A DNA stretch of 64,000 nt, taken from assembly GCA_963669175.1 (NCBI GenBank), contig OY769902.1, positions 4,288,001 to 4,352,000 on the forward strand, read 5' to 3'. Both the position numbers and the translations under genes were made by a program. Shown piece after piece: positions 1-64,000 of this stretch; within the stretch, counting starts at the first letter, position 1; each line of letters opens with the position of its first letter. The notes under the pieces are model-generated. The model worked only from the letters and a program-made list of their open reading frames with translations. It had not been told where the DNA came from and searched no databases. Source of the stretch: a bacterium. GTDB lineage: Bacteria; Electryoneota; Electryoneia; Electryoneales; Electryoneaceae.

Positions 1-1
1 G

Positions 2-583
2 CCCGCACCGGGACAAGAGGCGAAAAAGCCGGATGCTGCCTGGGAAAAAGCGTCTTGCCTCTGGTATGGGAACAAGACAAAAGACCTGTTGCTGCTTTCC
101 GGTGTTGGCTGCTGGTACCGTTCCGGGGAAGATGTTGTCCTGATACGCTGGGTGGTGGCGCGTGATCCCGACGGCAAAAACAAGGACATTGTCTTATCTA
201 CATCCAAAACAGACTTAACCCCGGCCCAGGTTGTCAGCTCATATGTACGACGATGGGCGTTGGAAACCACGTTTGAAGAGTCACGGAAACATCTGCGTAT
301 CGAAACGACAGAAAACTGGTCAAAAAAATCGATTCAAAGAACAGTGCCCCTGCTGTTTGGCTTGTTCAGTCTGATGGTTGTTTGGTATAGTCAGCAGCCA
401 GAGCAGAAAGCTGTTGCGCAAACAGAGTGGTACACAAAACTGGAACCCAGTTTCTCAGACGTGCATCAGGCATTGCGTGCTGAATTGTGGATGCAGGCGA
501 TTTTTCCCGAATGCAAGCAGCCACGCGGATTCTTAAAAAAGAAAAGCAATATCCTTAAATTCCTTATTCACAAAGCCGCTTGA
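2..583 (+). mobile_element. DDE transposase (IS701/IS4-like), 5'-truncated by the window edge
   Basis: Frame is open from position 2. Motifs WYG, IRWVVARDP and YVRRWALETTFEESRKHL are typical of IS701-like transposases. Probable right end CTAAAATGAGCAAAACCGAG at about 588-608. Confidence 0.75.
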
Positions 584-608
584 TCCGCTAAAATGAGCAA
601 AACCGAGT

Positions 609-695
609 ATAATTCCTAATTCAATCATATTAATTCTTAATTCTTAATTTATAATTAGACAAAGTCTTTCATCCTGTTCATCCTGTTCATCCTGT
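609..695. repeat. Short tandem repeats: TAATTCY heptamers and (TTCATCCTG)x3
   Basis: Directly visible; 9-mer copies start at 668, 677 and 686. Confidence 0.8.
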
Positions 696-730
696 GAATT
701 CTTGTAGTGTTACCTTGTGCGTAGAGAGAG

Positions 731-763
731 AAAAACGCCTGAAGCCGAGCGGCATCAGGCGTT
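731..763 (-). terminator. Rho-independent terminator of the flagellin gene
   Basis: AACGCCTGA...TCAGGCGTT stem followed by a U tract on the minus strand, 25 nt after the stop. Confidence 0.8.
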
Positions 764-787
764 CCGTCTCATGGGGCGCTTCTGCGG

Positions 788-1627
788 CTACCCGATGAGC
801 CCCGCTACCATTTGCGGAATCATGTTGGCCTGGGCCAGCATGCTAATACCGGACTGGAACAGAATCTGTGACCGGACGAAGTTGCTCATTTCGGAAGCAA
901 TATCCGCATCACGAATCGTGGATTCTGAAGCAGTCAGGTTTTCCGAACTGATCTTCAGGTTTAACAGGGTATTCTGCAACCTTTCGACGTACGATCCCAC
1001 ACGGGTCCGTTCAGTGTCCTTGGTGTCGATTGCGCTATCAATCGAGCCAATGGTCTGCTGTGCGGACAGGGTGTTCAGCAGGTTGGTGCCATTCAAGCCC
1101 AACGCGCTGGAACGCATGTCACCCAGGTTGACATAGTAGTAGTCGTTGTTGCGTACGTTGTAGGTACCGATATGGAACTTGATACCTGTCGTACCGGAAC
1201 TGTAGTCCCCGTTGATGAGGTACAGACCGTTGTAGTTGGTTGTGTTGGCAATACGATCGATCTCTGACTTGAGCTGCTGGAATTCAACATTCAGGTAAGT
1301 CCGATCGAGGCTGGTCAGAGCGCCGTTTGACGCTTCGATAGCCAATGCACGCATGCGGATCAACTTCTCGTCGATTACCGACATGGCGCCTTCAGCCGTC
1401 GCCAACAGGTTGATGTTGTAGTTTGTGTTGCGCTCGGCCTCTTCCGTAGACGCCAATTGCGCTCGCATCCTCTCACTAACGGCCAGCCCTGCGGGATCAT
1501 CCCACGCGTAGTTCACACGGAGCCCGCTGGACAGTCGGTTTACCGCTGTGTCCAGATCGTTCTGGGTAGTCCAGATATTTCTCTGGGCGGTGAGGGAGAG
1601 GATGTTGTGGTTAATGCGGGTACTCAT
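788..1627 (-). CDS. fliC: Flagellin (short, 279 aa, D0/D1 only)
   Basis: N-terminal RLSSGLRVN..DDPAGLAVSE and C-terminal ESTIRDADIASEM..QSGISMLAQAN; SD AAGGAGG. Confidence 0.97.
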   Translation of the reverse strand: MSTRINHNILSLTAQRNIWTTQNDLDTAVNRLSSGLRVNYAWDDPAGLAVSERMRAQLASTEEAERNTNYNINLLATAEGAMSVIDEKLIRMRALAIEASNGALTSLDRTYLNVEFQQLKSEIDRIANTTNYNGLYLINGDYSSGTTGIKFHIGTYNVRNNDYYYVNLGDMRSSALGLNGTNLLNTLSAQQTIGSIDSAIDTKDTERTRVGSYVERLQNTLLNLKISSENLTASESTIRDADIASEMSNFVRSQILFQSGISMLAQANMIPQMVAGLIG

Positions 1628-1931
1628 GGGTATCCTCCTTGTTCCTCGGACCGCGCGGTCACCTGCCGCGACGTGTCCAACCCTGCGATTGTCCTGCTTT
1701 TACGTTTTTTTCCGGCAACGATAGACTTAGCCTGTGTTGCCTTCACAAGGGCAGAGAACTGGGGATATGTATGTAAACAAGGGGGGATGTACCCGTGGGG
1801 TGTAACTCACCTCCGCTGCTCGATCCGGATAACGCGTTTGAGCGACGCTACGGAATTGGCCGGGTTTCCCTGCAAGGGGAATGAACTGGCGATGTGTTGT
1901 CTAAAGAGCCACGCACTCGATTCACTTTTCT

Positions 1932-1960
1932 TTATCGGGATCATACATCAACAACTTTAG
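1932..1960 (-). promoter_or_regulatory. Sigma-28 (FliA/SigD) promoter for flagellin
   Basis: Minus strand reads CTAAA-N16-CCCGATAA, close to the TAAA-N15/16-GCCGATAA consensus. Confidence 0.8.
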
Positions 1961-2211
1961 CTTTTCCACGCCTCCTCAAGAGACAAACAAGAAGATACTT
2001 AAAGTTACTTCACAGAAATCTTTGCCCATCACAAACCCAACTAGCTGTTTTCACAGCATATTACAAACTTAAAGTAAAGAGGTAAAGATTCTGGTAAAAC
2101 TTCTTGCTAGACATACCCACTTACTTCAGAATATTCTCCTCGATGAGATGAATTCTCAAGGGTTCTACCTGAAAATGGGAATACACTGCGCTGGATTGCA
2201 TCTTTATTCGT

Positions 2212-3441
2212 ATGTTATCCTCCATGTCGAAATCGCCCGGAAAAATCTTTCAGACACGTAGCCTGACCGCGTTGTGGCTGGGACAGGTTATCTCCATGAG
2301 TGGCGATTCGATTTACCAGATCGGCCTTCTGTGGCTGGCGCTGGAATTATCCGCATCCAAAACAGTTACCGGGCTGGTCGCGATGGCGGCTTATTTACCG
2401 GCGATGTTACTGGCCCTCCCCGCCGGGGCGATCGCAGATCGTGCCAATCGTCGGACGGTCATGCTCAGCGCCGATCTTTTTCGGATGCTTGTTGTCCTGG
2501 TAATCCCGGTTGCAGCATCGCTGAATATCTTGAGCCCGGCCCTGCTTGCGGCTGATGCTTTCCTGGTTGCGATTGCCGCCGCGTTCTTCAACCCGGCACG
2601 AGATGCTGTTATCCCGCAAATCGTTCCGCCCTCGGGATTATTACGCGCCAACTCCCTGATTCAAACTTCCTGGCAGTTTGCCCTCTTGATCGGCCCTGCC
2701 TTTGCCGGACTTTTTCTGCAACTTTTTGGGCTGGTGCATCTTTTCACTGTAGACAGCGCCGCCTACCTGTTCTCCTTCGCCTGTATCCTGCTGATCCGTC
2801 CACGCCCTCTCGCAACCGAGCCGCGAAAAAAGGGGCTCAGCGTTCACGAGTTGCTGGAAGGATTTGTCTACGTGAGGAAGAGCCGGATACTGTTCCCGCT
2901 GTTGCTCATCACCATCGCGGACAACCTGTTCATCATGGGCCCGGCCATGGTTGGCACTCCGGTATTCGTGAAGGAGGTTATCCATGGGCAGGCAGACGAT
3001 TACGCGCTGATCATGGGTTGCTACGCGGTAGGCATGTTGATCGGGACGGCATGGCTGGTCACCCAGGGCGCTCGTTTCGGCAAAGGAAAAATCCTGCTCT
3101 GGGGAATGGTCGCCGATGGTTTTACCTTTGTTCCCTATTTCTTCGCACGCAGCCTTGAATCAATGGCAATCGTAACCATCATTCACTCCCTTGCCATTCC
3201 ACTTCTGACCGTGAGCCGCGCCTCCCTGATCCAGGAGATCACCCCGGAACGCCTGACCGGGCGAGTTTTCGCGCTGATCAGCCTGGCTGTTACGGGGATG
3301 ACAGCCATTTCCGCCGGAATCACCGGACTGGTCCTGGAATGGATTTCACCACCCGCCCTCTTCCTGATCATCGGAACCGTCGCCGGACTTTGTGGAGTCG
3401 CCGGGTTTGTTTTCGCGAAAGAAATTAATCGTTTTCATTAA
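2212..3441 (+). CDS. MFS transporter (DHA3/MFS_3-like)
   Basis: About 12 hydrophobic segments; motif A GAIADRANRRTVM. Confidence 0.9.
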   Translation: MLSSMSKSPGKIFQTRSLTALWLGQVISMSGDSIYQIGLLWLALELSASKTVTGLVAMAAYLPAMLLALPAGAIADRANRRTVMLSADLFRMLVVLVIPVAASLNILSPALLAADAFLVAIAAAFFNPARDAVIPQIVPPSGLLRANSLIQTSWQFALLIGPAFAGLFLQLFGLVHLFTVDSAAYLFSFACILLIRPRPLATEPRKKGLSVHELLEGFVYVRKSRILFPLLLITIADNLFIMGPAMVGTPVFVKEVIHGQADDYALIMGCYAVGMLIGTAWLVTQGARFGKGKILLWGMVADGFTFVPYFFARSLESMAIVTIIHSLAIPLLTVSRASLIQEITPERLTGRVFALISLAVTGMTAISAGITGLVLEWISPPALFLIIGTVAGLCGVAGFVFAKEINRFH

Positions 3442-3476
3442 TTTACTGTCTTTTTTACTTTGTTACACACCATAAC

Positions 3477-5573
3477 CTACTTTATAAGAACTATCTTCTG
3501 TATTTTTAACATTTTTCCAGATTCTTTCAGCACTAGGTAATATATTCCTGTATTTAACTTATCTAATGATAAAGATATTATACTATTATAACGAGTTATA
3601 CACATTCCTTTTTTCTCTCTTACCATTCTTCCTTCTATATTATATATTTTCATATCTATTATCATTTCTTTATTAGTATACATTTCTATATTTACATTTG
3701 AATTAGATGGTATTGGATATATATTTATTTCTATATTTTCTGGTATTGTATTCGTATTTTTACTTCTTCCTTCCCCCACTGGCAATGAATATCCTATTTC
3801 TATAATATTATTATTTTCATTATTTTCTTCTATTTCATTATAACAATCTAATTCCCAATACATACTATGTTCTTCGTTATAATTTATTTCTCCTTCTTCA
3901 AATGGTCCCCAAAAGAATTGTCCATTTGTAAGCGCGTTTCTTACCCAATTATTATCTGTTTCATATAATTCACCATCTATTCCATATTTTACTTCCCATC
4001 CTATTGCATCTTCTCCTCCTATATTACTGTAATCTAATAACATGTATAGACTATCGTGATTGTTATTATCATCATATTCTATATTATCGTAATTTTCTAC
4101 TTCTGTAAATACTCCATTATGTCTCCATCCTATCCAGGCGTATTCTGCATATAGATCTGCTAATTCGTTATTCCCTGTTGCATATATTGAATTTGACTCC
4201 ACGAAACCAGAGACACCAAAACTATTTTCTGCTCGTATTCGATATTGGTAATAATTACCCTCTGCCACATTATAATCTGGATATGGCCCTTCTTGGTCAA
4301 CAGCGAAATTTGTTCTAAAGCTCCAATTAGTCCATGTTCCTCCTTCTTCTCGCTGACGGCGTTCTAACCTGAATCCGTCTTCATTATCTGAACAATCATC
4401 CCAACTCAATAATATATAGTCATCAGCATTATTATAATAATATTCGCCTAACAGATTATTAGGTTCATCTGGTGGCTCTCCCTGCTCATTTCCTGTTGCA
4501 TATATTGAGTTTGACACCACGAAATCAGAGACACCAAAATCATTTTCTGCTCGTATTCTATATTGGTAATAATTACCTTCTGCCACACTATAATCTGGAT
4601 ATGGCCCTTCCTGGTTAGCAGCGAAATTTGTTCTGAAGCTCCAATTTGTCCATGTTCCTCCTTCCTCTCGCTGACGGCGTTCTAACCTAAATCCTTCTTC
4701 ATTATTCGAACAATCATCCCATGCCAATAAGATATAATCATCACCATTATTATAGTAATATTCTCCAGTAATATCATCTGGCTCATCAGGTGGTTCACCT
4801 TGATTTATATATTTATTTAGTTCTATATCATCTAGATATACTCCATTATAGTCATTTACTGTAGCATCGCTTTGGAAAATAAATGTTATCCATACTTGAT
4901 CTTCGCCGCATACATTTCCAAAATGTGGTGCGTCTGTAAAATCAATAGATAATTGCACCCATCCATTAGAATTTCCACTGACTTGATAATAATAGTAATT
5001 TATACCATTCAAGGCGATTCCATACTTAAAATAATCATAATTAGATTCTGTTTCATAATTTACATAAAAAGTTAATTCCGCATCTGTTGCATCCGACAAA
5101 TCAAAAGGACCATAAGTCATCCAAGCATTCATATCATTTAGATAATGTCCACTGTTTGGGCTTATGCCATCCTCACCACCATCAGCACACCAGCCTCCCC
5201 AATCTCCCCAATGACTATAATGCGATTCATCATCCCAGTATGCATCTACATCTCCAAGGCTAAATATTTCCCAATCGTTCGGAAAGGCACCTTCAAAATC
5301 CTCTTCATGTATATTACACCATTCATCTAGCTCGTCAGATTGTATAATTGTATATGTATATATATTATTACATTTATTATCATTATTGTAATTGTTATTA
5401 AATATTATATTATTAACATCTAAAATAACACTTGCAATTTCTAAATCTTTACTGTAATTTTCTAATTCATTATGGTACAGTTTTTGAATTGCATACACGA
5501 AATGAAATTGAAACAATAGTGAAAAAATGGCGAGCAGTCTCAGGACTGCTTTTTGCAATTTCCCTAACTTCAT
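3477..5573 (-). CDS. Secreted multidomain protein: jelly-roll/adhesin-like domain, 2x Fn3, CARDB-like domain, T9SS-like CTD; AT-rich
   Basis: Signal peptide; SD GGAGG before ATG 5573; C-terminus IYPIPSN...GIYYLVL...KIVLIK. Confidence 0.85.
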   Translation of the reverse strand: MKLGKLQKAVLRLLAIFSLLFQFHFVYAIQKLYHNELENYSKDLEIASVILDVNNIIFNNNYNNDNKCNNIYTYTIIQSDELDEWCNIHEEDFEGAFPNDWEIFSLGDVDAYWDDESHYSHWGDWGGWCADGGEDGISPNSGHYLNDMNAWMTYGPFDLSDATDAELTFYVNYETESNYDYFKYGIALNGINYYYYQVSGNSNGWVQLSIDFTDAPHFGNVCGEDQVWITFIFQSDATVNDYNGVYLDDIELNKYINQGEPPDEPDDITGEYYYNNGDDYILLAWDDCSNNEEGFRLERRQREEGGTWTNWSFRTNFAANQEGPYPDYSVAEGNYYQYRIRAENDFGVSDFVVSNSIYATGNEQGEPPDEPNNLLGEYYYNNADDYILLSWDDCSDNEDGFRLERRQREEGGTWTNWSFRTNFAVDQEGPYPDYNVAEGNYYQYRIRAENSFGVSGFVESNSIYATGNNELADLYAEYAWIGWRHNGVFTEVENYDNIEYDDNNNHDSLYMLLDYSNIGGEDAIGWEVKYGIDGELYETDNNWVRNALTNGQFFWGPFEEGEINYNEEHSMYWELDCYNEIEENNENNNIIEIGYSLPVGEGRSKNTNTIPENIEINIYPIPSNSNVNIEMYTNKEMIIDMKIYNIEGRMVREKKGMCITRYNSIISLSLDKLNTGIYYLVLKESGKMLKIQKIVLIK
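4168..4803 (-). repeat. Intragenic tandem duplication, 2 x 318 bp (106-aa Fn3-like unit)
   Basis: QGEPPDEP...SNSIYATGN is repeated; DNA period is 318 bp (4171 vs 4489). Confidence 0.9.
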
Positions 5574-5711
5574 GGCAACCTCCAAATACTAATTTACAAC
5601 CCAAAAATCCTATGATGTGCTAAATCAAATAAAGGCTTGATAATCTTAATAGTACAAGCGTAACTTCTGGAAAGTTTGCGCAAATGCTGGAAAATTAAGG
5701 AGAGAGACCGG

Positions 5712-6575
5712 ATGGGTGTTTCAATTGAACCTGAGATTTCTCGAAAGCTGACCAAGCAGAGAAAAAAACTATTACTATCGCAATTTGAGCTCAGTCAAAA
5801 AGCGAAAGTATCCTTGAGGACAATTCAGGACATTGAGGGCGGGAGACGAAAGGCATTCAGTGAAGCTACATTACTTGCAGTATGCAGAGCGCTTGAGATT
5901 CCCTACGATTACCTTTGGGTCTCTGATGATGAAAATGGAAGCGACAATCATATAAGTAGCACAGAATCTGTTCACAGTACAACAAGAGGAAGAAATCTCA
6001 TCGATATTCTTAGAAAAAAATTTACGTTTGTAATTGTTGCAATAATATTATTAACAACAATAACTATTACAACACTATTAGTCATAAATAGTAATATATT
6101 ATCAAATAAAACTAAAAGATTTGATTGGGTAACTCTGAGTAGTAAGATGGTCATTGATCCAATAACTCCAGAATGGACAGAATGGCCGAATAAAATATAC
6201 AATAAAGAATGTTTTGCCTGCATTAATCATATTGAGTATTCTCGTACTACAAGCGCTAAAGACACAATACCAATGAGTATTCAATGGTCATGGTTTTATC
6301 CCCCACCTGCTAATACTGAGGTTTTCATAAGTGCCTATTCCTGCTGGGAACCTGACAGCGAGATCAGAATATGGCATGGCGACCTTACCAAAGAAGGAAC
6401 AAAGACAATTCCATTCATGCTCTTTGCCCCGGAGGTTCCAGGGATATATACGATTCGCATTTTTTACACAGAAGCTTTCGCACCTGTTTCAAACTACTAT
6501 GGCTCTCCACCCCCTAACCAGGTAACAGCTCCTTCCTATAGCCGCTATTGCGAGTTGGTGCTGGAAGTGTTGTAA
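5712..6575 (+). CDS. Membrane-anchored XRE-family HTH regulator with extracytoplasmic domain
   Basis: HTH LSQFELSQKAKVSLRTIQDIEGG; single TM FTFVIVAIILLTTITITTLLVI; beta-rich C-terminal domain. Confidence 0.8.
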   Translation: MGVSIEPEISRKLTKQRKKLLLSQFELSQKAKVSLRTIQDIEGGRRKAFSEATLLAVCRALEIPYDYLWVSDDENGSDNHISSTESVHSTTRGRNLIDILRKKFTFVIVAIILLTTITITTLLVINSNILSNKTKRFDWVTLSSKMVIDPITPEWTEWPNKIYNKECFACINHIEYSRTTSAKDTIPMSIQWSWFYPPPANTEVFISAYSCWEPDSEIRIWHGDLTKEGTKTIPFMLFAPEVPGIYTIRIFYTEAFAPVSNYYGSPPPNQVTAPSYSRYCELVLEVL

Positions 6576-6806
6576 TAGCTTTCGTAGATATTGCTCATAT
6601 CAAAATGATACGGTAATCTCGTTTAACGACAGCGAATTATTTAACATACTTTGATACATAATCTTACAACGACAGCATCATACTACCGAGCCCCTTGAGT
6701 TAGAACTTCCATACTCGCCATTTTCCATCCTTATATTGTGCCTGGTTCGGGCAGAATTTTGCATAATTCAGACTGCCTGTGTAAGTGATAAACGTGACGT
6801 TGAGAC

Positions 6807-7157
6807 ATGCACGAATTCGGTTTGATTGCGGACATGGTTGCTCTGGCAGAACGTGAGATGGCTGCTGCCGGAGTAGCGGAACCGGCCTCGAAGATCACGA
6901 TTGTGGTGGGCAAGTTTTCCAGCGCCAGTCCGGAGGCGATGCGGACGGCGTTTGAGTTGATATCGCCGGAAACCACATGGCTGCAACAGGCGGAGCTGGT
7001 GATCGAGGAACCGTGGCCGATATGCCGTTGTTTGAGCTGCCATGCGGAAACACCTGTCGATCGTTATGTACCGGCTTGTCCGGTGTGTGGCAGCAACGAA
7101 TTTGAGCTTGAGGGCGGCGATGACCTTCGACTCGATTCGATTGACATAGATGATTAG
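6807..7157 (+). CDS. hypA: Hydrogenase nickel metallochaperone HypA
   Basis: MHE N-terminus and two CxxC motifs. Confidence 0.95.
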   Translation: MHEFGLIADMVALAEREMAAAGVAEPASKITIVVGKFSSASPEAMRTAFELISPETTWLQQAELVIEEPWPICRCLSCHAETPVDRYVPACPVCGSNEFELEGGDDLRLDSIDIDD

Positions 7158-7205
7158 GGGATGGATTCACCTGGATCGATCCACCCGAAAACCGGGAGTA
7201 GCGCC

Positions 7206-7871
7206 ATGAAGAAAGTAGTTGTGGCAAAAGAGATTTTGAAGGCTAACGACGCCATAGCACGTGAGAACCTGAGCAAGCTGGATGCAGCCAATATCTTCTG
7301 TGTGAACCTGCTGGGTTCTCCGGGATCGGGAAAAACCACACTGTTGGAAAAGATGACCCCCTTCCTGAAGGGGCAAGTCCGGGCCGGGGTTATTGAAGGT
7401 GACCTGGCCACCTCCGAAGATGCCGACCGTATTGAGAAAGTCGGCCTGCCTTCGATTCAGATCAATACCGGCGGCGGCTGTCACCTGGAAGCGAACATGG
7501 TCGCTAACGCCCTCGACGCACTGGACCTTTCGCAATTTGACCTGCTGTTCATTGAAAATGTGGGCAACCTGGTCTGCACCGCGGGGCATCAGTTGGGTGA
7601 ACGCTTGCGTATGGTCGTTCTCTCCTCCGCCGAAGGTGATGATAAGGTTGTCAAGTATCCGCCCATGTTCCAGAAAACGAATTCTGTCCTGATCAACAAG
7701 GCGGACCTGCTGCCCTATACCGAGTTTTCCATCGAACGTGTGCATGAAGAAGCACGACGTCTGAACCCGGATGTGGAAATTCTCCAGGCCTCGGCACGCA
7801 CGGGCGAAGGTATTGAAGAGGTCGCTGAGTTTATCCTCGCCAAACGGCAGGAATGGCTTGAAGCACGCTGA
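7206..7871 (+). CDS. hypB: Hydrogenase nickel-incorporation GTPase HypB
   Basis: GSPGSGKTT, GGGCH, ENVGNLVC and NKAD motifs. Confidence 0.95.
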   Translation: MKKVVVAKEILKANDAIARENLSKLDAANIFCVNLLGSPGSGKTTLLEKMTPFLKGQVRAGVIEGDLATSEDADRIEKVGLPSIQINTGGGCHLEANMVANALDALDLSQFDLLFIENVGNLVCTAGHQLGERLRMVVLSSAEGDDKVVKYPPMFQKTNSVLINKADLLPYTEFSIERVHEEARRLNPDVEILQASARTGEGIEEVAEFILAKRQEWLEAR

Positions 7872-8095
7872 AGCGAAGCGGAAGCTTGTTGGCCCCGCCG
7901 GCTTGAAGCACGCTGAAGCGAAGCGGAAGCGGCTGTCCGGCGGTGGTCTATTCTTAATAAAACAAAGGATTACACCTTTTGTAGTAAAAATGCTTCGCAA
8001 CCGGAAAGCACGCTGAAGCGCGCTCGTAATCGGGGGTACAACCTTCCCACCCGGCTAAAGCCGGGTGCTAAGAGGAGCCTGCTGAAGCAGGCTAA
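7855..8095. repeat. 31-bp direct repeat plus REP-like palindromes
   Basis: GGCTTGAAGCACGCTGAAGCGAAGCGGAAGC at 7855 and 7900, partial third copy near 8006; hairpins CCCGGCTAAAGCCGGG and AGCCTGCTGAAGCAGGCT. Confidence 0.75.
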
Positions 8096-8178
8096 ATATT
8101 GCTACAGATCAAGAGCATACAGAAGAATGGTATACATACATAATGTAAAAAAACCTTACATTATAAGTTTTTCTTAAA

Positions 8179-8353
8179 TTACAACTTTACAACTTTACAA
8201 CTTTACAACTTTACAACTTTACAACTTTACAACTTTACAACTTTACAACTTTACAACTTTACAACTTTACAACTTTACAACTTTACAACTTTACAACTTT
8301 ACAACTTTACAACTTTACAACTTTACAACTTTACAACTTTACAACTTTACAAC
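8179..8353. repeat. Perfect 8-bp tandem repeat (TTACAACT), about 22 copies
   Basis: Directly visible; ends 3 nt before the hypF ATG. Confidence 0.97.
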
Positions 8354-8356
8354 AGC

Positions 8357-10654
8357 ATGAGTAAGCGAGAAGCACGAAAAATCCATATATCCGGCGCTGT
8401 GCAAGGTGTCGGATTTCGTCCTTTTGTCTGGCGCATCGCCCATGAGGAAGGTGTCACGGGCGAAGTCGCCAATACGGCGGAGGGTGTGATTATCTCTGTC
8501 GAGGGAGATTCTGCTCAGGTCGATCGTTTCCTTCAACGTCTGCAACAGGAACCGCCCGCCCTTGCACGGATTGACAGCATCCGTGTAGAACCGGCTTCTC
8601 TGTCCAATGTCACGTCCTTTACCATTGTGGAGTCTTCCGGCGGCGTAGCGAACACAGTAATCCTGCCTGACATCGGGTTATGCGATGACTGCTTGATGGA
8701 ACTTTTCGATCCCTCGGAACGGCGTTTTCGTTACCCGTTTATCACCTGCACCAACTGCGGTCCACGCTACAGTATCATCGAAAAACTGCCGTATGATCGT
8801 CCCAATACAACCATGAAGGATTTTCCGCTTTGTCCCGATTGCGCACGTGAATATGCTGATCCATCGGACCGTCGTTTTCACGCTCAGCCACTGGCCTGCC
8901 CGGTCTGCGGCCCTCAACTGGCATTGTTGGATGGCGATGGAAATGTTCTGGCCGAGAAAGATGACGCCCTGATTCAAACCATCCTTGCCATTCAGGACGG
9001 GAAGATCGTTGCGGTTAAAGGCATTGGCGGTTTTCAACTGATGGTCAACGCGCTGAATGAAGACGCGGTTAAACGGTTGCGTTTACGGAAACAGCGTGAA
9101 GAAAAACCCTTCGCGGTGATGATGAGTAATGGCGGGCAGGTGTGCGACTATGTTGAAGCCGATGCGTCCGCTTTCGCGGTCATGTCCGGTCCGGAAGCGC
9201 CGATCCTGCTGTGTCGTAAACGTACTGATCCGTTAGCCAGGCAACTTCCGGATGCGATTGCGCCGGGCAATCCGAACCTGGGCGTCATGTTGCCCTATTC
9301 CCCACTTCACTATTTGCTGATGGGCAGCCTGGGGATTCCGGTTGTCGCCACCAGTGGCAACCTGTCTGACGAACCGATTTGTATCGATGAACAGGAAGCG
9401 CTGGAACGATTGCACGGGATCGCAGACCTGTTCCTGGTACATAATCGCCCGATTGCTCGTCATGTGGATGATTCGGTTGTACGGTTGGTGAATGATGAGG
9501 TGCAGGTGCTACGGCGTGCGCGAGGTTATGCGCCAATGCCGGTACGTTTTGAACAACCTCTCCCGCACATCCTTGCAGTCGGCGCACACTTCAAGAATAC
9601 AGTCGCCCTCTCCGTTGGTCAGAATGTGTTTCTGAGTCAGCATATCGGCGACCTGGAAACAGTGGAAGCTCACCGGGCGTTTCGTGAAAGCGTGGAATCG
9701 CTGCGTGGGCTGTATGACCATCCTCTCGATGCGGTAGCCTGCGACCTGCACCCGGATTACCTGTCCACCCAATACGCGAAATCGTTGGATGTGCCGGTAA
9801 TACCGGTGCAACACCATGAAGCTCATGTGGTCAGTTGCCTGGCTGAGAACCACCTGACCGGCCCGGCGGTCGGGATCGCCTGGGATGGATTGGGCCTGGG
9901 GCATGACCGGACTATCTGGGGCGGTGAGTTTTTCCGGGTTGATGAAGATTATAGCTGCGAACGAGTCGCCAGCCTCATCCCCTTCCCGCTCCCCGGCGGC
10001 GATAAAGCCAATCGTGAACCACGACGGGCTGCGTTGGGTGTGCTGTATACCTTGCTAGGTGAGGACATTTTCCAGCGAAATGACCTGGCTTCCGTGACTG
10101 CTTTTGCTGAGCATGAGTTGACGATGCTGAAAGAGATGTTGTCGCGAGGAACCAATTGCCCTGTGACCAGCAGCATGGGGCGTTTGTTTGACGTAGTAGC
10201 TTCACTGCTGGATCTGCGACAAATCCTGACATTCGAAGGGCAGGCCGCCATGCAGTTGGAATACCTCCTTCATGGAGACATACCTGACAGCAAACCCTAT
10301 TCTTTCCAATGGGTAGAATCCGATCAGGATGTGACCAGGTTGGATTGGCGGCCAATGGTGCGGCAGATTCTGGATAACATTGGAAACGGTATTGCGTGCG
10401 AAATTATCAGCAGGCGTTTTCATGATACGCTGGTTGATATCATCCTTGATGCCACGATACGGTTCGGAGAAAAAAGGGTAGCCATGTCCGGCGGCTGTTT
10501 CCAGAATCGTTATCTTCTGGAACAGGCAATCAAACGGATGACAGAAAACGGATTCGAGCCTGTCTGGCACCGTGAGTTACCGCCCAATGATGGGGGTATC
10601 GCCCTGGGGCAGGTGATGATTGCGGGTAGGATTTTGAAGCAAAGAGAAGAATGA
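8357..10654 (+). CDS. hypF: Carbamoyltransferase HypF
   Basis: Acylphosphatase VQGVGFRPF, two Zn fingers, KGIGGF, QHHEAH, PPNDGGIALGQ. Confidence 0.97.
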   Translation: MSKREARKIHISGAVQGVGFRPFVWRIAHEEGVTGEVANTAEGVIISVEGDSAQVDRFLQRLQQEPPALARIDSIRVEPASLSNVTSFTIVESSGGVANTVILPDIGLCDDCLMELFDPSERRFRYPFITCTNCGPRYSIIEKLPYDRPNTTMKDFPLCPDCAREYADPSDRRFHAQPLACPVCGPQLALLDGDGNVLAEKDDALIQTILAIQDGKIVAVKGIGGFQLMVNALNEDAVKRLRLRKQREEKPFAVMMSNGGQVCDYVEADASAFAVMSGPEAPILLCRKRTDPLARQLPDAIAPGNPNLGVMLPYSPLHYLLMGSLGIPVVATSGNLSDEPICIDEQEALERLHGIADLFLVHNRPIARHVDDSVVRLVNDEVQVLRRARGYAPMPVRFEQPLPHILAVGAHFKNTVALSVGQNVFLSQHIGDLETVEAHRAFRESVESLRGLYDHPLDAVACDLHPDYLSTQYAKSLDVPVIPVQHHEAHVVSCLAENHLTGPAVGIAWDGLGLGHDRTIWGGEFFRVDEDYSCERVASLIPFPLPGGDKANREPRRAALGVLYTLLGEDIFQRNDLASVTAFAEHELTMLKEMLSRGTNCPVTSSMGRLFDVVASLLDLRQILTFEGQAAMQLEYLLHGDIPDSKPYSFQWVESDQDVTRLDWRPMVRQILDNIGNGIACEIISRRFHDTLVDIILDATIRFGEKRVAMSGGCFQNRYLLEQAIKRMTENGFEPVWHRELPPNDGGIALGQVMIAGRILKQREE

Positions 10655-10664
10655 GGAGACACGT

Positions 10665-10919
10665 ATGTGTCTGGCGATACCGGGACGTATTGAATCCATC
10701 ACGGGCGACGACCTGATGCGTACAGCGCAGGTGGATTTTGGTGGCGTCTCACGTAGTGTAAATCTCGCTGTCACCCCGGAAGCCAAAGTCGGTGACTGGG
10801 TGCTGGTGCATGTCGGGATGGCGATTAACGTCATTGATGAAGAGGCTGCCAAGGAGGTGATTGCCGATCTCGAGCAATTACGTGCGTTGGACGATCATGA
10901 CGGGGAGCCGTCCACGTGA
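10665..10919 (+). CDS. hypC: HypC chaperone
   Basis: MCLAIPG and GDWVLVHVG. Confidence 0.97.
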
Positions 10920-12001
10920 AATACCTCGATGAGTTCCGTGACCCCCAGGCTGCGAAAGCTTTACTGCATGAAATAGCGCAGACCGTCACCCGTCCCTGGA
11001 CACTGATGGAGGTATGTGGCGGACAGACTCACAGCATTGTGCGCTTTGGTCTGGACCAATTGTTGCCGGAAAAAATCCGGCTGGTGCATGGTCCGGGCTG
11101 TCCGGTATGTGTAACTGCTGCGGCGACAATCGACAAAGCGGTGGCAATTGCCGGAATGCCGGATGTGATTTTCACCTCGTTCGGGGATATGCTTCGTGTG
11201 CCGGGTGGACGTTATGACCTGTTCAGCGCACGTAGCGAAGGCGCAGATGTTCGTACAGTCTATTCCCCACTCGATGCCGTAACACTGGCCCAACAGAATC
11301 CTGATAAAAAAGTAGTGTTCTTTGCGGTTGGTTTTGAAACCACAGCCCCGGCAACAGCCGCAGCCGTTTTGACTGCAGAACAGCTTGGTCTGGAGAATTT
11401 TTACCTTCTGACCGCTCATGTGCTGGTTCCACCTGCGATTACCACAATCATGGATTTGCCCGGAACACAGGTACAGGGATTCCTGGCTGCTGGACATGTT
11501 AATGCAGTGACCGGGTTTGAAGAATATGAACCCATCGTGCAAAAATATGGTGTCCCGATTGTGGTAACCGGTTTTGAGCCGTTTGACCTGTTGAAGGGGA
11601 TTCTGGAAACGGTCACACGATTGGAGCGTGGCGAACCGGCTGTAGTCAATGCCTATTCACGTGCTGTCCAGCGTGAAGGCAACACACATGCGCTGGCCTT
11701 GATTCGCAAGGTATTCAGCGTATGCGACCGTGAATGGCGGGGTATCGGTGTTATCCCGCATAGCGGCTGGACATTAAATGAAACCTATGCCGCATTTGAT
11801 GCAGAAAAGCACTTTGATACAGGTGCGCCGGTGATTCGAGAAGAAGTCGTTTGCATTAGTGGCCAGATTTTGCAGGGAATCAAGAAACCGTCCGACTGCC
11901 CGGCCTTCGGTACAACCTGCACCCCGCATCATCCCCTTGGAGCGACTATGGTTTCAAATGAAGGGGCCTGTGCGGCATACTTCAAGTACAGGGGAAAGTG
12001 A
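10916..12001 (+). CDS. hypD: HypD
   Basis: [21 protein letters not shown] and [10 protein letters not shown]. Confidence 0.97.
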
Positions 12002-12091
12002 AAAAGTAGGCAGTGAAAAAGGTAAAAAAGGTAAAGAAGGATACAACAAATCGGATATCAGCTACTATTATTTATTTTCAACACAACAACA

Positions 12092-12191
12092 ATTCCTAAT
12101 TCCTAATTTCTAATCATATTGTGGTTCCTGATCACTAATTGTTCGCTAGTTTTAATTTTTGATTCTTAATTCTTAATTCTTAATTCTTAAT
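12092..12191. repeat. TTCYTAA heptamer tandem repeats in the hypD-hypE spacer
   Basis: (TTCTTAA)x4 at about 12164-12191 and degenerate copies near 12092-12113. Confidence 0.75.
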
Positions 12192-12213
12192 TGATTTAAG
12201 TTGTGGGGTTTCC

Positions 12214-13269
12214 ATGAAGAAAGAAGCTGAGTTTACCTTGTCTTGTCCGTTACCGATAGCGGAGTATCCCACCATACAGCAGGCGCATGGTGGCGGGGGT
12301 ACTCTGATGCATCAATTGATTGAGAAGGTGTTTGTCGCTGCTTTCGGAGATGATTCTGTCGAAAGCAGGCACGATGCTGCACGTTTTGATCTTCCTGAAG
12401 GATCATTGGCCTTCACCACAGATTCTTTTGTGGTGAAACCGCTCTTCTTTCCCGGTGGCAATATCGGGTCGCTGGCGATTCACGGAACCGTGAACGATTT
12501 ATCCGCAGCCGGCGCCCAACCACTCTATCTCAGCGCGGGATTTATCCTGGAAGAAGGGCTGCCGATGGAATCGTTGTGGGCCATCGTAACCTCCATGCGG
12601 CATGCCGCGGATGAAGCGGGAGTAAAAATCGTTACCGGCGACACCAAGGTTGTTGAACGTGGTAAGGGTGATGGTGTTTATATCAACACATCCGGCGTAG
12701 GCGTTATTCCTCCGGGCATTCGCATTCACCCGGACCGGATCAGGCCCGGCGATGTGCTATTGGTTAATGGCGATTTGGGACGGCATGGCTCGGCGATCAT
12801 GGCAGCGCGTGAAGATCTGGGCTTCGCCTCCACCATCGAAACCGATTCCGCAGCGTTGAATGGGCTGGTCACAGCGTTGCTTGAAGCTGGAATCGATGTG
12901 CATTGTATTCGTGACCTGACCCGTGGCGGGTTGGGCAGTGCCTTGAATGAGCTGGCCGAAACGGCTGATGTAGGCGTTGAGGTTGACGAAAACACGATCC
13001 GTGTGCGGGATGATGTACAAGCGTTATGTGAAGTCCTGGGGCTTGATCCGTTGTATGTGGCTAATGAGGGACGGATGGTGATCATTGTCCCGGAAGCGGA
13101 AGCCCAGCGTGCGTTGGAAATCATGCGGACAGTTGTAACAGGAGAAGACAGTTTCGTTTGCGGAAAGGTTACCGATTCCGACCGTGGCATAGTGTTGCTG
13201 AAAACCGGGCTTGGTTCTAAACGGGTGCTGTCCATGCTGAGTGGCGAGCAGTTGCCACGTATTTGTTGA
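12214..13269 (+). CDS. hypE: HypE
   Basis: HGGGG, GDTKVV, RDLTRGG and C-terminal PRIC. Confidence 0.97.
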   Translation: MKKEAEFTLSCPLPIAEYPTIQQAHGGGGTLMHQLIEKVFVAAFGDDSVESRHDAARFDLPEGSLAFTTDSFVVKPLFFPGGNIGSLAIHGTVNDLSAAGAQPLYLSAGFILEEGLPMESLWAIVTSMRHAADEAGVKIVTGDTKVVERGKGDGVYINTSGVGVIPPGIRIHPDRIRPGDVLLVNGDLGRHGSAIMAAREDLGFASTIETDSAALNGLVTALLEAGIDVHCIRDLTRGGLGSALNELAETADVGVEVDENTIRVRDDVQALCEVLGLDPLYVANEGRMVIIVPEAEAQRALEIMRTVVTGEDSFVCGKVTDSDRGIVLLKTGLGSKRVLSMLSGEQLPRIC

Positions 13270-13332
13270 CAACGTGAGGCTTTTATATTTGGCTGCTCAC
13301 AGGAATTTGTGTGAATTATCTACGAGTACGTT

Positions 13333-13587
13333 TCGTCAGGTCTTGACGTGATGCCGTTTTCGCGTTCTTCTCCGCAATTTCAGACACCTGTCCGACTTCA
13401 CACATGCTATTTCGCTTGATGGATCGTCATCAGGCATCACGTTGTGACCTGACGACAGCGAGAATGTTGAATCAGGTGGCAGGTCACAACGCGACAATAA
13501 CAGGGCGCGAGGTGGTTTCAGTATCATTGTGCATTCTGGAAAACACAGCAAAAGTCGAAGACGAAATGTCGCGTCAAGACCTGCCAC
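13333..13587. repeat. Two adjacent inverted-repeat-bounded units built from four copies of CAGGTCWYRACGYGA
   Basis: IR pair 13333-13355/13433-13455 (20/23 match) and IR pair 13476-13496/13567-13587 (18/21 match). Confidence 0.8.
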
Positions 13588-13694
13588 AACATCGCCCGGA
13601 TGCACAAATTCTTGTGAGGAACCTCATATATGAATCCTTTGATTGCAATGAAAAACGCTTACACACTCCCCATGTTCTGCTTATATTCCTGCTG

Positions 13695-14318
13695 ATGAGC
13701 GAACTTGTCGACACATACCTCACACTGGCCGGCGAAGGTCAGGCGCGCACCAAGGTCAAGGGAAGCGTGTTCATCGCTTATGCTGTCCCGGTCGCAGACG
13801 CTGAAGACGCGGACCGTATCCTGCAAGGCTGGTGGAAGCAGCATTATGACGCGACCCATATCGGTTGGGGACGTCGGCTGGGTGTGCCCCCGGATGGCGA
13901 AGAACGCTGGGATGACAACGGCGAACCGCACGGCACCACCGGCCCGCCTATCCTCCAGGCAATCACCGGACAGGATTTGTGGGGAGTACTGGTCGGTGTT
14001 GTCCGTTATTACGGCGGCACCAAACTGGGCACAGGCGGCTTGGTACGGGCGTATGGTGAGGCGGCAGTTAAAGCGGTCGCGGCAGCTCCACGAAAAACCA
14101 TTCATATCACCGATACGCTACATGTAACCGTGCCTCTCCCCCTTATCGGGCAAGTGTATTCGGAAGCGGACAAGGCAGGCGCTGTTCCGTCCGAGCCGAT
14201 TTATGCGCCCAATGAAGTCACCATCCCGCTGACCATTTCCATCCTTCGTACTGAAGCTCTGAAAATTTCCCTGCGTGATGCCACAGCCGGGAAAGCGTTG
14301 ATGAGGATCGACTCATGA
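13695..14318 (+). CDS. yigZ: YigZ/IMPACT family protein
   Basis: KGSVFIA, DATH, DDNGEPHGTTGPPIL and RYYGGTKLGTGGLVRAY. Confidence 0.9.
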   Translation: MSELVDTYLTLAGEGQARTKVKGSVFIAYAVPVADAEDADRILQGWWKQHYDATHIGWGRRLGVPPDGEERWDDNGEPHGTTGPPILQAITGQDLWGVLVGVVRYYGGTKLGTGGLVRAYGEAAVKAVAAAPRKTIHITDTLHVTVPLPLIGQVYSEADKAGAVPSEPIYAPNEVTIPLTISILRTEALKISLRDATAGKALMRIDS

Positions 14319-15547
14319 GTCTCGATTTGATTCTTCTGATCCTCTGCCTGTTACTGAGCGGCTTTTTCTCCGGAACGGAAACAGCGTATACCGTTGTACG
14401 GCGAATTGCGGTAGAAGTGTACGTCCGTCATAATCGTGTCGGTTCGAAAGTCGCACAAAAGTTCGCGTCCAATACCAACCTGCTGTTTACCATTGTCCTG
14501 GTCGCCAACAACCTGGTCGCAGTGGTGTACTCTTCAGTGGCAGCGCTTTTTCTTCGGGCCATTGGCGTTCCGATGGAGATCGTTTTTATTGTGAGCCCTT
14601 TGCTACTGCTGGTATTCGGCGAGATCCTGCCGAAAACCCTGGCGCGTGATGTGGCGGAAAAATGGGTTCTCCTGTCCGCTTGGCCGTTGCGCTTATTTTA
14701 CTGGTTACTCTGGCCGTTGGTAATTATCAGTAGTGCGGCCAGCAAGGTTGTCCTGTTCCTCTTTGGCGAGAAAAGTACTGATCGTGATGCACATTCGCTT
14801 ACCTTGACCGACCTTCGTGTGACTTGGCATGAACTCAGGCGTAGCGGACAAGTGGACTGGGATGAAGCGGAGATGCTGGATCGTGTGGTAACGCTTCGCC
14901 ATATGAAGCTCCGTTCAGCCATGACTCCACGTCCCCAGATTGTCGGTATCCCCGAAAATGCGTCGCGCGAAGAAGTTGTCGATGCGATTCACAGTTCCGG
15001 CTATTCACGCTTCCCGGTATACCGTGAGAATATTGATCATATTGTAGGCATCCTGCTGGCTTGGGATCTGTTGCGAAATGACAGCGACACCTCGGTTTTA
15101 ATCCGTCCGGCATTGTTCGTGCCCTTGCAGTCCCCTGTCGCCAAGGTCATCTCCAAGCTGAAAGAGCAGAAAACAGGAATGGCCATCGTGGTTGATGAGC
15201 ATGGCGGTACGGCCGGATTGATTACGATTGAGGATCTGGTTGAAGAAATAGTCGGTGAGATTGATGATGAGTTTGACCGACATTCGTTCAAACCACGCGA
15301 AGTCGCACACGGCGCTTTCCTGCTGCCCGGGGTTGCTGATCTGGACATGATCCGTCGCCAATGCAACATCACCTTACCTGAAGGTGATTATGAGACTGTT
15401 GCCGGCTTGGTGATTGACCGGTTAAAAGGTATCCCGGAGCCGGGCGCAACGATTCAGGTGGGATCAGCGATTATTCGTGTTGCCGACGCGGATGACCGTC
15501 GCATTAAACGAGTGCTGGTTCGCGCGCGTCAACCAAAAAGTAACTGA
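14315..15547 (+). CDS. CNNM/CBS/CorC domain protein (hemolysin/TlyC family)
   Basis: [47 protein letters not shown]. Confidence 0.92.
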
Positions 15548-15560
15548 GAAGCATATGGCA

Positions 15561-15705
15561 ATTCCAATTATTAATCCGTCATAGGGTCATGTGCTATATC
15601 AGTGAAATATCCTCTAAATGGTTGGAAGAAAGGATCATGGGAAAAGGGGACTGCCCTTTTACCGGCAATCTCCATGGTGACGGAATAAAATCGAGAACAG
15701 ATATT
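15561..15705 (+). repeat. Dispersed intergenic element, internally deleted copy
   Basis: Shares TCCGTCAT.GGTCATGTGC..ATCAGTGAAA and CCGGCAATCTC...CGGAATAAAATCGAGAACAG with 44186-44505. Confidence 0.8.
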
Positions 15706-15823
15706 CAATACAGAACAATATTCAGAAACTCCAGGCAGGTAGATCGAGTGCAATAGATTGGTATATTGTTCTGCAAGGCTGGAAAATCCGGCTTACGGAC
15801 CCCAACAAAAAAAGGGACCAGGC

Positions 15824-17131
15824 ATGAGAACCAGATCTTTGTTCAAAGGTTGGACGATTAATCGAACCAGGGCTTTGCTGTTATCCGGCCTGTTATTGTT
15901 CAGTATGGCACTGTTGCTGGGCTGTCCGGATGATTCAGATGTTATTCCTCCTGCGCCACCGGAATCCATCCGCCTGGGCGCCGTCCTCGACCGGACAGGT
16001 GCATCTGCCTCTTTTGGTAATCCCTGCGCCATTGCTTGCAGCCTTGCGGCCCTCGATGTCAACGAGTACCTGGTAGAAAATGATATCGACCTTGAGCTTG
16101 ACCTGGTAATTCTGGATGACCAGGGTGATGACGAAGCTGCCGAGGTTCGTCTTTCCAACCTGACCACGGATAATATTCAGTATATCATCGGCCCCTCAAC
16201 CAGCGCCATCGCAGAAGCGGTTCGCAGCCAGGCGCAGCAGCATAACGCCATGATGGTCAGCCCTTCCAGTGTGGCGACTTCGCTCGCGGACTCCACCGAC
16301 ACCATTTACCGTCTGGCGCCGGATGACAGTCATCAGTCTGCGGCGATTACAGCATACATGACACAGGTGGATGATATTGAGGCCGTCATTACCTTGTATC
16401 GTGATGATGTCTGGGGACAGGATCTGTACGAAACGACATCCGCGGACTTCGAAGCGGCCGGCATTGATGTCCTGCAGGGTATTGCCTATCCCACATCCAC
16501 GACAGATTTCACCGCCTATCTTGATGATATTGAAGATATTGTGATGGATGCGATTGATGTATATTCGGACACAACCATCGCAGTGTACATGCTGACTTTC
16601 AACGAAGCGTATTATGTTTTTAATTCACTGCAAGACCATACCCTGAACGCCCAGGAGATGATTCGTTTTTACGGTGCATCCGCCATAGCCAAGAGTCCGG
16701 CAATCTTTGCGAGTTCAAGTGTCGCCAACCTTGCAGCGGTAAAGGGATTCACCTGCCCGGTGTTTGCAGAACAGGATAACCAGGTAGTGGATCAGCTCAG
16801 ATACCGGATCAAACTGATCACGGACGAAGATCCCGGTTCCTACGCATTTGCGGCCTATGACGCCCTTTGGCTTGGCGCACTGGCCTATATCGAAATTGGC
16901 GAAGTAAACCCGGATTTCGACACCTTGCTTAGCGCTTTCCTGCAGGTGAGTTCCGGCTATGAAGGCAAGACAGGCGTCATAGAACTGAATGCCTGTGGTG
17001 ACAGGGCTTTCGGTGACTATGACTTCTGGCAGATCAAGTACGACACAGAGCTGGAAGAGTTTGTCTGGGATAAGGTCGCCATCTGGGATGTCAGCGATGA
17101 TGGCTCAACCGGTTCAATTGTGATTCCATAG
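15824..17131 (+). CDS. Lipoprotein, type-I periplasmic binding fold (LivK-like), orphan
   Basis: Lipobox LLLGC; IIGPSTS, SPSSVATSL..IYRLAPDD, AYDALW. Confidence 0.85.
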   Translation: MRTRSLFKGWTINRTRALLLSGLLLFSMALLLGCPDDSDVIPPAPPESIRLGAVLDRTGASASFGNPCAIACSLAALDVNEYLVENDIDLELDLVILDDQGDDEAAEVRLSNLTTDNIQYIIGPSTSAIAEAVRSQAQQHNAMMVSPSSVATSLADSTDTIYRLAPDDSHQSAAITAYMTQVDDIEAVITLYRDDVWGQDLYETTSADFEAAGIDVLQGIAYPTSTTDFTAYLDDIEDIVMDAIDVYSDTTIAVYMLTFNEAYYVFNSLQDHTLNAQEMIRFYGASAIAKSPAIFASSSVANLAAVKGFTCPVFAEQDNQVVDQLRYRIKLITDEDPGSYAFAAYDALWLGALAYIEIGEVNPDFDTLLSAFLQVSSGYEGKTGVIELNACGDRAFGDYDFWQIKYDTELEEFVWDKVAIWDVSDDGSTGSIVIP

Positions 17132-17179
17132 GATTCATTTTCATTTTGCAGGCAATAGCGCCTCAACAGGGAGAAAGAT

Positions 17180-17779
17180 TTGAACGCCGAAGAAATACTC
17201 GACCACCTCAGTGATGGCAACGAGCGTTTTTGTGACGGGAAGTCTACTCTAACTGCCAAACTTGCTGAACAACGTCTGGATACTGCACAAAACGGGCAGC
17301 ATCCTCATACGGTTGTGTTGACCTGTTCCGACTCACGTGTTGTCCCGGAACTGATTTTTGACCAGGGAATCGGCGAGCTGTTTGTCGTCCGGGTCGCTGG
17401 TAATGTTGCCGGTGAAAGCGAAGTCGGCTCAGTTGAATTCGCTGTAAAGAAGTTGGAAACGCCGCTTCTGATCGTGCTCGGTCACGATGACTGCGGAGCA
17501 GTGACAGCAGCTTGCATGTCCGCCGATGTACCTGAGAACGTGCAGAAAATCCTTGACCGGATTCACCATCCGATCAGGAAAGTGCGTGCTGCTTATCATG
17601 ACATCGATGACCTGACCGAGATTGAACGCGCGATCGAAGCCAATGTCGATCACGTCATCGAAGGTTTGCTGGAAAAGAGCGCGGTGATCTCCGATGCGGT
17701 TGACCAGGGAAAATTGCTGATCGTCCCGGCGATCTATCGTATTGACAGCGGTAAAGTCGTCTACCTCGCTGACCAGTAA
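17180..17779 (+). CDS. Beta-class carbonic anhydrase
   Basis: CSDSRV, VRVAGN and HDDCGA. Confidence 0.95.
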   Translation: MNAEEILDHLSDGNERFCDGKSTLTAKLAEQRLDTAQNGQHPHTVVLTCSDSRVVPELIFDQGIGELFVVRVAGNVAGESEVGSVEFAVKKLETPLLIVLGHDDCGAVTAACMSADVPENVQKILDRIHHPIRKVRAAYHDIDDLTEIERAIEANVDHVIEGLLEKSAVISDAVDQGKLLIVPAIYRIDSGKVVYLADQ

Positions 17780-17985
17780 ACACAGGGCTAATTTTGCCTG
17801 TTGATTGAAGTATTCGAGTAATCATAAAGGTTACACTTGATGCTTATTCTCAATTGCGTTTTTACATAAGTCAATAATTAACAATAGCATAAATCGCATC
17901 ATGAATTGTTCTTACTATTTTGAGCGATGCATGTTTATTTTTAGTACGGTATTTGCTACAAGGTTTATGTCGACATTGACCAGCA

Positions 17986-20472
17986 ATGGATAACTGTATG
18001 CGTGTTGCGCTAGCCATTTTGTGCGGACTGATCTGTTTTACTGGCTCAGTTTTCGCGCTTCCTCCTCACCCGGATCTGCTTGAGCAGGTGCGTATGGGTG
18101 AAATAGCTCGTCCCGTTGCGTTTGATGCCACCGACCTTCTGGCGCAAAGCATCCCCCATGTTTCCTATGAACTGGATGAAGAAGTCAATACGATTGTGTT
18201 GCTGGTTTGCTTCAGCGACAGTGTTTGCTCGTTTAATGCACAGGAATTTGATACCCTTTTCTTCAGCAACGATTCCGGCAGCGTCAACCATTATTTCAAC
18301 GATTTGACCGGTGGAGGATTGACCTTTGCCACATCCAGTCTCCCCTCTTTCCTGGGCTGGCGTGGTCTACCGGAATCCAAAGCATGGTACATGAATGACC
18401 AGCAGGGATTGGGCGAATATCCACAGAATTCACAACGTCTGGTAATGGATGCGATTACGCAGGCCGACCCTTTTGTCGATTTCTCTGTGTATGATAATGA
18501 TGGTGATGGCGAAGTTGAGCAGGTGATTATCGTACATGCCGGACCATCCGCACAGCAGACCGGGCAGGCAAACGATCCCTGGAGTTTTACCGGAACAACA
18601 CAATTGCCTGTCGAGGTGGATGATATTGTAATCAACAACTTCATCCTGTTGCCGGAATATGTTTTGACCCATTCTGGCGCGCTTCCCCTGACGGTCGGCC
18701 CACCTGCGATGGAACTGGCCAAATCCTGGTTGGGTATGGTTGACCTCACCGATCCGCTTAATGAGCAGGCCAGTATCGGACAGTGGAGTTTGATGGCGTA
18801 CGGCTGCTGGAACGGTCCTCAGGAAGCAGGAGAATGCCCGGCATGGCCGGACCCATACAACCGTATGCTGGCAGGGCTGACTACGCCCTTCGCTCTCCAG
18901 CGTGACAGCATCAACGCCCTGATTCCCGCTGCATCTTTGAATGATATGGTGTTTCAGTTGTGGCGCGAGGGTGAAGTCGGAACCGAGTATTTCCTTCTGG
19001 AGAACCGCAGGCAAAGCGGGTATAATACGTATCTCCCGGGAGCAGGCCTGTTGTTGTACCATATAGACGAGACGGTTACCACGGGGAATCAATATCCCTG
19101 GTATCCCGGCGGCCCGGACAACGGGCATTTCCTGGTCGCTCTTGAACAGGCGGACAGCCACTGGGATCTGGAAACAGGGACGAATTTCGGCGATGCAGGC
19201 GACCCCTGGCCCGGCTCCACAAACGCACAGGTTTTCGACCAGGGCTCGGTCCCGAACAGCAGATCATACAGCGATGCGTATTCCCGGGTTGAGATACGGA
19301 ATATCTCGACCGCTGATTCGCTCATGCAGGCGATTTTGCGTGTCGGTATCGCCCCGGCGGTCGAAGCCCCGGATAACCTTGCAGCAGCGATCGACCAGAC
19401 GACGGGCGTTGTGACCCTGAACTGGGAATTCGACATCGTTGCCCAGACCGATGAACTTGCCTATGACAACAGCCAGTACACCGGGTTTTATTATTGGAAC
19501 GATGGCACGATGGCGGTTCGTTTTACCCCGCAGTCCATCTGCCAGGTTCTCGCGCTGAAATTCTTCACACGAAATGTTTCCACCTTCGAAGCCCAGGTTT
19601 TCTCTTTCCACGGCAACCAGCCCGACACAACCGCGCAGCATGCAACCCAGGCGACTTCAGAGCATTACAACTGGGTTACGGTTGATGTGGAGAACGGTGG
19701 TCTCTATTACAACACCAGTTTTGTTGCCGGTTTTCATGGCATGGATGAAATCGCCAGCCTTGGCGCGGATGCTTCCATTGAAACGGGAAGAAGCTGGGAT
19801 TATAACGGCGAGGAATGGAGCCAGTGGCCGGAAGCTTACCTGGTCCGTGCCGTGGTGCGCTATCTTGCAACAGGTGAAACAGTTATATTAACTCCTGATG
19901 GTACGTTGCCTGCTGTACAGGCCGCCGACGTAAAATCACCTAGCCTGGCTGACTTTGGCGCCATTCAGAACACAGACGAGCTTGATGAGTTCCTTGAGTT
20001 CAATGTCTACCGAAACTTTGAACTGATCGGGACAACAACAAATATTCTCTACTCGGATACACTGGACGAATTCGGGATGTACCGTTACTACGTAACTGCG
20101 CAACATGACATCGGAGAATCTTCTGCGTCCAACCAGCAATGGGTGCGTTATGAGGACCAGTCACTAGAACAGTGCGACAAAGACCTGCTTCCCGAAAAGT
20201 TCTCCATCGCTTCCGTGTATCCAAATCCATTTAATAACGAGGCTACGGTTACCATCCACCTTCCGGAGTCCGGTTATATGAAACTTGAGGTCTTTAACAT
20301 CCTGGGGGAAACTGCGGGTATCCTGGTCAGTTCTCCTTTTGCCGCAGGCGCCTGGGATTTTGAGATCAATGGCGCGTCTTTGTCATCCGGTATATACCTC
20401 CTTCGCGCAACATTAACCCCCCCCGGATCAAACACGAGAACAGCGTTTCATAAGATGGTCCTGTTGAAATAA
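17986..20472 (+). CDS. Secreted M6 (InhA-like) metalloprotease-fold protein with degenerate active site, split Fn3 and T9SS-like CTD
   Basis: DFSVYDNDGDG, IIVHAG, WSLMAYG, EYFLLENR, GLLLYHIDE, GDAGDPWPG; HExxH position reads MELAK; YPNPFN CTD. Confidence 0.88.
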   Translation: MDNCMRVALAILCGLICFTGSVFALPPHPDLLEQVRMGEIARPVAFDATDLLAQSIPHVSYELDEEVNTIVLLVCFSDSVCSFNAQEFDTLFFSNDSGSVNHYFNDLTGGGLTFATSSLPSFLGWRGLPESKAWYMNDQQGLGEYPQNSQRLVMDAITQADPFVDFSVYDNDGDGEVEQVIIVHAGPSAQQTGQANDPWSFTGTTQLPVEVDDIVINNFILLPEYVLTHSGALPLTVGPPAMELAKSWLGMVDLTDPLNEQASIGQWSLMAYGCWNGPQEAGECPAWPDPYNRMLAGLTTPFALQRDSINALIPAASLNDMVFQLWREGEVGTEYFLLENRRQSGYNTYLPGAGLLLYHIDETVTTGNQYPWYPGGPDNGHFLVALEQADSHWDLETGTNFGDAGDPWPGSTNAQVFDQGSVPNSRSYSDAYSRVEIRNISTADSLMQAILRVGIAPAVEAPDNLAAAIDQTTGVVTLNWEFDIVAQTDELAYDNSQYTGFYYWNDGTMAVRFTPQSICQVLALKFFTRNVSTFEAQVFSFHGNQPDTTAQHATQATSEHYNWVTVDVENGGLYYNTSFVAGFHGMDEIASLGADASIETGRSWDYNGEEWSQWPEAYLVRAVVRYLATGETVILTPDGTLPAVQAADVKSPSLADFGAIQNTDELDEFLEFNVYRNFELIGTTTNILYSDTLDEFGMYRYYVTAQHDIGESSASNQQWVRYEDQSLEQCDKDLLPEKFSIASVYPNPFNNEATVTIHLPESGYMKLEVFNILGETAGILVSSPFAAGAWDFEINGASLSSGIYLLRATLTPPGSNTRTAFHKMVLLK

Positions 20473-20508
20473 CCCAGGTGCTGAGTGTTACTTAAAAAGT
20501 GTCCCATT

Positions 20509-21106
20509 ATGTCATCCCCGGCTCATTCCCATGTCATCCCCGTCCCCATTCAATGTCATCCCCGGCTTGAACGGGGATCTCGAGGATACTGTAAAGAATG
20601 CTGAATTCGAACTGCGTTGTTTCACGCAAAGGAAGAAAACAAGAAAAGCATGGAAGAATGCCCTTGAGTACTGTTTGCCACTTCATGCTCTATCCCGATG
20701 CCTCAGGGGACTGGACGAGATAAAGGACACAGTGAGAGTTTTTCTGCTGAAATGCGAGATGTATAGCAGTTCTCGATTTTATTCCGTTATAATGGAGATT
20801 GCCGGGAAAAGGGGACGGGATCCTTTTCCTCCCGCTTATACAGACTATTCCTGAAGTATTCCTGGAATAGGAAACTGTCCCCTTTTCCGTGTAATTCCTG
20901 CCTGCTCTCAAGAAAAAGGGTACAGCCACCTTTCCCGGTCCATGCTCACACAGGGAAGGCTTTGCCACAGGAAAAAGAAACTGTCCCCTTCTTCTATGTC
21001 CTTTATTCCAACTATAGTGGGTTGCACAAATAACATTGCATAGGACAGCAATATTTCGAGATCCCCGGTTGATCCCCGACTACAACATTCGGGGAGGGGA
21101 TGACAT
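20509..21106. repeat. GTCATCCCC/GGGGATGAC REP-like inverted pair enclosing a second element
   Basis: ATGTCATCCCC x3 (20509, 20531, 20553) and GGGGATCTCGA at 20573; mirrored by TCGAGATCCCC at 21056 and GGGGATGACAT at 21096. Confidence 0.75.
20762..21017 (-). repeat. Dispersed intergenic element, reverse-oriented copy
   Basis: Reverse complement aligns with 44240-44505, for example CCTGCCTGCTCTCAAGAAAAAGGGTACAGCCACCTTTCCCGGTCC. Confidence 0.9.
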
Positions 21107-21402
21107 GATGCGTCATTTTTCTCGAGTACTGCTATAGTTTTGCTTTACAGCAACCGAAAAAAAGAAACAATCGTCAAATCTGTCCCTCTTTACGCTCCTT
21201 TGTTGAATCGTCAACGCTATATTATCTGATTACCTTTGCCTCAGTGAGAGTTCCATGTTTACTTTCAGCCCGTCTCCTGTGACGGAAGTCCTTTGGGAGC
21301 GGCCGGAAACCATTGTATCATGGTAGAGTACAACGGGAAAAACAGGGACAATTCCCTTGTGGATCGGTTCACCAGTGCAACCTATAGAATAGAAGAGAAC
21401 CC

Positions 21403-22257
21403 ATGCACCCCATTTTGATAGATTTGGGCCGTTTCAAACTCCACAGCTATGGTTTGATGATGTTCATCGCTTTTGTTGTGGGGATTTACATTGCACACAG
21501 GCGTGGCAAAAAGTGGGGATTCCCCGAGGGGGCCGTCCTCGATATTTGTACGGCTATTATCATCTCCGGGCTGGTGGGATCGCGGCTACTGTACATTTTC
21601 ACACACCTCAGCGAGTTCAAAGGCAGGTGGTTGGACACATTCAATCCGTTCCAATCCGATGGCCAGATCGGTATCGCCGGACTGGTATTCCTGGGTGGTG
21701 TAATTTTATCGCTGGCAACGATGTATGTCATGGCGCGAATCCGTAAGATTCCAATGATGCAGGTCTATGATGTTTTCGCGCCAACCCTTCCTTTAGGTGT
21801 CGGTTTCGGCAGAATCGGCTGTTTTCTGAACGGCTGTTGTTTCGGTCAACCGACGGACGCCTGGTGGGGCATCATATTCCCGGCGGGTGAATGTCCTGCA
21901 GGGAGTGTGTTTCCTCATACGGCTATTCATCCGACGCAACTGATTGCTTCTGCTTCGGGGTTTATCATTTTCGCTATTGTCCTGCTCGCTGAAAAGAAGT
22001 TCCGCACCCATAACGGTTTTTCCACCGGGCTGGTGCTGTTCCTGCTCGGGTTTTACAGGTTTTTTAACGAGATGATCCGTTACCATGATGAATCTCTATA
22101 TATTCATCATTACCACGATGGCTTTTTCACAATCAGCCAGGGCATTTCTTTAGGACTGATGATTATCGGCGCCGGTGTATTTTTCATAACAAGGAAACTT
22201 CAGGATAGCAACGGAGCCGTTATCCGGAACCAACGGAGTACGCATGACGAGAGTTAA
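21403..22257 (+). CDS. lgt: Prolipoprotein diacylglyceryl transferase
   Basis: SYGLM, GSRLLY, GRIGCFLNGCCFG and HPTQL. Confidence 0.93.
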   Translation: MHPILIDLGRFKLHSYGLMMFIAFVVGIYIAHRRGKKWGFPEGAVLDICTAIIISGLVGSRLLYIFTHLSEFKGRWLDTFNPFQSDGQIGIAGLVFLGGVILSLATMYVMARIRKIPMMQVYDVFAPTLPLGVGFGRIGCFLNGCCFGQPTDAWWGIIFPAGECPAGSVFPHTAIHPTQLIASASGFIIFAIVLLAEKKFRTHNGFSTGLVLFLLGFYRFFNEMIRYHDESLYIHHYHDGFFTISQGISLGLMIIGAGVFFITRKLQDSNGAVIRNQRSTHDES

Positions 22258-24034
22258 CCTGACAAAGAGCGGTCTTATTGCATTCCTGATTCTGCTGCTG
22301 GCATTGCCGGTTGTGTACGCAGAAGAAGAAGCGACGGGCACGGAGACCGAGGCCGAATTACAGGCACAAAGCGAACGTGACCTTCTTCAGGATATCCGTG
22401 AATACATCTTCCTGTATGGTACGATTTATCGTGAACTGAACGAGAATTACGTAGACCAGATTGACCCCAAGGAGTTCATGCAGGCCGGGATTGATGGCAT
22501 GCTGGAAACGCTCGATCCCTACACCGAATACTTCGAACCGGAAGAAACGGACGATATCGACCTGATTACCCAGGGGAAGTACGGCGGTATTGGTATTCAG
22601 ATCGGACTGCGTGGCCCGGACCGTGAACTTACGATTATTGCTCCCATAGAAGGCACCCCCGGTTGGCGTCTGGGGCTTCGTCCCGGCGACAGGATCATTA
22701 AAATCGAAGATGAATCGACCGCCGGTTTTAACACCAAGGACGCGGCTGACCGTATGCGCGGTACTCCCGGCGACACTGTCAGCATCACCATCAAACGCCC
22801 GGGCATCGACGAGCCCATCGAGTACAACATCAAGCGTGAGATTATCCCGGTCATTGACATCAGCTATTCCGGGTTCATTGAACCGGGTGTCGGCTATATC
22901 CGGTTTACACGCTTCAGCCGTAACGGTGGCAACCAGCTCCGTGCGGCCATCGATTCCCTGATGAACCTGGACATGGAAGCATTGATTTTTGACTTGCGTG
23001 GCAATCCGGGCGGCCTGCTGCATGAAGCAGTGGATGTTTCCGAGAACTTCCTGCCCAAGGGTTCGCTGGTAGTGTCCACGAAGGGACGTTTCCCGCAGTC
23101 CAACCGTGAGTTCTATACACGCACAAAGCCTTCGCTTCCGGAAGGCATTCCCTTGGTGGTGCTGGTGAATGAGGGTTCCGCCTCGGCCAGTGAAATCGTT
23201 TCCGGCGCGGTTCAGGACCATGACCGTGGAGTTATCGTAGGACGCACCAGTTTCGGCAAGGGACTTGTTCAGTCCATTCTTGATTTTGACCGTTACGGCA
23301 CCAAGCTGAAACTGACAACCGCCAAATACTATACACCTTCCGGCCGCCTGATTCAGAAGATTGACTATTTCTCCGACAACAAGGCATTGATCCAGACCGG
23401 CGATACGGATGAACTGGAATCCAGCAAGTTCTTTACCGGGAATGGCCGTCCGGTAAATGCACATGGCGGTATCCAGCCGGACTTTGATGTTGAAATGCCG
23501 GAAGTCGGGTACGCTGTGATCGAGTTATGGCGTCAGGGGAAATTCTTCGAATTCGTTGATAAGTATGTCAGCGAACACCCCGAACAGCAATCCTTTGAAA
23601 TTACGGATGACATGTGGGTTTCCTTCAAGGACTTCCTGCAGGAAACCGAGTTTACTTTCAAGACCGAAACGGAACGTCAGCTTGAACGTATCCGAGAAGA
23701 TGCGGAAGTGTTCCACTACGGCGACGCCTTCCTGAAAGAGCTGGAAGATCTGGAAGAGATGAGCCAGCAGACTCGCGCGAGCATGCTGGATGCCGACGAA
23801 AGGGAAATCCGTATCCGATTGGAATCGGAATTGGCCTCACGAATTTTTGGCTCAAAAGAACGTGTTGAAGCCGCTCTGCAATATGATCCCCAGATACAGA
23901 AAGCGCTGGAGATCATTCATAACCAACAGTTGTACGGCGATGTCCTGAGTGGCAAGTTTGTCCCTGAGAAACCTGCCAAGGAAGAAGATGAACACGCCGA
24001 TGCACAGGTTGAGATGGACGAAGAAGAGTATTAA
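22244..24034 (+). CDS. ctpA: S41 carboxyl-terminal processing protease
   Basis: LDPYT, PDZ GGIGI, DLRGNPGG, SASASEI and FGKGLVQ. Confidence 0.95.
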   Translation: MTRVNLTKSGLIAFLILLLALPVVYAEEEATGTETEAELQAQSERDLLQDIREYIFLYGTIYRELNENYVDQIDPKEFMQAGIDGMLETLDPYTEYFEPEETDDIDLITQGKYGGIGIQIGLRGPDRELTIIAPIEGTPGWRLGLRPGDRIIKIEDESTAGFNTKDAADRMRGTPGDTVSITIKRPGIDEPIEYNIKREIIPVIDISYSGFIEPGVGYIRFTRFSRNGGNQLRAAIDSLMNLDMEALIFDLRGNPGGLLHEAVDVSENFLPKGSLVVSTKGRFPQSNREFYTRTKPSLPEGIPLVVLVNEGSASASEIVSGAVQDHDRGVIVGRTSFGKGLVQSILDFDRYGTKLKLTTAKYYTPSGRLIQKIDYFSDNKALIQTGDTDELESSKFFTGNGRPVNAHGGIQPDFDVEMPEVGYAVIELWRQGKFFEFVDKYVSEHPEQQSFEITDDMWVSFKDFLQETEFTFKTETERQLERIREDAEVFHYGDAFLKELEDLEEMSQQTRASMLDADEREIRIRLESELASRIFGSKERVEAALQYDPQIQKALEIIHNQQLYGDVLSGKFVPEKPAKEEDEHADAQVEMDEEEY

Positions 24035-24056
24035 TATCCTCGAGATAGCCACTCCC

Positions 24057-24087
24057 AACGCCTTCCAGATGCGGAAGGCGTTTTTTT
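24057..24087 (+). terminator. Rho-independent terminator
   Basis: AACGCCTTCC-loop-GGAAGGCGTT followed by a T run. Confidence 0.85.
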
Positions 24088-24219
24088 GTATCGTGCATCA
24101 ATGGACGGGTACTTTCCATTGCGTGATTTCCTTACCTTTGTTGCTGATAGCGACAAGCATTTCTCGACCAGGCACAACAGATACCGATACTGATCAAACC
24201 TTGCAAAAGGCAGGCTTTC

Positions 24220-24987
24220 ATGAGCGACGAACCTGTTTCTGTCCAATTGCCATCGGATGAGGAAATCATCCCGGGTGCGCTATACGTGGTCGCCACGCCT
24301 ATCGGTCACCTTGGAGATATCACATTGCGCGCCCTGCACATCCTCGACTCTGTCGACCTGATCGCTTCTGAGGACACCCGCAGAACCAGGATTTTGCTGG
24401 ACCGCTATGGCATTTCAACACCAACCGTTGCCTACCATGAGCATAATGCGCGCAAGGTTCTGCCTGATCTTCTGAACAAATTGAAGGCTGGACAGGCGCT
24501 GGCGCAGGTGAGTGATGCCGGGACACCCGGCGTTTCCGATCCGGGGTATCGTCTGATTCATGAGGCGGTTGAAGCAGGTATAACAGTCGTTCCCATCGCC
24601 GGTGTAAGCGCTTTGCTGGCGGCGCTGATTCCTTCCGGTCTGCCGTTGGACAAGTTTGTTTTTGAGGGTTTTCTTCCCCGAAAGAAAGGGCGTCACACAC
24701 GCCTTGTGGAATTGTCGGAAGAGACAAGGACATTCGTCATTTTCGAATCACCACTGAGAACTGCACGAACGCTCCGGGATCTTGCTGACAGGTTGGGCAC
24801 GGAGAGGAAAGCTGTGCTCTGCCGGGAACTGACCAAGCGGTTTGAGGAGTTTGTATACGGAACCCTGGGCGAACTTTCGCAGAAATACGAGGAACACCCG
24901 CCCAAAGGTGAGGTAACCCTGGTTATTGAGGGATTGGGTAAAAAGGCCAGAGGTAAAAGTAAAAACGAAACCAGAAAAGATGACTGA
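24220..24987 (+). CDS. rsmI: 16S rRNA C1402 2'-O-methyltransferase
   Basis: LYVVATPIG, EDTR, SDAGTPGVSDPG and RELTKRFEE. Confidence 0.95.
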   Translation: MSDEPVSVQLPSDEEIIPGALYVVATPIGHLGDITLRALHILDSVDLIASEDTRRTRILLDRYGISTPTVAYHEHNARKVLPDLLNKLKAGQALAQVSDAGTPGVSDPGYRLIHEAVEAGITVVPIAGVSALLAALIPSGLPLDKFVFEGFLPRKKGRHTRLVELSEETRTFVIFESPLRTARTLRDLADRLGTERKAVLCRELTKRFEEFVYGTLGELSQKYEEHPPKGEVTLVIEGLGKKARGKSKNETRKDD

Positions 24988-25879
24988 TAAAAAGCAGAAA
25001 GTTCGGGTTCTATTTAATCCAAAATCCGGGTTTCACTGGACCCTGGATGACATGATTCACTCTGTCGAAAAGTACTGGAATGTGGATGATACAGACCTGA
25101 CTTACCAGGTATCCAAATCGAAAGAGGATGGTGAAGCGAAAGTTAAACGCGCTATTGAACAAGGTGTTGATGTTATCATGGTGGTTGGTGGCGACGGCAT
25201 GGTCAACAGTATTGGCGGGGCATTGATTGGTAGCCAGACTGCGCTCGGCGTGATCCCGGCCGGTAGTGGAAATGGTTTTGCGCGGCATTTTAACATTCCC
25301 GGAGATCCTGACAAGGCCGCTGCCAGTCTGCGCAAAGCAGAACGGAAAACAATTGATGTCGGCTATGCCAATGGTCACCCGTTCTTCGTAACCTGCGGAT
25401 TTGCCTGGGACGCAGATGTTGCAAGACAATTCTCGAAAACACCAATGCGTGGTGTGTTTCCCTATGTGCTGGCCGGAATTTACGGCTACTTCACCTATGA
25501 GCCACAGAAATTTGAGCTGGAATTGGACGGCAAACCTTTGACGGTTGATAAGCCGATGATTCTAACCATCGCCAACTTGACACAATTCGGTGCAGGCGCT
25601 CAAATCGCGCCCGACGCTCGACCTGATGATGACCTTTTGGAGCTGGTGATAGTCGAATCAACCGATCCTGTACAACTGCTGGCTAATATCTCGCGCTTGT
25701 TTGACGGTACGTTAAACCGTGTGAAAGCCATCGAATACAAACGATTCAAACGAATGACCGTGCGCCGGGAGCGACCAGATCCAATTCAGGTCGATGGGGA
25801 GTTGCTTGAAGCCCCGAAAGAGTTTATCGTAGAGGTGCGGCCTGCTGCATTGCAGGTTTTGGTTCCCACGGCTTCATGA
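24980..25879 (+). CDS. Diacylglycerol kinase family lipid kinase (YegS/BmrU-like)
   Basis: NPKSG, GGDG, PAGSGNGFA and QVDGE. Confidence 0.92.
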   Translation: MTDKKQKVRVLFNPKSGFHWTLDDMIHSVEKYWNVDDTDLTYQVSKSKEDGEAKVKRAIEQGVDVIMVVGGDGMVNSIGGALIGSQTALGVIPAGSGNGFARHFNIPGDPDKAAASLRKAERKTIDVGYANGHPFFVTCGFAWDADVARQFSKTPMRGVFPYVLAGIYGYFTYEPQKFELELDGKPLTVDKPMILTIANLTQFGAGAQIAPDARPDDDLLELVIVESTDPVQLLANISRLFDGTLNRVKAIEYKRFKRMTVRRERPDPIQVDGELLEAPKEFIVEVRPAALQVLVPTAS

Positions 25880-25904
25880 TACTGGATCAGAAGGAGACCC
25901 GGGC

Positions 25905-26663
25905 ATGATCGTTCCAACCCTGAAATCTTCATTTTTACCGTTGAGTATACTCTTTATTGCTGCGCTGTTCCTGTCCTTCTCCGCGTTCGCATCCCCCCCC
26001 TTATCCGATGACAAAATCGAGAGTATTTACAACTATACGGTGAAGATACAGGATGCCATGTCGGTGATGCAGTACAATGTGCTCAGCACGTTCAACCGTA
26101 TGGGCGATGGCGACGAGATCAAGGACAGTCAGGTCAACACCATGCTTGCTGTTCCGCGTGATGGCGAAGAACACCTGCTGATTCTTCTGGATGAGGATGG
26201 CCAGGCAACAGATACACTGAATAACAAAGAAGACCAGGAATCTGTGAAAGCAGGTCCGTTGGAAGCATTTGAACCAGAAAACCGGAACAAGTATTCCTTT
26301 ACCAATGAAGGATTCACAGAGGATGGTTTCCTTATTGTTGGCTTGGCGCCCAATGATGAGGTGGTTGACGGTTTCCTCGGCAAGGTATTCGTTGATACTG
26401 TCGAATGGGCTCCTCACCGTGTTTCCGGCGCACCTTACCCTCTTCCGGACAAGGTGCAGGAAATGGATATGTCGATCATATTTGCTCCTGTTCCAGCAGC
26501 GAATGGCATTTACCTGCCTGAATCTACGCTGACTACAGGCATGGCCAAAGCCATGATCTTTTTCAAGATTAATTTTAAGGTGATACAGGAATTCTCGAAC
26601 TACTCTGCTATATCGGATTTGCCTTCTTCAATAGCGCCAGAATCATCAAATACAGAGGAGTAA
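25905..26663 (+). CDS. Exported hypothetical protein
   Basis: SD AAGGAG, signal peptide, operonic spacing. Confidence 0.7.
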   Translation: MIVPTLKSSFLPLSILFIAALFLSFSAFASPPLSDDKIESIYNYTVKIQDAMSVMQYNVLSTFNRMGDGDEIKDSQVNTMLAVPRDGEEHLLILLDEDGQATDTLNNKEDQESVKAGPLEAFEPENRNKYSFTNEGFTEDGFLIVGLAPNDEVVDGFLGKVFVDTVEWAPHRVSGAPYPLPDKVQEMDMSIIFAPVPAANGIYLPESTLTTGMAKAMIFFKINFKVIQEFSNYSAISDLPSSIAPESSNTEE

Positions 26664-26670
26664 TAGACAG

Positions 26671-28272
26671 ATGAAATGGAAAAACCTGATATTTCTGTTG
26701 GTTCTGGCCTTACCTGTCCTTTCAAGTGTGGGGTGTGAAAAGAAAACCATAACAGAAGAGGGCCTCTCACCCCAGGTTCACCATTTGTGGCTTGAACATC
26801 CAACTCCCTGGACAAAGGAAGCGGCACAGAAGGCAGCGGATGCTGCGTTTGGATTGCTTACTGAGTACAGCGAGGATATTCAGCTTCGCTATTATTGGGA
26901 AGACCGTCTGCTGACTGCCAATCCAGCACATTTGCGTCGTATTTTAAAACAAAACGCTCTAACTTACCCGGACAATCTTATATCACAATTGCTGTACGCC
27001 CGAATCAATCCAAATACAGATGAAGCCATAAAAACAGTCAGCAGGCTTGCGAAGAAACATTCAAAAGAACCATTTACAATATCGACACTTGCGCTGTTTT
27101 ACCTGATATCGGCCCCCCCAGAGTATGATCAGGCTGAGATACTGGCGAAACGTGCCCTGATACTTGCGCCCAATCTACCTCAGAGTAATCATGTCATGGC
27201 CAAGGTACTGCTGGCCCGGCAAAAAGCCGCGGAAGCTGAAGAATATGCCCGGAAGGCCTATGAGACCTACCCTGCCTCCTTCGAGATTGTTGCGACTCTT
27301 GCAGCCTGTTATGAAGCTCAATCCAAATTGAAAGAATCCATCACATTACTTCAGCATTATAATGCAGGTCATCCCAATAACCCGGCTTTGGTCAATGCAC
27401 TCGCTGCACGGTATGAAGCCATGAAGCAATATGACAGAATGTTCGAATTATTGCGCAGCAGGGCTGAAAGTGTGCCTGAAGATGGATGGGCCTGGTATGA
27501 TCTTGCTCGAACCTACGCACACTTCCAAAATCCGGATAGTTCGATTGCAGCCCTTAACCATGCTGTTGATAACGGGTTTTATGACTATCACCTGCTCAGT
27601 ATCGAACTGAAGGATGAGCAGAATCCGTTCTTCCTGTTCTGGCGTTATTTGAAAACGGCTCAGAACCTGCAAAAAGGATTGCCATTACGGGAAGCCCTGG
27701 ACAATCTTGAACCACCGGTTGATCATACAATCGCCTCACGTATTTCCGCTGATTTTTCCAAGGCACAAAAAAGGATGCTGGATGCTCAACGCAGCAGCAA
27801 AGAAGAGCGTATGACTGCTGCCCTGGTGGACACACTTGCGACTCCGGCGCCAGACTTCAGCCTGGTCAATCTTGAAGGGGATACGGTTTCCCTGGCTGAC
27901 TATAAGGGCGAAGCGGTTGTGCTTCATTTTCACTCGTTAAACTCGCAACAGACGCCATACATACTCCCGCGCCTTCGTGGTTTTTACATTACACAGGCGA
28001 CTCCGGGACGTGACAGCCAACTCCTGACCATCAATATTGATGGCGGTGATGTAGCCAGTGATCTGCGATCAAGCTTTGACGGGAAAGGCGTACTGTGGCC
28101 GGTATTGCTTGCTGATCAATCAATCCTGGAAGAGTTTGATGTGATAGAAACTCCGAGCTTTATTATCATTGATCCAGACGGTCAGATTCGTTATCAGATC
28201 GAAGGCTATATCCCATTCCTGGATGAGACTCTGGGCTGGATGAGTAAATCTCTGCTTCCTGAAAACAAGTAG
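26671..28272 (+). CDS. TPR lipoprotein with C-terminal TlpA/redoxin-like domain lacking CxxC
   Basis: Lipobox SVGC; TPR helices; APDFSLVNLEGDTVSLADYKG; TPSFIIIDPDGQIR. Confidence 0.85.
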   Translation: MKWKNLIFLLVLALPVLSSVGCEKKTITEEGLSPQVHHLWLEHPTPWTKEAAQKAADAAFGLLTEYSEDIQLRYYWEDRLLTANPAHLRRILKQNALTYPDNLISQLLYARINPNTDEAIKTVSRLAKKHSKEPFTISTLALFYLISAPPEYDQAEILAKRALILAPNLPQSNHVMAKVLLARQKAAEAEEYARKAYETYPASFEIVATLAACYEAQSKLKESITLLQHYNAGHPNNPALVNALAARYEAMKQYDRMFELLRSRAESVPEDGWAWYDLARTYAHFQNPDSSIAALNHAVDNGFYDYHLLSIELKDEQNPFFLFWRYLKTAQNLQKGLPLREALDNLEPPVDHTIASRISADFSKAQKRMLDAQRSSKEERMTAALVDTLATPAPDFSLVNLEGDTVSLADYKGEAVVLHFHSLNSQQTPYILPRLRGFYITQATPGRDSQLLTINIDGGDVASDLRSSFDGKGVLWPVLLADQSILEEFDVIETPSFIIIDPDGQIRYQIEGYIPFLDETLGWMSKSLLPENK

Positions 28273-28408
28273 AGCAGGGAACGCAGGCAGACTATCTCCA
28301 TATTTCCCTTCCAATTTTTGTATATTGGCGCATGAGATTTATTCAGCTTAGTTTCGGATAGCGATATTGTATCGTGATAGCGGCAAAGGTTTTAAAAGGA
28401 GTAGCAGG

Positions 28409-28810
28409 ATGAAGATCGCAGTCCCAACCATGAATGGGGAAGTTTTTCAGCATTTTGGTCAGACGAAAGAGTTTACCGTTTTCACAGTCAACGATGACAC
28501 TCATGAAATAGTCGATGAAGTCAGTATCTCATCAACGCCGCATGCAGGTCATGGCAATGGTCAGCATGGGGAGGGACACGGTCCTGGCGGTTGCGCTTCG
28601 CAGGCTTTCGGAACTTTGATGTCGATGGGTGTAAACGTCCTCATAGCCGGCGGCATGGGCGCTGGCGCAGTCAACGGTTTGATGCGTTGTGGCATTCAGG
28701 CATGCCGTGGCGCATCAGGCGATGCAAAGCAGGCTGTTCTTGAGTTTGTCAAAGGCAACCTTTCCGACAGCGGCGAAGTATGCCGTGATCACGGGAAGCA
28801 CCATAACTAA
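28409..28810 (+). CDS. NifB/NifX-family Fe-Mo cluster-binding protein
   Basis: MKIAVP, HFGQT..F, GGMGAGA and C-terminal CRDH. Confidence 0.88.
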   Translation: MKIAVPTMNGEVFQHFGQTKEFTVFTVNDDTHEIVDEVSISSTPHAGHGNGQHGEGHGPGGCASQAFGTLMSMGVNVLIAGGMGAGAVNGLMRCGIQACRGASGDAKQAVLEFVKGNLSDSGEVCRDHGKHHN

Positions 28811-28857
28811 TGGACCATTGCTGATTTTCGCTACCTGTCAAGGTATTCAGGTTTGAG

Positions 28858-29370
28858 GTGACATACTTGTTTAGCACTGGATCAAGAATTCTAATTCTTT
28901 TACTCCTGTCAGTTTTCGTCATTTCAGGATGCGTTGCTATTCCACAAGCCACCTCAAACCTGGACACTGGCACAGCTCCTCCTGGCCACGCAATCCTCTT
29001 CATCCTGGTTACGGAAAAGCCGAAATTACCAGGTCGCAATCTGCTGACCTTGGAAATTAAAAATCTGAAAACGGTGGAATTGTATTCGGAAGCTGTGAAC
29101 AGGATATATATCCCTGCCGGTGACTATTCTTTTGTTCTCCCCAACCTGCCTCAGGAGACCAATAACGCCAATACCTGGTACTCCTTCCAGGCTGGTGAAG
29201 TCGTCCGAATGACAATACAGAGTAAGAAACCACCGATTCCGGGGATCAATGACCTTGAACCAGGCATACCGGATGATTTCGAGCCTGAGTTCAAAATACT
29301 GCCTATTTCTGCGGATGGCATGGAAAAAGCTTCTGCTACTCTCCAGTTGCCTTTAATCCCTGTACGCTAG
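28858..29370 (+). CDS. Hypothetical lipoprotein
   Basis: Hydrophobic leader with ISGC lipobox. Confidence 0.55.
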   Translation: MTYLFSTGSRILILLLLSVFVISGCVAIPQATSNLDTGTAPPGHAILFILVTEKPKLPGRNLLTLEIKNLKTVELYSEAVNRIYIPAGDYSFVLPNLPQETNNANTWYSFQAGEVVRMTIQSKKPPIPGINDLEPGIPDDFEPEFKILPISADGMEKASATLQLPLIPVR

Positions 29371-29614
29371 CCGATTCTCCTCCTTGTTGGAAGATTTTAT
29401 CCATCTTTTCATTGTGCGAGAGTTTGAAAACGATTAGGTTTTGTGTATTCCATACTCTTGGTTTTTTTCTTGTTCAGTTGACTTAGGTCACGTAAAATCC
29501 GAAATTCGACGATTAGGTTTTTTTTATTGAAGGATGGGGGTAGTACAGTTTTTGGTGGGAGAAACCAGAGGAAAACCTTTGGTGGGTTTTGTTCTTTTCC
29601 AAACAGGAGGTTAC

Positions 29615-30418
29615 ATGAAGCGAAAGGTAGCAGTGTATGTTTTGCCTCTGCTGCTGGTGTGGGTGGTCACCGGATGTAACATCTTCTCGTTTACCAATCC
29701 GGTAGATTCTGCGGCAGATTACGTTTCGGAAGGACGAGAGTATCTTCGTGATGGCAAATACGCGGATGCTATCGAGTCATTTACCAAAGCTTTGGATGAA
29801 AATCCAAACGATGCTTATGCTCGCTGGGGACGCGCAAAAGCATACCTTCGCAGTACAATCGAGACAGCGGATGTGACGTCGATTGGCCTGATTGCACAGA
29901 TGTCGCAGTTCCAGTCAGGCACCCTCCCCTTCCAGGGAAGTGCATGGCCCGCCGAACGCGCTGATGCAGTGTACCAGGCCATGTTCATGGTGATCGATGA
30001 CCTGGGCATGATTGCCAGTGGCGAAGCGACCAATGATGAACTTGGTCCGGCAGATGTGCGCATCGATTACCTGAGTGCGTTTGCCGTCCAAGCAGTCCTT
30101 ACTCTTCGTGACACCAATGTTGATAGCGTGATTGACGCGAACGACTTTGATCTCTCGTTCCTCATGGATGTGGCAGGCGGTGTGGCTGTTGATGTAGCTA
30201 CCTGGAATAGCCTGAGTGCTCAACAACAGCAAGACCTGATTAACGCAGCCTCTAACCTGCTGACCAACAGTTCTGAGCAGATTGTGAATCTCCTCGGCGA
30301 CATGGGGATTGATGTCACCAACATGGATGACAACGAAGATCTTCAGAATATTGGTCTGGACGTAACCAGCCTTGATAGCTTCAACGAGAACCTGATCAAC
30401 GGGCTGCATACCCTGTAA
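29615..30418 (+). CDS. TPR-containing lipoprotein
   Basis: SD AGGAGG; VTGC lipobox; TPR GKYADAIESFTKALDENPNDAYA. Confidence 0.85.
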   Translation: MKRKVAVYVLPLLLVWVVTGCNIFSFTNPVDSAADYVSEGREYLRDGKYADAIESFTKALDENPNDAYARWGRAKAYLRSTIETADVTSIGLIAQMSQFQSGTLPFQGSAWPAERADAVYQAMFMVIDDLGMIASGEATNDELGPADVRIDYLSAFAVQAVLTLRDTNVDSVIDANDFDLSFLMDVAGGVAVDVATWNSLSAQQQQDLINAASNLLTNSSEQIVNLLGDMGIDVTNMDDNEDLQNIGLDVTSLDSFNENLINGLHTL

Positions 30419-30435
30419 AAGAAGGAGGAAGAGCG

Positions 30436-31593
30436 ATGAAGACAAGATTGATGCTTGTTGCTGCTCTTGTTCTGCTTCTAATTGCAGGACAGAGCCTGGC
30501 GCAGGAACAGTACATACCAACCGGTGTGTCCCCCAGCATTAACGTAGCCCAGATGGGGATGGGTGGACTGACCACCATGATTTCTACCAATGCCCGGACC
30601 GTGTTTAACAACCCCGGGTTGTTGAACAGGCAGAAGTTCGCCTTGGAATTCACTCCTGTGGCGATTGGTATCGGTTCAGATGCGACCAATATTCTGAAAT
30701 TCGTAAACGACAACGTTGACACGTTTGCTGGCATGGACTCCATTGCAGCACTAGCTGCCGGCGGTGATGCTGCTGCCACAGAGACCATGAACAAGTTCTA
30801 CGAAGATTCACAGGAATTTGACAACAAGTGGATCGGCTTGAACGTTGCACCATACCTGGGTTTGGCGGTAAAGGGCTTTGGTTTTGGCGTATACGGCAAT
30901 ATTGTAACTGACATCAAGCTTGATAACGGCGTTTTCGTACCCGCAATTGGCGCACGTGGGTATATGGATGTCGTTTTCGGTATAGGTCATGGCCGTGTAA
31001 TTGAAATCGGTGGACGTGACTGGGAACTTGGTGCGGCAGTAAGGATCGTCAACCGTCGTTATGTAAGCCCGATTCGGGTTAACGCATCTGACGTTGCCAA
31101 TACGGGTGACCTGGCATCTACGGTTATGGATGAGCTGAACGAAGACATAACCGGTTTCGGTATCGACGTAGGTATGATTCGTACGGTTCAGTGGAAAGAC
31201 AACGACATCGATGTCGGCGTCTCCATTCAGGACCTGGTTGGTGTCATGGATGGTTGGATCAAGCCAAACCTGAAATTCGGCGCCATGTACCACATGCCGT
31301 TCGCGAATAATGCACTGTTGAAGCGTTGGGATCTGGGCATCGAGTATGTCGATTTCTTCAACCGTGCCGGCAAGAGCTATTTTACCCATATCAACATGGG
31401 TACAGAACTGAGTGTTCTGGCCGGTTTCCTGAAGCTGCGTGGCGGTTTCCACCAGGGATACCCGACCTATGGTATGGGGCTTTCCCTCGGTTTTGCCAAG
31501 CTTGACTTCGCCTACTTCACCAAGGAACAGGGTACCGCTCCGGGTATGACCCCGTACGGGCTGTACATGGCACAGTTCTCCCTTGGCTGGTAA
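30436..31593 (+). CDS. Outer-membrane beta-barrel (TraF_2/FadL/PorV-like)
   Basis: Signal peptide; MGMGG..VFNNPGLL plug motif; amphipathic strands; C-terminal FSLGW. Confidence 0.78.
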   Translation: MKTRLMLVAALVLLLIAGQSLAQEQYIPTGVSPSINVAQMGMGGLTTMISTNARTVFNNPGLLNRQKFALEFTPVAIGIGSDATNILKFVNDNVDTFAGMDSIAALAAGGDAAATETMNKFYEDSQEFDNKWIGLNVAPYLGLAVKGFGFGVYGNIVTDIKLDNGVFVPAIGARGYMDVVFGIGHGRVIEIGGRDWELGAAVRIVNRRYVSPIRVNASDVANTGDLASTVMDELNEDITGFGIDVGMIRTVQWKDNDIDVGVSIQDLVGVMDGWIKPNLKFGAMYHMPFANNALLKRWDLGIEYVDFFNRAGKSYFTHINMGTELSVLAGFLKLRGGFHQGYPTYGMGLSLGFAKLDFAYFTKEQGTAPGMTPYGLYMAQFSLGW

Positions 31594-31617
31594 GCGTTCG
31601 TTACATATCGAAGTTTC

Positions 31618-31643
31618 AAACGCCCGGTTTAACCGGGCGTTTT
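31618..31643 (+). terminator. Rho-independent terminator
   Basis: AAACGCCCGG-TTTAA-CCGGGCGTTTT. Confidence 0.85.
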
Positions 31644-31901
31644 CATGTATATCCGGACACACTGCAATTAAGATCAAGACCTTGATCTTAATTGCAACTC
31701 CTCATTTCCATTTCTATCTTCCCACTCAATCGCCCCATCGCTGCTCTGAATCACACTACAGGCATATGCGAATCCAATATTTTAATGGTATTATTGCTTG
31801 TGAAAAAAGGAGCCAGTTGCGGAACGAAAGCACCGGCAAGGAGTGCAACTGGAAAGCCGTTTTTTCTTACAGGGTGGGCTCTAGACAAGCAAGAGAGAAC
31901 C

Positions 31902-32927
31902 ATGAGAACTCCGTATTGGCTGCGTGCGATTACAGCCTTCCTGGTGGTATGCGGGTTATACCTTCCTTTTACCAGTTCAGCAGGTCCGAAGTACGAAATC
32001 AAGTTCGGCACCCTAGCGCCGGAAGGATCCAACTGGATCAAGATCATGCGGCGGATGGACCGCGACCTGAAAAAGGCAACCAGCGGTCAGGTCGGATTCA
32101 GGATTTATGCCGGTGGCGTTCAGGGTGACGAACCGGAGATGATCCGCAAGATGTACATCGGTCAGCTTCAGAGCGCTGGGTTCACGGGAAACGGCCTGGG
32201 TGAAATCCTGCCGGAAATCCGTGTACTGGAACTTCCGTTTGTCTACAATTCCAAGGATGAAGTTGATCATATCACAGAAGTCTTTTACGATCGTTTTGAT
32301 CAGCGTTTCCGTGAACAGGGCTTTGTGCTTCTGGGTTGGACGGAAGTCGGGTATGTGTACTTCTTCAGCAAGGAGCCGATTGCCAGCATCGATGATTTGC
32401 AGGGTATGAAAATCTGGACTTGGGAAAGTGATCCGTTGGCGCGCGCCCTGTTTGATGAATTGGGCCTGAATCCTGTTCCATTGCCTGTTACAGAAGTTTT
32501 AACTTCATTGCAGACGGGCATGATTGATGCTGTTTACTGCGCCCCGTATGCCGCGTTGGGCCTTCAATGGTTCACACGAATCAACTATATCACAGCCCAA
32601 CCAATCACCAATGCTACCGGCGCAGTGTTGATGACAGTTGAGAAGTATAATGAGATTCCGGAAGAGTACCGTGATGATCTGCATACCATCATCAGGGATG
32701 GCTTGCTTGATCTGACTCAGCATACACGTCAGGACAACCAGGACGCGATCGAAGAAATGCAGTCCAAAGGCATTGTAATCAGCAACATTGATGATATTAC
32801 TCCTTTCCGTGAAGCGAGTCTGAAAGTACAACAGACATTAACCGGTCAGCTTTACGACCAGGAATTGCTGGACGCAGTCAAAGCGGAACTTGAGCGATAC
32901 AGGGCAGAAAAGGCGGAGACGGAATAA
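31902..32927 (+). CDS. dctP: TRAP substrate-binding protein
   Basis: IKFGTLAPEGSNW, ELPF and EVLTSLQTGMIDA. Confidence 0.92.
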   Translation: MRTPYWLRAITAFLVVCGLYLPFTSSAGPKYEIKFGTLAPEGSNWIKIMRRMDRDLKKATSGQVGFRIYAGGVQGDEPEMIRKMYIGQLQSAGFTGNGLGEILPEIRVLELPFVYNSKDEVDHITEVFYDRFDQRFREQGFVLLGWTEVGYVYFFSKEPIASIDDLQGMKIWTWESDPLARALFDELGLNPVPLPVTEVLTSLQTGMIDAVYCAPYAALGLQWFTRINYITAQPITNATGAVLMTVEKYNEIPEEYRDDLHTIIRDGLLDLTQHTRQDNQDAIEEMQSKGIVISNIDDITPFREASLKVQQTLTGQLYDQELLDAVKAELERYRAEKAETE

Positions 32928-33476
32928 GTGCGCCGGATACTTGAGGCAATCGACCTGTACTTGTGGAAAGTGGTGGCGATCACGACAGGTGTCGTTGTCC
33001 TGTCCATGGTCGGTCTTTCCTTCACCCAGGTAGTGATGCGGTTGCTGTTTAATGCCGGCCTTTTATGGGCTGACAGTGTGCTGACTCATCTCGTTTTGTG
33101 GCTGGCCCTGTTGGGCGGAACGCTGGCGACACGTGAAGGCCGACAGATTTCTATCGATCTGCTGACACGTATTCCCAATCCCAAGGTTCGAACTCTATTC
33201 CGGTGGCTTGGTGGAGTTTTTACCGTGATTGTCTGCTTCCTGCTGGCACGTGGGTCCATCGCTTTTCTGGACATGCAGCAGGATATCGGTGGTTTTCTAA
33301 CCGCAACGAAAGTCCCGAGCTGGTGGGCTGCTGTGATTCTTCCGGCGGGGTTCTCGCTGATTGCAGTTCAGGTATTGCTCAATCTCGCACTAGGTCGTAC
33401 CGACGGATTCGATACGGAAATCACCCAAACTGAAGAAGCTGAAATCGAGCAACATTCCACGGAGGCCGAATCATGA
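32928..33476 (+). CDS. dctQ: TRAP small permease
   Basis: 4 TM segments; QVVMR, WAD, QISIDLL. Confidence 0.9.
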   Translation: MRRILEAIDLYLWKVVAITTGVVVLSMVGLSFTQVVMRLLFNAGLLWADSVLTHLVLWLALLGGTLATREGRQISIDLLTRIPNPKVRTLFRWLGGVFTVIVCFLLARGSIAFLDMQQDIGGFLTATKVPSWWAAVILPAGFSLIAVQVLLNLALGRTDGFDTEITQTEEAEIEQHSTEAES

Positions 33477-34966
33477 CCTACATCGGCCTCCTCCTGTTTG
33501 CGTTATTCGGCGCTCCCCTGTTTGCTGTCCTTGGCTCGTTGGCTTTGGCCGGTTTTGGTGTGGAAGGGTCAGGATCTGTTGCTGTTGTGAATAATATATA
33601 CGGCATCACGACCAAGAGCACTTTGCTGGCTATCCCGTTGTTCACCTTCGCCGGTTATCTGCTTGCCGAATCCGGCGCTCCGAAACGACTGGTTCGTGTA
33701 AGCCACGCCTTGTTTGGCTGGATGCCTGGTGGCCTGGCGATTGTTGCTTTGGTCACTTGTTCATTTTTCACAGCTTTTACCGGCGCTTCCGGTGTAACCA
33801 TTGTTGCGCTTGGCGGGGTATTGTACCCGATGCTGATGCGGGACAATTACCCGCAACGCTTTAACTTGGGCCTGTTGACGTCATCGGGAAGCCTTGGGCT
33901 TCTCTTCCCTCCCAGCCTGCCGATCATCCTGTTTTCTGTGCTGGTTTCCATGCAGCTTTCTGCCTCGATGAACATGGTGAACCAGGCGGACTACGATGCA
34001 ATGGGCAACCTTTGGGTATTGTCCGATCTACCAGCAACTGAGCAACTGCGTGAAGCCATTGAACTTGATCCTGATTCACAAATCCAGCAATGGGCGGACC
34101 TTGGTGGTACAAGTTCGATGATGAGCAGTCCTCAGAACGATGAATTCGTCACCGCCTCGTCAGTGAACGACCTGTTTGCAGCAGGTGTGTTACCGGGACT
34201 GTTGCTGGTTCTGGCGCTTTCCGGGTATGCAGTCTTTGTCGCACGCAAGCGTAAAATCCCTACAGTACCCTTCGTTTGGAAAGAAGCCGCGGCGGCGCTC
34301 TGGGATGCTAAATGGGAAATCCCGCTTCCAATCGTGATTCTTGTGGGGATTTACAGCGGGTGGTTTACTGTAAATCAAGCGGCTTCTGTTACAGCCATGT
34401 ACCTGCTGTTCGTTGAGATATTTGTCCTGCGTGATATTCATATCACACGTGATCTGCCACGCATCATCTGTGATTCCAGCGTCCTGGTAGGTGGTATTCT
34501 GCTTATCCTGGGATCTGCATTCGGACTGACCAACTTCCTCATTGACGCGGAAGTTCCCCAGAAGCTGATCGCTTTTGTCAGCAGCCTGGTTTCGTCCAAG
34601 TGGACCTTCCTCATCCTGTTGAATATTTTCCTGCTCCTGGTTGGTGCGATGATGGATATATTCAGCGCGATCACCGTGGTTGTGCCACTCATCCTGCCGA
34701 TTGCCCTGTCCTTTGGAGTCCATCCCGCTCATCTTGGGATCATATTCCTGACCAATCTTGAAATCGGATATTCAACACCGCCGGTTGGTTTAAACCTGTT
34801 TATCTCAAGTTTCCGGTTCAACCGTCCGGTCCTTGACCTGTATCGTGCGACACTTCCTTTCATCGGGTTGATGTTGCTGGTACTTCTGGTCATCACTTAC
34901 TGGGATGATCTTTCTTTAACACTGGTACGTTGGGTGGTAGATGCACGCATAGCAGCCGGCCGATGA
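33473..34966 (+). CDS. dctM: TRAP large permease with an approximately 65-aa loop insertion
   Basis: LLAIPLF, GSLGLLFPPS and TPPVGLNLF. Confidence 0.92.
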   Translation: MTYIGLLLFALFGAPLFAVLGSLALAGFGVEGSGSVAVVNNIYGITTKSTLLAIPLFTFAGYLLAESGAPKRLVRVSHALFGWMPGGLAIVALVTCSFFTAFTGASGVTIVALGGVLYPMLMRDNYPQRFNLGLLTSSGSLGLLFPPSLPIILFSVLVSMQLSASMNMVNQADYDAMGNLWVLSDLPATEQLREAIELDPDSQIQQWADLGGTSSMMSSPQNDEFVTASSVNDLFAAGVLPGLLLVLALSGYAVFVARKRKIPTVPFVWKEAAAALWDAKWEIPLPIVILVGIYSGWFTVNQAASVTAMYLLFVEIFVLRDIHITRDLPRIICDSSVLVGGILLILGSAFGLTNFLIDAEVPQKLIAFVSSLVSSKWTFLILLNIFLLLVGAMMDIFSAITVVVPLILPIALSFGVHPAHLGIIFLTNLEIGYSTPPVGLNLFISSFRFNRPVLDLYRATLPFIGLMLLVLLVITYWDDLSLTLVRWVVDARIAAGR

Positions 34967-34984
34967 TCACTTGACGAGGATATC

Positions 34985-36538
34985 ATGGCACACTGGAATA
35001 AACACATCAATCGCTTTATCCTGCTGTGTATCATTCTGATCGCAGCATTGCCTCTGTATGGCCAGACCATTACACGGAAAAGCCTGAGTACCACCGGTGA
35101 CCTGATCATTGAAACGTCTGATCAGGAGTATTTAAACGGTCATTATCAACGTGCTGCAGATCTGCTTGATTCTGCTCTGATCGTATCTCCCGATGATCCG
35201 ATCCTGCTGTATAACCGGGCGCTTACAGCAAGAATTCTGTATGGTAGAACGGCTGGGCTTCCCTGGTTGCAGGAAGCTGTAAGGCTGGCTCCTGACAAGT
35301 ATTTCATCGCTGGCGAATATGGTCAGGCGCTGACAATGACAGGTCAGTTGGAGGAAGGTGAACACTGGCTGCAAAAAGCGATTGACGCAGAAAAGGAATA
35401 CTATCCCGGTTTTGTGGCATTAGGTCAAAATCTTCGCCGGCAACTGCGTCCCAATGACGCAATAGACCTGCTAAAACCCGTTATAGATAATCCCCTGGCT
35501 CATTACGAAGTCTGGATAGAACTGGCAAATGCGTATGATGATATCGATGACCAGCCAAACCGCCACAAGACTTTGTTACTGGCCAACAAGGACTTCGCTT
35601 ATGCCCCTGTTCTTGAAGCATTGACTCGATTCCATTTCGAACATGGCAACACGGATTCTGTCGTATTCTATGGACGAAAATATCTGGAATGGTATCCGAG
35701 ACACAAAGCAACAGAGCATCCATCTGTGCTTGAGATGTGCCGTGAAGTAGCTCCGGAAAAACAATTCTGGCCCAGTACCGATTACGTCGAGACTGCTTTC
35801 CTGACTTTTGACAAGGACAACGCTACCTGTTGCGCACCGCCAGTCGGAAAAAGGTTCCGTTACGATGTCAAGTACGGTTTCCTTGGACTGGGTGAAATGA
35901 CCATCGACTCCCGTGAAGGCATGTGGCGCGGCGATTCCACATATTGGATACAGGCAGTGGTTCGCTCGGCGCGTGGCCTTCCTTTTGTAGATATAATCGA
36001 CACATTTTATGTCCACATCGCAAAGGATTTCACTCATGCGCTATGGGTTGAAGGACGCTACTGGGAAAAGGAGAAGCGTGCGCTGGAAACCCATGAATTC
36101 AACTATGATGCCGGACATATTGATCTTCGTGAAGTCCAGGGCGATAATCATTGGACTTTCCGCAGGCTGGATCTTCCTCCGAATGCGTTCGACCCGATCT
36201 CGTGCGTTCTTCTTACGCCACAGGTCATTCTTGGCGAACGTACCGGTAACTATACAACATTGATGAGTGATGGTTTGAAGTATACCTCGATCAATGTGTA
36301 CGATAAATTTGACCGATTGAATGAAGCAGGCGAAACCTGGAATACACGATACATTGATGGCCAGATGGAATACCATGGTATAGCAGGTATTTCAGGTTAT
36401 TATCGTGGCTGGTTCTCGCATGATTGTCATTTCTGTATGCCGATTGTCGCCAAGTTCAAGATCTTTCTCGGCTCTGTAACTGTTCGACTGGAAGCGATAG
36501 AAGAGTCGCCGGTTCCTCCTGGTCGGCACTGGAATTGA
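34985..36538 (+). CDS. Exported TPR protein with C-terminal DUF3108-like domain
   Basis: Signal peptide; TPRs; FRYDVKYGFLGLGE, DPIS, WFS...P...KIFLGSVTVRL. Confidence 0.75.
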   Translation: MAHWNKHINRFILLCIILIAALPLYGQTITRKSLSTTGDLIIETSDQEYLNGHYQRAADLLDSALIVSPDDPILLYNRALTARILYGRTAGLPWLQEAVRLAPDKYFIAGEYGQALTMTGQLEEGEHWLQKAIDAEKEYYPGFVALGQNLRRQLRPNDAIDLLKPVIDNPLAHYEVWIELANAYDDIDDQPNRHKTLLLANKDFAYAPVLEALTRFHFEHGNTDSVVFYGRKYLEWYPRHKATEHPSVLEMCREVAPEKQFWPSTDYVETAFLTFDKDNATCCAPPVGKRFRYDVKYGFLGLGEMTIDSREGMWRGDSTYWIQAVVRSARGLPFVDIIDTFYVHIAKDFTHALWVEGRYWEKEKRALETHEFNYDAGHIDLREVQGDNHWTFRRLDLPPNAFDPISCVLLTPQVILGERTGNYTTLMSDGLKYTSINVYDKFDRLNEAGETWNTRYIDGQMEYHGIAGISGYYRGWFSHDCHFCMPIVAKFKIFLGSVTVRLEAIEESPVPPGRHWN

Positions 36539-36662
36539 CATTTTTTTGTAAATTTAGCATTTTCAAGGAATAAACTTCTCCCTTTTTCTAGCTCTTGGGG
36601 CGAAATATGACTGTTTTGTTTGAACGCTGATAATTTATTCACGATATTTGAAGAAATAAGAT

Positions 36663-36686
36663 ACCGTCCTTTTGGACGGTTTTTTT
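36663..36686 (+). terminator. Rho-independent terminator
   Basis: ACCGTCC-TTTT-GGACGGT followed by a T run. Confidence 0.75.
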
Positions 36687-36761
36687 CGTATCAAACAGAT
36701 TGGTAATACCTTTTTCATCTCCAGTTTCTGACTGGATTGTACAAACGTCAGGGATACTTGC

Positions 36762-38117
36762 ATGAGTAAGAAAAACATCCTGATCCTGGGTGCCGGGCAA
36801 AGCGCTCCGGCCTTGATTCGTTACCTGTTGGAAAAGTCTACAGAGTTTGATTGGCACGTGACTGTTGCCGACATGGACCAGGACATGGCTCAACGCCGTG
36901 TGAATGGTCACCCCAACGGCGTTGCAATCTCTTTCAACGTAGACGATACCGAACAACTTCAAAAGCTGGTTGCAGAAGCGGATATTGTCGCTAATCTTAT
37001 GCCACCACCTTTCCAACCCCGCATTGTAAAAGCATGCGTTGAAGCAGGCACACACCAAGTGTCCGCTTCCTATGAGTCAGCTCCGGTAAAAGCGCTGGAC
37101 AGCGCAGCAAAAGAAAAAGGCGTGACAATTCTGAACGAGATGGGTCTGGACCCCGGTTTGGATCATATGTCCGCCGTAAAACTGATCACCCGTGAACGCG
37201 AACGCGGTGGTGTTTTCAAATCGTTCTGTTCCTATGGCAGTGGTGTGCCGGAACCGGGCGCGAACGCTAACCCGATGAATTACATCATCACCTGGAATCC
37301 TCGCAACGTGGTGATGGCCGGTCAGGCAGGCGCACAGTATCTCGAGAATGGCGAGATCAAGATTGTACCCGCACATCGCGTGTTCTGGCGAACCTGGCCC
37401 ATGGACGTGGATGGCGTCGGCACCATGGAAGCTTACCCGAACCGTGACTCGCTGGCCTACATCGACATCTTCAACCTGAAACATGCTCATACCATGATCC
37501 GTGGCACCCTTCGCTATCCGGGATACTCGGAAGCATGGATGCAACTGGTTCGCCTTGGCATGCCCAATGAATCCATGGTCATTCCGAACTTGAAGGATTA
37601 CACCTGGAGCGAATTGACGGCCATGTTCCTGCCGGGCATCATGGGCGGCGATAATATCAGGCAGCGTGTTGCACGTCGTCTCCAGATCAGCCCGACTGGC
37701 GCAGTGATGGATAAACTGGAATGGCTGGGTTTGTTCAGCGATGAGAAAATCGGTTATGACGTCACTACAGCCGCTTCAGCATTGACATACCTGCTGAAAA
37801 ACAAGTTGGCGCAGCCGGCTGGTGTTCGTGATATGGTCGTCCTGTTGCATCGCTTCGAGATTGAATACCCGGAGCAGAATGGCAAGCTGGAACAGATCGT
37901 TTCCACCTTTGTCTACTACGGCGACCCGAATGGCGAAACTGCCATGGCTAAAACCGTCGGTCTGCCTGCAGGAATTGCAGTCAAGAGGATTCTAACTGGT
38001 GAGTTGAACCTTACCGGCTGCCACATTCCGATAAAGTCGGAGATCTACGAACCCATTCTTGCTGAGCTGGATCGTGAATTCGGTATTCGATTTGTTGAGA
38101 AAGCAGTCCCGATGTAA
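36762..38117 (+). CDS. Saccharopine dehydrogenase (NADP-dependent, Lys9-like)
   Basis: ILGAG, NEMGLDPGLDHMSA, YPNRDS, RGTLRY and AMAKTVGLP. Confidence 0.92.
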   Translation: MSKKNILILGAGQSAPALIRYLLEKSTEFDWHVTVADMDQDMAQRRVNGHPNGVAISFNVDDTEQLQKLVAEADIVANLMPPPFQPRIVKACVEAGTHQVSASYESAPVKALDSAAKEKGVTILNEMGLDPGLDHMSAVKLITRERERGGVFKSFCSYGSGVPEPGANANPMNYIITWNPRNVVMAGQAGAQYLENGEIKIVPAHRVFWRTWPMDVDGVGTMEAYPNRDSLAYIDIFNLKHAHTMIRGTLRYPGYSEAWMQLVRLGMPNESMVIPNLKDYTWSELTAMFLPGIMGGDNIRQRVARRLQISPTGAVMDKLEWLGLFSDEKIGYDVTTAASALTYLLKNKLAQPAGVRDMVVLLHRFEIEYPEQNGKLEQIVSTFVYYGDPNGETAMAKTVGLPAGIAVKRILTGELNLTGCHIPIKSEIYEPILAELDREFGIRFVEKAVPM

Positions 38118-38147
38118 GCTTTCCTGATAAGGACGCACTTACCCTGT

Positions 38148-38173
38148 CAGCCCGCTTATGCGGGCTGTTTTTT
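38148..38173 (+). terminator. Rho-independent terminator
   Basis: CAGCCCGC-TTAT-GCGGGCTG followed by a T run. Confidence 0.85.
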
Positions 38174-38246
38174 CTTTCGGTATAACTCTTTAGCCATATT
38201 GGCGCGAAGCCATCAAAGGAGAGAATCAGAAAGCGAGACAATTAAT

Positions 38247-38597
38247 CTAAAACGTGCGAACTTCAGTGTTGTGATAAACGATATTGTCCGTAATGGGAAG
38301 CGACCCCTCGCTGATATGATCCACACGAACAGTAGCACGTTCCACTTCTTCGAATACCTGTACCATATGGTTTGCCAGACCAATATAGTGTGCCTGTCCC
38401 GGGAACATGAAATCCCGGTCCTCGGCAGTCGTCTGAAAACTCAGGTTGCTGCCATCAAGCTTGTACCTTTCGGAATCCAAAGCAAAGTTTTTGGGGCTGG
38501 CTGCCAGGATGCGATTACTTTCACTGGCCAGTTTCAGCATCAAACCATCATCGTTTGTCTCAGCCGCCAAGAGTAACCGTAAGGAGAAATTGTACAT
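38247..38597 (-). CDS. Small hypothetical protein
   Basis: ATG-started 116-aa ORF filling a gap; no recognised motif and no strong SD. Confidence 0.4.
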   Translation of the reverse strand: MYNFSLRLLLAAETNDDGLMLKLASESNRILAASPKNFALDSERYKLDGSNLSFQTTAEDRDFMFPGQAHYIGLANHMVQVFEEVERATVRVDHISEGSLPITDNIVYHNTEVRTF

Positions 38598-38805
38598 ATT
38601 CAGGGTACCGTTTGTAAAACTTTGTTGTCACTTTAGGTACCTTTATGATACTGCTTTGGTTATGCCACAGCAATAACAAAACACAAACATTAGAGCCTGA
38701 TGCCCCCAGGAGAGTACCCCCAAAGCCACACTTATATTTCTACAAAACATGCAATTACATTGTATACCCAACCCTACACAATCATATCCTTATTCTACGC
38801 TACTA

Positions 38806-41800
38806 CTATTGTTTATAGTTCCTCTTCATTGGCAGTTCACGTGCTGCATCTGTTACTGCCCCAATCTTCGCAGCAAAACTGGTACGGTTCTTTATATCAG
38901 CGTCGGTTACCAGATGAACATCCAGCAGCCCCTTGCTGTGATAGCCTGTTCTAAGGAAATTCATTTCATCGAGACACTGGCTCCAGCCATCCAGCCAAAG
39001 CATCAGGTTGTGACGCTTCTCTTCATCCTCGCTAATATGCAACAACACGTCAATATCGCTGCCTGGTCCGGCAGTGCCATTTTTTGTGCTTCCGAATACG
39101 AAGAACGCCTTTACGCCATATTCAACACCATCAAGCTGTTCAGCAATGCGATGCGCCATGCGTAGACGCCATTTCCAGTGATCATCCGAAAAGGGGGGTT
39201 TTTTGGAAGTGCTGGCCATCGTTTCAACCTGTGTGCCTCCCGGCGTACTCAGGATGGCAACCGCCTCATCCAGGTCGGCATTCATGAATACTTTCAGTAC
39301 CTTGCCGTCAGTTACACGTCCGATATCAATAACACGAATTACCTCAGATAATTCGTTGAACTCGGGAAGGATCTCGGACAGAACATTCTCTGAACGCGTC
39401 AGGAACATCTTGTTAAAATGGACGTTCTTTTCGCCCGGATAGAGTGGCAAGTAGCGAATAGAAGCTTCTACAAGATCCTGGAAGAAGTGTGTGCCGAAAG
39501 ACAAATCCGGGACATAATTCCCTTTCGCCATGGCAACTTCGATCAGCATGGCCGTATTGTTGATCTGAGAATACGTAACATCGACACCAAGCTTGATATC
39601 ACCACGGCTTCCCCACCTTCCCGGCCCAATCAGGATAAACTGGCGTTTGGGAAGTTGCTTGTTCAATTCACCAATAGCTTTGCCAATATCCCGTAGCGTT
39701 TTCAGATTCTCCACTTCGCTGTACATCTGCGGGTCAACATAAACAACATGAGTAATATCCGGTACGATACCGTTGGAAACATACTTGTTCGCGCTGAACA
39801 CAATTGAAGTTTCCGGGATATCTTTTGGAATCGGCGCGGGTTTGGATTCCATTGAATAGCTTTGTGGACGGCATTGTAATAGATAGAAGCTCCGGCCATC
39901 GTGCGCAAATTCGATATCCACCGGATACCCCATGCCTTCTTCCAAAGCATCCAGGATTGATTTAATCTCCGCTATAAAATTCGTCTTCGTAACCAGTCCC
40001 TCGAAGGTCACAACAACTTCATCATCTTCGAAATCCAGGTTAAACTGGTTCTTCAGCGAAATGTGGTTGTCCTTGACCACAGACACAACTTTATCCACAT
40101 TCGGGAATTCATCGCCGAATGTTTTCAGGAATTCCTTGATATCGACGGTCTCAAAGTTGTTGGTTTCCAGGTTGATAACATCCATCTTGTTGGGTGCATA
40201 GCGGATGATCTCATCTACGCTGGCGTTGACCCTGAGACCGGGCTGACCGGGCGCCAGCAGGATCGGATAATCGTCACTCAAGCGGTCAACCGCACGTGTC
40301 CCCAATCCGGGAACCAGACGCACGAGACCATCGTCACGCTTGATACGTGGCGACCAGCGGAACTCATTGCTACTGAAGGCAACCCCGGCATACATCGGCA
40401 CATAGTATTTTCCTACCGGCTTCCCAACAACCTCCTGGATAAGTACACCCATTTCCTCATGGAAGTCGATGAGGCCACGTTCGGCACGGTACTCGATCGG
40501 ATCTGCGCCAAAGGTCGATGCGTACACTTCAGCTATCGCATCCATCAACGCTTCCAGACGTTCCCATTTTGTCCCACGATTCGCCAGGAACAGGCTGACA
40601 TATTTACCTGAGAAAGCGGTGCCCAACCTGTCCTCAAGAAGGCTGGAACTGCGGACAATCAACGGAACATCGCCGAAATCATCCAGCGCCATGGAAAGCC
40701 CCTGAACCATTTCAGGGGTAAAACGGCTATTCTTAAATAATTGAATAATATGAGGATACTCTTGTCGTACCAGCCCTATTTCCTTGTACTTCTGCTCTGT
40801 AACTTCACCCAGGTTGTTATGATTCATGAAGGAATGAAGACCATCAGAAGTAATGTACCATGTCTTGGGTGTTTTGATATTTTTGAGTTCAGGTTTCTCC
40901 TTGCTGAACTTGGTCAGCATTCGATATGCCAGGAAAAGCCCTGACCCCTTACCACCCAGTTTTCCATGACTGTTCGGGGGATGAATCAGGCGGGGAATCA
41001 GGTCAACGAAGTCTTCAATATCAACATAATCTTTCGCAATACGGATAAATTCAAGGTGATCGGACAGGAAGCGGCGGGTAAGGTGAACCCTTGCCCCTTT
41101 CGCAGCAGAGGGGGACAATTCCACACCCTGTTGCATCAGGTGGTGGAATCTTCGCAGGGCATCTGCCAAATCCCCCAGGGAACTGTCCAGGTTTACCAGT
41201 GTTCGGCTGAAGAAGCTTGATTTATCTTCATGCATCCATCGTTGCACGACCTGAAGAATCTCTTCATCCGGCAGTGTCTTGCCGGCAATTTTGAAAATAT
41301 CCTCACTCAAATCCATAATTTCTATGCGTTTGCGCTGCATTGGGCGGTTTCCACCACCATTCAGCGTCTCGGATTTTTCATCAGCGCTCAGTTTTTCCAG
41401 CAACGCATCCGCTTCGTGAATACCGTGCCAGCAGAGGTAATTCAACATTTTGCGAGCGATGCCCAGGTACAGGTCTTTGTCGGTTCGCCTGAGAAGATCT
41501 ACGACAATTTTCCATTCAACCGTCTTGTCTTCGTTCAACCTTTCATGCGCCTGGTTCCAATCACCGACCATTTGCCTGAGTTGCTGATGCAGAATGAAAT
41601 GGCCCAGGCGGTCAGCGATGGTGGTAATTAGTTTGCGTTCTTCCTTGAGGAACGGCCCCTCGTCAGCAGCAGGCATCTCACGAGTATAAAACACCTTAAC
41701 CGACCCCAGGACCTGGTCATGCACTTTCAGGTCTGCTTCCTGCACCCATGGCGTGGGGATAGAATCGCTGGTCTTGAACTCTTGTCCATCAAAAGTGATC

Positions 41801-41991
41801 ATGGCTTCACAGATGTTGACAAACTGCCAACCGGGTGGAATAGCACGCAGGATGCCGCGAATCACGACTTCGACATCCTGTTCCGGATCATTGGTCAACT
41901 CTTCTATGCGATAAAGGCAATTCAGCTCTTTTGCTCGTTCACGTAACTGATCAAGAACATAGTGGCTGCGTCCATCCCCGATATCAACCAT
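38806..41991 (-). CDS. PEP/pyruvate-binding (PPDK_N) protein with N-terminal GAF-like and C-terminal nucleotidyltransferase domains
   Basis: LRERAKELNCLY; LGGKGSGL, VRSSSLLED, PGLGTRAV, DIEFA, LLQCRP, SFGTHFFQD; FGS..SDIDV. Confidence 0.88.
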   Translation of the reverse strand: MVDIGDGRSHYVLDQLRERAKELNCLYRIEELTNDPEQDVEVVIRGILRAIPPGWQFVNICEAMITFDGQEFKTSDSIPTPWVQEADLKVHDQVLGSVKVFYTREMPAADEGPFLKEERKLITTIADRLGHFILHQQLRQMVGDWNQAHERLNEDKTVEWKIVVDLLRRTDKDLYLGIARKMLNYLCWHGIHEADALLEKLSADEKSETLNGGGNRPMQRKRIEIMDLSEDIFKIAGKTLPDEEILQVVQRWMHEDKSSFFSRTLVNLDSSLGDLADALRRFHHLMQQGVELSPSAAKGARVHLTRRFLSDHLEFIRIAKDYVDIEDFVDLIPRLIHPPNSHGKLGGKGSGLFLAYRMLTKFSKEKPELKNIKTPKTWYITSDGLHSFMNHNNLGEVTEQKYKEIGLVRQEYPHIIQLFKNSRFTPEMVQGLSMALDDFGDVPLIVRSSSLLEDRLGTAFSGKYVSLFLANRGTKWERLEALMDAIAEVYASTFGADPIEYRAERGLIDFHEEMGVLIQEVVGKPVGKYYVPMYAGVAFSSNEFRWSPRIKRDDGLVRLVPGLGTRAVDRLSDDYPILLAPGQPGLRVNASVDEIIRYAPNKMDVINLETNNFETVDIKEFLKTFGDEFPNVDKVVSVVKDNHISLKNQFNLDFEDDEVVVTFEGLVTKTNFIAEIKSILDALEEGMGYPVDIEFAHDGRSFYLLQCRPQSYSMESKPAPIPKDIPETSIVFSANKYVSNGIVPDITHVVYVDPQMYSEVENLKTLRDIGKAIGELNKQLPKRQFILIGPGRWGSRGDIKLGVDVTYSQINNTAMLIEVAMAKGNYVPDLSFGTHFFQDLVEASIRYLPLYPGEKNVHFNKMFLTRSENVLSEILPEFNELSEVIRVIDIGRVTDGKVLKVFMNADLDEAVAILSTPGGTQVETMASTSKKPPFSDDHWKWRLRMAHRIAEQLDGVEYGVKAFFVFGSTKNGTAGPGSDIDVLLHISEDEEKRHNLMLWLDGWSQCLDEMNFLRTGYHSKGLLDVHLVTDADIKNRTSFAAKIGAVTDAARELPMKRNYKQ

Positions 41992-43741
41992 GCTGTATCA
42001 CTCCCCGTCCTGTACGGCCATCGACCAGAATCGACAACGGTTTATCAATACGCACTCTGCGAACGTATTCGGTTTCCTCTTCAGCAGGTAAAGCATCCAG
42101 CCAGTCCCAACGTATGGGATAGCTGGAGTTATGATGTACAAAGAAGTAGCTGACTTCAAAGCTTGATAGATTGTGGAAAAAATGCGAGCCCTGGCTGGGT
42201 TCAACATTCATGCTCGGCAGGGTAGCTTCCACAATCGCTTTCGCGCCTGCAATCTGGCTCCATTCCACCGGTGTTCCCAGCCAGTGATCACTACTGCCCC
42301 AGCGCCCGAATCCCATAAGCAGGAAAGCCCGGTCTTCGTTTAATAAGGTCTGGTTCATAGCCGCCACATGCTTCGCTATCAAAGGCGTATGCTTCGCTTC
42401 GAACACTTCCGGGCGAACATACACTATATCACGTATCGTGTTCACGTCCCCATTACCCAGCACCTTTTCGGAAGCGACGAGTGCATTGGGAGCCGACAGC
42501 GTTTCGACCGGAACTTCGACTTCCTCTTTGGATACGACCATGGGACGCACCTGCAGGAATCCCAGTCTCGCCGGGGTGCCATGGACGGGGTCCAATGTCA
42601 GGGCGAACTCGATCTCCACTTCACTTTCCAGCGCTTCTTCACAAAGCCGGATCAATTCCTGTACGATTTTATTCAGGGGAACGGTATTGAGTTGCAGGAT
42701 CGGTGCGAACGTGAGGATTCGTGGTCCGGCCGGTCCTGTCCCGGGAGAAAGCCGATCATTGGCTGCATCGTATGTGGAAGCAGTGTGTTTTAATACACCA
42801 TCCGCTTCCGCTTCATCAAGACCGTTCTGCACCAGGAATTCAGCTTCGTTGACAGGATCATACGCCGGTGGTTTTCCCAGGTTCACTGCCCAGAATGTCG
42901 TCTGAGTGGCTTTCATCAAATCGCCAACATTGCTATAAGGCGGCGGAAGTTTCGGCCATGCCGGAACGTAACTCCAGCAAACACCACCGTCTACAATCGC
43001 CTTGCCCAGCCCGAGCGCAAGATTGACCACGCCCTGTTCTGGCTTGGCGCGTCCGAACGGGTAAAAATTGAATGATTTCGCCACACCGGAAATGGTCGGA
43101 TACCATTTTTCTTCATGTTGCTGACCGACCACTTTTTGGATTACGACGGCCATCTTTTCGTCAGCGATGCTTTTCCCCGTGGTGGCGATGTAATCCTTGG
43201 CGCCTTTGAAGAATGTCGAGGCGAAAACGAACTTGACCGCTTCCATGAGTTTCTTGAAGCGTTCGTCCGTAGAATGCTGGTTATTCGGGATCATTTTCGT
43301 GGCGAAAACACCGGCGAACGGCTTAAACATGGCGTCTTCGAGCATGCTGGAGGAGCGTACCGCGAGAGGCGTTTTCACTTCGCTGACCAGCGCCCGCAAA
43401 TCTCCGGTCCACTGGTAGGGGAAACTCGCCCGCTGAAATTCCATCGCGATGTATTCATCCGATGCATCCGATAAGGCAACGTCATACAGCTTGTTCTGCT
43501 CCATGAAAGCATCGAACACAGCAGTAGAAAGAACCGTCACCGCGGGGATGGAAACCTTCACATCCGGAAAGCTGGAATGCGGGAATTTGTCCTGGATTGT
43601 ATCGTGAATAAATGCGAGTCCACTGGCTTTACCACCGAGCTCACCTTCCCCGATGAAGGTAAACGCACGCTCAGATTGCAGAGCGTGACGATCAAAATGA
43701 AAACGATGGCCGAGTGGAGCGCTTAAATCCTTTTTATCCAT
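41984..43741 (-). CDS. PEP/pyruvate-binding (PPDK_N) protein
   Basis: LGGKASGL, VRSSSMLED, LGLGKAIV, EIEFA, LQVRP and SQGSHFFHN. Confidence 0.9.
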   Translation of the reverse strand: MDKKDLSAPLGHRFHFDRHALQSERAFTFIGEGELGGKASGLAFIHDTIQDKFPHSSFPDVKVSIPAVTVLSTAVFDAFMEQNKLYDVALSDASDEYIAMEFQRASFPYQWTGDLRALVSEVKTPLAVRSSSMLEDAMFKPFAGVFATKMIPNNQHSTDERFKKLMEAVKFVFASTFFKGAKDYIATTGKSIADEKMAVVIQKVVGQQHEEKWYPTISGVAKSFNFYPFGRAKPEQGVVNLALGLGKAIVDGGVCWSYVPAWPKLPPPYSNVGDLMKATQTTFWAVNLGKPPAYDPVNEAEFLVQNGLDEAEADGVLKHTASTYDAANDRLSPGTGPAGPRILTFAPILQLNTVPLNKIVQELIRLCEEALESEVEIEFALTLDPVHGTPARLGFLQVRPMVVSKEEVEVPVETLSAPNALVASEKVLGNGDVNTIRDIVYVRPEVFEAKHTPLIAKHVAAMNQTLLNEDRAFLLMGFGRWGSSDHWLGTPVEWSQIAGAKAIVEATLPSMNVEPSQGSHFFHNLSSFEVSYFFVHHNSSYPIRWDWLDALPAEEETEYVRRVRIDKPLSILVDGRTGRGVIQHG

Positions 43742-44185
43742 AAGGGTATCTCCGATCTGTTCTGTCCTTCGACTTGCCAGTACGGCCTACCACAGATGGC
43801 TTGACTTCCGTTTTGCCGCTGTAAAACCCGGATTTGAAATGCTTTCGGCTGCTAACTATAAGGTAAGGTATGCCTTTAGTCAGGTCGGTTCAATGGTATG
43901 CGCCACTCCTGGTGCCCGGTTAACGGCGCAGATTCATTTACAGGAGACGTTCAAAACAGACGGCACGGCCCTGCGCTACGTTCGGTCACCCCTTCGGGAT
44001 GTATGTAACACAGATGAAGCAGGCCTTGCACAGGTGAAGCAGGCGAAAAATGGGACTGATACCTTTTCATGTTCTCAAATGCAGGACAATCCCAACAAGT
44101 AGCGATGAAAAAATATCTGTACCGAATTTTTCGCTTTTTCCAGCTTTATTATCTCTTACGGGAAAATGTTGGTACAGTTATAGCG

Positions 44186-44505
44186 ATTCCCATTATTATT
44201 CCGTCATGTGGTCATGTGCCAGATCAGTGAAAGGTCAACCATATGGTTGGAATAAAGGATAAGGATATGGAAAAAGGGGACAGTTTCCTTTCCCTGGGGC
44301 AAAGCCTTCCCGCTGTGAGCAAGGACCGGGAAAGGTGGCTGTACCCTTTTTCTTGAGAGCAGGCAGGACGTACACGGAAAAGGGTACAGTTTCCTTTTCC
44401 ACAAGTTCGGCGAGAGTGTTTCATATGCGCGCGAGGAAAAGGATCCCGTCCCCTTTTCCCGGCAATCTCTATTATGTCGGAATAAAATCGAGAACAGCAA
44501 TACCT
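44186..44505 (+). repeat. Dispersed intergenic element, longest copy, built of AAAAGGG(G/T)ACAG-type palindromic modules
   Basis: Homologous to 15561-15705 and 20762-21017; related single modules near 44047 and 44590. Confidence 0.9.
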
Positions 44506-44806
44506 TTTTCGCAACATATTTTCTGGTAAAACTATCAATCAAATGCACATAACAAATAATATCAGCAATTCATAACACACTCGCTTGCGAAAAAGTGTAA
44601 CAGTCCCCATTTTCCGTAAGATTACGCCTTTTTATCTACCTCCAAAGACGAGTGAAAACAGAGTTTGACGGGAGAGATGACAGGGGTACTGGCCGTTCTG
44701 CTAAGAGGGGTGACTGCAACTGGAAATCTGAAACTTGCCCCTGTTTGCTTGTCAAACAGGGTTTATATTCATTCAATTTTCACATAATCAATCATTTAAA
44801 ATAAAA

Positions 44807-47089
44807 TCATTTAAGCAATACAATTCGTCGCAAAGGAGCTGCTTTGCCATCATGTGTAGCACGTAAATAGTACATCCCCGACGCCAGCTCATGTGCATTG
44901 ACAGTCACAAGATGAATCCCTGCGTTTTGGACACCAAGCGTATGTTTCTGCACCACCTGCCCCAGGATATTCACCAGCTCCAGCTCAACGGTTCCTGCTT
45001 CAGGAAGATGAACCTCAACAACGCTCGTGGCATTAAACGGGTTGGGATAAGCTTCACTGATAAAGAATTCTTGCGGAAGTGACAACTTGTCCTCATCCAC
45101 ATCAAGGTTCCAGATGAGTTCCAGCGGCCCCGCCGGTTCCGATTCGCCGTTATCATACTGGGCTGTAACCCAATAGTGATAAGTGCCGTACTGAACAATG
45201 CGGTCGATATACTCATGGTCCACTGGCGATGCAATCAGGGTGCTGTCACGATAAACATGATAGGACAGAAAGTCATCCAGTTCGTCATCCGATCCGGCTT
45301 GCTGTATCATGCTTCCGCCACGATCCAGACGTACCTGCGCACGGATGAAATAGGTCTGCGGCCAGGCGCTCCAGGTACTCCCATTGAAGTCAAAACAACG
45401 CTCATTGTTATCATCATCATAGCCCAGCCGAACAGTCGTATTCAGCGAACCGAAGGCAACGATAAAATCACTCCCGAACACAAGGTTCTGGTCAATTGAG
45501 AAGTCATGCCAGCCATTGGAGGATACAGTTTCTGTACTGGAATATAACAGGGAATCACCGGGCATACCCGTAATCTCGTTCCAGTTGAAAACCTTGACCT
45601 GGAACGGTTGATCGGAACCGGTTACCCGCAGGTAATAACTGACCCTGAGTAAACGGCACGAATCGGACGGGCTCATCCGTTGTCCCAGCGTGTACCCCTG
45701 GAAATCGTAATACCCACTCGGCCAGCCATCATCATAGATAAGGTTTTCCGTAGGCCCTTCGATATCCGGCGGTTCCCAGTCGAGGAAGACATAACCGTAT
45801 TGTTCATCCAGCTCGGCGGTCAAGTCAACAGGTGACGGTAACGCTGCCGGTCCTGCAAGGCTGAACTCGGCATAAACAGTCGTATCCAGATCGGGAATTT
45901 CAAGCGGTGTGTTCAGAGCCGGAATCGTATCATTCCAGGCGGGATAGATGATCTGGGCTTCGTTGATCTGGCCTGAATGCCCATTTCCGGGATGATTGTC
46001 ACGTACCCCGGCAAACATCGGGTTCAGACGATAACGATCCAGCATCCAGGCCGCGTCGGTAAGATCAAGTACGATTTCAACCGGTGGTACGGCAACACGA
46101 GCGTAAGCGTACGCATCCATCCATGAGAAGAACGTCCGGCTCCACCGTCTGTCTTCAACCGTTCCCAGCCCGACGTCCAGCGAGATGCCATACTTGTCGG
46201 TATGGGAGATATCCATAGTGGCCAAAAAACTGGGTTCATAATCTGTCAAATCATCTGCATGGAACGCAAATCCGGATGAGGTAGTCAAACTTGTCATGGC
46301 ATCATAGGTAACCCAGCAGTAGCCGGAAAGTCCCCAAACGGTGCCGACACTGTTCACCACCTTGAAAGCGCCGAGCCCGTCATCATTGACATGATTATCC
46401 ATAAAACCCACAACCGGCAGGACAATGGTCCCTTCCGGGTTGCCGTAAATTTCAGACAGGCAGTAGTTTCCACCATATTCATCAATGTTGGTGAAGTTGC
46501 CGTAAACATTCAACTCCACCAGTGCGATATGACCGTCAAGAAGCAGGGATTTGAGCTGTTCCACACCTGTAGTGTCCAGATCGATGTAATACCACGGCCC
46601 GGTACGGTATTCCATGGCGTTGATCCAGTCGGGACGCGTGGGCCAGGTGGTGTAGTCCTCCGCATCGTAGGGCATATCGACCATCGTGGCGCACCCATTA
46701 AAACGCAGCAACTCCATGACATCAGCAAGATCACTGTCCTGATTGATGCCGTGGTTGGTCAGGTTAAACACAAATGCGGGACTGAAACGGTGAGAAGAGG
46801 TTGACACATCCCAGTGTCGCTCTTCCCATTCCTGGTAGGTTTTGTAATAATATGCCACAGACCATGCCGTGGCGGAATTCTGGCTGCCACGATTGCCGAC
46901 TGCGGGAAGGTGTGCGGAGTTGTCCGCCGCCTCATCCAGTTCATACGATGTATGGACAGGATAATCGCTCGGCAGTAGCCACTCCGGCAGCTCTTGCCCA
47001 TATACCCGGACATTTGCCGAAAAGGAAAACGCGACCGTTATCAATACCAACATCACTATTTTCAAGATGTTGCTTCTATCCATCCCCAT
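44807..47089 (-). CDS. Secreted papain-like (C1A) fold protein with degenerate active site, split Fn3 and T9SS-like CTD
   Basis: LPAVGNRGSQNSATAW, FSPAFVFN, GAFKVVNSVGTVWGLSGYCWVTY; YPNPFN CTD. Confidence 0.88.
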   Translation of the reverse strand: MGMDRSNILKIVMLVLITVAFSFSANVRVYGQELPEWLLPSDYPVHTSYELDEAADNSAHLPAVGNRGSQNSATAWSVAYYYKTYQEWEERHWDVSTSSHRFSPAFVFNLTNHGINQDSDLADVMELLRFNGCATMVDMPYDAEDYTTWPTRPDWINAMEYRTGPWYYIDLDTTGVEQLKSLLLDGHIALVELNVYGNFTNIDEYGGNYCLSEIYGNPEGTIVLPVVGFMDNHVNDDGLGAFKVVNSVGTVWGLSGYCWVTYDAMTSLTTSSGFAFHADDLTDYEPSFLATMDISHTDKYGISLDVGLGTVEDRRWSRTFFSWMDAYAYARVAVPPVEIVLDLTDAAWMLDRYRLNPMFAGVRDNHPGNGHSGQINEAQIIYPAWNDTIPALNTPLEIPDLDTTVYAEFSLAGPAALPSPVDLTAELDEQYGYVFLDWEPPDIEGPTENLIYDDGWPSGYYDFQGYTLGQRMSPSDSCRLLRVSYYLRVTGSDQPFQVKVFNWNEITGMPGDSLLYSSTETVSSNGWHDFSIDQNLVFGSDFIVAFGSLNTTVRLGYDDDNNERCFDFNGSTWSAWPQTYFIRAQVRLDRGGSMIQQAGSDDELDDFLSYHVYRDSTLIASPVDHEYIDRIVQYGTYHYWVTAQYDNGESEPAGPLELIWNLDVDEDKLSLPQEFFISEAYPNPFNATSVVEVHLPEAGTVELELVNILGQVVQKHTLGVQNAGIHLVTVNAHELASGMYYLRATHDGKAAPLRRIVLLK

Positions 47090-47495
47090 CAGTGAATCCC
47101 CTTACCACGTTTCCGCGAGAGCATTGTTCTGCAATAGTTTGCAAAGCATGTGCCTCTTGGGTCATCTAACAAAATACGGAACTGCAAGGGGATTTGCCTG
47201 ATGATATAGAAAAAACCGGTGCTTCGCTGTTTCGTGTGGGTAAGGAGGTTCACATAGTGATGCGACACGACAATGAAATATCGAGTCGTTTCATAGGAAT
47301 CTGTCAATAAGGTCTGGTTCCATTGCATGTCCACAGAGGTGACCTGCATCAATGACATGCCTTTGCAAAATAAGTTGTGGCCGTGATTATACATATCAAA
47401 ATTATTTCCTCATGTTGCATACCCACACGGAATAGCGAGGAACCAAAAAACCTGTTCGCTCTTTTCTGATACATGGGATTTGTGGACAGATTCGT

Positions 47496-48068
47496 CTAGA
47501 AATAGTACAAAACCCTTACCTGCAGGTTGAAGAACGCCTCATCAATGGAATCACCGGCGTCATCAGCAGCGTATTCAATATCGTAGCGGAACAACGGCAC
47601 AATCGCCCAGTGATTCCCAGCTATCTCCAGCCCCAGCCCAAAGCGGGCTCTTCTGTAATCACGGTCAAAATCGACTGGACCATCAATTGATTCATTCATC
47701 CAATAATAGGAGGCTTCCAGGATCGGACTTATGGGGAATTCTGGAGCGGCCATGTTCCAGGTGAGTTTCACGCCATGACCGTCACCAAGGGCTTTCTTCT
47801 TGTTCCGCTTGCTCCAGAACCAGTCGTATTCATAGGAAACACCAATGTAATCTGTGATATAGTAGCCAAATGAAGGAATCAATTCAACATGGTACAACTT
47901 TCTATCCTCATCATCCGGATTGCTGGCAACACTCTGCGAGGAAGGAGATTGCAGGCTGTTTCCCAAACCGATATAGAATCTACCTTTTCGAGGTTCTTTC
48001 TTGAATTCCTGTGCTGAAACAGCAGAGACTAATAGAAAAAACAAAGCCACCCATGTGAAGTGTTTCAC
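47496..48068 (-). CDS. Small outer-membrane beta-barrel protein
   Basis: Signal peptide, alternating aromatic strands, C-terminal YYF. Confidence 0.75.
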   Translation of the reverse strand: MKHFTWVALFFLLVSAVSAQEFKKEPRKGRFYIGLGNSLQSPSSQSVASNPDDEDRKLYHVELIPSFGYYITDYIGVSYEYDWFWSKRNKKKALGDGHGVKLTWNMAAPEFPISPILEASYYWMNESIDGPVDFDRDYRRARFGLGLEIAGNHWAIVPLFRYDIEYAADDAGDSIDEAFFNLQVRVLYYF

Positions 48069-48313
48069 TTTCCCCCCAAAATGTTTCCTGATCGAACAAC
48101 GGTGTGACCGAATGCTGATCTTGTCTTCGAATGAAGGGTAATCACTTTCGGCAGGTAATCACAACAGCGATTGGCCCCTGTCAGGATGGTTCTTCATAAT
48201 ACTCACTTTCAATGCCTTTGTTTCCTCTTTGTATAATCAGCCTCCCCTGAATATTGAGCAACACACATAGTTATTCTGCTATGTAAACAGTCAAGGGTGT
48301 AAAGAGCCTTTGT

Positions 48314-48454
48314 ATCGTCCCATGTGCCGTTCTGCTATTCGTGCTCGTGGCACAAGTTTTTTGTTCGCACGGAACAGCGGCGCCCTAAACTCGAATCGTT
48401 GTCAAGCAACAGAATAACTACCAGGGTCGCGTGTTCCCAATGGCATCGGACGAT
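48314..48454 (-). ncRNA. Predicted bridge (seek) RNA of the IS110 element
   Basis: Closing stem ATCGTCCGATG/CATGGGACGAT; two internal loops with guides matching the flank (TAGTTATTCT) and the donor end (ATAGCAG). Confidence 0.75.
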
Positions 48455-48498
48455 TCAATCACAATCTATGCTTTACCTACCTGCCAGCAGTGCTGGGG

Positions 48499-49560
48499 TT
48501 ATACGCAGGCAGGATTGTAGTCTTGTTCTTTGACCAGCATGGCCCACAGTATCACGGCTAGTTTTCGTGCCATGGCGACGATCGCCACTTTCCGTGTTTT
48601 CCCGGCATGGATCGCATCGTATTTCTTCTTTGCATACGGATCTTTTTGCACCCAACGCCACGCAGCTTCGACCAATAGTTTTCGTAGATGGGACGGTCCC
48701 CAGTGGGTAATGTGTCCCATATGGCGTGTGTTGGCGCTTGACCATTCACACGGCGTCAAGCCAAGATGTGCGCCGACTTGCTTACCGGATGCGAAGCGTT
48801 CGGGACGATACATCTCGGTCACGAAGGCGTTCACGGTCAACTCGCCCACGCCTTTCACCTGGCACAGGCGCTGGGTACGGTCCCGATACGTTGCGGACGC
48901 ATTCATCGCCTTGATCGCTTTGGTGATCACCTTGAGTTGCTGTTCAATGGCCTCCAGCTCATCGAGAGCAACATCAATGGCTATCCGTGTCGCGGCCAGA
49001 CAATCACACGTTCGCAACCAGCGCCGGTATTCCTTTGTCCAATAGCGTTGCGGCGGAAACGGTGACTGTAAACCGTGAAACAATAGCAGACTCTTGATTC
49101 GGTTTTTGACCCGAACGCGATCATTCATCACCTGGTCACGGGTTCGAGACAACTGACGATCCGCCTCTTCCTGTTCTGTAGGGACATGTACCCAGGTACG
49201 GGGCGGTGTCCAGAACATGTGGGCCAAGGTCAGGGCATCCAGATGATCGGTCTTCTGCTGCTTCGCTTGCGCCCCTTTGGGAACTTGGCTGGGCGGCGCG
49301 ATCTGGCAGTCAACACCTTGGCCGATCAGGTAACGACAGAGGCCAAAGCCGGTGAGGCCCGCTTCATAACACGCCCACATGCGGCAGTTGGGAAAACGGG
49401 CAAAGAAGCCTTCCCAGGCGGCTGAGTCATGCTTGATCCGATTCTCAAAGAGCACTTCACCAGTCTGGGTGTCGAGCACAACGGCGAAAGAAGTCTGCGA
49501 ATCAACATCCAGACCTATAGACAATGAACGGTCCGCTGCAATAACTTGGTTCTTCGACAT
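48499..49560 (-). CDS. IS110-family DEDD recombinase/transposase
   Basis: GLDV, YEAG, KTDHLDA, GVG, GLTP..WSS and VAMARKL. Confidence 0.95.
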   Translation of the reverse strand: MSKNQVIAADRSLSIGLDVDSQTSFAVVLDTQTGEVLFENRIKHDSAAWEGFFARFPNCRMWACYEAGLTGFGLCRYLIGQGVDCQIAPPSQVPKGAQAKQQKTDHLDALTLAHMFWTPPRTWVHVPTEQEEADRQLSRTRDQVMNDRVRVKNRIKSLLLFHGLQSPFPPQRYWTKEYRRWLRTCDCLAATRIAIDVALDELEAIEQQLKVITKAIKAMNASATYRDRTQRLCQVKGVGELTVNAFVTEMYRPERFASGKQVGAHLGLTPCEWSSANTRHMGHITHWGPSHLRKLLVEAAWRWVQKDPYAKKKYDAIHAGKTRKVAIVAMARKLAVILWAMLVKEQDYNPACV

Positions 49561-49855
49561 GGCGCTTCTCCTTGTGTTGGAAAAATGGAATACTGCTAAG
49601 ATAGCAGTTCCAACACGACTTGATGCGCCTGTCGTTTAACATAGGAACTCTGATAACATTTCTTCCGCCGACTGTGTTATCAACGTAAAACCTTAAATGC
49701 TTCAGTGTTTATTTGTCAACTGACATACACATCCCTGCCGCTTAACACTCAATACCAGGCGCACAGAAGTACAATACCCCGGGCCCTGACATACCCGGGG
49801 TGTTGAATAACTTGCCCGAAAAGACTACGTGAACAAGCTACGTGTAGCTCCCTTC

Positions 49856-52800
49856 CTAGCGAACAAGCGTGATCTTACGAACAGTGTTCATCTTACCGGG
49901 AACATGTGCCCTGATAAAGTAAATCCCACTGGAAAGGTTCGTGGCATCAAATGTGAAAGCATGGTATCCCTGTGCGAAACGGCCCTGCGCCAGGACAGAA
50001 ACCTGCTCGCCAAGGATGTTGAAGACACGGACATTCAGCTCGGCTGCATCGGGCAGGCCGATTACAGCGGTCATGGTCGGGTTGAACGGATTCGGGTAAG
50101 CACGTGCAATGCTGTACTCGGTCGGAACTGTTGAGAACAGATTCTCGTTGACGCCGACACCATCCCAATTAACAGAAGCTGTGTCCGAATTGGCCGAATT
50201 ACCTTCTACGAACGATGCAACAACATAATAGGAATAGGCGCCAACTGCTTCACCGGTCAGATCATCAATGAAACCAATCGTATCCACTTCAGCCAATGCA
50301 TCACCATTACGGAAGATGATAAATTCATCGAATGTGTACGTTTCATCATCACCGGTAAACGTCCATGAAAGCTCGACAGAAGGACTACCATCTTCACGCG
50401 TAGCGGACATGCTTGCCGGCGCTTCCAGGATAGGCGCGTTGAAATCTTCAGCCATGGAAGGGATAATCTGAACCACATTGTTGTACAGGCCGATCGGACC
50501 GCGTATAACAATCCAGTCATCTTCAGCAAAATCGCTCAGGTCGAGATCGGCGGCTTCGTTGATGTAGACCTGAACAGCTCCGGAACCGTCATCAATGGAC
50601 AGGGCATACGATCCTGTTTCAGGATCGGATTCGAGCTGCCCCAGGATTTCCGCCCAGGCGCCCTCAAGTGCTTGCTGTCCGGCAATCGTAGCGGTTGTGC
50701 CGGTGTAAGGTGTCGGCAGATCATTGCCCGTACTGAGAACTTCGTACTCGAAATACACGAGTTCAGTTATACCGTTATACTCAACCACTTGCCCGGTAAC
50801 CTGGATTTGATCTCCACGGTTCAGGTTGTCAGCGGGGTCAATAGCTTCGGAATCATACAACATCACTCCGTAACCGCTTTCATCCTGGATGTAACAATCA
50901 AAGCGATCAGTGTGGATGGAATTGGTTGGCAAGGTCACAGTACCTGTTGTGGTAACCCATGTGCCCGCTTCAACCGAGGTCTGAATGTTTTCAATCGAGT
51001 AGGTAACGATAAGGGCCAGGGTAATGTCGATGACCTCGAAATCACCGGCTTCCACTTCGATGCCAGCCTGAATATAAGGTGCATAATCTTCAATCACTGC
51101 AACCAGGTCATAGGTCGCAGGCGCCAACTCGTCAAATTCGTAGTAGCCGAGTCTGTCCGTGTAGACAGTCTGGAGAAGGCCTTCATCAGGTTGAATGGCA
51201 ACCAGCACGTTTTCCATCGGGTTGTCGTCGGAATCAATGATCGTTCCGGAAATGTTGCCAGTTGTATAGGCAGAGAGTGTGATATCGATGGTTTCAATAT
51301 CACCGGCGCTCAAGTCGATGCCATTCTGCGTATAGGGTATATAGCCAGCAAAATCAGTGCTCAGGCTATAAATCTCAGGAACAATATCAGCGATTTCGTA
51401 ATAACCGTGCGCATCTGACGTTGTTGTTCGTGTGTCACCGGTATTGGGTGTCATCGTGACAGTTACACCTCCCAGCGCGTTTCCGTCATCATCGGTTATA
51501 ACACCAGATACATTGGCAGTGGTTGACCAGATCATGGTGATGTTGATAACCTCAGCCTGCCCGGTTACCAGTTCAATGCCATCCTGTACATACGGATCGT
51601 AACCATCATATTCCGCACGCAGACTGTATGTGCCTGGTGTCAGGTCCAACAATTCGTAATGTCCGGATCCGTCTGAAGTGGTCACGAATGGAAATCCCGT
51701 TTCCGGTGTCAGCGAGACATTGATCTGCATCAAGGGGTGGGTTGCTTCATCCTGGATCGTACCGGAAAGGGAAGCATTCGTACCAGTCGTGAGGTTAAAA
51801 TCGACAACGATAAAATCACCGGCTTCCACTTCAATCCCTTCCTGTGTACCAGTGACATATCCATCGTATTCAGCGCTCACGGAATAAGTACCCGGCGAAA
51901 GCGAACCGAACCGGTAATGTCCCTCTTCATCCGTGAAGACCATCAACGGCAATCCGCCCTGGGGAGTCAGCGAAACAGTTGCGTTTTCAATGGCATCGCC
52001 ATCCGCATCCATGACCGTACCCGAGATGCTGCCGGTTGTCCAGTCATAGTATATGCGTCCGGAAACTTCGCCATCGAGAATCGGCATATTATCATCAACA
52101 CCATAGTATACCTGAAGCCCGATCTCGCCGTCCTGATCTTCATAACCTATGGCTACGATAGCATCTTCCGGGTGCGCTGAAATTGTATTATAGTTGACAA
52201 CAATTTCTCTGGTATCGAAATCCATAACACACTGAAAGGTGTTTTCCGTATCATCCGTATTGTAGTAAACAACTTCGGACCACGTAATAACCAACTTTCC
52301 ATCCACAACTTCAGCATAAACCGCGCCATCAGCACCTTCATCAGCGGGGTTTAGGTCGGCGCCAAAGATGGACAGCAAGCTGTTCGGTTCGAATTCATTC
52401 GGTGTGGGATTGGAATAGGGATATCCAACCGCATCGCTGTTTGTAAAGGAAATCCTGCCGTTGGAATTGACATACATGTCTCTGTAAGCAGCATCGTACC
52501 AGGTGAAATCACCCAGGCCATAATCCGCAAAAGTCAGCAACACACTTGCGTCATCACCCAGTTCCAGGTCCGTAGCATTTTCTGAAACCGCCTGCCACGA
52601 ATACTCAATGACTTCGAAATAGTGCATGCCTTCTTCAGGCCACGGATCAAGTTCAACATTGACTGTATTAAAGCCATCAGACAATTCTATTGCCTCAGCA
52701 TAAGCGTAGTAGCCGGATGCGCTGGGAATTTCAACCGAGTTCTGTCCGATCACACAGCCTTCAATGCTGTAACCGCCGCGGTCATCCGTTGTTGCACTAT

Positions 52801-53599
52801 GCGAGCCGATAGTTACGACAACTCCTTCAAGCGCAGCGCCTGTTTCAGAGTCTGTTACGGTTCCAGAAAGATTGGCTGTACCGGAAGGCGCCTCATCTTC
52901 TTCTGAGTGAACAAGAACATTATCAACTACCCAGAAGTAAGCATAGTTGGCGTCATAATAACGGAACCTGATCTGGACTTCACTGTTGCCGGCAGCTTCT
53001 TCCGAAATGTCCAGGTTGTTGATGTTGTCTTCACTGTCTTCAAGATAAAACTCAAGGACGTTGACCCATGTATCGCCACCATCCACAGTGACATCAACAT
53101 CGCAAACCTCTTCATCGTAGTACCAGAAGAAGCTGGAAAAGGAAAGATAAACTGTTTCCAAATCCGAACAATCAAACACAGGAGATATCAACTGTTCATC
53201 CAGGTCGACTTGCCCCATATTATCCGAATCAACGATGGCAAACTCGCTATCAAATCCTTCAATAATTCTGGTTCCGAAGTTTCGCCGCCACGTATAGCCA
53301 TCATCAGAACCATCGACAACGATCCAATGTTCGGGGATTCCATTTTCAAAGGTTTCGTACAGGATAGTTTCATCCAGTTCGCCCCGACGCGGAGTCCAAC
53401 CACTACGATCTCCAGCGGCTTCAACGCGATCCAGGATTTCCGGGTGTTCTTTCAATAGCAGGTTTTGCTGTGGGGTTAAAACGTGGTTCTGCCATACCGC
53501 AAGCTGCAGCTCTTTCAATTCTTCACGCGATGCTGCAAAAACGCTTGTCACCAGTAGTAGGCAAATGCCGAGTGAAAGTAAAGCTTTTCGATGAAACAT
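49856..53599 (-). CDS. Large secreted adhesin-like protein: adhesin jelly-roll, NIDO-like, 5 carboxypeptidase-regulatory-like repeats, OB folds, Fn3, T9SS-like CTD
   Basis: SD GGAGG before ATG 53599; signal peptide; repeated xSGTxxD..G.Y....PGTY; YIQDESG; AYPNPFNP CTD. Confidence 0.88.
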   Translation of the reverse strand: MFHRKALLSLGICLLLVTSVFAASREELKELQLAVWQNHVLTPQQNLLLKEHPEILDRVEAAGDRSGWTPRRGELDETILYETFENGIPEHWIVVDGSDDGYTWRRNFGTRIIEGFDSEFAIVDSDNMGQVDLDEQLISPVFDCSDLETVYLSFSSFFWYYDEEVCDVDVTVDGGDTWVNVLEFYLEDSEDNINNLDISEEAAGNSEVQIRFRYYDANYAYFWVVDNVLVHSEEDEAPSGTANLSGTVTDSETGAALEGVVVTIGSHSATTDDRGGYSIEGCVIGQNSVEIPSASGYYAYAEAIELSDGFNTVNVELDPWPEEGMHYFEVIEYSWQAVSENATDLELGDDASVLLTFADYGLGDFTWYDAAYRDMYVNSNGRISFTNSDAVGYPYSNPTPNEFEPNSLLSIFGADLNPADEGADGAVYAEVVDGKLVITWSEVVYYNTDDTENTFQCVMDFDTREIVVNYNTISAHPEDAIVAIGYEDQDGEIGLQVYYGVDDNMPILDGEVSGRIYYDWTTGSISGTVMDADGDAIENATVSLTPQGGLPLMVFTDEEGHYRFGSLSPGTYSVSAEYDGYVTGTQEGIEVEAGDFIVVDFNLTTGTNASLSGTIQDEATHPLMQINVSLTPETGFPFVTTSDGSGHYELLDLTPGTYSLRAEYDGYDPYVQDGIELVTGQAEVINITMIWSTTANVSGVITDDDGNALGGVTVTMTPNTGDTRTTTSDAHGYYEIADIVPEIYSLSTDFAGYIPYTQNGIDLSAGDIETIDITLSAYTTGNISGTIIDSDDNPMENVLVAIQPDEGLLQTVYTDRLGYYEFDELAPATYDLVAVIEDYAPYIQAGIEVEAGDFEVIDITLALIVTYSIENIQTSVEAGTWVTTTGTVTLPTNSIHTDRFDCYIQDESGYGVMLYDSEAIDPADNLNRGDQIQVTGQVVEYNGITELVYFEYEVLSTGNDLPTPYTGTTATIAGQQALEGAWAEILGQLESDPETGSYALSIDDGSGAVQVYINEAADLDLSDFAEDDWIVIRGPIGLYNNVVQIIPSMAEDFNAPILEAPASMSATREDGSPSVELSWTFTGDDETYTFDEFIIFRNGDALAEVDTIGFIDDLTGEAVGAYSYYVVASFVEGNSANSDTASVNWDGVGVNENLFSTVPTEYSIARAYPNPFNPTMTAVIGLPDAAELNVRVFNILGEQVSVLAQGRFAQGYHAFTFDATNLSSGIYFIRAHVPGKMNTVRKITLVR

Positions 53600-53793
53600 G
53601 TGCTGCTCCTCCGTCAATGATCAAATCTCAACGCACAAGTGGATCGTTCATGCGTTATCGTACAAATAACTTCCTGTACCAACTTCCCGCATGAAAAGCT
53701 CGTTACAAATTTCCTCCCTGTTTATTGTTTGCCTGGATCATCGAATGCCATCGCGGCGCCATGCCAGATGGACTTCAAAACAAACCAGTTGAG

Positions 53794-54396
53794 TCATGCT
53801 TTTACCAGGGGCCAAAGATCTTCCGCCATTCGCCTGGCTTTTCCGTCAATATCAATTGACGGGTTGAATGCCCAAAGACTCATGAGACCGCGATACATGG
53901 AGAAGTACGTTAATGCAAAATGGTTGCAATCAACGTCTTTTCTCACGTATCCCCGCTGTTTTCCGGAATCGAGGGCCGTTTCCAGATCATGGATAACGCG
54001 CTCGTAGCTTTCGGAAATCCTGTTTCGCAGGGATTCGTTGTTTTTGGCAACCTCATAGAGGAAACGAGGCACTGCAGAAGGATCACCGGATACATCATCC
54101 GGCGTGGCGCCAGCCCAGATGTTTGTGTCCGTTTTCAAGTGTTGGAAAACGGCGCGAAGTTGTTCCGACGTGTTTTGTTGACTGTCGATTGAAGACTTTA
54201 TGCGCAGGTAATTCTGCTGCATATAAGAGTCTACAACCGCTTCAGCGAGCGACTGCTTACTACTGAAATAGTGATATAATCCACCCTTGGAGACTTTCGC
54301 TCTTTGGGCGATATCACTTACGGATACCGAGTTATACCCATATTTCAGAAATAACCAGACCGCTGCTTGCAGGATGTTAGTCTTGGTGTTCATCAA
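53794..54396 (-). CDS. TetR/AcrR family regulator
   Basis: GYNSVSVSDIAQRAKVSKGGLYHYFSSK. Confidence 0.93.
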   Translation of the reverse strand: MMNTKTNILQAAVWLFLKYGYNSVSVSDIAQRAKVSKGGLYHYFSSKQSLAEAVVDSYMQQNYLRIKSSIDSQQNTSEQLRAVFQHLKTDTNIWAGATPDDVSGDPSAVPRFLYEVAKNNESLRNRISESYERVIHDLETALDSGKQRGYVRKDVDCNHFALTYFSMYRGLMSLWAFNPSIDIDGKARRMAEDLWPLVKA

Positions 54397-54735
54397 AGTA
54401 TCCCGTGCAAACAGACTTTTAGCAACGTCAGGTATCTAAATAATCGAAAATTTACTCGCTAAATCAAGTGCTCTAAGTCACAAGAGTGCATATTTTTCAT
54501 GGTAAGCCTCGCAATAAGCAAGTTAATCAAGGTATATCCGGCCCGGCATGCACCAACAGACTCCCAGAAAACCGGGCAATATTTGCACTTCTTTCGCTGA
54601 TGAGATACTCGATGGTTGTCCCCGGCTCGCTTATTCGCCCCGGCTCGATTGTTTTTCCCCGGTTCGCTTGTTTACCCCGGCCAGGCATGGCCGGGCTACT
54701 TTTTTCACTTTCAACTTTTTTCACTTCATAGAGAT

Positions 54736-54768
54736 AAAACATCCCTCCCCGAATCCGGAGAGGGATGA
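54736..54768 (-). terminator. Terminator of the atp operon
   Basis: CATCCCTC...GAGGGATG stem with a U tract on the minus strand. Confidence 0.75.
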
Positions 54769-54806
54769 CTGCAATCAAACAAAACCTGGCGAAGGGGTTG
54801 TGACTG

Positions 54807-55223
54807 CTACGCTCCGCCTTTCGCTTTTCGGGCGATCCGGAGCCTGTTTTCAGCACGAGCCTTGGCGAGCCGGAACTTGTCGACATCTTCAGGTTTGACA
54901 TCCATCAACCGTTCGATCGACCGCTGTTTTGCGGTTTCGGCACGTTCCAGGTCAATCGCGCTTGCGTCTTCTGCGGTTTCCACCAGCAGTAGAAACTTGC
55001 CCGGGCTGACATCCGCAATGCCACCGGACGTTGCGAAGACTTTATCTTCGCCACCGGCTATGCGCACATCAATCTCGCCGATTTCAAGCGGTGTGATGAA
55101 TGGCGTATGCCCATCCAGCACCCCGAAGGAGCCTTGCACACCTGGTGCACGTACATGCTCCACATCGCCTGTAAACACCACCCCACTCGGGGTGACGATA
55201 TCCAGAGTGAACGTCTTTGCCAT
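54807..55223 (-). CDS. atpC: ATP synthase epsilon
   Basis: LDIVTP, GSFGVLDGHTP; operon position. Confidence 0.96.
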   Translation of the reverse strand: MAKTFTLDIVTPSGVVFTGDVEHVRAPGVQGSFGVLDGHTPFITPLEIGEIDVRIAGGEDKVFATSGGIADVSPGKFLLLVETAEDASAIDLERAETAKQRSIERLMDVKPEDVDKFRLAKARAENRLRIARKAKGGA

Positions 55224-55238
55224 GCTACACGCCTATCG

Positions 55239-56723
<1,485 letters not shown>

Positions 56724-57602
56724 TCACTTCAATGCTTCCGCACCGCTGACCACTTCCAGAATTTCGTTCGTAATGGCAGCCTGACGCGCCTTATTGAATT
56801 CCAGGGTCAGCCTTTCGATAAGTTCGCCCGCGCTCTTGGTCGCATTCTCCATGGCGTTCATTCGAGCTGCCTGTTCTGCAGCGAATGATTCCAGAAGTAC
56901 ACGCCACAACGCAACATTCAGGTACAACGGCAACACCGCTTCAAGTACTGCCGTCTCATCAGGTTCATAGATGAAGTCAGTTGGAAACTCCTCATCTTCC
57001 GCCAGTTCGGGAATGATGGGAAGAATCTGCTCGAGAATGACTTCCTGCTGGACCACGTTTTTGAATTCGTTGTAAACAACGTATACACGGTCCAAGCCAA
57101 GATCATCTATGAAGCCCAGTTCATACAGTTTACGAATATCGCCACCGATGATAGAAGCGGCTTCAAAATTGAAGTCCTTGTCCAGGCCGATATGGTGCTG
57201 GATGACATTTCCGCCACGTTTCCGGAAATAATCATACCCTCTTCTTCCGATCGCGATCAACTGTACCTGCCGGGCATTGACCTGCTGTTCCTTGATAAAC
57301 AGCTCTGCTTTGCGGCAGATGTTGTTATTGAAACCGCCGGCCAAACCTCGGTCACTGGTAACGACAATGATACCAATGTCCTCAGGTTCACGTACCTGCA
57401 AGAGCGGGTGCTTGTCGGGGTCGCTACGCGCCGCCAGGTCACAGATCATGACTTTCAGCTTGTCCGAATACGGACGTGCTTTCATCATGTCTTCCTGTGC
57501 GCGCCGCAACTTGGCCGCTGCGACCATCTTCATCGCACGAGTGATTTGCTTCGTGGACTCGACGGACGCAATGCGCCGCTTTATCTGCTTTAGTGAAGGC
57601 AT
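56724..57602 (-). CDS. atpG: ATP synthase gamma
   Basis: ITRAMKMVAAAK and RQAAITNE. Confidence 0.98.
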   Translation of the reverse strand: MPSLKQIKRRIASVESTKQITRAMKMVAAAKLRRAQEDMMKARPYSDKLKVMICDLAARSDPDKHPLLQVREPEDIGIIVVTSDRGLAGGFNNNICRKAELFIKEQQVNARQVQLIAIGRRGYDYFRKRGGNVIQHHIGLDKDFNFEAASIIGGDIRKLYELGFIDDLGLDRVYVVYNEFKNVVQQEVILEQILPIIPELAEDEEFPTDFIYEPDETAVLEAVLPLYLNVALWRVLLESFAAEQAARMNAMENATKSAGELIERLTLEFNKARQAAITNEILEVVSGAEALK

Positions 57603-57641
57603 ATGCGCCTACCCGTCATGACTGCGTCTGCGACGACTGCT

Positions 57642-59174
57642 TTACGCTACCGTAGCTTTCGGCGCGGTTACAGTAAAGGTCGCCTTGAACTCGTCTGCCG
57701 CCTTCCGAATCTTCTCTTCGAGGGCCTTGTCGATCTTGCCCTGCTCATCGATACCCTTGAAGATATCCGGATGCTGATTGGCGATAAACTTCACGTTCTC
57801 TTTGGTATACCGGTCGACATCTTTCACGGGCACATCATCAAGATACCCGTTAATCGCTGCCCAGAACGTGACCACCTGATGCGACAGATCCCAAGGTGAA
57901 TACTGCGGCTGCTTCATAATTTCCAGCAGACACGCACCACGCTTCAGCTTGTTCAGTGTCGACTTGTCCAAGTCGCTGCCGAATTTGGCAAACGCTGCGA
58001 GGTTGCGGTAGTCAGCCAATTCCAGCTTTATCTTACCGGCCACCTGCTTCATCGCCTTGGTTTGGGCGTTACCACCTACACGGGATACGGAAATACCTAC
58101 GTTCAACGCAGGGCGCTGACCGGAGTAGAACAATTCCGTTTCCAGGAAGATCTGACCGTCCGTAATCGAAATCACGTTGGTCGGAATGTAGGCGGACACG
58201 TCACCGGCCTGGGTTTCAATGATGGGCAACGCTGTCAGCGAGCCACCGCCCAAGTCGTCACGCAACTTGGCCGCACGTTCCAGCAGACGGCTGTGCAGGT
58301 AGAATACGTCGCCCGGATACGCTTCACGTCCCGGAGGACGACGCAGCAGCAGGGAAAGCTGCCGGTAGGCCCAGGCGTGCTTCGTAAGGTCGTCGTATAC
58401 GCACAGTGCGTGCTTGCCTTTGTCGCGGAAATATTCACCAATCGCTGCACCGGCAAACGGGGCAAGATAGAGCAACGGCGCCGGTTCTACAGCCGTAGAA
58501 CTGATCACGATGGTATGCTCCATCGCGCCGTGGTCTTCCAGTGTCTTCACTACGTTCGCAATGGTCGAGCCCTTCTGGCCGATAGCGACGTAGATACAGA
58601 TCACGTCCTTGCCCTTCTGGTTGATAATGGTATCAACAGCGAGGGTGGTTTTACCGGTTTGGCGGTCGCCAATGATCAGCTCGCGCTGTCCACGGCCAAT
58701 CGGGATCATCGAGTCAATAGCTTTAATTCCCGTCTGCAGCGGTTCATCCACCGGCTGACGGGTGATAACGCCTGTTCCCTTACGTTCAATCGGGGAACGT
58801 TCTGTTGTCGCGATGTCGCCTTTGCCGTCCAGCGGGAAACCGAGCGGATTGATGACGCGGCCAATCATGGCCTCGCCCACGGGGATATCGACCAGACGTC
58901 CCGTCCGCTTGGCGATGTCGCCTTCCTTGATGTTGCTGTCACTGCCGAACAGTACGCAACCGACGTTGTCCTCTTCCAGGTTCATCGCCATGCCGTAAAC
59001 CGGGCCGGGAAACTCTACCAGCTCGGATGCCATGACGCTGTCCAGGCCATGAACACGGGCGATACCGTCACCGACCATGATAACGGTGCCGACCTCGTCG
59101 GTTTCAACTTCGGCGGAATACTCCTCGATCCGTTTCTTGATGATCGAGGTAATTTCTTCCGGTCGAATCTGCAT
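57642..59174 (-). CDS. atpA: ATP synthase alpha
   Basis: GDRQTGKT and [22 protein letters not shown]. Confidence 0.99.
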
Positions 59175-59212
59175 GGGTCCTCCGCAACGGCGCGCGCTGG
59201 CGCCGTGTTCAA

Positions 59213-59743
59213 TCAGGCGCTGACCCTGCGCCGGATTTCACTGATTGATCTCTCTACGCTGGCGTCGATGATCCTGTCTCCGAACCGAAGACGGAAGCCG
59301 GCAATAATCGAGGGGTCTACTTTGCGGGAAAGGATGATTTCTGCATCCAATTCCTTCTTGAGGTAGTCCACGAATGGTGTCGTTTCGTCCTCTTCCAACT
59401 CGATTGCCGTGGTCAGTGTGGCTCGCACCACGCCGCGTTCCTGATCGTACAAGGCGGAAAGAGCCGGGTACACATCCTCAAGGATGGCTTCCCGCTTTTT
59501 CTCGATCAGTACTTTCAGGAATGTCCGTACCAGTTCGGGAGTGTCGGCGAACGCCTCGTCCACTACCTCCAGCTTTTTCGGCTGCGGAACCTGATGCCCT
59601 ACCCAGAATTGGCGCAGAACCGGGGATTCGTAGGCTTCATGGATCAGCTTCATCGCCTCCATGACATCATCTACGTCCCCAGCGTCCTTGGCCGCCTCGT
59701 ATAGGCCTTCCGCATAGCGTCTTGCCAGTTTGGGATCACTCAC
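59213..59743 (-). CDS. atpH: ATP synthase delta
   Basis: ARRYAEGL and [14 protein letters not shown]. Confidence 0.95.
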
Positions 59744-60324
59744 GACTTCTTCTCCAACATCTCAAGACGTTGTTGAATAATCCGTATCTGATCTTCGCGG
59801 GAGAAACTTTCCGCGATGGCTTTGGACGCAACCTCAGCAGTGACATCAGCAATCCTGGCCCGAATGTCGGATTCAACTTTCGCCTTTTCAGCTTCGATTT
59901 CACCCTTGGCACGAGCGATCAGCTTGTCACCTTCTTCACGGGCGCTACTCTTCGCCTGTTCAATGATGGTGTTGGCGTCATGCTCGGCTTTGGCGAGGCG
60001 ATCGTTGATCTCCTGGGACGCGCTCTTCAGCTTGTCTTCGTACTCAGTAAGCAGTCTTGCTGCTTCGTCCCGATCTTTCTTGGCCTGCTCGATGTCGTTC
60101 CTGATTGCGTCTTCACGCGCCTGCAAGCCCTTGACAATTGGCCCCCAGGCGAACTTCCACAAGATCAGAAGCAGGATAATGAAGGTCAGCAGCGTCCAGA
60201 GCATACTGCCCGGCGCCACACTCAAAATGGCATTCAGACCGCCGCCTTCTCCCCCACTCGCGAAGACCGCCGCCGGCAATAAACCAAGAGCCAGTGTAAC
60301 GAGGTATTTAAGCTCCCTCATCAC
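59740..60324 (-). CDS. atpF: ATP synthase b
   Basis: TM segment, KFAWGPI and coiled coil. Confidence 0.95.
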   Translation of the reverse strand: MMRELKYLVTLALGLLPAAVFASGGEGGGLNAILSVAPGSMLWTLLTFIILLLILWKFAWGPIVKGLQAREDAIRNDIEQAKKDRDEAARLLTEYEDKLKSASQEINDRLAKAEHDANTIIEQAKSSAREEGDKLIARAKGEIEAEKAKVESDIRARIADVTAEVASKAIAESFSREDQIRIIQQRLEMLEKKS

Positions 60325-60348
60325 GACTCCCTTCGGTTGGCGGTTAGG

Positions 60349-60585
60349 TTACTTCAGGGCTACGAGCATACAAATAACGGCGTTGAAGAACGCCACGCCT
60401 TCGATCAGCGCTGCTGCGATAATCATCGGAGTCTGGATCTTGGCTTGAGCTTCCGGCTGACGCGCAATGCCGTCCATCGCCTGGCCACCAATACGGCCAA
60501 TACCAAGAGCAGCACCCAGCGTTACCAAGCCGGCGCCCAATGCGGCGCCCAAGTACGCGAGACCAGCCAGGTCAATACCTTCCAT
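60349..60585 (-). CDS. atpE: ATP synthase c (H+-type signature)
   Basis: RQPEA and ALIEGVA; SD before ATG 60585. Confidence 0.97.
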   Translation of the reverse strand: MEGIDLAGLAYLGAALGAGLVTLGAALGIGRIGGQAMDGIARQPEAQAKIQTPMIIAAALIEGVAFFNAVICMLVALK

Positions 60586-60720
60586 CGTTCCTCTTCTCCT
60601 TCTTTGAAGACGTAACCGCCTTCGTGCGTTGAACCTTGAAACGACTTGCAGTAAATCGTTGTATCGTTTTGCTTCTTTTGCTTCCAACCTATCCCCGGAC
60701 AAGCATGTCCGGGCTACAGC

Positions 60721-61902
60721 TTAATGTCCGTGCAGCGCCTGGCCGACGAAAATACTCGCCAGCATGACAAAGATGTATGCCTGCAGGAAGGCCACGAACA
60801 GTTCCAGCATGCTGATGACAACCGCGCCCGGAACGCTCGCAAATGCAATCCACGGCGACATGATCAGCGCCAGGAACACCCCGATGACCGTATGGCCCGC
60901 CAGCATGTTCGCAAACAAACGAATGCACAACGCGAAATGCTTTACAAACAACCCGAAAATTTCAATCGGGAAAAGAAGCGGGATAACAAATACGGGAACA
61001 CCGTGCGGTATGAACGAAGCGATATACTTTAGACCATGTGACTTGAAGCCGGCGAAGATAACCGCAAACAACATCATGATCGCCAGACCGGCAGTCATGT
61101 TGATATTTCCGGTTGCAGCCGTGCCCCAGGGAATCATGCCCATCAGGTTGCTGAACAGGATGAGGAAAAATGCAGTCAGGAAGAAAGGCAGCCAGGCTCG
61201 ACCTGACTTTTCCCCCATATTCGGGTAAATCACTTCGTCACGAATGAAAACAACCAGTACTTCCAGGAAATTGCCGAAACCGTGAGGAACTTCGCCCTTA
61301 CGTGTTCTGGCCATACCCGGAATCACCAGCAGGATTACCAGTATCGCTGCAATCAACAACCCAAGCATGTGCTTGGTCATCGGGATACCATGTGCGTACT
61401 GTTCGCCGAGGAATGAGAAATCGCCCTTGATTACCGGCAGATGAACCGGGCCGAATGGTGTATCGTAGGCTTTGGCATCCGTAAGGTGGTGTGCCAGGAT
61501 TCCCATAACATCAGCGCCGGCTTCTTCTTCAGCATGTTCCGCGCCATGGCCATGTGCAGCCGCGTGATGAATCCCCGCTTCAGTGTGAACCTCGCCATGG
61601 GCATCATGATCTTCAACCGGCGCAGCTTCGCCATGACCGTCATGCGCTTCGACAGTCGCCGCGGCACGAGGACGTTCATCGCTGGGATGCGTGGCTTCGT
61701 GGGATTCTTCACCATGATGGGTTTGCGCCAGGAGCGGCGCTTCACATTGATCAGTGCAACCTGCACCGTGCTGGAGGGACTCACCGGACTCTGCCGTCCG
61801 AACCATTGCCATTTCATTTCCGGCGGTCGCAAGACCAACCAGACCAGCGGTTAACACTATGAAAACCGCTACGATCCCGAAAGCGTGTCGCCCCCGAATC
61901 AT
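60721..61902 (-). CDS. atpB: ATP synthase a with long His-rich N-terminal extension
   Basis: ALCIRLFANMLAGH and ELFVAFLQAYIF. Confidence 0.96.
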   Translation of the reverse strand: MIRGRHAFGIVAVFIVLTAGLVGLATAGNEMAMVRTAESGESLQHGAGCTDQCEAPLLAQTHHGEESHEATHPSDERPRAAATVEAHDGHGEAAPVEDHDAHGEVHTEAGIHHAAAHGHGAEHAEEEAGADVMGILAHHLTDAKAYDTPFGPVHLPVIKGDFSFLGEQYAHGIPMTKHMLGLLIAAILVILLVIPGMARTRKGEVPHGFGNFLEVLVVFIRDEVIYPNMGEKSGRAWLPFFLTAFFLILFSNLMGMIPWGTAATGNINMTAGLAIMMLFAVIFAGFKSHGLKYIASFIPHGVPVFVIPLLFPIEIFGLFVKHFALCIRLFANMLAGHTVIGVFLALIMSPWIAFASVPGAVVISMLELFVAFLQAYIFVMLASIFVGQALHGH

Positions 61903-62192
61903 CGGCTACCCCGTTTTAAGGTTCTGATCGCTGCTAACGTAGTGACTATCAGCGCAACCAAGTAGGCCGTCACCGTACCAATCGCCGCAACAGGTGGTGG
62001 ATACTGCATTACTTTGAGTGCAAGTACAAATACGATTATCCCGATTGTTGCCTTGGCAGCAAGGGAAAACATGAACCCCTGAAAAACTCTATCGTACTTT
62101 TGCTTGCGGATAGGCGACATTAACAACAGCCAACCAGCGCCTGTCATCACCACCGTCGCCGCTAAAAAGAACAAAAGCGTCATTGTACTCAC
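61899..62192 (-). CDS. Small membrane protein, AtpI-like
   Basis: 3 TM segments; overlaps the atpB start. Confidence 0.65.
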   Translation of the reverse strand: MSTMTLLFFLAATVVMTGAGWLLLMSPIRKQKYDRVFQGFMFSLAAKATIGIIVFVLALKVMQYPPPVAAIGTVTAYLVALIVTTLAAIRTLKRGSR

Positions 62193-62498
62193 GAAGGCTG
62201 TTCCAGGCAGCTACGCGTTGCCCAAAACACGAATGAGATGTCCGTAGCAAAGAATTGACACGAGTCTTGCTTCCCTGCGTTCACACCGGACCCTCGCGGG
62301 TTACCATGACGTTTCCTGTTATGCGACAATCGCCAATTCTTCGCGCCGCCTCCCTGAAGATTTGAAGAATCAGCAAGTTGCCTAACAATTTGTGAAAAGA
62401 AGTACCTGCAAAGATAAGGGTCGACTGCATCAATTACAACCCATTGGCTCGGTGACTCCGGGCAAGTTACGCCTAACTTTGTGATTTATAGTGCATGA

Positions 62499-62801
62499 TT
62501 ATTTACTTTCAGGTGGATTGGAATCGGACTCCTTCTCCTCCTCCTCCTGCGCTTCTGAGAACTGCTTCACTTTCATTATGAGCCAATACATGCCCATTCC
62601 AGCGCCCCATAGCGTCCCAATAATGAGAAAAACCGGAGATGTTCCTATCCAGTTGTCCAGCCAGCGACCAACAAAAAAACCCACAACGACCGTAATCGCC
62701 AGGGTTAATGATGTTTGAAATGCCAAATCCGCCCAGCCGCTGTATGCGCCGCGCTTCTCTTCCTCGGCAGGTCTGACACGCTTGTACTTAAACAGGTTCA
62801 C
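62499..62801 (-). CDS. AtpZ/AtpI family protein
   Basis: GFFVGRWLDNWIGTSPVFLIIG. Confidence 0.88.
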   Translation of the reverse strand: MNLFKYKRVRPAEEEKRGAYSGWADLAFQTSLTLAITVVVGFFVGRWLDNWIGTSPVFLIIGTLWGAGMGMYWLIMKVKQFSEAQEEEEKESDSNPPESK

Positions 62802-63323
62802 TTAATTGACCTGTGCTGCAGCCGGTTCTTCCTCTTCTTCCTCAATCTGTGAACCTTCATCATCATACAGGGTAATGCCGGTTCCTGCGACCTGCTTGCT
62901 TTGCGCAACGGCCAACTTCAGCGTGGGCGCTATTTCACCTTCGCCCTGACGCTTCCGTAATGCTTCAACCGCTTCAGATCCCATACCACTGTTGCCGTTG
63001 AACTTCGCGCCTTCAAACACTACCAGGGTGTTCGTGGCCAGATCGCCATTCATCTCGGCGCTGCCTTCGAGCACCAGTCTGCTCTTGGCGACAACAGAAC
63101 CAGTCACGCGCCCACCGATGACCACCTGATCCGCATCAATGCTGCCCGTCAGTCTTCCCTTATGGCCAATCGTCACTGTCCCCTGGCATTGCAGGATACC
63201 TTCGAACGAACCGTCAACACGGATCGAACCTTTCAAGCTCAGCTTGCCGGACAGACTCGCATCATCACCGATAATCGATGACATCACGTCATTGAGTCCG
63301 TCCCTAACTTTGTTCCGTGCCAC
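62802..63323 (-). CDS. Bactofilin (polymer-forming cytoskeletal protein)
   Basis: SIIG..GSIRVDGSFEG..VTIG..GAKFNG. Confidence 0.9.
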   Translation of the reverse strand: MARNKVRDGLNDVMSSIIGDDASLSGKLSLKGSIRVDGSFEGILQCQGTVTIGHKGRLTGSIDADQVVIGGRVTGSVVAKSRLVLEGSAEMNGDLATNTLVVFEGAKFNGNSGMGSEAVEALRKRQGEGEIAPTLKLAVAQSKQVAGTGITLYDDEGSQIEEEEEEPAAAQVN

Positions 63324-64000
63324 TTGTCTTCTCCACAGCTTGATGCAAAATCGTCAATGGATCAACTGTATTTCCCTTAATCCATATCTCGAAATGTAAA
63401 TGCGGGGCCGTACTGATGCCCGAATTGCCCGATAGCGCCAGAACCGTTCCCGGTTCCACGCTATCATGCTTGCTCACAAGCAGTATCTGGTTGTGTCCAT
63501 ATACAGACAGCACACCATCACCATGATCAATGATCACACGGTTTCCCAACCGTGGTGTCCAGTCAGCCGCGATCACCACTCCGGCAGCGCTGGCCCGGAC
63601 GGGTGTGCCACGAGGCACCGCGATATCGACACCCGTATGACTCTGGCTTGGATCAACAACATTGGGCTCATAGCCACGTGTGATAAAACCATCTACAGGC
63701 CAGCGTTGCGGCATATTGGCCCCGGCGATGGCAAACATGGATTCCTTCAGCAGCCAGCCCGGTTCAGCATCGGTTACTCTCGTCTGCCTGATCTGCAACC
63801 ATGACTCGTTCGCCATGGGATCCGCAACAGGTTCAGGTATTGAGATCTCCTGCATTTCAAATCCGGGACTCGTCTCACCACCGGCAGTCAGACTGCGCTG
63901 CAACTGCCTGCTCAGGCTCTGCAATTCATCCAGGTCCGCACTGATCGCCTGAATCCGTGCAACCTCTGCCCGCAATTGACGGTTCTCTGATTTATATCGG
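63304..64000 (-). CDS. M23 family metallopeptidase, 5'-truncated by the window edge
   Basis: HTGVD, YGH and GNSGISTAPHLHFE. Confidence 0.92.
   Translation of the reverse strand, partial: RYKSENRQLRAEVARIQAISADLDELQSLSRQLQRSLTAGGETSPGFEMQEISIPEPVADPMANESWLQIRQTRVTDAEPGWLLKESMFAIAGANMPQRWPVDGFITRGYEPNVVDPSQSHTGVDIAVPRGTPVRASAAGVVIAADWTPRLGNRVIIDHGDGVLSVYGHNQILLVSKHDSVEPGTVLALSGNSGISTAPHLHFEIWIKGNTVDPLTILHQAVEKTSGTEQS

What the first reader, a model, noticed from the sequence alone, without database searches (positions are those of the whole stretch)
3477..53599. Shared ELD[E/D] junction motif in all four secreted CTD proteins: candidate Asp-specific maturation code
Seen: four otherwise different cargo proteins have ELD[E/D] where a short pro-region meets the first folded domain: SDELDE-W (5322-5333), SYELDE-EV (18169-18180), SYELDE-AA (46931-46942) and RGELDE-TI (53369-53380). 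Two also have it after a linker just before the second half of a split Fn3: TDELDE-FLEFNVYRN (19978-19989) and DDELDD-FLSYHVYRD (45272-45283). A seventh copy (45803-45814) sits in an Fn3 loop and may be chance. By eye I found none in the non-CTD proteins, and the motif persists in the AT-rich gene with different codons. Known: Porphyromonas T9SS cargo is processed at equivalent junctions by clan-CD gingipains after Arg/Lys, and clan-CD caspases cut after xExD/DxxD. Inference: this lineage matures its secretome with an Asp-specific, caspase-like protease cutting at ELD|x. No such protease is in the window.
Basis: partly seen in the sequence, partly recalled or inferred. Interest (0 to 1): 0.85.

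Follow-up and report, generated by a model that had tools for sequence, protein, structure and literature searches.

The report
ELDE junction motif in secreted proteins
A four-residue acidic motif (Glu-Leu-Asp-Glu/Asp) really does mark the spot where floppy leader or linker segments meet the next folded domain in the secreted proteins of this bacterium and some relatives, but what reads the motif is still unknown.

Summary
All seven ELD[ED] copies lie at the stated coordinates in four T9SS type-A CTD proteins: 7 seen against 0.26 expected from composition, and 0 in 51 other ORFs.

Six copies are junction copies. AlphaFold2 places both copies of protein B at the end of a low-confidence segment, directly before a beta-strand. 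The seventh copy sits in Fn3 strand A, is not conserved, and is probably chance.

The motif is kept in orthologs at 33-55% identity while the upstream linkers diverge. It recurs in other FCB genomes (Ca. Electryonea clarkiae, a Calditrichaeota MAG, unnamed MAGs). There it precedes at least five domain types and the re-entry strand of a widespread split-Fn3 module.

It is not universal: 10 of 19 CTD proteins in related loci lack it, a CTD-less family has it, and the fourth residue can be Arg.

My best reading is a lineage-restricted linear recognition site, probably for processing. The cut position and the enzyme are open. An Asp-specific caspase-like protease is neither supported nor excluded, and no candidate protease lies in the window or in the loci ORFs scanned.

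The parts
3477..5585 (-). Protein A, 702-aa ORF (likely start at Met5). AT-rich gene: signal peptide, ~52-aa N-rich leader, ELDE, MAM-like domain, two 106-aa repeats, T9SS type-A CTD.
5322..5333 (-). ELDE copy A (aa85), context IQSD-ELDE-WCNIHEEDFEG, directly before the MAM-like start.
17986..20472 (+). Protein B, M6 (immune inhibitor A-like) metalloprotease with split-Fn3 module and T9SS CTD. Stored as P0024 (824 aa).
18169..18180 (+). ELDE copy B1 (aa62). It ends a low-confidence loop, and its last Glu starts the first beta-strand of the M6 domain.
19318..20205 (+). Split-Fn3 module of B: Fn3 strands A and B, ~135-aa beta-sandwich insert, ~26-aa disordered linker, ELDE, Fn3 strands C to G.
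19978..19989 (+). ELDE copy B2 (aa665), between the disordered linker and the strand FLEFNVYR.
44807..47089 (-). Protein C, papain-family (C1) peptidase with split-Fn3 module and T9SS CTD. Stored as P0001 (760 aa).
46931..46942 (-). ELDE copy C1 (aa50), context HTSY-ELDE-AADNSAHLP, at the start of the C1 domain.
45272..45283 (-). ELDD copy C2 (aa603), before the strand FLSYHVYR. It is the position homologous to B2.
45803..45814 (-). ELDE copy C3 (aa426), in Fn3 strand A / A-B turn. Not conserved in the ortholog P0002; probably chance.
49856..53617 (-). Protein D, 1253-aa ORF (likely start at Met7): signal peptide, ~50-aa helical leader with an LTPQQ motif, ELDE, cleaved-adhesin/MAM-like domain, 5 CarboxypepD_reg repeats, OB-like domain, Fn3-like domain, CTD.
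53369..53380 (-). ELDE copy D (aa80). The Pfam Cleaved_Adhesin match starts at aa84.

Best explanation
ELD[ED] (core E-L-D, usually preceded by N/D/G/S and followed by a hydrophobic residue) is a selected short linear motif. It ends a flexible leader or linker and sits 0-3 residues before the first beta-strand of the next domain. It occurs in secreted, mostly T9SS-exported, multidomain proteins of a restricted group of FCB-superphylum bacteria: the window genome and its relatives, Ca. Electryonea clarkiae, a Calditrichaeota MAG and unnamed MAGs.

Shown here:
- the enrichment;
- the position at disordered-to-ordered boundaries;
- conservation in orthologs while the neighbouring sequence diverges;
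- recurrence before unrelated domain types;
- restriction to some lineages.

Inferred: because no single fold can explain it, the motif is read in trans as a linear signal. The most likely reader is an extracytoplasmic endopeptidase. It would remove N-terminal leaders and nick the long linker that re-enters the split Fn3, leaving two chains held together by the shared beta-sandwich.

Which bond is cut (ELD|x or E|LD) and which enzyme cuts it are unknown. The M6 protease B itself is one untested candidate, because its whole subfamily keeps 'xLDE' at its own N-terminal junction.
For: Enrichment: 7 copies against 0.26 expected in the four CTD proteins and 0 in 51 other ORFs, confirmed by shuffle and permutation controls.

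Position:
- B2 follows a pLDDT<50 linker (model residues 196-221) and precedes the strand at 225-232.
- B1 follows a pLDDT<50 loop (49-54) and runs into the strand at 61-72.
- In D the Pfam domain starts 4 residues after the motif.

Conservation:
- C and P0002 (55% identity) share both junction copies.
- B and P0025 (50% identity, syntenic locus L001) share both copies, although the linker is about 24 aa in one and about 70 aa in the other.
- B and P0228 (33% identity over the full length) share both copies.

Recurrence:
- 29 of 148 representatives of the split-Fn3 module (clustered at 50% identity) hold 43 copies against 8.8 expected. Most read [NSG]ELD[ED][FLW]x[EH][YF]x[VI]YR.
- N-terminal copies occur before M6 (P0228, P0025, P0028), C1 (P0002), MAM-like starts (P0282, P0294, L012 ORF 17094-18203), a GGPDxxGY domain (P0203, P0220; ELDR/EIDE in three L004 proteins) and an unnamed domain (P0229).
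- Among signal-peptide-bearing representatives, an N-terminal copy occurs in 4 of 16 with the ELDE-type module against 1 of 92 with other module types (Fisher p = 0.0015).

Lineage restriction:
- 0 of 50 CTD proteins from other phyla have a copy, while the one Electryonea protein in that set has three.
- Distant C1 homologs (0 of 21) and most M6 homologs lack it.

Other points:
- Tandem doubles occur (NELDELDEF, ELDDGELDEL), as expected of a recognition site.
- Homologs in other lineages already have acidic residues at the same junction (YDD-SCDNS in C1, RSLDEN in M6). This suggests an old maturation point whose sequence was sharpened.
Against: - No cleavage was observed, and no candidate enzyme was found in the window or in the loci ORFs scanned.
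- In the wider Fn3 family, the residue aligned with the motif's Asp is Arg in 84% of 90 sampled domains. That position is therefore structurally constrained whatever the lineage.
- The last motif residue of B1 is already in the strand by DSSP.
- P0220 has the motif 3 residues after the predicted signal-peptide cut, so there is no leader to remove.
- 10 of 19 CTD proteins in related loci lack any copy.
- A family without a detected CTD carries the module copy.
- The genome-wide count in the window's own 5.45-Mb genome could not be made.
Confidence: 0.4

Rival explanations
1. Structural cap or metal-binding junction with no cleavage. The acidic residues and the Leu cap the first strand of the following beta-rich domain, or bind Ca2+ as cadherin linkers do. 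This would stiffen the boundary after a floppy segment in very acidic secreted proteins.
For: - The Fn3 position aligned with the motif's Asp is conserved in other lineages as well (Arg in 84% of 90 domains), so the junction is structurally constrained.
- The motif abuts or enters the strand.
- P0220 has the motif right after the signal peptide.
- The proteins are acid-rich, with D+E at 13-18%.
- One holder genome comes from a record named after a deep brine site.
Against: - The same four residues precede at least five unrelated folds.
- Related folds in other lineages do without it.
- No compensating basic residue is fixed in the ELDE-type Fn3; Arg at position +14 occurs in only 35% of 20.
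- Tandem doubles are odd for a cap.
- Model coordinates could not be inspected, so contacts are unknown.
Confidence: 0.28
2. One reading: a clan-CD, caspase-like, Asp-specific protease cuts at ELD|x.
For: - The invariant core E-L-D fits a P3-Glu / P1-Asp reading.
- The residue after Asp varies (E, D, R), as a tolerant P1' position would.
- Three window copies read DELD.
- A review states that the gingipain-like PorU is also involved in removing gingipain prodomains (PMC10202324, passages read).
Against: - No clan-CD protease was found in the window or in the loci ORFs scanned.
- The reported PorU preference is for small residues (Gly, Ala, Ser) after the cut (PMC11969387, passage read), which does not fit E/D/R.
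- From recall, known bacterial clan-CD enzymes cut after Arg/Lys, Asn or Leu, not Asp.
- The M6 subfamily keeps LDE without the Glu.
Confidence: 0.08
3. Hitch-hiking. The motif is a seam carried along when leader, linker and domain cassettes were shuffled among paralogous cargo genes, with no function of its own.
For: - B and C share a homologous C-terminal module and the same 8-residue context H[VT]SYELDE.
- A and D share a domain type after the motif.
- IS elements lie beside cargo genes.
Against: - Codons differ between copies.
- The motif survives at 33% overall identity while the flanks and linker lengths change.
- It stands before unrelated domains in several genomes.
Confidence: 0.1
4. 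Chance in acidic proteins.
For: The proteins are D/E/L-rich.
Against: In 20000 shuffles, 0 reached even 5 copies. Other orderings of the same residues average 0.09 copies.
Confidence: 0.01

Closest known systems
Gingipain/adhesin polyprotein processing at domain junctions in Porphyromonas gingivalis T9SS cargo
   Same: T9SS cargo with N-terminal prodomains and multidomain bodies processed at junctions. The prodomain keeps the enzyme latent in the periplasm (PMC10202324, passages read).
   Different: There the junction residues are Arg/Lys and are read by the gingipains themselves (recalled). Here the junction is E-L-D-[EDR], no cleavage has been shown, and the lineage is outside Bacteroidota.
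Caspase xExD / DELD substrate motifs
   Same: The sequence resembles P4-P1 of caspase sites: Glu at P3 and Asp at P1.
   Different: The resemblance is recalled, not tested. No caspase-like gene was found. The setting is extracytoplasmic and bacterial.
Cadherin-type acidic interdomain linkers (Ca2+-binding DxNDN / LDRE motifs)
   Same: A short acidic motif at the boundary before the first strand of a beta-sandwich domain.
   Different: The comparison is recalled only. The motif here also stands at N-termini with no upstream domain, and metal binding was not tested.
M6 immune inhibitor A family N-terminal junction
   Same: Protein B is an M6 domain protein (TIGR03296, E = 2e-28, below the curated cut-off). 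A subfamility from other lineages keeps R[SA]LDE[ND]IN at the same column.
   Different: Only B, P0025, P0028 and P0228 have the full ELDE. Most M6 homologs have unrelated residues there: 4 of 120 listed hold ELD[ED] anywhere. PDB sequence search with B found no entry.
Fn3 domains with an inserted domain (split Fn3) next to T9SS CTDs
   Same: The module is widespread: 2171 representatives at E<=1e-3 and 96 full modules in 83 of the proteins examined. AlphaFold2 shows strands A and B, an insert, then strands C to G.
   Different: Most members have xR[DE]L-LGYNVYR at the re-entry. The ELD[ED]F-xE[YF]xVYR form is a minority (23 of 148 representatives) and goes with N-terminal ELDE copies.

Membership tests
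T9SS type-A CTD cargo | C-terminal Por_Secre_tail / TIGR04183 domain | tested here: met
   4 of 4 proteins score above the curated cut-offs in Pfam and NCBIfam.
T9SS type-A CTD cargo | N-terminal Sec signal peptide | tested here: met
   Hydrophobic N-termini ending in small residues in all four. This is by sequence reading and a crude script, not a dedicated predictor.
T9SS type-A CTD cargo | T9SS machinery (SprA/PorV/PorU etc.) in the genome | not testable with these tools
   Only a GldE/CorC-like gene lies in the window. The rest of the 5.45-Mb genome could not be fetched.
Caspase-like (clan CD) Asp-specific processing site | Peptide bond after Asp is cleaved in the mature protein | not testable with these tools
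   Needs N-terminomics or an in vitro assay.
Caspase-like (clan CD) Asp-specific processing site | A C14/C25/C13/C11 protease encoded with the substrates | tested here: not met
   None in 63 window ORFs or in 56 of the 121 longer non-CTD ORFs of 16 related loci. The genomes as wholes were not searched.
Gingipain-type junction processing | Arg or Lys at the junction bond | tested here: not met
   The residue before the motif is N, D, G or S in 57 of 79 contexts and R in 5 of 79. The motif itself is acidic.
Bacteroidota surface-lipoprotein export signal (acidic residues right after the lipobox Cys) | Lipobox Cys at +1, followed at once by acidic residues | tested here: not met
   No lipobox in the four proteins. 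The motif lies about 19-52 residues after the signal peptide. The definition of this signal is recalled.
Split Fn3 (Fn3 with an inserted domain) | Fn3 sandwich built from strands on both sides of an inserted folded domain | tested here: met
   AlphaFold2 model with mean pLDDT 85: strands 19-26 and 31-37, insert 56-191, linker, strands 225-278. Foldseek against the PDB returns Fn3 arrays.
Cadherin-like Ca2+ linker | Acidic side chains coordinating Ca2+ between domains | not tested

The most novel reading that the evidence does not exclude
A clade of FCB bacteria matures its T9SS secretome with a dedicated endopeptidase that reads E-L-D and cuts after Asp. This would be a caspase-like specificity not described in bacteria. 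The enzyme would strip leaders and also nick inside a split Fn3 domain, so that peptidases such as B and C become two-chain enzymes held together only by a shared beta-sandwich.
Probability: 0.08. Interest if true: 0.85.

Novelty: new variant of a known kind. Interest (0 to 1): 0.55.

Why it matters
Outside Porphyromonas, almost nothing is known about how T9SS cargo is matured at its N-terminus or between domains. A four-residue, lineage-restricted signal at exactly these boundaries gives a concrete, testable handle. It predicts mature N-termini. It gives a way to split multidomain cargo of uncultured FCB phyla into functional pieces. It also offers a bait motif for finding the enzyme or partner that reads it.

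If it proves to be a structural cap instead, it is still a useful marker for domain boundaries and for one subfamily of the split-Fn3 module. A search for 'ELDE motif' found 0 papers, and the T9SS passages I read do not mention it.

Tried and rejected
- DNA-level explanation (a repeated 12-mer or recombination site): rejected, because codons differ between copies.
- General 'LDE' enrichment in the N-terminal regions of FCB cargo: not found. It occurs in 1 of 44 CTD-similar proteins and is confined to one M6 subfamily.
- PorU as the reader of the motif: poor fit to its reported preference for small residues after the cut.
- Search by CTD similarity for more cargo of the same genome: it returned no other protein from the 5.45-Mb contig, only 51 cargo proteins of other lineages. 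I used these as a control set.
A 5-row alignment worked, but its pattern selects the module copy, so module counts in the loci are biased. Only N-terminal and flank counts are independent.
- Full-length alignment A5 for structure prediction: the module region was misaligned and the alignment was not used.
- Foldseek against the PDB and the Atlas look-up gave only generic Fn3 / beta-sandwich matches for the insert.
- PDB sequence search with B: no hit.
- Protease hunt in neighbours of related loci: nothing found.
Full report
**Observation**

The window holds four proteins with a T9SS type-A C-terminal sorting domain (PF18962 / TIGR04183):
- A, 3477-5585 (-)
- B, 17986-20472 (+)
- C, 44807-47089 (-)
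- D, 49856-53617 (-)

From each protein's own D/E/L content, 0.26 copies are expected and 7 are seen. In 20000 shuffles none reached 7, and the maximum was 4. ELDE is the commonest 4-mer in the four proteins, with 6 copies against 3 for YPNP of the CTD. The other orderings of the same residues average 0.09 copies. A mechanical set of 51 other ORFs (15451 aa; some are surely not genes) has 0 copies against 0.77 expected. Codons differ between copies, so the signal is in the protein.

**What the proteins are**

- B has an M6 (immune inhibitor A-like) metalloprotease domain (TIGR03296, E = 2e-28, below the curated cut-off). It has 459 homologs at E<=1e-5.
- C is a papain-family peptidase. Its homologs carry PF00112.
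- D starts with a cleaved-adhesin/MAM-like stretch at aa84, followed by five CarboxypepD_reg repeats.
- A has a weak InhA-like MAM match. It lies in a 36% GC stretch of a roughly 50% GC window.
- B and C share a homologous C-terminal module of about 300 aa (32% identity).

The seven copies are therefore not independent:
- The two module copies are one ancestral position.
- B and C share H-[VT]-S-Y-ELDE at the N-terminal junction.
- A and D both run into an xxFExxxPxxW start.

**Anatomy**

An AlphaFold2 model of B aa445-828 (36-row alignment, mean pLDDT 85) shows:
- two Fn3 strands (model residues 19-26 and 31-37);
- a beta-sandwich insert (56-191);
- a linker with pLDDT below 50 (196-221);
- ELDE at 221-224, with no secondary structure;
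- the strand FLEFNVYR at 225-232, then the rest of the Fn3 and the CTD.

The split-Fn3 description is therefore right.

A full-length model of B (121 rows) gives:
- a confidently placed N-terminal segment (residues 21-48, pLDDT about 83);
- a loop with pLDDT below 50 (49-54);
- ELDE at 58-61;
- the first strand of the catalytic domain at 61-72.

Both copies in B sit at the end of a flexible segment and touch the next strand. The module part of this second model is of low confidence, so I did not use it. The seventh copy (C aa426) aligns with the end of Fn3 strand A and is missing from the closest ortholog.

**Conservation**

- The closest relative of C (P0002, 55% identity) keeps the N-terminal and module copies. 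The other 21 listed C1 homologs have none, and show YDD-SCDNSAHLPP at the same place.
- The closest relative of B (P0025, 50% identity, in the syntenic locus L001) keeps both copies, although its linker is about three times longer.
- P0228, which aligns with B over the full length at 33% identity, also keeps both.
- Of the 120 listed M6 proteins, 4 hold ELD[ED] anywhere. One of these copies lies inside a CTD.
- One M6 subfamily from other lineages has R[SA]LDE[ND]IN at the same column. Three of the four residues of B's N-terminal copy are therefore older than the motif.

**The motif outside this genome**

An exhaustive profile search with the B/C module found 2171 representatives at E<=1e-3. 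Of the 148 new proteins listed, 29 hold 43 copies against 8.8 expected. Most sit directly before the re-entry strand, as [NSG]ELD[ED][FLW]x[EH][YF]x[VI]YR. The majority of modules read xR[DE]L-LGYNVYR instead. The residue aligned with the motif's Asp is Arg in 84% of 90 sampled domains.

N-terminal copies, which played no part in the selection, precede several domain types:
- M6: P0228
- MAM-like starts: P0282
- a GGPDxxGY domain: P0203, P0220
- an unnamed domain: P0229

All of these carry a CTD.

Among representatives with a signal peptide (judged by a crude script), an N-terminal copy occurs in 4 of 16 with the ELDE-type module and in 1 of 92 with other module types (p = 0.0015).

A scan of one genome per species found 16 loci. 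They come from a Calditrichaeota MAG, Ca. Electryonea clarkiae and unnamed MAGs. Electryoneota is an FCB-superphylum phylum described as rich in secreted proteases (PMC9324843, passages read). The scan pattern was the module copy itself, so module counts in these loci are biased.

Independent findings in the loci:
- A signal-peptide protein with LD-ELDE-DTLVFFDDFEGE at aa47.
- Three Electryonea cargo proteins with ELDR, ELDR and EIDE one residue before GGPD.
- After setting aside eight module copies of a CTD-less family and that junction copy, roughly chance-level counts in the remaining 184 non-CTD ORFs (13 copies in all against 3.1 expected).

A control set of 51 cargo proteins, chosen only for CTD similarity to B, has three copies against 1.08 expected. 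All three are in the one Electryonea protein (NH-ELDD-G-ELDE-LVWQEDFE, plus one internal copy). The other 50 proteins, from named Ignavibacteria, Gemmatimonadota, Bacteroidota, Fidelibacterota, Krumholzibacteriota and unnamed sources, have none.

**Limits of the 'code'**

- In the related loci, 10 of 19 CTD proteins have no copy. Only the B ortholog has a strict N-terminal copy.
- A family with a signal peptide, Fn3 strand A, a 3-keto-disaccharide-hydrolase-like insert, a long linker and NELDEFVEYRIYR has no detected CTD in 7 members. An eighth member (L013) has one.
- The fourth residue can be Arg.
- P0220 has the motif 3 residues after the predicted signal-peptide cut.

**Mechanism**

The same short sequence stands before at least five unrelated folds, always after a flexible segment and only in some lineages. 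The simplest reading is a linear signal read in trans, and an endopeptidase is the commonest kind of reader.

Points in favour:
- Homologs elsewhere already have acidic residues at the same junctions of the M6 and C1 domains. This looks like an old maturation point whose sequence drifted with its reader.
- Tandem doubles exist.

On the bond cut:
- It fits equally well a cut before Leu by a metalloprotease that prefers a hydrophobic P1' residue.
- ELDR argues against a Glu-specific cut after the fourth residue.

No clan-CD or other candidate protease lies in the window or in the 56 of 121 longer non-CTD ORFs scanned in the loci. PorU is reported to help remove gingipain prodomains (PMC10202324, passages read), but it is said to prefer small residues after the cut (PMC11969387, passage read).

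The main rival is a structural or metal-binding cap. It is supported by the constrained Fn3 position, by the motif touching the strand and by P0220. I could not inspect model coordinates, so this remains open.

**Novelty**

I found no description of the motif. A search for 'ELDE motif' gave 0 papers. The T9SS passages I read do not mention it. Searches on T9SS propeptides listed nothing relevant by title or abstract.

It works like known junction processing in T9SS polyproteins but uses a different sequence in different phyla, so I rate it a new variant of a known kind. The caspase-like reading stays possible but unsupported.

Noticed in passing
window 19318-20205 (+) and 45065-45862 (-): The split-Fn3 module (Fn3 with a ~135-170-aa beta-sandwich insert that has no Pfam match in B or C) is a large, apparently unnamed family. 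It has 2171 representatives at E<=1e-3. Some giant proteins of 3000-6000 aa match in up to 36 stretches, mostly the second-half Fn3 repeat.
   Followed up: partly
L006 8933-10528, L008 9107-10531, L009 8993-10531, L010 9017-10525, L014 9119-10522, L015 9185-10180, L016 86-880, L013 9119-10885: A family built as signal peptide, Fn3 strand A, 3-keto-disaccharide-hydrolase-like (PF06439) insert, long conserved linker (DRSxEPxRGE...AGxPxDxPP), NELDEFVEYRIYR and a further beta domain. Only the L013 member has a T9SS CTD.
   Followed up: partly
window 53477-53491 (-), protein D ORF aa47-51: The leader of D contains LTPQQ, an LTxxQ-type motif like those of CpxP/Spy periplasmic proteins (recalled). 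Similar LTPxx/LTxxQ stretches occur in the leaders of P0243, P0273 and an Electryonea protein in L004. No Pfam hit supports this.
   Followed up: no
window 3477-5585 (-): Gene A lies in a 36% GC stretch of a ~50% GC window and is Asn-rich. It contains two 106-aa tandem repeats that are 91/106 identical (ORF aa262-367 and 368-473). This suggests recent duplication, foreign origin, or both.
   Followed up: partly
window 2-583 (+) and 48499-49560 (-): An IS701-family transposase fragment lies at the window edge. An intact IS110-family transposase lies between cargo genes C and D.
   Followed up: no
window 38806-41991 (-) and 41984-43741 (-): Two adjacent large ORFs with PPDK_N (PEP-utilising, ATP-binding) domains. 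The longer one also has a C-terminal nucleotidyltransferase domain. This is an unusual pairing of unknown role.
   Followed up: no
L001 2548-10498 versus window 12214-20472: Conserved gene order (HypE-like, CNNM/CorC 'GldE-like', periplasmic binding protein, beta-carbonic anhydrase, M6 cargo B) between the window and an unnamed MAG. B is therefore a stable chromosomal gene, not a recent arrival.
   Followed up: partly
window 46900-46960 (-) and homologs P0003-P0018: Distant C1 homologs keep a Cys in xDD-S-C-DNSAHLPP just before the catalytic domain. C and P0002 have Ala or Ile there, so a disulfide or a Cys-switch may have been lost where ELDE appeared.
   Followed up: no

Follow-up and report, generated by a model that had tools for sequence, protein, structure and literature searches.

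The region between positions 48276 and 49649 of the window (the whole stretch of DNA that was analysed, 64 kb) raised the question whether it holds an intact IS110-family transposon and whether an RNA encoded in the element's own right end (RE) could guide it to its target and to its own ends. A preliminary description had answered both parts positively. When its sequence statements were compared with the window, all were present where it had placed them, with a few corrections that are given below.

An IS110-family element in twelve copies

The element lies on the minus strand and belongs to the IS110 family. It extends from 48278 to 49647 with a CT core at each junction, so that the unit consists of a 1370 bp body and one 2-bp core (1372 bp). 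The span of 48276 to 49649 given for the element in the preliminary description counts both copies of the core. The coordinates of all features are listed in Table 1.

Table 1 Features of the element and of its flanks (window coordinates; a dot marks features without strand)
Feature	Position	Strand	Details
Bridge/seek RNA domain, 149 nt	48310..48458	-	Constrained fold z = -3.06; covariance model R1 recovers the RNA in relatives
5' target guide UAGUUAUUCU	48411..48420	-	Complementary to AG + RE-side flank
Hairpin between target guides, GUUGCUUGACAAC, GUUG-CUUGA-CAAC	48398..48410	-	Helix 4: 95 % paired, 5/5 pairs changed on both sides
3' target guide GAUUCGAG	48390..48397	-	Same sense as LE-side flank + AG core
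5' donor guide region AAAAAACUU	48354..48362	-	AACU complementary to AG + TT of LE
Hairpin between donor guides, GUGCCACGAGCAC, GUGC-CACGA-GCAC	48341..48353	-	Helix 6: 90.3 % paired, 3 pairs changed on both sides
3' donor guide (A)AUAGCAG = AAUAGCAG	48332..48339	-	Same sense as RE end ATAGC + AG core
RE-side target flank TAGTTATT	48268..48275	+	Minus strand AATAACTA after AG core; identical to first 8 nt of 5' target guide
Core CT (AG in transposase orientation), RE junction	48276..48277	.	Empty sites compared with occupied junctions; variable column 1373
RE arm of sub-terminal inverted repeat, CTATGTAAAC on + strand	48279..48288	.	Equals LE arm minus one T
-35-like hexamer TTGACT in RE, outward-facing	48289..48294	-	TTGAC kept in 19 relatives with RE end found
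Transposase gene, 353 aa	48499..49560	-	DEDD (RuvC-like) N-terminal domain + IS110 C-terminal domain
Inverted exact copy of predicted circle junction, ATAGC-AG-TTCC on + strand	49601..49611	+	11/11 match, inside left end
LE arm of sub-terminal inverted repeat, CTATGTTAAAC	49634..49644	-	Overlaps -10-like TATGTT at 49643-49638
Core CT (AG in transposase orientation), LE junction	49648..49649	.	AG in 12/12 copies
LE-side target flank CTGATAAC	49650..49657	+	GTTATCAG on minus strand

When the 5.45-Mb genome was compared with the element, 12 copies with 99-100 % identity were observed in different flanks. They vary at 15 of 1373 columns, and the 353-aa transposase frame is open in every one of them. 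Comparison of the other copies, which the preliminary description had suggested as a check, gave the same ends and related targets in 12 of 12. Site-specific insertion of this kind is a mark of the IS110 family, as are a short core common to target and element ends, here the AG found in the empty sites and at both junctions, and the lack of terminal inverted repeats. In two DNA runs the element was represented by a 1373-nt contig with a depth of 287-398 (20-30 in the flanks), which is consistent with about a dozen copies.

The transposase matched PF02371 (70.7 bits, E = 1.4e-19), PF01548 (64.5 bits, E = 1.2e-17) and the NCBIfam model NF033542 'IS110 family RNA-guided transposase' (245.7 bits; cut-off 140), and the family assignment made earlier was thereby confirmed: a DEDD_Tnp_IS110 N-terminal domain is followed by a Transposase_20 C-terminal domain. 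In the alignment of 35 relatives (own protein counted), all 35 have D18, D20, E66, D105, D108, S274 and S275, and we take the catalytic residues to be among the conserved acidic positions and the C-terminal serine. The conserved DEDD-type residues and serine pair, the open frames and the few variable columns among the 12 copies all agree with the word "intact" used in the preliminary description. Close relatives of the transposase come from metagenome bins. The plasmid-borne named relatives share 25-31 % identity with it, namely ISEc45 (30.5 %), IS5708 (28.6 %, over residues 14-348), IS4321 (26.0 %) and IS5075 (25.1 %), the last two over residues 100-349.

The C-terminal motif reads GLTPCEWSSA. 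Of the 35 relatives, 24 have G and 10 have A as its last residue. The Piv invertase, which is related, reportedly needs the glycine of its SG motif (PMC11187229, section 6). The family could accordingly have expanded recently and be inactive now, for example through this SSA variant of the serine motif, the RNA being a relic, and it would fit such a history that no circle junction, empty-site joint or polymorphic empty site was found in the contigs of four sequencing runs. We consider this very improbable, since A is also found in those 10 relatives and since all 12 copies encode the same SSA protein at distinct sites; the expansion therefore occurred with SSA. Taken as a proxy for activity, the 12 near-identical copies indicate that this IS110/IS1111-type insertion sequence is intact and was active recently.

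The non-coding region downstream of the gene is 221 nt long (48278-48498) and the upstream one 87 nt (49561-49647), which is the IS1111 layout, and the downstream region is also the longer one in the relatives examined. The element is very probably an autonomous IS110-family insertion sequence with IS1111-type organisation, that is, a short left end (LE), a DEDD gene and an RNA-coding right end.

Fold and target guides of the predicted right-end RNA

The RNA domain sits downstream of the transposase gene. A stem formed by 48455-48448 and 48321-48314 closes it around two arms, one for the target and one for the donor, each of which is an internal loop split by a hairpin. When constrained folds were compared, the full two-arm topology was observed in 14 of 19 native sequences and in 24 of 760 shuffles. 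A covariance model built on the present copy alone finds the RNA downstream of transposases down to 34 % identity (L124, 41.5 bits). The conserved secondary structure by which bridge and seekRNAs are recognised was observed in a 12-sequence covariance-model alignment, with 88.1 % of cells paired (58.0 % in shuffles, 0/500; 35-48 % with partners slid) and compensatory change on both sides in 37 of 43 stem pairs, this alignment being fitted to the model's own structure and biased towards it. The two internal loops described earlier are recovered here, as the hairpins that separate the loop strands were located and covariance folding gave a conserved and compensated structure.

Several general searches gave no signal. 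Folded without constraints, the whole non-coding region (223 nt) reached a minimum free energy with z = -1.05, equalled by 32 of 200 shuffles, and RNAalifold predicted 0 pairs on the plain MAFFT alignment (A2), because the hairpins are out of register in that alignment. No Rfam family was found in 47500-50500 (E up to 1) or in the whole window (gathering scores). A promoter scan found no sigma-70-like promoter for the RNA inside the element; sigma-70 may not suit this host. One RNA run that holds related words gave coverage at 49037-49377 only, with 4-5 differences per 150 nt. It was rejected as evidence of expression, as the matched region is the transposase gene of a relative and not the RNA.

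The target arm carries the clearest guide. The 64-kb window contains two occurrences of the 10-mer TAGTTATTCT (48268-48277, plus strand; 48411-48420, minus strand), with a chance expectation of 0.01 and two matches in 0 of 100 shuffles, so the claimed identity of loop 1 with flank plus core holds. With wobble counted, the 5' target guide pairs at 8-10 of 10 positions in every one of the 12 copies, and in this copy at all 10; position 5 is mismatched in 8 of the 12 sites. The RE-side flank of the other 11 copies reads AAYARCTA or a close variant. On the other flank a weak pairing of the opposite loop-1 strand had been predicted, and the 3' target guide does match, at 5 of 8 positions in this copy and in one other, and at 6 of 8 in the remaining ten. 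At this copy, 3 of the 6 bases of the LE-side flank before the core match the guide and one more could form a wobble. In both loops the 5' guide ends in CU and the 3' guide in AG, as the preliminary description had noted.

In the relatives the guide keeps its structural position, but its sequence differs and agrees in each element with the flank of that element. For the RE side, the mean length of the longest complementary word was 6.9 nt when each RNA was compared with its own flank and 5.1 nt when it was compared with the flanks of other elements (17 elements; 0 of 20,000 permutations reach the observed value), and on the LE side the position-specific identity is 2.78 of 4 against 1.0 (18 elements; 0 of 20,000 permutations), in a set of relatives that are not independent because several share targets. 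A word test over the whole LE-side region gave no signal (p = 0.79), the LE-side signal being seen only with the guide position fixed. On visual inspection, L126, L130 and L136, which are more distant, match their own flanks as well. The guide-RNA reading of the preliminary description thus agrees with guides that co-vary with flanks and with a fold that is conserved and compensated, and the marks of bridge and seekRNAs are found in guides directed to opposite target strands that overlap at the core and in guide-target co-variation across orthologues. From this natural retargeting among relatives, and solely from it, we infer that the element may be "reprogrammable".

The site itself belongs to a repeat. 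This repeat, an intergenic mosaic, spans about 290 nt and contains several GGAAAAGG...CCTTTTCC hairpins, and the insertion point lies in a single-stranded-looking tail, about 30 nt past the last hairpin. When 44 sites of the family were scored, the 6 captured occupied sites were all within the 15 that match the guides best (Mann-Whitney p = 0.0007). The favoured target in this genome is the conserved tail of this hairpin-rich intergenic repeat. A second target repeat, which holds the GG-core copies, has no unoccupied members in the genome. An Rfam scan of the target repeat gave sub-threshold microRNA look-alikes only, which were taken as chance.

The plain-fold z of -1.05, the absence of an Rfam family and an RNA run that is uninformative on expression would all suit a downstream region that is simply a 3' untranslated region or terminator, with the likeness to the flank left over from an old target. 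Such a chance or historical origin is extremely improbable, as the relatives' guides share a position, differ in sequence and each match their own flank, the stem pairs show compensatory change, and the occupancy of repeat-family sites follows guide complementarity.

Core, ends and proposed donor guides

Empty sites at other places in this genome have the sequence ...AAATCG-AG-AACAGCTAT, in which the part as far as AG is shared with the occupied left junction and the part that begins with AG is shared with the right one. Because the exact empty sites (n = 5; TCG-AG-AAYARCTAT) overlap each occupied junction by AG, the AG (CT) core proposed in the preliminary description is confirmed. In the same-genus genome G001, no empty orthologous site was found, and at least 14 contig ends carry the RE terminus. 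From the flanks there (ATAGTAATT-CT), a 5' target guide with one base different from this element's guide is expected.

As a side observation, base 48277 (minus strand) varies, with A in 8 copies and G in the other 4, and all 12 LE junctions are AG. Thus 4 of the 12 copies, and likewise 5 of 18 relatives, have a first core base at the RE junction that differs from the donor guide. Strand-specific inheritance after single-strand exchange would fit the pattern.

The sub-terminal repeat pairs CTATGTTAAAC of the LE with GTTTACATAG of the RE over 10 bases with a one-base offset (an extra T in the LE), and the offset recurs in relatives that have different repeat sequences. The terminal extensions, with the core counted at both ends, are AGTTC and CAG. 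The joined ends would read TTGACT (48294-48289), a 17-nt spacer and TATGTT (49643-49638), the spacer consisting of 11 nt of RE, the AG core and then TTCC. The TTGACT-N17-TATGTT arrangement of the preliminary description is read at both ends as claimed, in a circle that is itself predicted, and the predicted circle junction is ...CATAGC-AG-TTCCTATG...

Of the two matches to this junction that had been reported for loop 2, the 3' one is complete and the 5' one is not: AUAGCAG agrees with RE end plus core at 7 of 7 positions, but AAAACU agrees with the LE start at only 4 of 6 (AACU). Position 48355, inside the 5' donor guide region, is C in 3 copies (variant column 1295). Among 18 relatives the 3' donor guide matches at 7 of 7 positions in 13. 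Where the RE end has changed, the guide has changed with it (AUAGUAG with ATAGTAG in L120; AUAGCUG with ATAGCTG in L113 and L116). The 5' donor guide matches at 3-6 of 6 positions in relatives, with a mean of 4.33 for the own element and 3.98 for other elements, a weak co-variation (permutation p = 0.007). At LE base +3 (T or C), the guide has A in 5 of 5 elements with T and G in 8 of 13 elements with C (Fisher p = 0.029).

These numbers bear on whether the RNA seeks the target only. In that case it would mainly be the transposase that recognises the element's own ends, by way of the sub-terminal repeats, and the donor-loop matches would reflect conserved sequence. The incomplete 5' donor guide, whose own-element mean is barely above that for other elements, is what such an RNA would show; AUAGCAG and the RE end hardly vary and so offer few informative changes; and the sub-terminal repeats keep their position while their sequence differs between relatives. 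End recognition may differ in IS1111-type elements, a point stressed in the seekRNA paper (PMC11187229). Nevertheless, we judge a target-only RNA to be unlikely. It is because the 3' donor guide follows the RE-end changes in the three relatives named above, the 5' guide tracks LE base +3, and the donor arm shares the loop-hairpin-loop design of the target arm and has a compensated hairpin.

With guides in both arms, the following mechanism is proposed. In the target arm, the 5' strand UAGUUAUUCU would pair with one DNA strand of the core and RE-side flank, and the 3' strand GAUUCGAG with the other strand of the LE-side flank and core. In the donor arm, the 3' strand AUAGCAG would pair with the RE end and core, and the 5' strand AACU, weakly, with the core and LE start. 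The RNA-bound transposase would then join the joined ends of an excised copy to the target (A/T)TCG-AG-AAYARCTA, with strand exchange at the AG (CT) core. Expression of the RNA, its binding by the transposase, the formation of a circle and the chemistry of strand exchange are all presumed by analogy with IS621 and ISEc11.

The inverted copy of the predicted junction in the left end is a separate observation. It is part of a terminator-like 7-bp hairpin (49592-49608) and lies between the predicted junction promoter and the start codon. A related motif, partly co-varying, is found at the same LE position in the subclade of this element (L107-L111, L119). The motif might act as a built-in operator or riboregulator giving feedback on the transposase gene, although we regard this as doubtful. 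As an operator, it would be bound through the donor loop by the transposase-RNA complex, which would repress its own gene. As a riboregulator, it would pair with the junction in a transcript across the joined ends and switch the hairpin 49608-49592. No such feedback device was found described for IS110/IS1111 elements in the literature compared.

Significance and comparison with known systems

RNA-guided IS110/IS1111 recombinases are under development as programmable DNA-insertion tools, and mechanistic work has been done mostly on IS621 and a few enterobacterial elements. The present locus offers a natural data set of 12 insertion sites and about 40 unoccupied look-alikes in one genome, together with about 18 relatives that have differing guides and matching flanks. 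Guide positions that tolerate mismatch or wobble can be read from it (position 5 of the 5' guide and the first core base). The element is also a ready candidate for the study of IS1111-type systems whose 5' donor guide is very short, and on the side of the host it marks a hairpin-rich repeat family as a landing pad for mobile DNA.

The closest known systems include the IS1111-group seekRNA elements ISEc11, ISPa11 and ISKpn4 (Siddiquee et al. 2024, PMC11187229). The DEDD transposase of the present element has 353 aa (330-350 aa in those elements), and the longer non-coding region downstream of the gene, the sub-terminal inverted repeats and a junction promoter from the joined ends are described for that group in the same source. 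The order of the RNA segments is also the one given there for IS1111-type elements, with the top-strand-complementary segment 5' of the bottom-strand match and an overlap at the insertion point. Bridge RNAs have been predicted in the RE of IS1111-group elements (PMC11208160). Differences from the descriptions in PMC11187229 were observed in three features. The inverted repeat is 10-11 bp with a one-base offset here and near-perfect with 11-13 bp there; the terminal extensions are 5 and 3 bp here (core counted at both ends) and 7 and 3 bp there; and the C-terminal motif, GL-P----S(T)G in the IS1111 subgroup, shares GL-P----S here but ends in SSA in place of SG or TG. The layout is IS1111-like, and the placement was made by layout and features.

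IS621 (Durrant et al. 2024, PMC11208160; structures 8WT6 and others) has the same two internal loops, a shared CT core and an RNA of about 150 nt. In both systems each loop has a 5' strand of 8-10 nt and a 3' strand of 4-8 nt, which pair with opposite DNA strands to the two sides of the core, and the LTG/RTG and LDG/RDG geometry is seen here in the target frame (window plus strand). In contrast to the IS621 system of that paper, the RNA follows the gene and is placed in the right end; its strand is the opposite of the LT-core-RT frame, and its 5' donor guide is very short. The IS621 protein is distant, as only residues 193-343 align (E = 7.5e-9).

Multi-copy site-specific insertion at one conserved place in an intergenic repeat family is also described for ISPpu9 and ISPpu10 (PMC12288879; bioRxiv 10.64898/2026.03.19.712850). 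Those elements insert into repetitive extragenic palindromes, whereas the repeat here is the mosaic of about 290 nt and the insertion lies in its tail past the last hairpin. The element is an ordinary yet unusually clear case of a known class of RNA-guided transposons.

Structure of the element and its landing sites

When the 12 genomic copies of the element were aligned with their flanks, the ends could be fixed and the unit was found to be 1372 bp, consisting of a 1370-bp body (48278-49647) and one core. The preliminary description was correct about the presence of an IS110 element; its span of 48276-49649 counted both core copies. The host genome is a single contig of 5,447,365 bases, and the 12 copies of the stretch 48267-49650 within it share 99-100 % identity, with 15 variable columns of 1373 and an open transposase reading frame in every copy. 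In transposase orientation, all 12 copies are laid out as left flank, AG, TTCCTATGTTAAAC ... CCCTTGACTGTTTACATAGC, (A/G)G and right flank. The transposase (353 aa; 48499-49560, minus strand) contains both IS110-family domains of Pfam (PF01548, 64.5 bits; PF02371, 70.7 bits) and scores 245.7 bits against the NCBI model NF033542 'IS110 family RNA-guided transposase' (cut-off 140); every feature of IS110-family membership that was examined was present.

Joining of the left end (LE) and right end (RE) would create TTGACT-N17-TATGTT, oriented towards the transposase gene. An exact inverted copy (11/11) of the predicted circle junction, ATAGCAGTTCC, was observed at 49601-49611 on the plus strand, embedded in a 7-bp terminator-like hairpin (region 49592-49611); on the minus strand, a T-rich run comes after the hairpin. 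In 6 of 17 relatives checked (L107-L111 and L119, from other genomes or metagenomes), a related motif is located at equal distance from the LE tip, and it partly follows the junction sequence of the relative itself, e.g. in L119 and L108.

Five uninserted genomic sites read ...GGAATAAAATCG-AG-AACAGCTAT. They agree with the occupied left junctions through AG inclusive and with the occupied right junctions from AG on. Because the empty sites overlap both junctions at AG, this dinucleotide (CT on the plus strand) is the shared core, as had been claimed. Seven of the 12 copies occupy the same position in the tail of an intergenic repeat that is rich in hairpins and ~290 nt long, and which has some 55 members with the tail motif and up to ~100 partial matches; this conserved tail is the main landing site. 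Three copies are found at the end of a different small repeat and two, including the copy in the window, in unique DNA. Comparison of the flanks of the other copies, which had been proposed as a check, gave a common consensus for all 12 sites, (A/T/C)(T/C/A)(C/A)G-AG-AA(Y)(A/T)(R/T)CTA. Scoring of the repeat family covered 44 sites whose tail could be recognised, 6 of them occupied and 38 empty, leaving out 11 members without such a tail and one occupied member missed by the seed pattern. All six scored occupied sites were within the top 15 matches to the 5' target guide (Mann-Whitney p = 0.0007; 44 sites).

The ~290-nt repeat is a mosaic that includes several GGAAAAGG...CCTTTTCC hairpins and the conserved tail ...GGAATAAAATCG-AG-AACAGC(T/A)AT, and no Rfam family was found for it. 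In the left flank of another copy, L004 (genome ~4,232,950-4,233,094), 18-nt units, ATCGAATCAGCAATAGMY, are arrayed in tandem directly next to the insertion, and two further insertions adjoin single units of this sequence. Other repeats were also observed in the window. The 8-nt unit TTACAACT is repeated in tandem approximately 23 times at 8131-8393, and a 68-nt segment occurs four times with 258-nt spacing at 51018-51859, inside a 1253-aa ORF (49856-53617, minus strand), where it probably reflects repeated protein domains. This ORF and a 760-aa ORF (44807-47089) have similar C-terminal sequences.

Guides and fold of the RNA

All RNA features listed in the table lie within the 221 nt from the stop codon to the RE end.

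Guide RNA features of the element and unoccupied copies of the ~290-nt repeat in the window
Feature	Position	Strand
5' target guide UAGUUAUUCU	48420-48411	minus
Target-arm hairpin	48410-48398	minus
3' target guide GAUUCGAG	48397-48390	minus
5' donor guide region AAAAAACUU	48362-48354	minus
Donor-arm hairpin	48353-48341	minus
3' donor guide AAUAGCAG	48339-48332	minus
Unoccupied ~290-nt repeat	44261-44503
Unoccupied ~290-nt repeat	20761-21003
Unoccupied ~290-nt repeat	15654-15707

The 5' target guide is the reverse complement of AG+AATAACTA, i.e. the core and the RE-side flank. The identity of this 10-mer with flank plus core, noted earlier, was borne out: the window contains it twice, where chance would give 0.01 occurrences. 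In the 12 copies, 7-10 of its positions form Watson-Crick pairs and 0-1 a wobble pair (8-10/10), and the 3' target guide, which reads in the same direction as the LE-side flank and core, matches at 5-6 of 8 positions. In the case of the donor junction, the match claimed previously stands for AUAGCAG, which equals the RE end ATAGC plus AG (7/7), and only in part for AAAACU, which can pair with AG+TT of the left end and leaves the next two bases unmatched (4/6). All four guides agree on the core, the 5' guides both ending in CU and the 3' guides in AG, in line with the earlier claim. The donor-guide base opposite the first core position (48355) is C instead of U in three copies (L005, L007 and L011), and apart from it and the first core base (48277) no position in the RNA region varies between the 12 copies.

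Folded without constraints, the whole non-coding region was unremarkable (z = -1.05), and RNAalifold found nothing on the plain alignment. When the guides were held single-stranded, the fold of the window's own copy reached z = -3.06, and a common architecture was obtained in 14 of 19 sequences compared with 24 of 760 shuffles. It has a closing stem and two arms, the target arm made up of a stem, a loop and a hairpin and the donor arm of a short stem, a loop and a hairpin, and agrees with the two internal loops described before. When a covariance model derived from this copy with its fold was used for searching, another 11 transposase genes had a full-length match downstream of them, including one (L124; 41.5 bits, E = 4e-8) whose protein shares 34 % identity. 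Covariance folding, also suggested in the preliminary description, placed 88.1 % of cells of the 12-sequence alignment in standard pairs compared with 58.0 % in shuffles (0/500), although the alignment leans towards structure because it was fitted to the model. Both-side changes were found in 37 of 43 pairs and the six helices are all 74-95 % paired, while slid-partner controls, which carry the model-fitting bias only partly, were 35-48 % paired.

Relatives and guide-flank co-variation

The protein search returned 788 proteins at E <= 1e-30, named nothing beyond 'transposase' or 'IS110 family transposase'. The nearest non-self transposase is 85 % identical, followed by a clade at 43-64 %. An alignment of 35 of these proteins served to retrieve DNA of relatives; genome bins yielded 84 relatives and metagenomes 343, and 80 loci were kept from each. 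Twenty near-clade elements were examined and both ends were located in 18 (L137 lacks the LE and L115 the RE). Their LE reads core+TT(C/T)CTAT.. (AGATTCTAT.. in L119) and their RE reads TTGAC..ATAG(C/T)+core. The downstream regions have the motifs GACCCCG, GUAU and GAAUAGCAG in common, with differing intervening sequences.

On the RE side (17 elements), the longest word common to the RNA region and the reverse complement of the flank had a mean of 6.9 nt for own flanks and 5.1 nt for other flanks, with 0/20,000 permutations as high; wrong-sense controls gave 3-6 nt. The whole-region word test gave no signal on the LE side (p = 0.79) because the 3' target guide is short. When this guide was placed by position before the conserved AG-U (18 elements), identity was 2.78/4 to the own flank versus 1.0 to others (0/20,000 permutations); several relatives have common targets, so these tests overstate independence; higher off-diagonal values, another effect of the common targets, work against the co-variation signal. 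The 3' donor guide matches the RE end 7/7 in 13 of 18 elements and changes with it (AUAGUAG/ATAGTAG in L120; AUAGCUG/ATAGCTG in L113 and L116). The 5' donor guide gave a weak signal (own 4.33 versus other 3.98 of 6; p = 0.007), and its base opposite LE+3 follows T or C (Fisher p = 0.029). By eye, the guides of three distant relatives (L126, L130 and L136) match their own RE flanks. L136 adjoins a tRNA T-arm-like sequence, GGTTCAAATCC (L136:1318-1400), which its 5' guide matches over 9 nt.

At the RE junction, the first core base (48277) is G instead of A in four of the 12 copies (L004, L005, L010 and L012), all with the best left-flank match, TTCG, and the LE junction is AG in every copy. Among 18 relatives, five (L109, L110, L114, L119 and L122) have an RE-junction core that differs from the donor guide; L109 and L110 carry the same GG, and only at the RE junction. 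LE junctions are all AG except in L113 and L116, where LE core, RE core and donor guides are all TG. At its last U, the 5' target guide could form a wobble pair with a G as first core base. The RE pattern is consistent with retention of a target-derived base on a single strand, and single-strand excision of IS621 has been described in a recent preprint (10.64898/2026.08.31.748434).

In G001, a genome of the same genus, at least 14 contig ends stop ~50 nt inside the same RE terminus, and the flank is ATAGTAATT-CT in five of the seven contig ends read. The element interior is absent from this assembly, and a 48-nt RE remnant (L188) lies within a contig.

Comparison with known systems

The first reading of this element was essentially right. 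The sequences themselves show its family, ends, core, guides, co-variation and fold. In the proposed working, the RNA would be expressed, bind the transposase and bridge the circular or joined donor and the target, where a circle and strand-exchange chemistry are predicted. The target on the plus strand is TAGTTATT-CT-(CGAA..); the 5' loop strand of the RNA has the sequence of left target and core, and the 3' loop strand is complementary to core and right target. The target loop exactly follows the rule given for the IS621 target guides LTG and RTG, in which 8-9 nt of the 5' side pair with the bottom strand and 4-7 nt of the 3' side with the top strand (PMC11208160). In contrast to IS621, this element encodes its RNA and transposase on the opposite strand, with the RNA in the right end. 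The solved structures of IS621 and ISCro4 align over the C-terminal domain only (E ~7e-9), and named plasmid-borne relatives share 25-31 % identity.

The guide order is reversed, as reported for IS1111-type seekRNAs (PMC11187229), and the downstream position of the non-coding region is likewise that of the IS1111 subgroup. Sub-terminal inverted repeats are present, although they measure 10-11 bp with a one-base offset; the terminal extensions fall short of the published lengths, and the C-terminal motif is GLTPCEWSSA instead of ...SG (the final A is also found in 10 of 35 relatives). We conclude that the element is most likely an IS1111-type member with an RNA bridging donor and target, and that it adds a well-documented new member to a known class and is not a new kind of system.
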